The notes below the pieces were generated by a model that had not been told where the DNA came from, did no database searches, and was given only the letters and a program-made list of their open reading frames with translations. This document shows, in pieces, positions 1-20,000 of a DNA stretch of 20,000 nucleotides. Source of the stretch: an uncultured virus (IMG/VR IMGVR_UViG_3300031784_002630) (taxonomy: Duplodnaviria; Heunggongvirae; Uroviricota; Caudoviricetes); the IMG/VR virus record IMGVR_UViG_3300031784_002630, positions 53,331 through 73,330 of that record; one strand, written 5' to 3'. Positions within the stretch are counted from its first letter, which is position 1; the number at the start of each line of letters is the position of its first letter. Made by a program: the position numbers and the translations under genes.

Positions 1-165
1 ATGATTGGTTCATGGTGGATTGCGGTACCTGATACAATGGAGTTAACATTTATTAATGATAGATTGTTTGAAGCATTTCATTTTGATAGAGGTCAATGGC
101 CAACAGAATTGGATATGCCAAATAATCCAGAACTTCAAGATTTTCCATTAGTTTGGATATGTTAA
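1..165 (+). CDS. Probable C-terminal fragment of a hypothetical protein (5' end probably outside the window)
   Basis: Frame 1 is open from base 1 (MIGSWWIAVPDTMELTF...FPLVWIC) to TAA at 163-165, co-oriented and 23 bp upstream of the operon. Confidence 0.55.
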   Translation: MIGSWWIAVPDTMELTFINDRLFEAFHFDRGQWPTELDMPNNPELQDFPLVWIC

Positions 166-188
166 TTTGATTTATTATTATTTAATTT

Positions 189-1202
189 ATGAGAAAAATT
201 TGGCATACAAGAAACGAATTTTTATGGAACGTACCAGCTCAAGAAGTTGGAGATGCGGTATACTTTGATTTGTCAGAATGTTATTCAATGGGCGATGCTC
301 TTTGTTCAACCCCCACTATTAAAAAAGTTTCAGAAGCATATGGTTGTAAGTTAAATCTAATTACGAAACATCCTGAATTGTTTAAACACAATCCATATAT
401 TAAAAACACTTATCGTCCCGATTCAATTAACTTTGACTACCTAAGAGAAAACTTCCTAATCCATAGTTCTTTCTATAATGTTGGTAGACAAAATGATAAA
501 GGAGTTCAGTCAAAACATGCTAGAATTGATATTCGTCAATTCCATGCCATGAATTTAGGTTTTAACTTATTACCCACTGAAATGGAATGTGAATATTATT
601 CAGACCCATTTGAACCTATTGAAGGTTTACCTGAAAAATATGTATTGATACATCCAGCAACCACGTGGCAATCTCGTACTTGGGATTTTGATAAATGGCA
701 ATCAGTAACAACCAAATTAAATGAAATGGGAATTGCTGTTGTTTCAATTGGTAAAGACACAGATGAAGTTGGTTTTTGGCATATTGAAAAGAAAGGATTT
801 GATATTGATATTAAATTAGGGTTGAACTTAATGAATCAAACAAATATCTCTCAGGCTTGGCATTTAATTCAAAATTCAATTTGTTTTATAACAATGGATT
901 CAGGATTGTTACACTTGGCAGGTACAACAGACGCTCACATTATTCAACTTGGTTCTTCAATTAACCCATATTGGAGGATTCCATATAGAAAAAACTCACA
1001 ACAATATAAGTTTCATTATGTTGGTGGTGGTTGTGATATATTTTGTGCTTCAGAATTAAAATATGGTATTGAGGAGTGGGGTTCAATTCAAGGTGTTGCA
1101 CCTTTGATTAATTGTTTAGAGAAAAAAGAAACTTTTGAATGTCATCCGAGTGATGAACAAATTTTCAAAAAAGTAATAGAAATTTATGGAACAGGAAATT
1201 AA
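189..1202 (+). CDS. GT9-family (ADP-heptose transferase-like, GT-B) glycosyltransferase with C-terminal Cys cluster
   Basis: GT9 motifs SMGDALCSTPTIK, YVLIHPATTWQSRTW and FITMDSGLLHLAG; C-terminal CDIFC...C...FEC. Confidence 0.85.
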   Translation: MRKIWHTRNEFLWNVPAQEVGDAVYFDLSECYSMGDALCSTPTIKKVSEAYGCKLNLITKHPELFKHNPYIKNTYRPDSINFDYLRENFLIHSSFYNVGRQNDKGVQSKHARIDIRQFHAMNLGFNLLPTEMECEYYSDPFEPIEGLPEKYVLIHPATTWQSRTWDFDKWQSVTTKLNEMGIAVVSIGKDTDEVGFWHIEKKGFDIDIKLGLNLMNQTNISQAWHLIQNSICFITMDSGLLHLAGTTDAHIIQLGSSINPYWRIPYRKNSQQYKFHYVGGGCDIFCASELKYGIEEWGSIQGVAPLINCLEKKETFECHPSDEQIFKKVIEIYGTGN

Positions 1203-2376
1203 AATAAAAGTAGATTTTCATCTTGGCGCCAAAGTTGAGATTGTTGGTGTTCCCGATAAGGAATATCCTGAAGATGAAACTTATGAAGTTTTATTCTTAG
1301 ATAATAAAACAAATAAACTTTTACATTCAGACACTTTAAAACCAAATTATTGGACAAAAACCGCAATCAATTATTATGTTGAATGGAAAGTGGTTGTTAT
1401 GAAAAATGGTTTGGGAATTATTCATGAGGAAGTTTTAGATTTAAAAGATAAAGATGTATTAATCGCAATTACAAACACACCAATTGGTGATAATTTGGCT
1501 TGGGTTGAATATGTTAAAGAATTTGGTAAAATTCATAATTGTAATATTACATTCCAAACTTTTATTCCTTCAATATTTGAAAAATCTTATAGTGATTTTA
1601 CAATTGTTCGTGGTGATACTTACGAATTTAATGATTCTAAATTTTACGCAACTTATAAAATATCATACGGCATTCCAAATGAAGAACATATCAATTTACG
1701 TAAGTTATTATTTAAGAAAAAATATCTTCATTTTGATGACTTAACATATTGGAAAAAAAATGAATCACCGTATCATCCATCATTAATCCCTCTTCAACAT
1801 TTTGCACCATCAGTACTTGGTTTAGAATTAAAAGAGATGAGACCTCATTTAATTTGTGAAAATAATGAAAGACCAATTCAAAAAAAATATGTCTGTATTT
1901 CTGAATTTGCGTCAGGTGAAATTAAACAATGGAATAATAAAGTTGGTTGGCAAACTTTAGTAAATGAATTAACTTCATTAGGTTATGAGGTGGTTTCAAT
2001 TTCAAAAGAAAAAACTGACTTAAAAAAAGTTACAAAAAGAAATGGTAATTTACCATTAACTGACCGTATGTGGTATCTACATCATTGTGAGTTTTTTATT
2101 GGTGTGAGTTCAGGTCTTGCTTGGTTAGCATGGGCATGTGGTAGAAAAGTAGTTATGATTTCTGGTGTGACAAAAGCAACCAATGAATTTACTGAAGATT
2201 GTATAAGAGTAATCAATGAAGATGTTTGTCATGGTTGTTGGAACTCTGAAAAACATGCCGATAAATTTACTGTGTTTGAAAAAACATTATGTCCCGAAAA
2301 TAAAAACTGGGAGTGTTCAAGAAAAATATCACCAAAAATGGTAATTGATAAAATAAAAGAAAATAATTTAATATGA
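1186..2376 (+). CDS. Aah/TibC-like autotransporter O-heptosyltransferase homolog (standalone)
   Basis: N-terminal DFHLGAKVEI beta-domain, then PIGDNLAW (catalytic Asp), YATYKI, YVCISE..EIKQWNNKVGW, FFIGVSSGLAWLAWA, VVMISG..NEF and CHGCWN...CP...WEC. This is colinear with E. coli TibC/Aah as I recall it. Confidence 0.85.
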   Translation: MEQEIKIKVDFHLGAKVEIVGVPDKEYPEDETYEVLFLDNKTNKLLHSDTLKPNYWTKTAINYYVEWKVVVMKNGLGIIHEEVLDLKDKDVLIAITNTPIGDNLAWVEYVKEFGKIHNCNITFQTFIPSIFEKSYSDFTIVRGDTYEFNDSKFYATYKISYGIPNEEHINLRKLLFKKKYLHFDDLTYWKKNESPYHPSLIPLQHFAPSVLGLELKEMRPHLICENNERPIQKKYVCISEFASGEIKQWNNKVGWQTLVNELTSLGYEVVSISKEKTDLKKVTKRNGNLPLTDRMWYLHHCEFFIGVSSGLAWLAWACGRKVVMISGVTKATNEFTEDCIRVINEDVCHGCWNSEKHADKFTVFEKTLCPENKNWECSRKISPKMVIDKIKENNLI

Positions 2377-3017
2377 CGGATTTTAATAATATAAATTGTA
2401 CTATAAACTTTGTTGACGGTGTTTTTATTAACATATGGGATACTTGGAGTCACAGGTATCTTGTTGAGGTTTATGAAAATTACGGAAATGATTGGGCGTT
2501 GGTCAATCATAACATAATGTCCCCCGAAAATTGGTTTGTACATTTAGGTAAAAAATTTAGAAATCAGTGGAGAGTTAAAATTTGGGGTTGGAAAAATAAC
2601 TATCCAGTATTAGTTACTCAACATACATTTAATGAATCAGATAAAGAAGTAGCCTTAACATTTGATACTGACTCATATAAAGAGTCATGTACGTGGGCAG
2701 AACAATCAATTGATTATCGAGATAAAGTAAGAACAAATCTTACAATATATTCAAAATTTTCAGACAGATTATCACAACAATATGTTGATTCTAAAATAAC
2801 ATTCTTACCTTTAACCGACATTAGTAGATTAAATACAAAATACTATTCAAGATTTAAAATTGGTAGGTTTAACATTAAACGAGAATCTTTAGGTGAATGG
2901 GGAAGTGGTTTTTTATTTTGTAGTAACCATACAAAACCAAACGTATCATCAGAACATAAAAATAACTGGTTACCATTTAACTCAAGAGAACTTTTTAACG
3001 ATATAATGAATTTATGA
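2373..3017 (+). CDS. Truncated TibC-like paralog (N-terminal beta-domain plus degenerate first Rossmann half; probably non-catalytic)
   Basis: INFVDGVFINI...NWFVHLGKKFRNQWRVKI...DKEVALTFDTDS...YYSRFKIG aligns by eye with the N-terminal halves of the 1186 and 12691 TibC-like domains. It lacks the GD motif and the whole C-terminal half. Confidence 0.65.
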   Translation: MTDFNNINCTINFVDGVFINIWDTWSHRYLVEVYENYGNDWALVNHNIMSPENWFVHLGKKFRNQWRVKIWGWKNNYPVLVTQHTFNESDKEVALTFDTDSYKESCTWAEQSIDYRDKVRTNLTIYSKFSDRLSQQYVDSKITFLPLTDISRLNTKYYSRFKIGRFNIKRESLGEWGSGFLFCSNHTKPNVSSEHKNNWLPFNSRELFNDIMNL

Positions 3018-4597
3018 GTACAATTATAGGAATACATCACGGAGGTCACGATTCATCAGTTGCATTAGTAATTGATGGTAAATTAGTTTGTGCTATTGAA
3101 GAAGAAAAATTAACAGGTATTAAAGCAATACATAGTTATTGGGCACACCCAATTAAAGGTTTAGAGTTCATTGAAAAGAACTTTGGTGTTACATTGGAAA
3201 ATTGTGACCATGTTGCTTTTGCATTACCAAAACACTATAAGATTGAAGATGATAACATATGTTTAATTGATAAAACAACTAGTTATTCACACCATAAATG
3301 TCATGCTTTAGGAGCATATTTTACATCAGGATTTGAGGGTAAAGTATTGGCTGTGAGTCATGATGGTCAAGGTAATAGAAGTAGAGGAAAAGTTTACTTA
3401 TGTGACAATGGTGACTATGAAGTTGTTAGTTCACAAAACGTTCCAACAACCACATCATTAGCTGGTTTGTGGGGAAGAGTAACCGTATTACTTGGTTGGC
3501 AGATGTTTAAAGATGAAGGTAAAGTCGTTGGTATGGCATCTCATGGTAAATACAATGAAATGTTGTACAACTATCTTAAACACATTATAAAATATAATGG
3601 TGACTTAACATTTGGACCATCAAATTCTGAAACATTGTTTGATTTTATTTTTGTTGATAAATTAAAAAATTCAGGTTATTTTGATTCTGAAGAAAATAGA
3701 AATGACTTAGCATTTTGTTTAGAAAAACACACCGAAGAATTAATGTGGCAATATCTTAGAGATTTGAAATCCAGATATCCTGATTATAATAAAGTAACAT
3801 TTAATGGTGGTTTATTTGCTAACGTAAAATTAAATCAATCCATCAATAGTTTTAATTTCTTTGAGGAGATTTACATACACCCTTCAATGGGTGATGGTGG
3901 TTTGTCTACCGGTGCTGCGTTGTGTAAAGCAAATGAACTTGGTGAATTGTTATTACCACTTAAATTAGATAATGTATTTTTTGGTTCAGAATTTAATGGT
4001 GACGATTGGATGTCAGAAATAAATAACTATCCAGGTCAAATTTATTTTGAACCTTCTTCACATAGTAGAGTTGCCGAATTAATAGATGAAGGAAAAGTTG
4101 TTGGTTTATTTTATGGTAAAACAGAGTATGGTCCAAGAGCGTTAGGTAATAGAAGTATTGTTACTAGACCTACCGACACCAAAACACACGTATTGTTAAA
4201 TAAAAAATTAAGACGTAATGAAATTATGCCATTTGCACCAAGTGTGTTAAAAGAACATATTAATACTATCTTTCACGCAGATAGGTCACTATACGCAGCA
4301 GAATTTATGACATTGTGTTATGACACCAGAAAAGAATGGGTTGATAAGATTCCAGCAGTTATTCATCCAAAGGATAAAACTGCAAGACCTCAAGCTGTTG
4401 ATAAAAATAATAACCCAAATTTTCATAGTATCATATCAGAATACTATAAGTTATCCGATATTCCTGTTGTATTAAACACATCATTTAATGCTCACGGGGA
4501 ACCAATCAATAACTACCCAAGTCAAGTTATAAAACATTTACTTGAAGGTTGTGTTGATTATATTGCTACAGAACATTTTATTTTTAGTAAGCTATAA
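3014..4597 (+). CDS. O-carbamoyltransferase, NodU/CmcH/TobZ family
   Basis: HDSSVAL, EEK, HHKCHA, DGQG, EGKVVGMASHG, GGLFANVKLN, GDGGLSTGAA, EYGPRALGNRSI, PFAPSV, TARPQ, LNTSFNAHGEPI. Confidence 0.95.
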   Translation: MSTIIGIHHGGHDSSVALVIDGKLVCAIEEEKLTGIKAIHSYWAHPIKGLEFIEKNFGVTLENCDHVAFALPKHYKIEDDNICLIDKTTSYSHHKCHALGAYFTSGFEGKVLAVSHDGQGNRSRGKVYLCDNGDYEVVSSQNVPTTTSLAGLWGRVTVLLGWQMFKDEGKVVGMASHGKYNEMLYNYLKHIIKYNGDLTFGPSNSETLFDFIFVDKLKNSGYFDSEENRNDLAFCLEKHTEELMWQYLRDLKSRYPDYNKVTFNGGLFANVKLNQSINSFNFFEEIYIHPSMGDGGLSTGAALCKANELGELLLPLKLDNVFFGSEFNGDDWMSEINNYPGQIYFEPSSHSRVAELIDEGKVVGLFYGKTEYGPRALGNRSIVTRPTDTKTHVLLNKKLRRNEIMPFAPSVLKEHINTIFHADRSLYAAEFMTLCYDTRKEWVDKIPAVIHPKDKTARPQAVDKNNNPNFHSIISEYYKLSDIPVVLNTSFNAHGEPINNYPSQVIKHLLEGCVDYIATEHFIFSKL

Positions 4598-6558
4598 TGA
4601 ATAACAAGGAAAAACTATTATTTTTTACACCTCACTTATCAACAGGTGGATTACCTCAAGTATTGGTAAATAAAATTTCTTTATTAAAAGATGAATATGA
4701 TATTTTATGTGTTGAACACCATAATCATGCGTGGTTATTTAATGTACAAAGAAATAGAGTATTGGAACTTATTGGTGAAGACAAATTGATTACATTAGAT
4801 GATAGTAGAAGAAAAGAACACTTCACTGAATTACTAACATCGTTTGACCCTGATTTAGTATGTTTAGAAGAATTTCCTGAATATTTTTTAGAGGATGAAA
4901 TAACTGCGGTTGTTTATAACAAACAAAGAAAATATAAAGTATTTGAAACTACGCACGATTCATCATTTCCTGTTCAAAATAAAAGATGGTTTCCTGATAA
5001 ATTTTTATTTGTTAGTCCTTTTAACGCTTTCAGATATTCAGTATATGATATACCATACGAAGTTATTGAATACCCTGTTGATTTCAAATCAAGAGACCAA
5101 GAAAAATATAAAGAATTACTCGGTCTTGAAAAAGATTGTATACACATTGTAAATGTTGGTTTATTTACCCAAAGAAAAAATCAGGGTTATTTGTTTGAAA
5201 TTGCTCGTAAATTACAAGGTCATAAATTTAGATTTCACTTCTTAGGTAATCAAGCTGGTAATTTTAAAGATTATTGGGAACCTTTAATGAATAACAAACC
5301 TGATAACTGTATTGTTTGGGGTGAAAGACATGATGTCTATAACTTTTTACAAGCGGCTGATTTATTCTTCTTCGCATCAAAAGGTGACCGAAATAATAAA
5401 GAATTAAATCCAATTGCAATTAAAGAAGCGTTGGAATATAAAATGCCAATGATGATGTTTAATTTAGATGTTTACTGTGGTAAATATGACATTTATGATA
5501 ACATCACATATCTTACTGGAGATATAAACCAGGATACAAACTTACTACTTAAAAAATTTAACATGGATAATTTACAAAACTTAATGCACATCAGCTACGA
5601 AAAAGATGAAAACAAAATCAATATTTTTTACAGTGGTTACGACCCAATTGATTATAAAGTATCGTTCAAATGTTTAACATCGGGAGCACCAATGTATTGG
5701 ATGAATTTTAAAGCCGACTCACCTTTGGGTTGGTTTGTAATACCAATACCTCAACATATCATAAAGTTCCATCAATTGGCAACTTTTAGAGGTTTCTCAC
5801 TTGATTTTTATGACCAAAATGACAATTTAAAATACAGTCACGAAATTGTTGTAAATGATATTTTTCCAAGATTACCTAAAGTAAATTTTGAACCATTTGA
5901 TTGTTCATTCAGGAATTATATAGAATTCTTTAGTGATGACATTTACGGTAGTTTTAACCTAAATGATATGGATACGGTAATTGATGTTGGTGCTAATATT
6001 GGTTTATTTGCTAAGTACATGTACGCTAAAGACGCTAAAAAAGTTATTTTAGTTGAAGCGAATCCTTTATTGGATAAAAATATTAAAACAGTTTTAGGTT
6101 CTGATTATGAAAAATCACCGGTCTATTTAGCACCTTTAACAGGTAAGAAACAAAACATAAAGTTTCATTACTCAACAAAAAATTCAACAATTGGTACTCA
6201 TACTTTTGATAACTCAAATCCATCGTACAGTGATTTAGATTCAACTATGGACTTAGAAACCATAACATTTGATGAGATTGTTAACGAAAATAATTTAACA
6301 AATATTTCATTATTTAAATGTGATATTGAGGGTGGTGAATATGAGTTAATTGAATCATTAACTGATGAACAAATGAATATGATTGAAAAGTTTATTATTG
6401 AGTTTCATGGTAATAATAATGGTGAATTGATACCAATGGTGGATAAGTTAACTAAATTTGGATTTGAATGTGAATTATTCACACTACATATGACTCGTAA
6501 AGATAGGGTTAGTGTTAATGAACCTCACGGTGTTTTAATCACTAAAAGAAAAAAATAA
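4597..6558 (+). CDS. Fusion: GT4-like (GT-B) glycosyltransferase + beta-rich linker domain + FkbM-family methyltransferase
   Basis: N-terminal part has PHLSTGGLPQ, VGLFTQRKNQ and ADLFFFAS...ELNPIAIKEAL. C-terminal part has VIDVGANIGLF, LVEAN, FKCDIEGGE and IIEFH. Confidence 0.88.
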   Translation: MNNKEKLLFFTPHLSTGGLPQVLVNKISLLKDEYDILCVEHHNHAWLFNVQRNRVLELIGEDKLITLDDSRRKEHFTELLTSFDPDLVCLEEFPEYFLEDEITAVVYNKQRKYKVFETTHDSSFPVQNKRWFPDKFLFVSPFNAFRYSVYDIPYEVIEYPVDFKSRDQEKYKELLGLEKDCIHIVNVGLFTQRKNQGYLFEIARKLQGHKFRFHFLGNQAGNFKDYWEPLMNNKPDNCIVWGERHDVYNFLQAADLFFFASKGDRNNKELNPIAIKEALEYKMPMMMFNLDVYCGKYDIYDNITYLTGDINQDTNLLLKKFNMDNLQNLMHISYEKDENKINIFYSGYDPIDYKVSFKCLTSGAPMYWMNFKADSPLGWFVIPIPQHIIKFHQLATFRGFSLDFYDQNDNLKYSHEIVVNDIFPRLPKVNFEPFDCSFRNYIEFFSDDIYGSFNLNDMDTVIDVGANIGLFAKYMYAKDAKKVILVEANPLLDKNIKTVLGSDYEKSPVYLAPLTGKKQNIKFHYSTKNSTIGTHTFDNSNPSYSDLDSTMDLETITFDEIVNENNLTNISLFKCDIEGGEYELIESLTDEQMNMIEKFIIEFHGNNNGELIPMVDKLTKFGFECELFTLHMTRKDRVSVNEPHGVLITKRKK

Positions 6559-7400
6559 TGAATATTTTTTCATTAAATAGTGTTAACAATAAGGTTACTT
6601 TTAGAACTCACGGTGTTTCTAAAGTAATAAATGATGATGAATTTCCATTAAATGTGTATTTTTCAAAATACATTAATGACGAAATTGTTTGGAAATCAAC
6701 CGCAAATGACAATTGGTTTGTAGATTACAACGATTTTAATTTTAAGAATATTACTGTAACCACTAAATCAGGTAAAACTATTTTTGAGGAAAGGTTCATA
6801 CCAAATAAACAAGATTTTTTACACCAAATATTCTTAACATATTGTTCATCAAACCCTAATAATGTTGGTTTGGCTATAGGAACACATGATGGTGAATATG
6901 GTGAATGGGTACAATCTGTTAAAGAAGGACACACAAACGCAATTCTTGTTGAAGCGTCTGATAAACAATTTAATGGTTTAATAAACAATTATAAATCAAT
7001 TAACAACGTTAAACTAATTCAGTCTTTAATAACACCAAATGGGGATGAAGTTTCTTTCTATGAAAGTGAATCAGGTTATTTTAATTCAACAGATATTAAT
7101 CATTTTGAAAAATTTAATATTACAGATATTGTTGAAACAAGAAAAACATCAATATCGTTAAAAGATTTAATTATAAATAATTTTGATACTAAACCTTTTT
7201 GGATGCACTTAGATGTTGAGGGGTTAGACGCTAAATTAATTTTATCGTTAAAAAATAATACCCATCTGTTATCTGATTTTATTATTTTTGAAAACTCAAA
7301 TATTACTGATGAAGATAATGATGAGGTAAATAATTTTTTATTATCTTTAGGGTATGAACTATTTAATTACGATATTTCAACATTAGCAATTAAAAATTAA
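6558..7400 (+). CDS. FkbM-like (Methyltransf_21) SAM methyltransferase with N-terminal beta-domain
   Basis: IGTHDGEYGE, ILVEAS, HLDVEGLD and IIFEN motifs. Confidence 0.75.
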   Translation: MNIFSLNSVNNKVTFRTHGVSKVINDDEFPLNVYFSKYINDEIVWKSTANDNWFVDYNDFNFKNITVTTKSGKTIFEERFIPNKQDFLHQIFLTYCSSNPNNVGLAIGTHDGEYGEWVQSVKEGHTNAILVEASDKQFNGLINNYKSINNVKLIQSLITPNGDEVSFYESESGYFNSTDINHFEKFNITDIVETRKTSISLKDLIINNFDTKPFWMHLDVEGLDAKLILSLKNNTHLLSDFIIFENSNITDEDNDEVNNFLLSLGYELFNYDISTLAIKN

Positions 7401-7402
7401 AT

Positions 7403-8047
7403 ATGGCAAACGGAGTTTATAAAATAACAGATGACTTTGAAAAAGAACTTGGTAGATATACTGGAGCACCTTATGTTGTTACATTAGATAACATGAGTAA
7501 CGCATTATTTTTAGCATTGTATTATGAAAAAAATATAACCAAATCAATTCAAAGTGAAAAAATATCAATACCAAATAGAACATATCCTTCAGTTCCTTGT
7601 GAAATAATACACGCAGGATTAAAAGTTGATTTTATACCTGTTGATGGAAAAACAATTAAAGGTTCTTATCAATTAATTGGTTCAAATGTTTGGGATTCAG
7701 CATTGTCATTTACTGCTGACATGTATAAACCAAATAGTCACATGTGTATTTCATTTACAGGACCATATAAACACTTTAAACTAAGTAAAGGTGGTGCAAT
7801 ACTAACAGATAGTTTAGATGCGTATCACTGGTTTAAACGAGCAAGATATAGTGGTAGACGTGAATGTTCATATCATGATGATAACTTGGATATGTTAGGT
7901 TGGAACTTTTATATGATGCCTGAGTTAGCAACACGTGGTTTACTACTAATGAATCAATTCTATAATATTGATGGTACTAAAAAACAAAATAATGATTTAG
8001 AATTACCATATCCTGATTTATCAAAATTTGAAATTTATAAACAATGA
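7403..8047 (+). CDS. Short DegT/DnrJ/EryC1/StrS-family PLP sugar aminotransferase
   Basis: FEKELGRYTGAPYVV, SNALFLAL, WDSA, SFTGPYKHF..KGGAILTD (candidate PLP Lys) and GWNFYM; only 214 aa. Confidence 0.8.
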   Translation: MANGVYKITDDFEKELGRYTGAPYVVTLDNMSNALFLALYYEKNITKSIQSEKISIPNRTYPSVPCEIIHAGLKVDFIPVDGKTIKGSYQLIGSNVWDSALSFTADMYKPNSHMCISFTGPYKHFKLSKGGAILTDSLDAYHWFKRARYSGRRECSYHDDNLDMLGWNFYMMPELATRGLLLMNQFYNIDGTKKQNNDLELPYPDLSKFEIYKQ

Positions 8048-8616
8048 TTAAAGTTTTAGTTGGTAATGGTGGTCACGCTCGTGAAGTTATGTCACAAATG
8101 GGTGTTAAATTAAAAAGATTTGTTGATGACGAATATGTTAACTCAGATACATTACCATTATCTTCATTACAACCTGATAAACATGTTGTAATGGTTGCAG
8201 TTGCAAACTCTAAAGATAGATACGATATAATACAAAGATTACCAAAAAACACAAAATATTTTACATTCATACATCCCACAGCTATTATCATGGATGATGT
8301 AGAAATTGGTGATGGTAGTTTTATTGGTGCTTATTCAATATTAACAACTAATATTAAATTAGGTTCACACACATTATTAAATCGTAGTAACCATATTGGT
8401 CATGATTGTATCATTGGTGATTATTTTAGTGCAATGCCAGGTTCTATTGTTTCAGGAAATGTCACAATAGGTGATAAAGTTTATTTAGGAACTAATTCAT
8501 CAATTAAAGAAAAATTATCAGTTGTTGATAATGTAACAATAGGTTTAAACACTGGTATTGTTAAAAACATTAATAAAGAAGGAATTTACGTTGGAGCAAA
8601 TACAAGAATGTTATGA
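8044..8616 (+). CDS. NeuD/PglD-family sugar acetyltransferase (left-handed beta-helix)
   Basis: GNGGHAREV N-terminus, IHPTA, hexapeptide repeats (IGDGSFIGA, IGDKVYLG) and HIGHDC catalytic His. Confidence 0.9.
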   Translation: MIKVLVGNGGHAREVMSQMGVKLKRFVDDEYVNSDTLPLSSLQPDKHVVMVAVANSKDRYDIIQRLPKNTKYFTFIHPTAIIMDDVEIGDGSFIGAYSILTTNIKLGSHTLLNRSNHIGHDCIIGDYFSAMPGSIVSGNVTIGDKVYLGTNSSIKEKLSVVDNVTIGLNTGIVKNINKEGIYVGANTRML

Positions 8617-10367
8617 AAGTAAGTGTTATAGTACCCGCTTATAAATTTGCGAATTATTTAGAACAAGCGTTATTGTCCGCTTTATGGCAAAAAACAAGTT
8701 TTGAGTTTGAGGTATTAGTTAGAGATGATTTTTCTCAAGATGGTTCAGAGCAAATTATTGAGCGATTAACTAATTTTTATCCCAATTTAAAACATTTTCG
8801 TGCAACTGAAAATTTAGGTTTTCATAAAAACATACCATTTTTATTATCGCAAGCACAAGGTGAATATATCGCCTATTTAGATGGAGATGATTATTTTTTT
8901 AATGAGTATAAATTACAAAAACAAGTTGATTTTTTAGATGCAAACCCTGACTATTCAATGCATTGTACAGGTTATTGGTTATACACTAATGGTATTTATA
9001 CCCCCAACAAAACTAATACATGGTTATGTAGTCCAATTAAAGACATAACAACAGAAGACTTATTTGTAGAGAATTACGTATCTTTTGGAAGAATGTTTAG
9101 AAATTACAAAGATTTAATTAAACCATACATGATGTCATTACCTTATTTAGATTATCCTGTCAATTATGAGTTATCATTAAGAGGTAAGATACGTGGTGAT
9201 GAATGGGTTGGTGGTATATACAGAGAACATGGTCAAGGTGTTTTAACATCACTTTCACCTGAAGAAAAAAAACAAACACATAAATACGTAAGAGATTACC
9301 TATATAACAGACACAATCAAATGAAAAATAAAACAATTACAATCATAGATTCTTTTGTTCATAACAAAGAAGTTGAAGTTAAATTATCACAATTTTTGGA
9401 TATTTTAAAAGGAAATAATCAAGATACTTTATTAGTATCTAACACAATTATTAAACCTGAAATTTTATCCAAAACAAACTATTACTTATACGACTCAAAT
9501 AATAAATTGTTTGAAAATGATTATACAAATGTTAGTAATGTGACTTTATATCATTTGAGAGATGATATTGATATTTTTGATGTTATGCCAGGTTTACAAA
9601 GACATGGTCTACCTGTATTAGTTAATCTATTCAATTCTTTAATATTTGCAAAGTCATTAGGTTATACCCACTTTCAAAGATTAGAAGTTGATGATAAACT
9701 TTCAGAGTCATCTTGGGATTACATAAATACCGTACCATCATTGTGTCACGACAATGGTAAAAAAGGATTGTTTTATTTTAATGAAAATGACTCAAGAAAA
9801 GATGTTTCGTTTCACTATTTTTACTGTGAGATTGAGTATTTTTTACAAATCATTAAACGAATTACATGTGAACAAGATTATGTAAATTATTTAATGGATA
9901 GGTTTGGTAATTTAGATTTTAAAATTGCCGAAGAATATTTGTATCAGAATATTATTGATAATGATATTGACTCACACATTTTAAGAAAAACTGGTGACCA
10001 ACAAACAATTGATTTTGAAGGTACCTTATGGAATACTGAGACTTCAATTAGTAACATATCCCCCAAGTATGAAGGTTGTTCAACAAGAATATATAAAGTA
10101 TATAGAAATATTGATAGTGTAAAAACATTAACAAACTATTTGGCTGTTGTATCTTACAACTATACAGATACACCAAAAAATAGAGTTGTTATATCATATT
10201 TTAATGACGGAACTGAACAAACATTTAATCAATCTGTTAGTGGAAAACATAGTTGGTCATACTATATTCCAAAAGATGGTTTAGAAAAAATTGATGTGTA
10301 TGAAGATGGTAGATTTCTATATTCTGAAACAAATAACAATGTATATGCTAACATGTATATTAAATGA
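8613..10367 (+). CDS. GT2 (GT-A) glycosyltransferase fused to a ~350-aa uncharacterised C-terminal region
   Basis: VSVIVPAY, RDDFSQDGS and YIAYLDGDDY. The second region begins at about 9321 (MKNKTITIIDS) and contains a DxD-like EVDD. Confidence 0.85.
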   Translation: MKVSVIVPAYKFANYLEQALLSALWQKTSFEFEVLVRDDFSQDGSEQIIERLTNFYPNLKHFRATENLGFHKNIPFLLSQAQGEYIAYLDGDDYFFNEYKLQKQVDFLDANPDYSMHCTGYWLYTNGIYTPNKTNTWLCSPIKDITTEDLFVENYVSFGRMFRNYKDLIKPYMMSLPYLDYPVNYELSLRGKIRGDEWVGGIYREHGQGVLTSLSPEEKKQTHKYVRDYLYNRHNQMKNKTITIIDSFVHNKEVEVKLSQFLDILKGNNQDTLLVSNTIIKPEILSKTNYYLYDSNNKLFENDYTNVSNVTLYHLRDDIDIFDVMPGLQRHGLPVLVNLFNSLIFAKSLGYTHFQRLEVDDKLSESSWDYINTVPSLCHDNGKKGLFYFNENDSRKDVSFHYFYCEIEYFLQIIKRITCEQDYVNYLMDRFGNLDFKIAEEYLYQNIIDNDIDSHILRKTGDQQTIDFEGTLWNTETSISNISPKYEGCSTRIYKVYRNIDSVKTLTNYLAVVSYNYTDTPKNRVVISYFNDGTEQTFNQSVSGKHSWSYYIPKDGLEKIDVYEDGRFLYSETNNNVYANMYIK

Positions 10368-11128
10368 TATCATTAACCATTACAACGTGTAAAAGATTTT
10401 CATTGTTTGAAAGAACAATAAATTCTTTCTATAATAATTGTGTTGACCGTGATTTGATATCACACATCTTTCATTATGATGATTCATCTTCAGATTTTGA
10501 AAGGAAAGAAATGTTTCTTTTATTAAAGAAATTATTTCCAAAGGTGATGTTAACATCAATAACATTTCAACCTTCAGATTTTAATACCAGAAAAAGACAT
10601 TTGGAGATTATGAAAGTTTGGAAAACAAACAATGAAAAATTTAATTTTGATTATGTGTTTCATTTAGAGGATGATTGGTTATTTCAACAAAATTTTAGAT
10701 TATTAGATGGTATTAATTTATTAAGTAATAATGACGATATTGCATTAGTTGGCTATTCATGGGAAAAAAAGATATTCCCACCAGAATTATTTACACCAAG
10801 AATAATTGGTGATTTTTGGGAATGGTATTATTCTGAAAAACACGAATTAAATGAACCATTATTTTTAGATGAGGTTGAAATGAAATACTTACCTGAAGGT
10901 GATTGGGTTAAAGTAATCAATTGGCCATACTTTGGATTTAGACCAGCAATACATGATATTAAAAAATTAAAAACTATTGATAATTTTAATGGAAATATGG
11001 ATTCATTTGAATTAGAATTCGCATTAAGGTTTGCAAAAAAATACAAATCATTTTTACATTTGGAAAGAATTTGTTATCATATAGGTATTCATAATTCATC
11101 ATACAACTTAAACAATTCAGAAAGATAA
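10364..11128 (+). CDS. GT-A fold (GT2-like) glycosyltransferase
   Basis: ITTCKR, YDDSS, YVFHLEDDW and CYHIG motifs. Confidence 0.75.
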   Translation: MISLTITTCKRFSLFERTINSFYNNCVDRDLISHIFHYDDSSSDFERKEMFLLLKKLFPKVMLTSITFQPSDFNTRKRHLEIMKVWKTNNEKFNFDYVFHLEDDWLFQQNFRLLDGINLLSNNDDIALVGYSWEKKIFPPELFTPRIIGDFWEWYYSEKHELNEPLFLDEVEMKYLPEGDWVKVINWPYFGFRPAIHDIKKLKTIDNFNGNMDSFELEFALRFAKKYKSFLHLERICYHIGIHNSSYNLNNSER

Positions 11129-11129
11129 A

Positions 11130-11702
11130 ATGGAAAACTTTTTATGGGTTACAATTGGTGACCAACAATTTAGAACCGCTCAAACAAAACACATACCTAA
11201 AGCCTTTTCAATAATATTAAAAGACTTTGAACAAATTATTGAGATTGGTACTTTTACAGGTGCTTTTACATATTGGTTATCAGAAAATAAATCTGATTCA
11301 TGTAAAATAATATCATACGATAATAATCCTGATTATTTACAAGTTAATAATATTAAAGATACCACCTTAAGAGTTGCCGATTGTTTTGATGTTGACGTGA
11401 TTGGTGAAATAAAATCATTAATTAGTCAACCAAAAAAAACATTATTATTATGTGATGGTGGTGATAAAGAAACTGAATTTAAATTATTCTCAAGGTATCT
11501 TAAAACGGGTGATGTTGTTATGTTACATGACTATGAAGAAACACCCGAAGAGTACGAAAAAATAAAAACCGAATTAGATTGGCCAACAATTTCCGAATCT
11601 CATTATAAAAATTTAGAAAGATATCTTCCCGAATTAAAATTAAGACCATATCTTTATAATGAATTTAAACAAGTCCTTTGGGGGAGTTTTATTAAATGTT
11701 AA
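11130..11702 (+). CDS. Class I SAM-dependent methyltransferase (Methyltransf_24/CmcI-like)
   Basis: IIEIGTFTGAFT (motif I), LLLCDGGDK and LKTGDVVMLHDY. Confidence 0.75.
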   Translation: MENFLWVTIGDQQFRTAQTKHIPKAFSIILKDFEQIIEIGTFTGAFTYWLSENKSDSCKIISYDNNPDYLQVNNIKDTTLRVADCFDVDVIGEIKSLISQPKKTLLLCDGGDKETEFKLFSRYLKTGDVVMLHDYEETPEEYEKIKTELDWPTISESHYKNLERYLPELKLRPYLYNEFKQVLWGSFIKC

Positions 11703-12694
11703 AACAAGAAAAAATATTAATCAATATTAATAATATTGATGTTGAAACTGCTATAAATAATGCAATTTTAAAAATTAATTTTACAACATTAGGGTTAAAT
11801 GACCAACAACAAACAATATCTGTAAAGATATCAGACCCGTATTTTGATATACCATACTCACCCGAAATTATTAATGTAAATTGTATTGATGGTCCAAATT
11901 ATTTTGTTAATTTTACGATTGGTAGTCATTTTGGGAAACATAATAGATTGGGTTTTAAAGGTGGGGTACATTTAAGATGTTATATAGAAGATTATTTAGT
12001 TTTTGAAAAAAAGTTTTTCTTTTATAAGAACTATCTACCATTAAGAAACATATCACAACAATATCCAATGAATTATAAACGATTATGGATTATTGGTGAT
12101 TCAAATGTGTGGGGAACTTTTGGTAATGATGAGTACACCCCTGAACCAATACATGATTATTTACCCATAAGGTATAGTCACCCCTCACTAAGTTTACATA
12201 GATTTTTAAATAAAGATAATAAATCATTTATTGATTTATTACCCATAGAAGATGGCGATATTATAGCCTTTTATTTAGGTGAAATAGATACTAGATATGG
12301 TCTACCTAAATCATCTCAAGAAAAAAATACTTCAATTTCTCATTTAACAAATAAGTTATTATTTAAATATAAAGAATTTCTACAGACTTTTATTTCCAAA
12401 CATCCAAATAATAAAGTGATTGTTATGTCCCCAAACCCACCAATTAAAAATGGTTTAATTGATGAAGAAAAAGAACGTCAATTAATTAAAGGAACAAATA
12501 ATGAAAGAAAATATTGTGTTGATTCATTTGATGAGTTTTTTTCTAATGAAAATTTTCTATATTTTAATTGGAAAAAAGATTATACTGATAATTTTGGGTT
12601 TGTTGACCCAAATTTTTTATTTGATAATGATTTTCACATAAAAGAATATAACCAAATATTAAAATCATTTAGCGAATTTATTAAAACAATATGA
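11696..12694 (+). CDS. SGNH/GDSL-like esterase or acyltransferase with N-terminal beta-rich domain
   Basis: IIGDSNV (block I Ser), LGEIDTR (block III-like) and DNDFH (DxxH block V). Confidence 0.6.
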   Translation: MLKQEKILININNIDVETAINNAILKINFTTLGLNDQQQTISVKISDPYFDIPYSPEIINVNCIDGPNYFVNFTIGSHFGKHNRLGFKGGVHLRCYIEDYLVFEKKFFFYKNYLPLRNISQQYPMNYKRLWIIGDSNVWGTFGNDEYTPEPIHDYLPIRYSHPSLSLHRFLNKDNKSFIDLLPIEDGDIIAFYLGEIDTRYGLPKSSQEKNTSISHLTNKLLFKYKEFLQTFISKHPNNKVIVMSPNPPIKNGLIDEEKERQLIKGTNNERKYCVDSFDEFFSNENFLYFNWKKDYTDNFGFVDPNFLFDNDFHIKEYNQILKSFSEFIKTI

Positions 12695-14796
12695 AAATAA
12701 CACAAGTAACACCAGGTCTTATATCAATACCTCCAAATGGTTGGGGAGCAATTGAAAAAGTAATATGGAACTATAAACTTCAATTTGAAGAAATGGGTCA
12801 CGTATGTGATATTAAATACTTAAATGATGTTGATGTAAATAATACAGATATCATTCATTTACACGTTGCCAATTTAGGTATTGAAGCTCAAAAAAGAGGT
12901 ATACCATACATCTTTTCATTACATGACCATCATGTTGTTAGACATGGTAAAGATTCTCATACATATAAACAAAATTTAGAAGCCATTAAAGGTTCAATAG
13001 TATCCTTTACACATGCAGAATTTTTAGTTGATTACTTTGAGGAAACTGATAAGTTATTTTATTTAACACATGGTGTTGATACCAAGTTTTTTGATTTACC
13101 TTATAAGGAAGATTTTAAACACAAATTATTATGTATAGCAAATAATGGTTATGCTGATGACCAAACCATAGATAGAAAAGGATTTAGATACGCTATTGAA
13201 GCCGCTAAAGAATTAAACATGGATATTACAATTGTTGGTCCTCCTAACAATATGAATTTTTTCAACGCAAATCCTGATTTATTGGAGTACGGTAAATTAA
13301 ACATAATTTCTCACAATCCAAGTGAAGAAGAATTATTAAAAATAATTGAAGAGCATTCAATATTCCTTCACCCATCAGAATTGGAAGCTGGTCACCCAAA
13401 TTTAACATTATTGGAATCAATTTCATGTAGAGTACCTGTTGTTGGGACATATGATGGTAACCACAAAATTGAAGGTTTGTATAAAGTAGAAAGGTCAACT
13501 GAATCAGTTAAAAAAGGTATATTGGAAGTTATTGAGAACTATGCTCATTATATGATTAATACCGAAATTGATAGAAAATATTATGATTGGTCAACAGTTT
13601 GTACAAGATTGTTAAACATGTATGGTGATGTTCTTAAAATACAAAAAGAATATACTTCTGATATTACCAAAAATTTATTTATTAAAGCGTTTAACGAAAC
13701 AAAAGATTTAAAACCAATGTTAAATGAAAAATTGGCAATAAATGTACATTTTGTTGATGGTCCAACTGTTGATGTTCAAAGTAATCTTGACGATGAATAT
13801 ACCGTAGATTTTTTTGAAGATGATAACACACTAACATATACTTCAAAAATAAGAAGTAATATGTGGACAAAATCAAATAAGAAATTTCATAAAGATTGGA
13901 GAATCAGAGTTTCTAATTCATCAGGAACAATACTTAACCGTAAGTTTCCTTTTGAAGGTATGAGAGTTTATATTGCAATTGATTCAAGTTCGTTAGGTGA
14001 TTCAATTGCTTGGGTACCATATGTTGATGAGTTTAGAAAAAAACATAAATGTCATGTGATTTGTTCAACTTTCAAGAATTTTTTATTTGAAAAATCATAC
14101 CCTGAAATTGAGTTTGTTACGCCAGGTATTGAAGTTAAAAACATATACGCAATGTATAAGTTGGGTTGGTTTTATAATCGTGATTTAGAACCTACATTAC
14201 CTAATACAATACCATTACAACAAACCGCTAGTAATATTCTTGGGTTAGAATTTAAAGAAATTAAAACAAATATTGATTTTATACCAAAAGAAAAACCTTA
14301 CCCTGAAAAGTATATTTGTATTGCAACCAACTCAACCGCTGGTTGTAAATATTGGAACAATCCAACAGGATGGGTTGATTTAATTAGACATTTTAAATCA
14401 TTAGGATATAAAGTAATTAATATCTCACAAAATGGTGATAAATACGAAGGTGCCGATTCATTAGAAGATGACTCAATTGATAATACAATGAATGTAATTT
14501 ATCACAGTCAATTTGTTGTCGGTCTTTCAAGTGGATTATCTTGGTTAAGTTGGGCTTTAGGTAAACACGTTGTGATGATTTCTAATTTTACAGAACCTGA
14601 CCATGAATTTACTTCAAATTGTACAAGGATTATAAATATGTCAGTATGTAATGGTTGTTGGAATAATCCCATGTTCTTATTTAATAAAGGAGATTGGAAT
14701 TGGTGTCCTGAACATAAAGATACTGAAAGACAATTTGAATGTCATAAATCTATAACCGCAGATATGGTTATATCACAAATACAAAATTTATTATGA
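12691..14796 (+). CDS. Fusion: GT4 glycosyltransferase + Aah/TibC-like O-heptosyltransferase
   Basis: N-terminal GT4 has IPPNGWGAIEK, HGVD, RKG and HPSELEAGHPNLTLLES. From about 13732 come HFVDGPTV, SLGDSIAWVPYVDEF, YICIATNSTAGCKYWNNPTGW..LI.HFKSLGYKV, GLSSGLSWLSWA and CNGCWN...WCPEHKDTERQFEC, very close to the TibC motifs. Confidence 0.9.
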   Translation: MKITQVTPGLISIPPNGWGAIEKVIWNYKLQFEEMGHVCDIKYLNDVDVNNTDIIHLHVANLGIEAQKRGIPYIFSLHDHHVVRHGKDSHTYKQNLEAIKGSIVSFTHAEFLVDYFEETDKLFYLTHGVDTKFFDLPYKEDFKHKLLCIANNGYADDQTIDRKGFRYAIEAAKELNMDITIVGPPNNMNFFNANPDLLEYGKLNIISHNPSEEELLKIIEEHSIFLHPSELEAGHPNLTLLESISCRVPVVGTYDGNHKIEGLYKVERSTESVKKGILEVIENYAHYMINTEIDRKYYDWSTVCTRLLNMYGDVLKIQKEYTSDITKNLFIKAFNETKDLKPMLNEKLAINVHFVDGPTVDVQSNLDDEYTVDFFEDDNTLTYTSKIRSNMWTKSNKKFHKDWRIRVSNSSGTILNRKFPFEGMRVYIAIDSSSLGDSIAWVPYVDEFRKKHKCHVICSTFKNFLFEKSYPEIEFVTPGIEVKNIYAMYKLGWFYNRDLEPTLPNTIPLQQTASNILGLEFKEIKTNIDFIPKEKPYPEKYICIATNSTAGCKYWNNPTGWVDLIRHFKSLGYKVINISQNGDKYEGADSLEDDSIDNTMNVIYHSQFVVGLSSGLSWLSWALGKHVVMISNFTEPDHEFTSNCTRIINMSVCNGCWNNPMFLFNKGDWNWCPEHKDTERQFECHKSITADMVISQIQNLL

Positions 14797-15173
14797 ATAT
14801 AGAAGTATCACATGGAGAAATTGTTGACAAATTAACAATTCTTCAAATTAAAAAGGAAAATATTACCGACCCAAATAAATTAGATAACATCATAAAAGAG
14901 TATGAGTATCTTTTATCTGTGGTTGAAAATGATTTGGGTATTTCAACTTTATCACCTGAGTATTTAGAATTATTGTCAGTTAATAAAGACCTTTGGGTTA
15001 TTGAAGATGATATTAGGGACAAAGAAAGACAAAAAGAATTTGATGAAGAATTTGTTAGTCTTGCTCGTTCAGTTTACTATACTAATGATGTTCGTGCTAA
15101 AATTAAAAAAGAAATTAATTTGAAGTTTTCTTCAGGATTTATTGAAGAAAAATCTTACAGTGATTATCTGTAA
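14793..15173 (+). CDS. DUF6165-like small helical protein
   Basis: VSHGEIVDKLTILQIK...LWVIEDDIR...FDEEFVSLARSVYYTNDVRAKIKKEIN...IEEKSY pattern. Confidence 0.7.
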   Translation: MNIEVSHGEIVDKLTILQIKKENITDPNKLDNIIKEYEYLLSVVENDLGISTLSPEYLELLSVNKDLWVIEDDIRDKERQKEFDEEFVSLARSVYYTNDVRAKIKKEINLKFSSGFIEEKSYSDYL

Positions 15174-15763
15174 GGTGTTCCACCTACCCAAAATACCAAA
15201 CTTTTTCTAATACCTTTTGTTACGGGTGTAACCCTATGCATAATACAACTTGGGAATATTGTCATACTATATTGTTTTCTTTCCACTGTTTTAATCTCAC
15301 CACCAGGCCATAGTTCCAAATCACCACCTTCATATTCGTCAGGATTTGTTAACAGTACCGACATAGACACTTTTCTTTGAGCACTAGGACCATGTCCTGT
15401 ATCTATGTGCCAACCATATTCACCATCGTCTTCATATTCAGTGTATTGAATAGGTTCTCTCGCCATAATTAATTCAAAATTCCAAAGTTGACCATTAACT
15501 GATTGGATGATTTTCATTAATTTGGTAAATAACCACATAGTTTCATTTGTTGGGTATATCCATTTAACATTACTTTTTCTAACATCTTTGTTAACCTCAC
15601 CAACAAAATTTTCATTTACAATTCTTCCTTCTTCATACTCTAAAGAATTAATTATATTAATTAATTCATCAATTTCAGGTTGTGAAAATTGGTCATCAAC
15701 ATTTGCGTGCTTACCTATATCAATTGTTGGTGGGTATGGAAATATCGGTATTTTACTTGACAT
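15164..15763 (-). CDS. 2OG-Fe(II) oxygenase (prolyl-4-hydroxylase/PKHD-like)
   Basis: WHID (HxD), RKVSMSVLL, YEGGDL and FPS..MHRVTPVTKGIRKSLVFWV (distal His and Arg). Confidence 0.9.
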   Translation of the reverse strand: MSSKIPIFPYPPTIDIGKHANVDDQFSQPEIDELINIINSLEYEEGRIVNENFVGEVNKDVRKSNVKWIYPTNETMWLFTKLMKIIQSVNGQLWNFELIMAREPIQYTEYEDDGEYGWHIDTGHGPSAQRKVSMSVLLTNPDEYEGGDLELWPGGEIKTVERKQYSMTIFPSCIMHRVTPVTKGIRKSLVFWVGGTPYR

Positions 15764-15769
15764 AAATAA

Positions 15770-15799
15770 AGTATATTAAATAAAATCTATTAAGTAAAC
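15770..15799 (-). promoter_or_regulatory. Putative sigma70/T4-early-type promoter for the oxygenase
   Basis: The minus strand reads GTTTACT, 17 nt, TATACT, 6 nt, ATG, within the 49-bp intergenic gap. Confidence 0.45.
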
Positions 15800-15812
15800 T
15801 TGCAAATTAAAA

Positions 15813-16427
15813 TTATGAAACTCTAATGTAAACAGTCCCACCATTTGCAACATTAATAATTGCTCCGGTAGTTAATAGACCCGGAAATGTAGTTGGTGAA
15901 CCAGGAAAAGCGGTGAAACCAGCACCAGTGTCATAATCAACATTTACCGCTGGTGTAAATGGTGGTGCACCAGCATTTAAATTAACCTGTAAATCTATTT
16001 GATACCAATGGGGTTGGTTACCAGCGGTCCCCCCTCGAATCATTGCATTAATTTGTGTTTGTGTATCAGCGTTTGGTCCACTATTTGAACCGCTAGCCAA
16101 AACAGTTGCATCATTAATTGTCACATCAATAGTTGATACCCAACTAGGTGTTCCTGATTGGAATTGAATGTCATAATAACTCTCAGAATCTATATCATAA
16201 AACATTGATATAGATGCGTTTTGTGTTACTGCACCTCCAGCAGGACTTGATGGTAAAGGATAAAATGCTGGATAAAATGTATAGTCATTAATAAAACCAT
16301 CATCATATATGTATGTTGCAAAATCATACAATCCAATATCAATATTAGGCGTAAAGTTAACCTCAGCCCTAATATTATCATAACTAATAGGATTACCGGG
16401 TGATGCTGGTCCTGGTGGTGTTGCCAT
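15813..16427 (-). CDS. Hypothetical Gly/Pro/Thr-rich protein, probably virion or fibre-associated
   Basis: N-terminal P..G.PISYDNIRAE resembles N-termini of phage fibre-associated proteins. It has no Lys, looks beta-rich and lies downstream of the fibre gene. Confidence 0.55.
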   Translation of the reverse strand: MATPPGPASPGNPISYDNIRAEVNFTPNIDIGLYDFATYIYDDGFINDYTFYPAFYPLPSSPAGGAVTQNASISMFYDIDSESYYDIQFQSGTPSWVSTIDVTINDATVLASGSNSGPNADTQTQINAMIRGGTAGNQPHWYQIDLQVNLNAGAPPFTPAVNVDYDTGAGFTAFPGSPTTFPGLLTTGAIINVANGGTVYIRVS

Positions 16428-16433
16428 ATTCTA

Positions 16434-16745
16434 TTAACAATCAACTGTTGATGATGGTCCGTAAATACTTTGCAAATGAGTTCTTAATTCAGAATACCCC
16501 GCTGAAAAGATATCAGTAGTTTCAAATGAAGTAAAACTACTAACCTTTTTATATACATAATTACCAATTTGTTTATTTGTCACAATATTGTCTTTATTGT
16601 TTTTATCTACTTCTGAGTTATAAATTTCTAACCCAAATCTAACAGCATTGTTGGATTTATCAATTAAATAAGTACCTATTCTTACATAGGCTTCAGTGGT
16701 GATTCCACCACTGGTTCCTATTTGTGTTGTTACTTTTATAGCCAT
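16434..16745 (-). CDS. Hypothetical protein (possible fibre accessory or assembly protein)
   Basis: 103-aa ORF starting 1 bp after the fibre stop codon (MAIKVTTQIGTSGGITTEAYVRI). Confidence 0.6.
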   Translation of the reverse strand: MAIKVTTQIGTSGGITTEAYVRIGTYLIDKSNNAVRFGLEIYNSEVDKNNKDNIVTNKQIGNYVYKKVSSFTSFETTDIFSAGYSELRTHLQSIYGPSSTVDC

Positions 16746-16746
16746 T

Positions 16747-19700
16747 TTATTTCTTTTCTAATTCTTTAATTTTATTGTTCAATTCTTGAATTGATTGGAT
16801 TAGGAATGGTACCAATCTTTCGTATGACACTGTTTTATATAACTCCTCATCACCTGTTTGAAGTAATGTTGTATTTGTAACGATTTCAGGTATTATTTTT
16901 TCAACTTCTTGAGCAATTAATCCAAAGTCATTTCCTCTTCTCATAACATCTTTCCAAGTATATGACACAGGTCTTAATTTTTCAATAATACCTAAACTGT
17001 TTTCAAGAGTTTTAACATTATCTTTTAATCTTTCATCTGATGGTGTTGTTGAATATCCAATAATGTTCGCAGTTGCGTGGAAATCACCATATCCACCATT
17101 GTTTGTCATTCTGAACATTTCAGTTCCGTTCAATGAGTATCCAAGATATGAAGTTCCACTGTTGAATATACCTGTGTTTGTATTTGCCGTCCATGAGAAT
17201 GATGGTGCTCCTGCCGAACCTGAAACTCCTGACCTGTAACCCGCGCAGTTGTGGACAAACGAATCCGAACCTTTAATGAATAGACAACAAGATGATTGTA
17301 TTTGTGAACCATTCACTGCGTATACGATATACAAATCAGATACGTTATTACATGTGAATGAACCACCGCTAATACCTGAAGTACCACTTGGACCACTTAA
17401 TCCTGAAGAACCTGTTGTACCTGAAGTACCGCTAGTTCCTGAAGTTCCTGAACTTCCTGAAGTTCTTGATGCCCCTGATGTACCCGCATTTCCTGATGAA
17501 CCCGCTGAACCTGATGTTCCACTTGTACCTGAAGTTGCTGACGCTCCTGAAGCTCCCGCAGCTCCTGATGAACCTGCAGTTCCTGAAGTTCCTGATGAAC
17601 CTGAAGTTGCCGATGAACCTGCAGTTCTTGATGCTCCTGATGAACCTGCAGTTCCTGATGTACCGCTTGAACCTGAAGTTGCTGATGCTCCTGACGCTCC
17701 TGATGAACCTGCAGTTCCTGAAGTTCCTGATGAACCTGAAGTTGCAGATGCTCCTGATGTTCCAGCGTTTCCTGATGCTCCTGACGTACCACTTGTACCT
17801 GAAGTACCTGATGTTGCTGATGCTCCTGACGCTCCTGATGAACCAGCAGTTCCTGATGTACCTGAGGTACCTGATGTTGCCGATTGTCCTGACGCTCCCG
17901 CAGCTCCTGATATACCTGAAGTACCACTTGAACCTGATGTTCCTGATGTACCGCTAGTTCCTGAAGTTGCAGATGCTCCTGATGTTCCAGCGTTTCCTGA
18001 TGCTCCTGACGTACCTGAAGTTCCACTTGTTCCTGAAGTTTGAGATGCTCCTGACGCTCCTGCGGAACCTGATGTACCTGAAGTTCCACTTGTTCCTGAT
18101 GTTGCCGATGCTCCTGACGCTCCTGCGGAACCTGATGTACCTGAAGTTCCACTTGTTCCTGATGTTGCCGATGCTCCTGACGCTCCTGATGAACCACTTG
18201 TACCTGATGTACCACTAGTTCCTGATGTTCTTGAAGCTCCTGATGTTCCATCAACACCTGATGTACCACTTGTACCAGATGAGCCGTTTGTTCCTGATGT
18301 TCCTGATGTTCTTGAAGCTCCTGATGTTCCCGCGACTCCTGATGTTCCTGAAGAACCATTTGTTCCTGATGTCGCTGAAGAACCCGCTGAACCTGAAGTA
18401 CCACTTGTACCTGATGTTCCTGATGTTGCCGATGCTCCTGACGCTCCTGCGGAACCTGATGTACCTGAAGTTCCACTTGTTCCTGATGTTGCCGATGCTC
18501 CTGACGCTCCTGATGAACCTGAAGTTCCCGATGTTCCACTTGAACCTGATGTTGCTGACGCTCCTGATGTACCAGCATTTCCTGATGCTCCTGAAGAACC
18601 ACTTGTTCCTGTTGAACCTGAAGTTGCCGATGAACCTGCTGAACCTGATGTTCCCGATGCTCCTGATACTCCTGATGTTCCACTTGTACCTGAAGTTGCT
18701 GATGAACCTGCTGAACCTGAAGAACCACTTGTACCTGATGTACCGCTAGTTCCTGATGTTCTTGAAGCTCCTGATGTTCCATCAACACCTGATGTACCAC
18801 TTGTACCAGACGAACCGTTTGTTCCTGATGTTCCTGATGTTCTTGAAGCTCCTGATGTTCCCGCAACTCCCGATGTTCCTGAAGAACCGTTTGTTCCTGA
18901 AGTTGCTGAAGAACCTGCCGAACCTGACGAACCACTTATTCCTGAAGTACCAGATGTTCCTGAAGTTGCTGAAGAACCTGCTGAACCTGATGTTCCTGAC
19001 GCTCCTGATGTTCCTGAAGAACCTGAAGTCGCTGATGAACCTGCTGAACCTGATGTTCCTGACGCACCTGATGTTCCTGAAGAACCTGAAGTCGCTGATG
19101 AACCTGCTGAACCTGAAGAACCACTTGTTCCGCTAGTTCCTGATGTACCTGAAGTTGCTGAAGAACCCGCCGAACCTGCTGAACCTGATGTTCCTGAAGT
19201 TCCACTTGAACCTGATGTACCTGATGTACCGCTAGTTCCTGATGTTCTTGAAGCTCCTGATGTTCCATCAGTACCAGAAGTACCACTAGTTCCTGATGAA
19301 CCATTTGTTCCTGATGTTCCTGATGTTCTTGAAGCTCCTGATGTTCCCGCAACTCCTGATGTTCCTGAAGAACCATTTGTTCCTGAAGTTGCCGATGAAC
19401 CTGCCGAACCTGATGAACCACTTATTCCTGAAGTACCAGATGTTCCTGAAGTTGCAGATGAACCTGCTGAACCTGAAGAACCACTTGTTCCGCTAGTTCC
19501 TGATGTACCTGAAGTTGCTGAAGAACCTGCTGAACCTGAAGTTCCGCTAGTTCCGCTTGAACCTGATGTACCCGATGTACCGCTAGTTCCTGATGTTCTT
19601 GAAGCTCCTGATGTTCCATCAGTACCAGAAGTACCACTAGTTCCTGATGAACCGTTTGTTCCTGATGTCCCTGATGTTCTTGAAGCTCCTGATGTTCCCG

Positions 19701-20000
19701 CAACTCCCGATGTTCCTGAAGAACCGTTTGTTCCTGATGTTGCTGAAGAACCAGCCGAACCTGAAGTTCCACTCGTTCCTGAAGTCGCCGATGAACCTGA
19801 AGTTGCTGAAGAACCTGCTGAACCTGATGTTCCACTTGTTCCTGAAGTTGCTGAAGAACCTGAAGTCGCTGAAGAACCTGCTGAACCTGATGTTCCTGAA
19901 GTTCCACTTGAACCTGATGTTCCTGATGTACCGCTAGTTCCTGAAGTTGCTGATGAACCTGCCGAACCTGATGTTCCGCTAGTTCCTGAAGTTCCTGAAG
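16747..20000 (-). CDS. Long fibre protein (5'-partial, >=1083 aa): Gly-X-Y Ser/Thr-rich repeat shaft + small head + peptidase S74 intramolecular chaperone
   Basis: The track's 195-aa ORF (TTG start) continues upstream in frame: ...[37 protein letters not shown]. The same frame reads SGTSGT at the window end. The C-terminus has [10 protein letters not shown]...LRPVSYTW...[12 protein letters not shown]...[17 protein letters not shown]. Confidence 0.88.
17374..20000 (-). repeat. 9-bp-period coding repeat (about 292 Gly-X-Y triplets: [12 protein letters not shown]) with nested higher-order duplications
   Basis: Gly codons sit at positions congruent to 4 mod 9 at both 17374 and 19993. There are 63-bp tandem units at about 18058-18183 and a ~165-bp module repeated four times. 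Confidence 0.92.

Follow-up and report, generated by a model that had tools for sequence, protein, structure and literature searches.

What might a tailed phage glycosylate with two homologues of the Aah/TibC-type O-heptosyltransferases (BAHT), encoded in an operon that converges on the gene for a Ser/Thr-rich collagen-like fibre? The substrates of TibC and Aah known so far are beta-helical autotransporter repeats, not Gly-X-Y sequences, and to our knowledge AIDA-I and TibA carry single heptoses only. The DNA that raises the question, here called the window, covers the final 20 kb of a tailed-phage fragment of 73 kb (IMG/VR record IMGVR_UViG_3300031784_002630, positions 53,331-73,330). Starting from its gene content, from the family membership and conserved residues of its enzymes, from the missing membrane steps and from a fibre linkage that recurs in other phages, all of them observed, we read the locus with moderate confidence as a module of accessory genes with which a large tailed phage most likely glycosylates its own Ser/Thr-rich collagen-like tail fibre.

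A coupled operon in a phage genome

Fourteen plus-strand open reading frames, from 189 to 15173, are joined by overlaps of 1-17 nt or gaps of 1-2 nt. The original prediction had described a 14-gene coupled operon; the tight junctions are as it saw them, and the operon is longer, two further coupled genes 5' of the window (contig 51982-52788 and 52785-53495) bringing it to 16. That the locus is viral and not a cellular LPS locus, as also predicted, is borne out by the IMG/VR record itself, by the phage methyltransferases, sigma factor, SbcCD, primase and structural PHROGs carried on the contig, and by the major head protein, portal and large terminase of a complete relative (G003).

The true start of the operon, contig 51982-52788, is an ADP-heptose 6-epimerase-like (HldD-like) gene (PF01370 3.3e-25; TIGR02197 7e-55), whose product at 186.4 bits falls below the TIGR02197 cut-off of 274.6 and has GalE as runner-up (1.4e-13). 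The putative use of a heptose donor gains support from this first gene; searches of the fragment and of four complete relatives found no GmhA or HldE-type gene. The second gene encodes an FkbM-like methyltransferase of 236 aa, the 3' end of which occupies 1..165 of the window (PF05050 2.1e-6).

Two Aah/TibC-type domains

The characterised members of the Aah/TibC family are cytoplasmic protein O-heptosyltransferases (PMC4358343). Two such domains had been proposed for the window, together with an HMM search against the autotransporter O-heptosyltransferase family as a check, and both exceed the curated 200-bit cut-off of TIGR04414 (hepto_Aah_TibC). BAHT-1, a stand-alone homologue of 396 aa (1186..2376), scores 246.4 bits and matches TibC (4RAP) with E 2.8e-36. 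BAHT-2 (about 13732-14796) is fused to an N-terminal GT4 half in a single protein (12691..14796), where it scores 304.6 bits over residues 347-699 and matches 4RAP with E 1.1e-58; the module has this fusion as its conserved core. In the genome search the two domains gave 238.6 and 306.6 bits, respectively. A third protein, of 214 aa (2373..3017), weakly resembles TibC in its N-terminal part, over profile positions 49-157 (TIGR04414 2.4e-5, 23.5 bits, and 22.1 bits in the genome search) and has no Pfam match.

In TibC, Asp110 is the catalytic base, Cys339/342/358/370 form an iron finger, Thr226, Lys230, Arg286 and Trp305 bind ADP-heptose, and a beta-hairpin thumb tipped by Phe265/Val266 mediates assembly of the dodecamer ring (PMC4358343). 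The Asp110 and four Cys columns are invariant across an alignment (A1) of 12 sequences, the two domains of the window and two members of cellular origin among them. At the four donor-binding positions BAHT-1 has S, K, R and W and BAHT-2 has T, K, T and W; because the sugar-binding Arg286 is thus replaced in BAHT-2, and most phage orthologues of this domain likewise have Thr, Val or Ile there, its donor may be other than heptose. The Pro300 position is Ser in both domains, as in AAH, and in both the thumb is shortened, with a gap of 6-9 residues relative to TibC and the E. coli plasmid member.

The window domains are 33-35% identical to plasmid-borne members. In both of the cellular plasmid loci examined, a gene for an AIDA-repeat protein, presumably the enzyme's substrate, lies directly downstream of the enzyme gene. 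Profile searches of the 73-kb record found no autotransporter gene; the neighbour here is the collagen-like fibre.

Extension and tailoring enzymes

Of the at least five other glycosyltransferase (GT) domains originally counted, four are supported by HMM matches (one GT9, two GT4 and one GT2), the GT4 half fused to BAHT-2 among them. The operon's first gene wholly inside the window encodes a divergent GT9 of 337 aa (189..1202; PF01075 8.3e-16), 48-57% identical across related TibC loci; its matches to LPS heptosyltransferase models (1e-9 to 1e-6) are all far under their cut-offs. The second GT4 is fused to an FkbM methyltransferase in a 653-aa protein (4597..6558; PF00534 9.9e-8, TIGR01444 1.2e-18), an arrangement conserved in related loci, and the GT2 domain (PF00535 2.3e-25, residues 4-135) begins a 584-aa protein (8613..10367) with a long C-terminal extension of no assigned function and a weak match to a GtrB-like O-antigen conversion PHROG. 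The fifth is a lead only: a 254-aa, possibly GT2-like protein (10364..11128) with no Pfam match, whose nearest Atlas clusters among language-model neighbours (0.97-0.98) carry PF00535 on 20-25% of their members and which has a weak local match near the DxD region of the adjacent GT2 (E 0.14).

The predicted tailoring set holds for three chemistries. Carbamoylation is represented by a NodU/NolO-type carbamoyltransferase of 527 aa (3014..4597; PF16861 2.2e-51, PF02543 1.2e-29, phrog_1601 8.3e-87; NodU model 5.2e-37, below cut-off). For methylation there are three FkbM domains in the window, the third in a 280-aa protein (6558..7400; PF05050 3.4e-6), and a SAM-dependent FtsJ-like enzyme of 190 aa (11130..11702; FtsJ 7.3e-6). 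For acetylation there is a NeuD/PglB/VioB-type hexapeptide sugar acetyltransferase, also of 190 aa (8044..8616; TIGR03570 9.5e-43, 146 bits against a cut-off of 160.8; Hexapep 2.9e-16). The amino step is weak, the DegT-like aminotransferase of 214 aa (7403..8047; PF01041 3.3e-10, PseC 2.4e-5) being a fragment that covers just positions 24-104, the N-terminal part, of a 360-position profile. The operon also encodes a 332-aa protein of no assigned family (11696..12694; weak GDSL/SGNH leads, 0.85 and E 0.051) and, as its last gene, a DUF6165 protein of 126 aa (14793..15173; PF19662 9.6e-10) that is common to many related TibC loci at 47-58% identity.

Enzymes of this kind invite a different reading, which is the main rival to ours: remodelling of the host surface, whether LPS core, O-antigen or capsule, while the phage infects or persists in pseudolysogeny, one possible gain being a block to superinfection. 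In large aquatic phages (jumbo phages and cyanophages), gene clusters that likewise combine several GTs with carbamoyltransferases, methyltransferases and 2OG oxygenases are interpreted in this way in the passages of PMC7824862 considered, which make no mention of BAHT enzymes or of a link to a collagen-like fibre. GT9 is moreover the LPS heptosyltransferase family, and the weak matches of 189-1202 to such models and of the GT2 protein to the GtrB-like PHROG point the same way. We nevertheless regard host-surface remodelling as unlikely. The two best-defined enzymes lie above the cut-off of a family known solely for protein O-heptosylation, and the membrane steps are missing: none of 26 locus sequences has a hydrophobic segment (19-residue window, mean Kyte-Doolittle hydropathy at least 1.6), so that no flippase, polymerase, ligase or priming polyprenyl-phosphate transferase is present, and profile searches of the locus found none of these families.

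The product could alternatively be a free methylated, carbamoylated glycoside, since cyanophage clusters of carbamoyltransferases, methyltransferases and 2OG oxygenases have been proposed to make a secondary metabolite (PMC7824862), or it could be sugar-hypermodified phage DNA, for which viral GTs are cited in PMC12619734. Both uses are very improbable given that BAHT-family enzymes modify proteins, that profile searches of the operon detected no base-modifying or aglycone-building enzyme, and that the conserved fibre linkage described below would be left unexplained.

The collagen-like fibre

The minus-strand fibre gene (16747..19998) is convergent with the operon and therefore not co-transcribed with it. 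It is open at the contig end, beyond which its N-terminus lies, and 1083 aa are visible (Collagen E 8e-88; S74 E 2.9e-16). A Ser/Thr-rich Gly-X-Y shaft of more than 870 residues ending in S74 had been predicted and is what we find: residues 1-880 (17359..19998) match Pfam Collagen (PF01391) with E 8e-88, residues 881-986 (17041..17358) form a distal non-collagen domain (phrog_5668 7.8e-32 over the C-terminal 217 aa), and an S74 intramolecular chaperone followed by the stop codon closes the gene (16747..17040; PF13884 2.9e-16, residues 987-1040; 59.9 bits against a gathering cut-off of 22). The chaperone begins with SDERLK, which we take to be the usual S74 motif, and tail-fibre PHROGs also match the fibre C-terminus. 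The Collagen, S74 and TIGR04414 matches are not chance patterns, because their scores lie far past the thresholds.

Residues 1-932 consist of 35% Ser, 28% Gly, 18% Thr and 11% Ala, with 493 Ser+Thr and about 0.2% Pro. In the shaft of about 880 aa, Ser+Thr make up 53%, X being mostly T/S and Y mostly S. The repeat is collagen-like and less regular than first described: Ala (ATS) or Arg (RTS) takes the Gly position, in register, every 6-8 triplets, splitting the shaft into 45 Gly-X-Y segments that for the most part span 15-33 residues. GC content is 46-49% in the shaft, as against 26-33% elsewhere in the window. In the relative G003 the fibre gene closes a long block of structural genes; under the host-surface reading, its proximity to the operon would reflect only the common gathering of accessory genes at the margin of such a block.

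Three minus-strand genes separate the operon from the fibre gene. The first encodes a 2OG-Fe(II) oxygenase of 199 aa (15164..15763; PF13640 3.3e-16) that recurs beside Ser/Thr-rich collagen-like genes with or without TibC (L062, L102 and L136). The others, proteins of 204 aa (15813..16427; matches in near-identical contigs only) and, immediately 3' of the fibre gene, 103 aa (16434..16745), belong to no family that we found.

Enzyme-fibre linkage in other phages

Co-occurrence of TibC-like genes with Ser/Thr-repeat fibres had been put forward as a further check on the original prediction. The whole collection holds 55 viral TibC-homologue loci, which fall into 30 clusters at 85% identity, and up to 10 kb was examined on each side of a TibC or collagen locus. 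A Ser/Thr-rich, Pro-free collagen-like open reading frame lies within 10 kb of the TibC homologue in 15 of the 30 clusters, and in 14 of the 17 clusters with at least 46% identity, counts that describe kin and not independent events. Two of the three misses among the 17 have less than 2.4 kb of downstream flank, and one of these two, L017, has a fibre C-terminal match at its cut end. In all four complete relatives, of roughly 115 kb each, the largest Ser/Thr-rich collagen-like gene is 0.7-6.4 kb from the TibC gene, and two of the four lack any second collagen-like gene. The arrangement varies (convergent, same-strand, or, in L098, with TibC preceding the collagen gene by 51 bp), and fibre-linked loci branch deeply in the phage TibC tree, among them those of Microcystis phage Mel-JY01 and of a 735-kb phage. 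The predicted co-occurrence thus holds, and its persistence across deep divergence and rearrangement argues against the host-surface reading. The pairing of enzyme and fibre in many phages suggests that these viruses sugar-coat their own fibre.

In 15 of the 30 TibC clusters, among them six rows that group as a well-supported clade, no Ser/Thr-rich collagen-like gene was found within 10 kb, which counts in favour of host-surface remodelling and also of the modification of other proteins. The reverse search, from Ser/Thr-collagen DNA, found a TibC homologue within 10 kb in 8 of 50 contigs, a number that speaks for the linkage when the whole collection holds just 55 TibC loci, and none in the flanks (up to 10 kb each side) of the remaining 42. 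TibC-linked and unlinked G-(T/S)-S fibres do not differ in X/Y composition, and at 36 loci with TibC-free fibres (147 of 166 flanking open reading frames) a GT family was found only at L126, plus a weak Anp1 match at L076. Because G-(T/S)-S fibres are common without TibC or a GT nearby, Ser/Thr saturation is by itself no mark of glycosylation.

The enzymes might modify proteins, but mainly ones other than this fibre: capsid, tail or host proteins, or the three paralogous CBM/lectin-domain structural proteins encoded immediately 5' of the operon. Mycobacteriophage capsid and tail-tube subunits are reported to bear glycans (cited in PMC12619734), and the distant TibC locus L045 has a poly-Thr open reading frame nearby in place of a collagen-like one. 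We think such targets improbable, a little more so than host-surface remodelling: no neighbouring structural protein is Ser/Thr-repetitive, the CBM/LamG paralogues are present in few related loci only, and the recurrent neighbour across lineages is the Ser/Thr-rich collagen-like gene.

A proposed route to a glycosylated fibre

Returning to glycosylation of the phage's own fibre, we infer the acceptor, the sugar, the order of the steps and the function as follows. Glycosylation would take place in the host cytoplasm, before or during fibre assembly. The host would supply ADP-D,D-heptose, part of which the phage HldD-like epimerase could convert to ADP-L,D-heptose; both Aah/TibC-type enzymes have Ser at the position through which AAH can accept either epimer. 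In the G-(T/S)-S repeats both would attach heptose to Ser side chains and possibly to those of Thr, and the divergent GT9, the GT4 and the GT2 enzymes would extend this primer into a short glycan, which the methyltransferases (FkbM and others), the carbamoyltransferase of NodU type and the acetyltransferase of NeuD type would cap. The S74 domain would trimerise the fibre and then be cleaved off, leaving a bottle-brush glycofibre whose glycan may stiffen or stabilise a proline-free triple helix, shield it from proteases or mediate adhesion.

In its fullest form the proposal is of a widespread phage system in which iron-finger O-heptosyltransferases of the autotransporter type were redirected from beta-helical adhesins towards tail fibres with a collagen-like triple helix, giving a mucin-like bottle-brush of methylated, carbamoylated and acetylated heptose-based glycans at hundreds of Ser/Thr sites, with the glycan needed for stability of the proline-free helix and for shielding. 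We advance this version only tentatively and with some doubt as to the whole.

Relation to known glycosylation systems

The closest comparison is with TibC and Aah/AAH acting on TibA or AIDA-I. The phage domains belong to the same family by curated HMM, retain the Asp needed for catalysis, the Lys that binds phosphate, Trp305 and the iron finger with its four Cys, are likewise soluble, cytoplasmic enzymes, and are encoded near a gene for a long, Ser-rich repetitive surface protein. Unlike their cellular counterparts they have a phage host, a shortened dodecamer-ring hairpin and, in the copy fused to GT4, no Arg286; they sit inside a 16-gene extension and tailoring operon, and the repeat protein is a collagen-like Gly-X-Y protein with S74 and not a beta-helical autotransporter. 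A phage system of BAHT-type enzymes acting on collagen-like tail fibres would be one so far undescribed.

In mycobacteriophage virion glycosylation we know of no BAHT-type enzyme, and the hosts are Gram-positive-type actinobacteria. There, phage-encoded glycosyltransferases are reported to modify virion proteins of a tailed phage, at the C-termini of capsid and tail-tube subunits and not on a repeat fibre (as cited in PMC12619734), which makes out of date the earlier statement that virion glycosylation was undescribed in tailed phages. Collagen-like repeats of surface filaments are O-glycosylated in the producer's cytoplasm in Bacillus BclA and in C. difficile BclA1/BclA3 with SgtA (PMC8968730 and PMC7157674), whereas those systems are cellular and use unrelated glycosyltransferases, rhamnose- or GlcNAc-based glycans and Pro/Thr-rich repeats. 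Virus-encoded machinery also decorates the virion fibrils of Mimivirus, which adds hydroxyl groups and glycans to collagen-like proteins of its own (PMC8968730 and PMC9614988); unlike the present phage it is a eukaryotic virus, with the glycan on hydroxylysine or other fibril proteins and with different enzyme families.

If our reading is correct, BAHT hyperglycosylation reaches beyond a few pathogen adhesins into a broad group of environmental phages, with collagen-like repeats as a new acceptor fold, and tailed phages gain a second, chemically distinct case of virion glycosylation. Some 'LPS-like' clusters of large aquatic phages would then have another reading. The proposal bears on the folding stability of proline-free collagen-like fibres and points to a route for glyco-engineered fibres. 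Since the cultured Microcystis phage Mel-JY01 carries the same pairing of a TibC-like gene with a Ser/Thr-rich collagen-like gene, the idea can be put to a direct test.

A glycan gene operon in a large tailed phage

The window is tailed phage DNA, the final 20 kb (53331-73330) of a 73,330-bp IMG/VR virus record. Elsewhere on that record lie genes for phage-type DNA methyltransferases, HNH endonucleases, a sigma factor, SbcCD, a primase, a RuvC-like resolvase and three paralogous virion structural proteins, and the estimated completeness of only about 24% (CheckV) implies that the phage probably has a very large genome. One of its complete relatives, a 112-kb genome with terminal repeats (G003), encodes a major head protein, portal, large terminase and DNA polymerase, and carries the TibC module and fibre gene at the end of a long structural gene block. 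Because a virus record, phage genes on the contig and complete tailed-phage relatives all agree, the possibility that the contig is a cellular LPS locus, named in the original prediction as a potential refutation, is ruled out.

The arrangement first noticed, an operon with two TibC-like domains facing a Ser/Thr-rich fibre gene, is confirmed with small corrections. Fourteen plus-strand ORFs extend from 189 to 15173, with neighbours either overlapping by 1-17 nt or separated by 1-2 nt, and HMM scans gave matches for 12 of them. These encode a divergent GT9 (189-1202), a stand-alone Aah/TibC-type domain (1186-2376), a weakly TibC N-terminal-like protein (2373-3017), a NodU-type carbamoyltransferase (3014-4597), a GT4-FkbM fusion (4597-6558), an FkbM methyltransferase (6558-7400), a 214-aa DegT-like fragment matching profile positions 24-104 of 360 (7403-8047), a NeuD-type acetyltransferase (8044-8616), a GT2 (8613-10367), a methyltransferase (11130-11702), a GT4 fused to a second Aah/TibC-type domain (12691-14796) and a DUF6165 protein (14793-15173). 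The two ORFs without a family have GT2-like clusters from a language-model comparison as the sole lead (10364-11128) and weak GDSL leads (11696-12694), and family searches gave no assignment for 2373-3017, 15813-16427 or 16434-16745. Across relatives, a core of GT9, GT4-FkbM, GT4-TibC and DUF6165 is conserved, often with a 2OG oxygenase, while the remaining tailoring genes are specific to it.

The operon begins upstream of the window with a gene whose best match is ADP-glyceromanno-heptose 6-epimerase (TIGR02197, E = 7e-55; 186 bits, below the 274.6 cut-off; runner-up GalE, 1.4e-13), followed by an FkbM-like ORF. Neither GmhA nor HldE domain II was detected in the searched fragment or in four complete relatives; with the epimerase-like gene alone found, phage-encoded ADP-heptose synthesis was rejected.

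Two members of the autotransporter heptosyltransferase family

Both TibC-like domains exceed the cut-off of 200 bits for TIGR04414, the curated model of the bacterial autotransporter heptosyltransferase (BAHT) family, with 246.4 bits for the stand-alone and 304.6 bits for the fused copy, bearing out the predicted family membership. They also align to TibC itself (PDB 4RAP; E = 2.8e-36 and 1.1e-58, respectively). As described for TibC, the catalytic base is Asp110, the sugar- and phosphate-binding residues include Thr226, Lys230, Arg286 and Trp305, and an iron finger is formed by Cys339, Cys342, Cys358 and Cys370 (PMC4358343). In a 12-sequence alignment, in which both window domains were set beside eight homologues from phages or metagenomes and two plasmid-borne cellular members, Asp110, Lys230, Trp305 and all four cysteines are invariant. 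The stand-alone copy retains Arg286; the fused copy has Thr there, and most of its orthologues have Thr, Val or Ile. The beta-hairpin thumb, which builds the TibC dodecamer, is 6-9 residues shorter in both window domains.

Heptose stereoselectivity is reported to be set by Pro300 in TibC and Ser294 in AAH, with Ser at position 300 allowing both ADP-D,D- and ADP-L,D-heptose to be accepted (PMC4358343). Both window domains have Ser at this position, and acceptance of either epimer fits the epimerase-like first gene of the operon. Among cellular members, the BAHT gene adjoins an AIDA-repeat gene, presumably its substrate, in both loci examined. The search of the genome collection for close cellular relatives yielded a single locus, on a contig of a metagenome-assembled genome, with no collagen-like ORF nearby.

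A Ser/Thr-rich collagen-like fibre

Convergent to the operon lies the fibre gene (16747-19998, minus strand), which is open at the contig end and has 1083 visible residues with matches to Pfam Collagen (8e-88) and Peptidase_S74 (2.9e-16); the C-terminal 217 residues match tail-fibre PHROGs. Residues 1-932 consist of 35% Ser, 28% Gly, 18% Thr and 11% Ala, including 493 Ser and Thr and almost no Pro. Thr or Ser fills most X positions of the Gly-X-Y triplets and Ser most Y positions, with the Gly replaced in register every 6-8 triplets by Ala (ATS) or Arg (RTS), a correction to the description in the original prediction. The repeat accounts for a GC content of 46-49% across the fibre region, against 26-33% elsewhere in the window, and for several plus-strand ORFs of 83-264 aa, at 17249-19937, that overlap the fibre gene; these are most likely opposite-strand by-products of the codon repeat rather than genes.

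Eight IMG/VR contigs (L007-L014) match the window exactly across the TibC domain, and all end 4.5-5.7 kb beyond it, inside the fibre repeat, as does the record studied here; in L009 the repeat is divided among three frames. The repeat thus breaks assemblies, and both the visible length and the N-terminus of the fibre are incomplete.

A 2OG-Fe(II) oxygenase gene (PF13640) recurs beside Ser/Thr-rich collagen-like fibre genes, with and without TibC: in the window (15164-15763, minus strand), at L062:14545-15126, and in L102 and L136. The adjacent fibre contains almost no Pro or Lys.

Linkage of TibC genes to Ser/Thr-collagen genes

Scanning IMG/VR with the second TibC domain gave 55 loci, 29 of which contain a collagen-like ORF of some composition. 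We defined a Ser/Thr-collagen ORF as one in which runs of at least five Gly-X-Y triplets total at least 45 residues, Ser+Thr makes up at least 65% of X/Y, and Pro is at most 3%. With TibC homologues clustered at 85% identity, such an ORF is found inside the fetched flanks in 15 of 30 viral clusters, giving the co-occurrence that had been proposed as a check, although these counts come from kin loci and do not represent independent events. The fraction rises to 14 of 17 among clusters with at least 46% identity to the window. The three misses are L017 and L029, with downstream flanks below 2.4 kb, and L015, with none in a 6.3-kb flank; L017 has a match to the fibre C-terminal domain at its cut end. 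The other 12 clusters lacking a Ser/Thr-collagen ORF are more distant (37-44% identity). In one of these, L045, with a TibC homologue of 41% identity and no collagen-like gene, a 455-aa ORF without a Pfam family lies about 4.4 kb upstream (4212-5576, plus strand); judged by its long poly-Thr and (T)n-A/E-A-P runs, it could be an alternative Ser/Thr-rich acceptor.

In four complete relatives, the TibC gene and the largest Ser/Thr-collagen gene are 0.7, 1.5, 3.4 and 6.4 kb apart, and two of these genomes have no further collagen-like gene. In a maximum-likelihood tree with 44 rows, comprising a single locus from each cluster, the additional loci, both copies from the window and two cellular members, linked loci fall on deep, separate branches whose deep order lacks support; a well-supported clade of 20 rows contains 17 linked ones, and a well-supported clade of six contains none.

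A second class of collagen-like protein, of different composition, occurs in the same neighbourhoods. Arrays of three or four paralogous ORFs of 340-440 aa sit between the TibC and Ser/Thr-collagen genes in L016, L018, L019, L026 and L027; Pro makes up 8-23% of their X/Y positions, Ser and Thr are less frequent, and they share a C-terminal ...KA(I/V)QELD... helix.

The pairing extends to named phages. The cultured Microcystis phage Mel-JY01 encodes a 1226-aa FkbM-GT4-TibC fusion (TIGR04414, 317 bits) 1.7 kb downstream of an unannotated Ser/Thr-collagen ORF that, if the record is circularly permuted, spans its ends from 187687 to 3049 with 1788 aa from stop to stop. On record PP395634 (187687-190001 and 1-3049) this ORF is on the plus strand; the deposited CDSs over it are minus-strand hypotheticals (1-651 and 739-2298), and the last 2.3 kb carry no CDS, so that the fibre gene seems to have been left unannotated and split by linearisation of the record. 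In the 735-kb phage LR756501, GT4-TibC and GT4-FkbM genes and a small Ser/Thr-collagen ORF adjoin each other.

Fibres without TibC

The reverse search, with a degenerate nucleotide pattern encoding (G-[ST]-[ST])x7, gave at least 78 loci, on 64 contigs among the matches listed. Of these 64, 50 contain a Ser/Thr-collagen ORF, with a TibC homologue within 10 kb in eight (convergent in five, on the same strand in three, among the matches listed) and none in the fetched flanks of up to 10 kb on each side in the other 42. In L098, the collagen gene follows TibC at a distance of 51 bp. The 10-kb criterion undercounts linkage, since one TibC cluster counted as unlinked shares a 24-kb contig (L054 and L083) with a Ser/Thr-collagen ORF about 16 kb away, cut by the contig end.

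Fibres rich in G-(T/S)-S without TibC are common. Composition was dropped as a marker of linkage, as 23 TibC-linked and 37 TibC-less genes do not separate (Y-position Ser 0.70 versus 0.80; X-position Thr 0.53 versus 0.42). Within 4 kb of the Ser/Thr-collagen genes at 36 unlinked loci, we scanned 147 of 166 ORFs (setting aside six above 900 aa and 13 below 150 aa) and found a glycosyltransferase family in L126 only, with a weak Anp1 match in L076; the genes around these fibres have portal, sheath, tube, chaperone and replication functions. A general rule that such fibres are flanked by glycosyltransferases was accordingly rejected. Ser/Thr richness is thus not a signature of glycosylation, and the TibC module seems to be an accessory to a fibre type that is itself widespread.

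The probable acceptor

We hold O-glycosylation of the fibre to be the best reading of these gene arrangements, and would put it as somewhat probable. Family membership and co-occurrence now strengthen this proposal; its acceptor, sugar and function we continue to infer. Glycosylation of a protein is favoured because characterised BAHTs act in the cytoplasm on protein substrates (PMC4358343) and adjoin AIDA-repeat genes, because virions assemble in the cytoplasm and the locus is without membrane steps, and because the association with one kind of repetitive, Ser-rich structural protein has persisted through deep divergence and rearrangement. The main rival, remodelling of the host surface against superinfection, is the published reading for glycosyltransferase clusters of jumbo phages and cyanophages (PMC7824862) and applies above all to the GT9, GT4 and GT2 enzymes, but the locus has no flippase, polymerase, ligase or priming transferase, and no hydrophobic segment was detected in the 26 locus sequences scanned; we consider it unlikely. 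Virion or host proteins other than the fibre we regard as rather improbable targets, and any other product seems very improbable indeed.

Riftia cuticle collagen is stabilised by galactosylated Thr. TibC and Aah, with TibA and AIDA-I, belong to the same enzyme family as the phage proteins but differ in acceptor fold and host, whereas the glycosylated collagen-like spore proteins BclA and BclA3 resemble the phage acceptor and are modified by unrelated enzymes (PMC8968730; PMC7157674). Other close systems are the reported glycosylation of mycobacteriophage capsids and tail tubes (cited in PMC12619734) and of Mimivirus collagen and fibrils (PMC8968730). The main texts searched, few of them from subscription journals, describe neither a phage BAHT nor a glycosylated collagen-like phage fibre.

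Further glycan-related genes on the source contig

Upstream of the window, a second set of glycan genes (37762-44899 of the source contig, minus strand; loci L005 and L006) encodes a PF11397 'Glycosyltransferase (GlcNAc)' protein (E = 1.1e-70; phrog_24687, 2.7e-169), a GT10 fucosyltransferase-like protein and an HtrL/YibB-like protein. The related loci searched yielded no homologue. PF11397 is presumably a family of cytoplasmic polypeptide GlcNAc-transferases, and if so its member here would be a second type of protein-glycosylating enzyme in the phage. The three paralogous structural proteins (709-728 aa; 45170-51959, minus strand), transcribed divergently from the glycan operon, have CBM_4_9 and ConA-like lectin (Laminin_G_3) domains and are possible carbohydrate-binding receptor-binding proteins.
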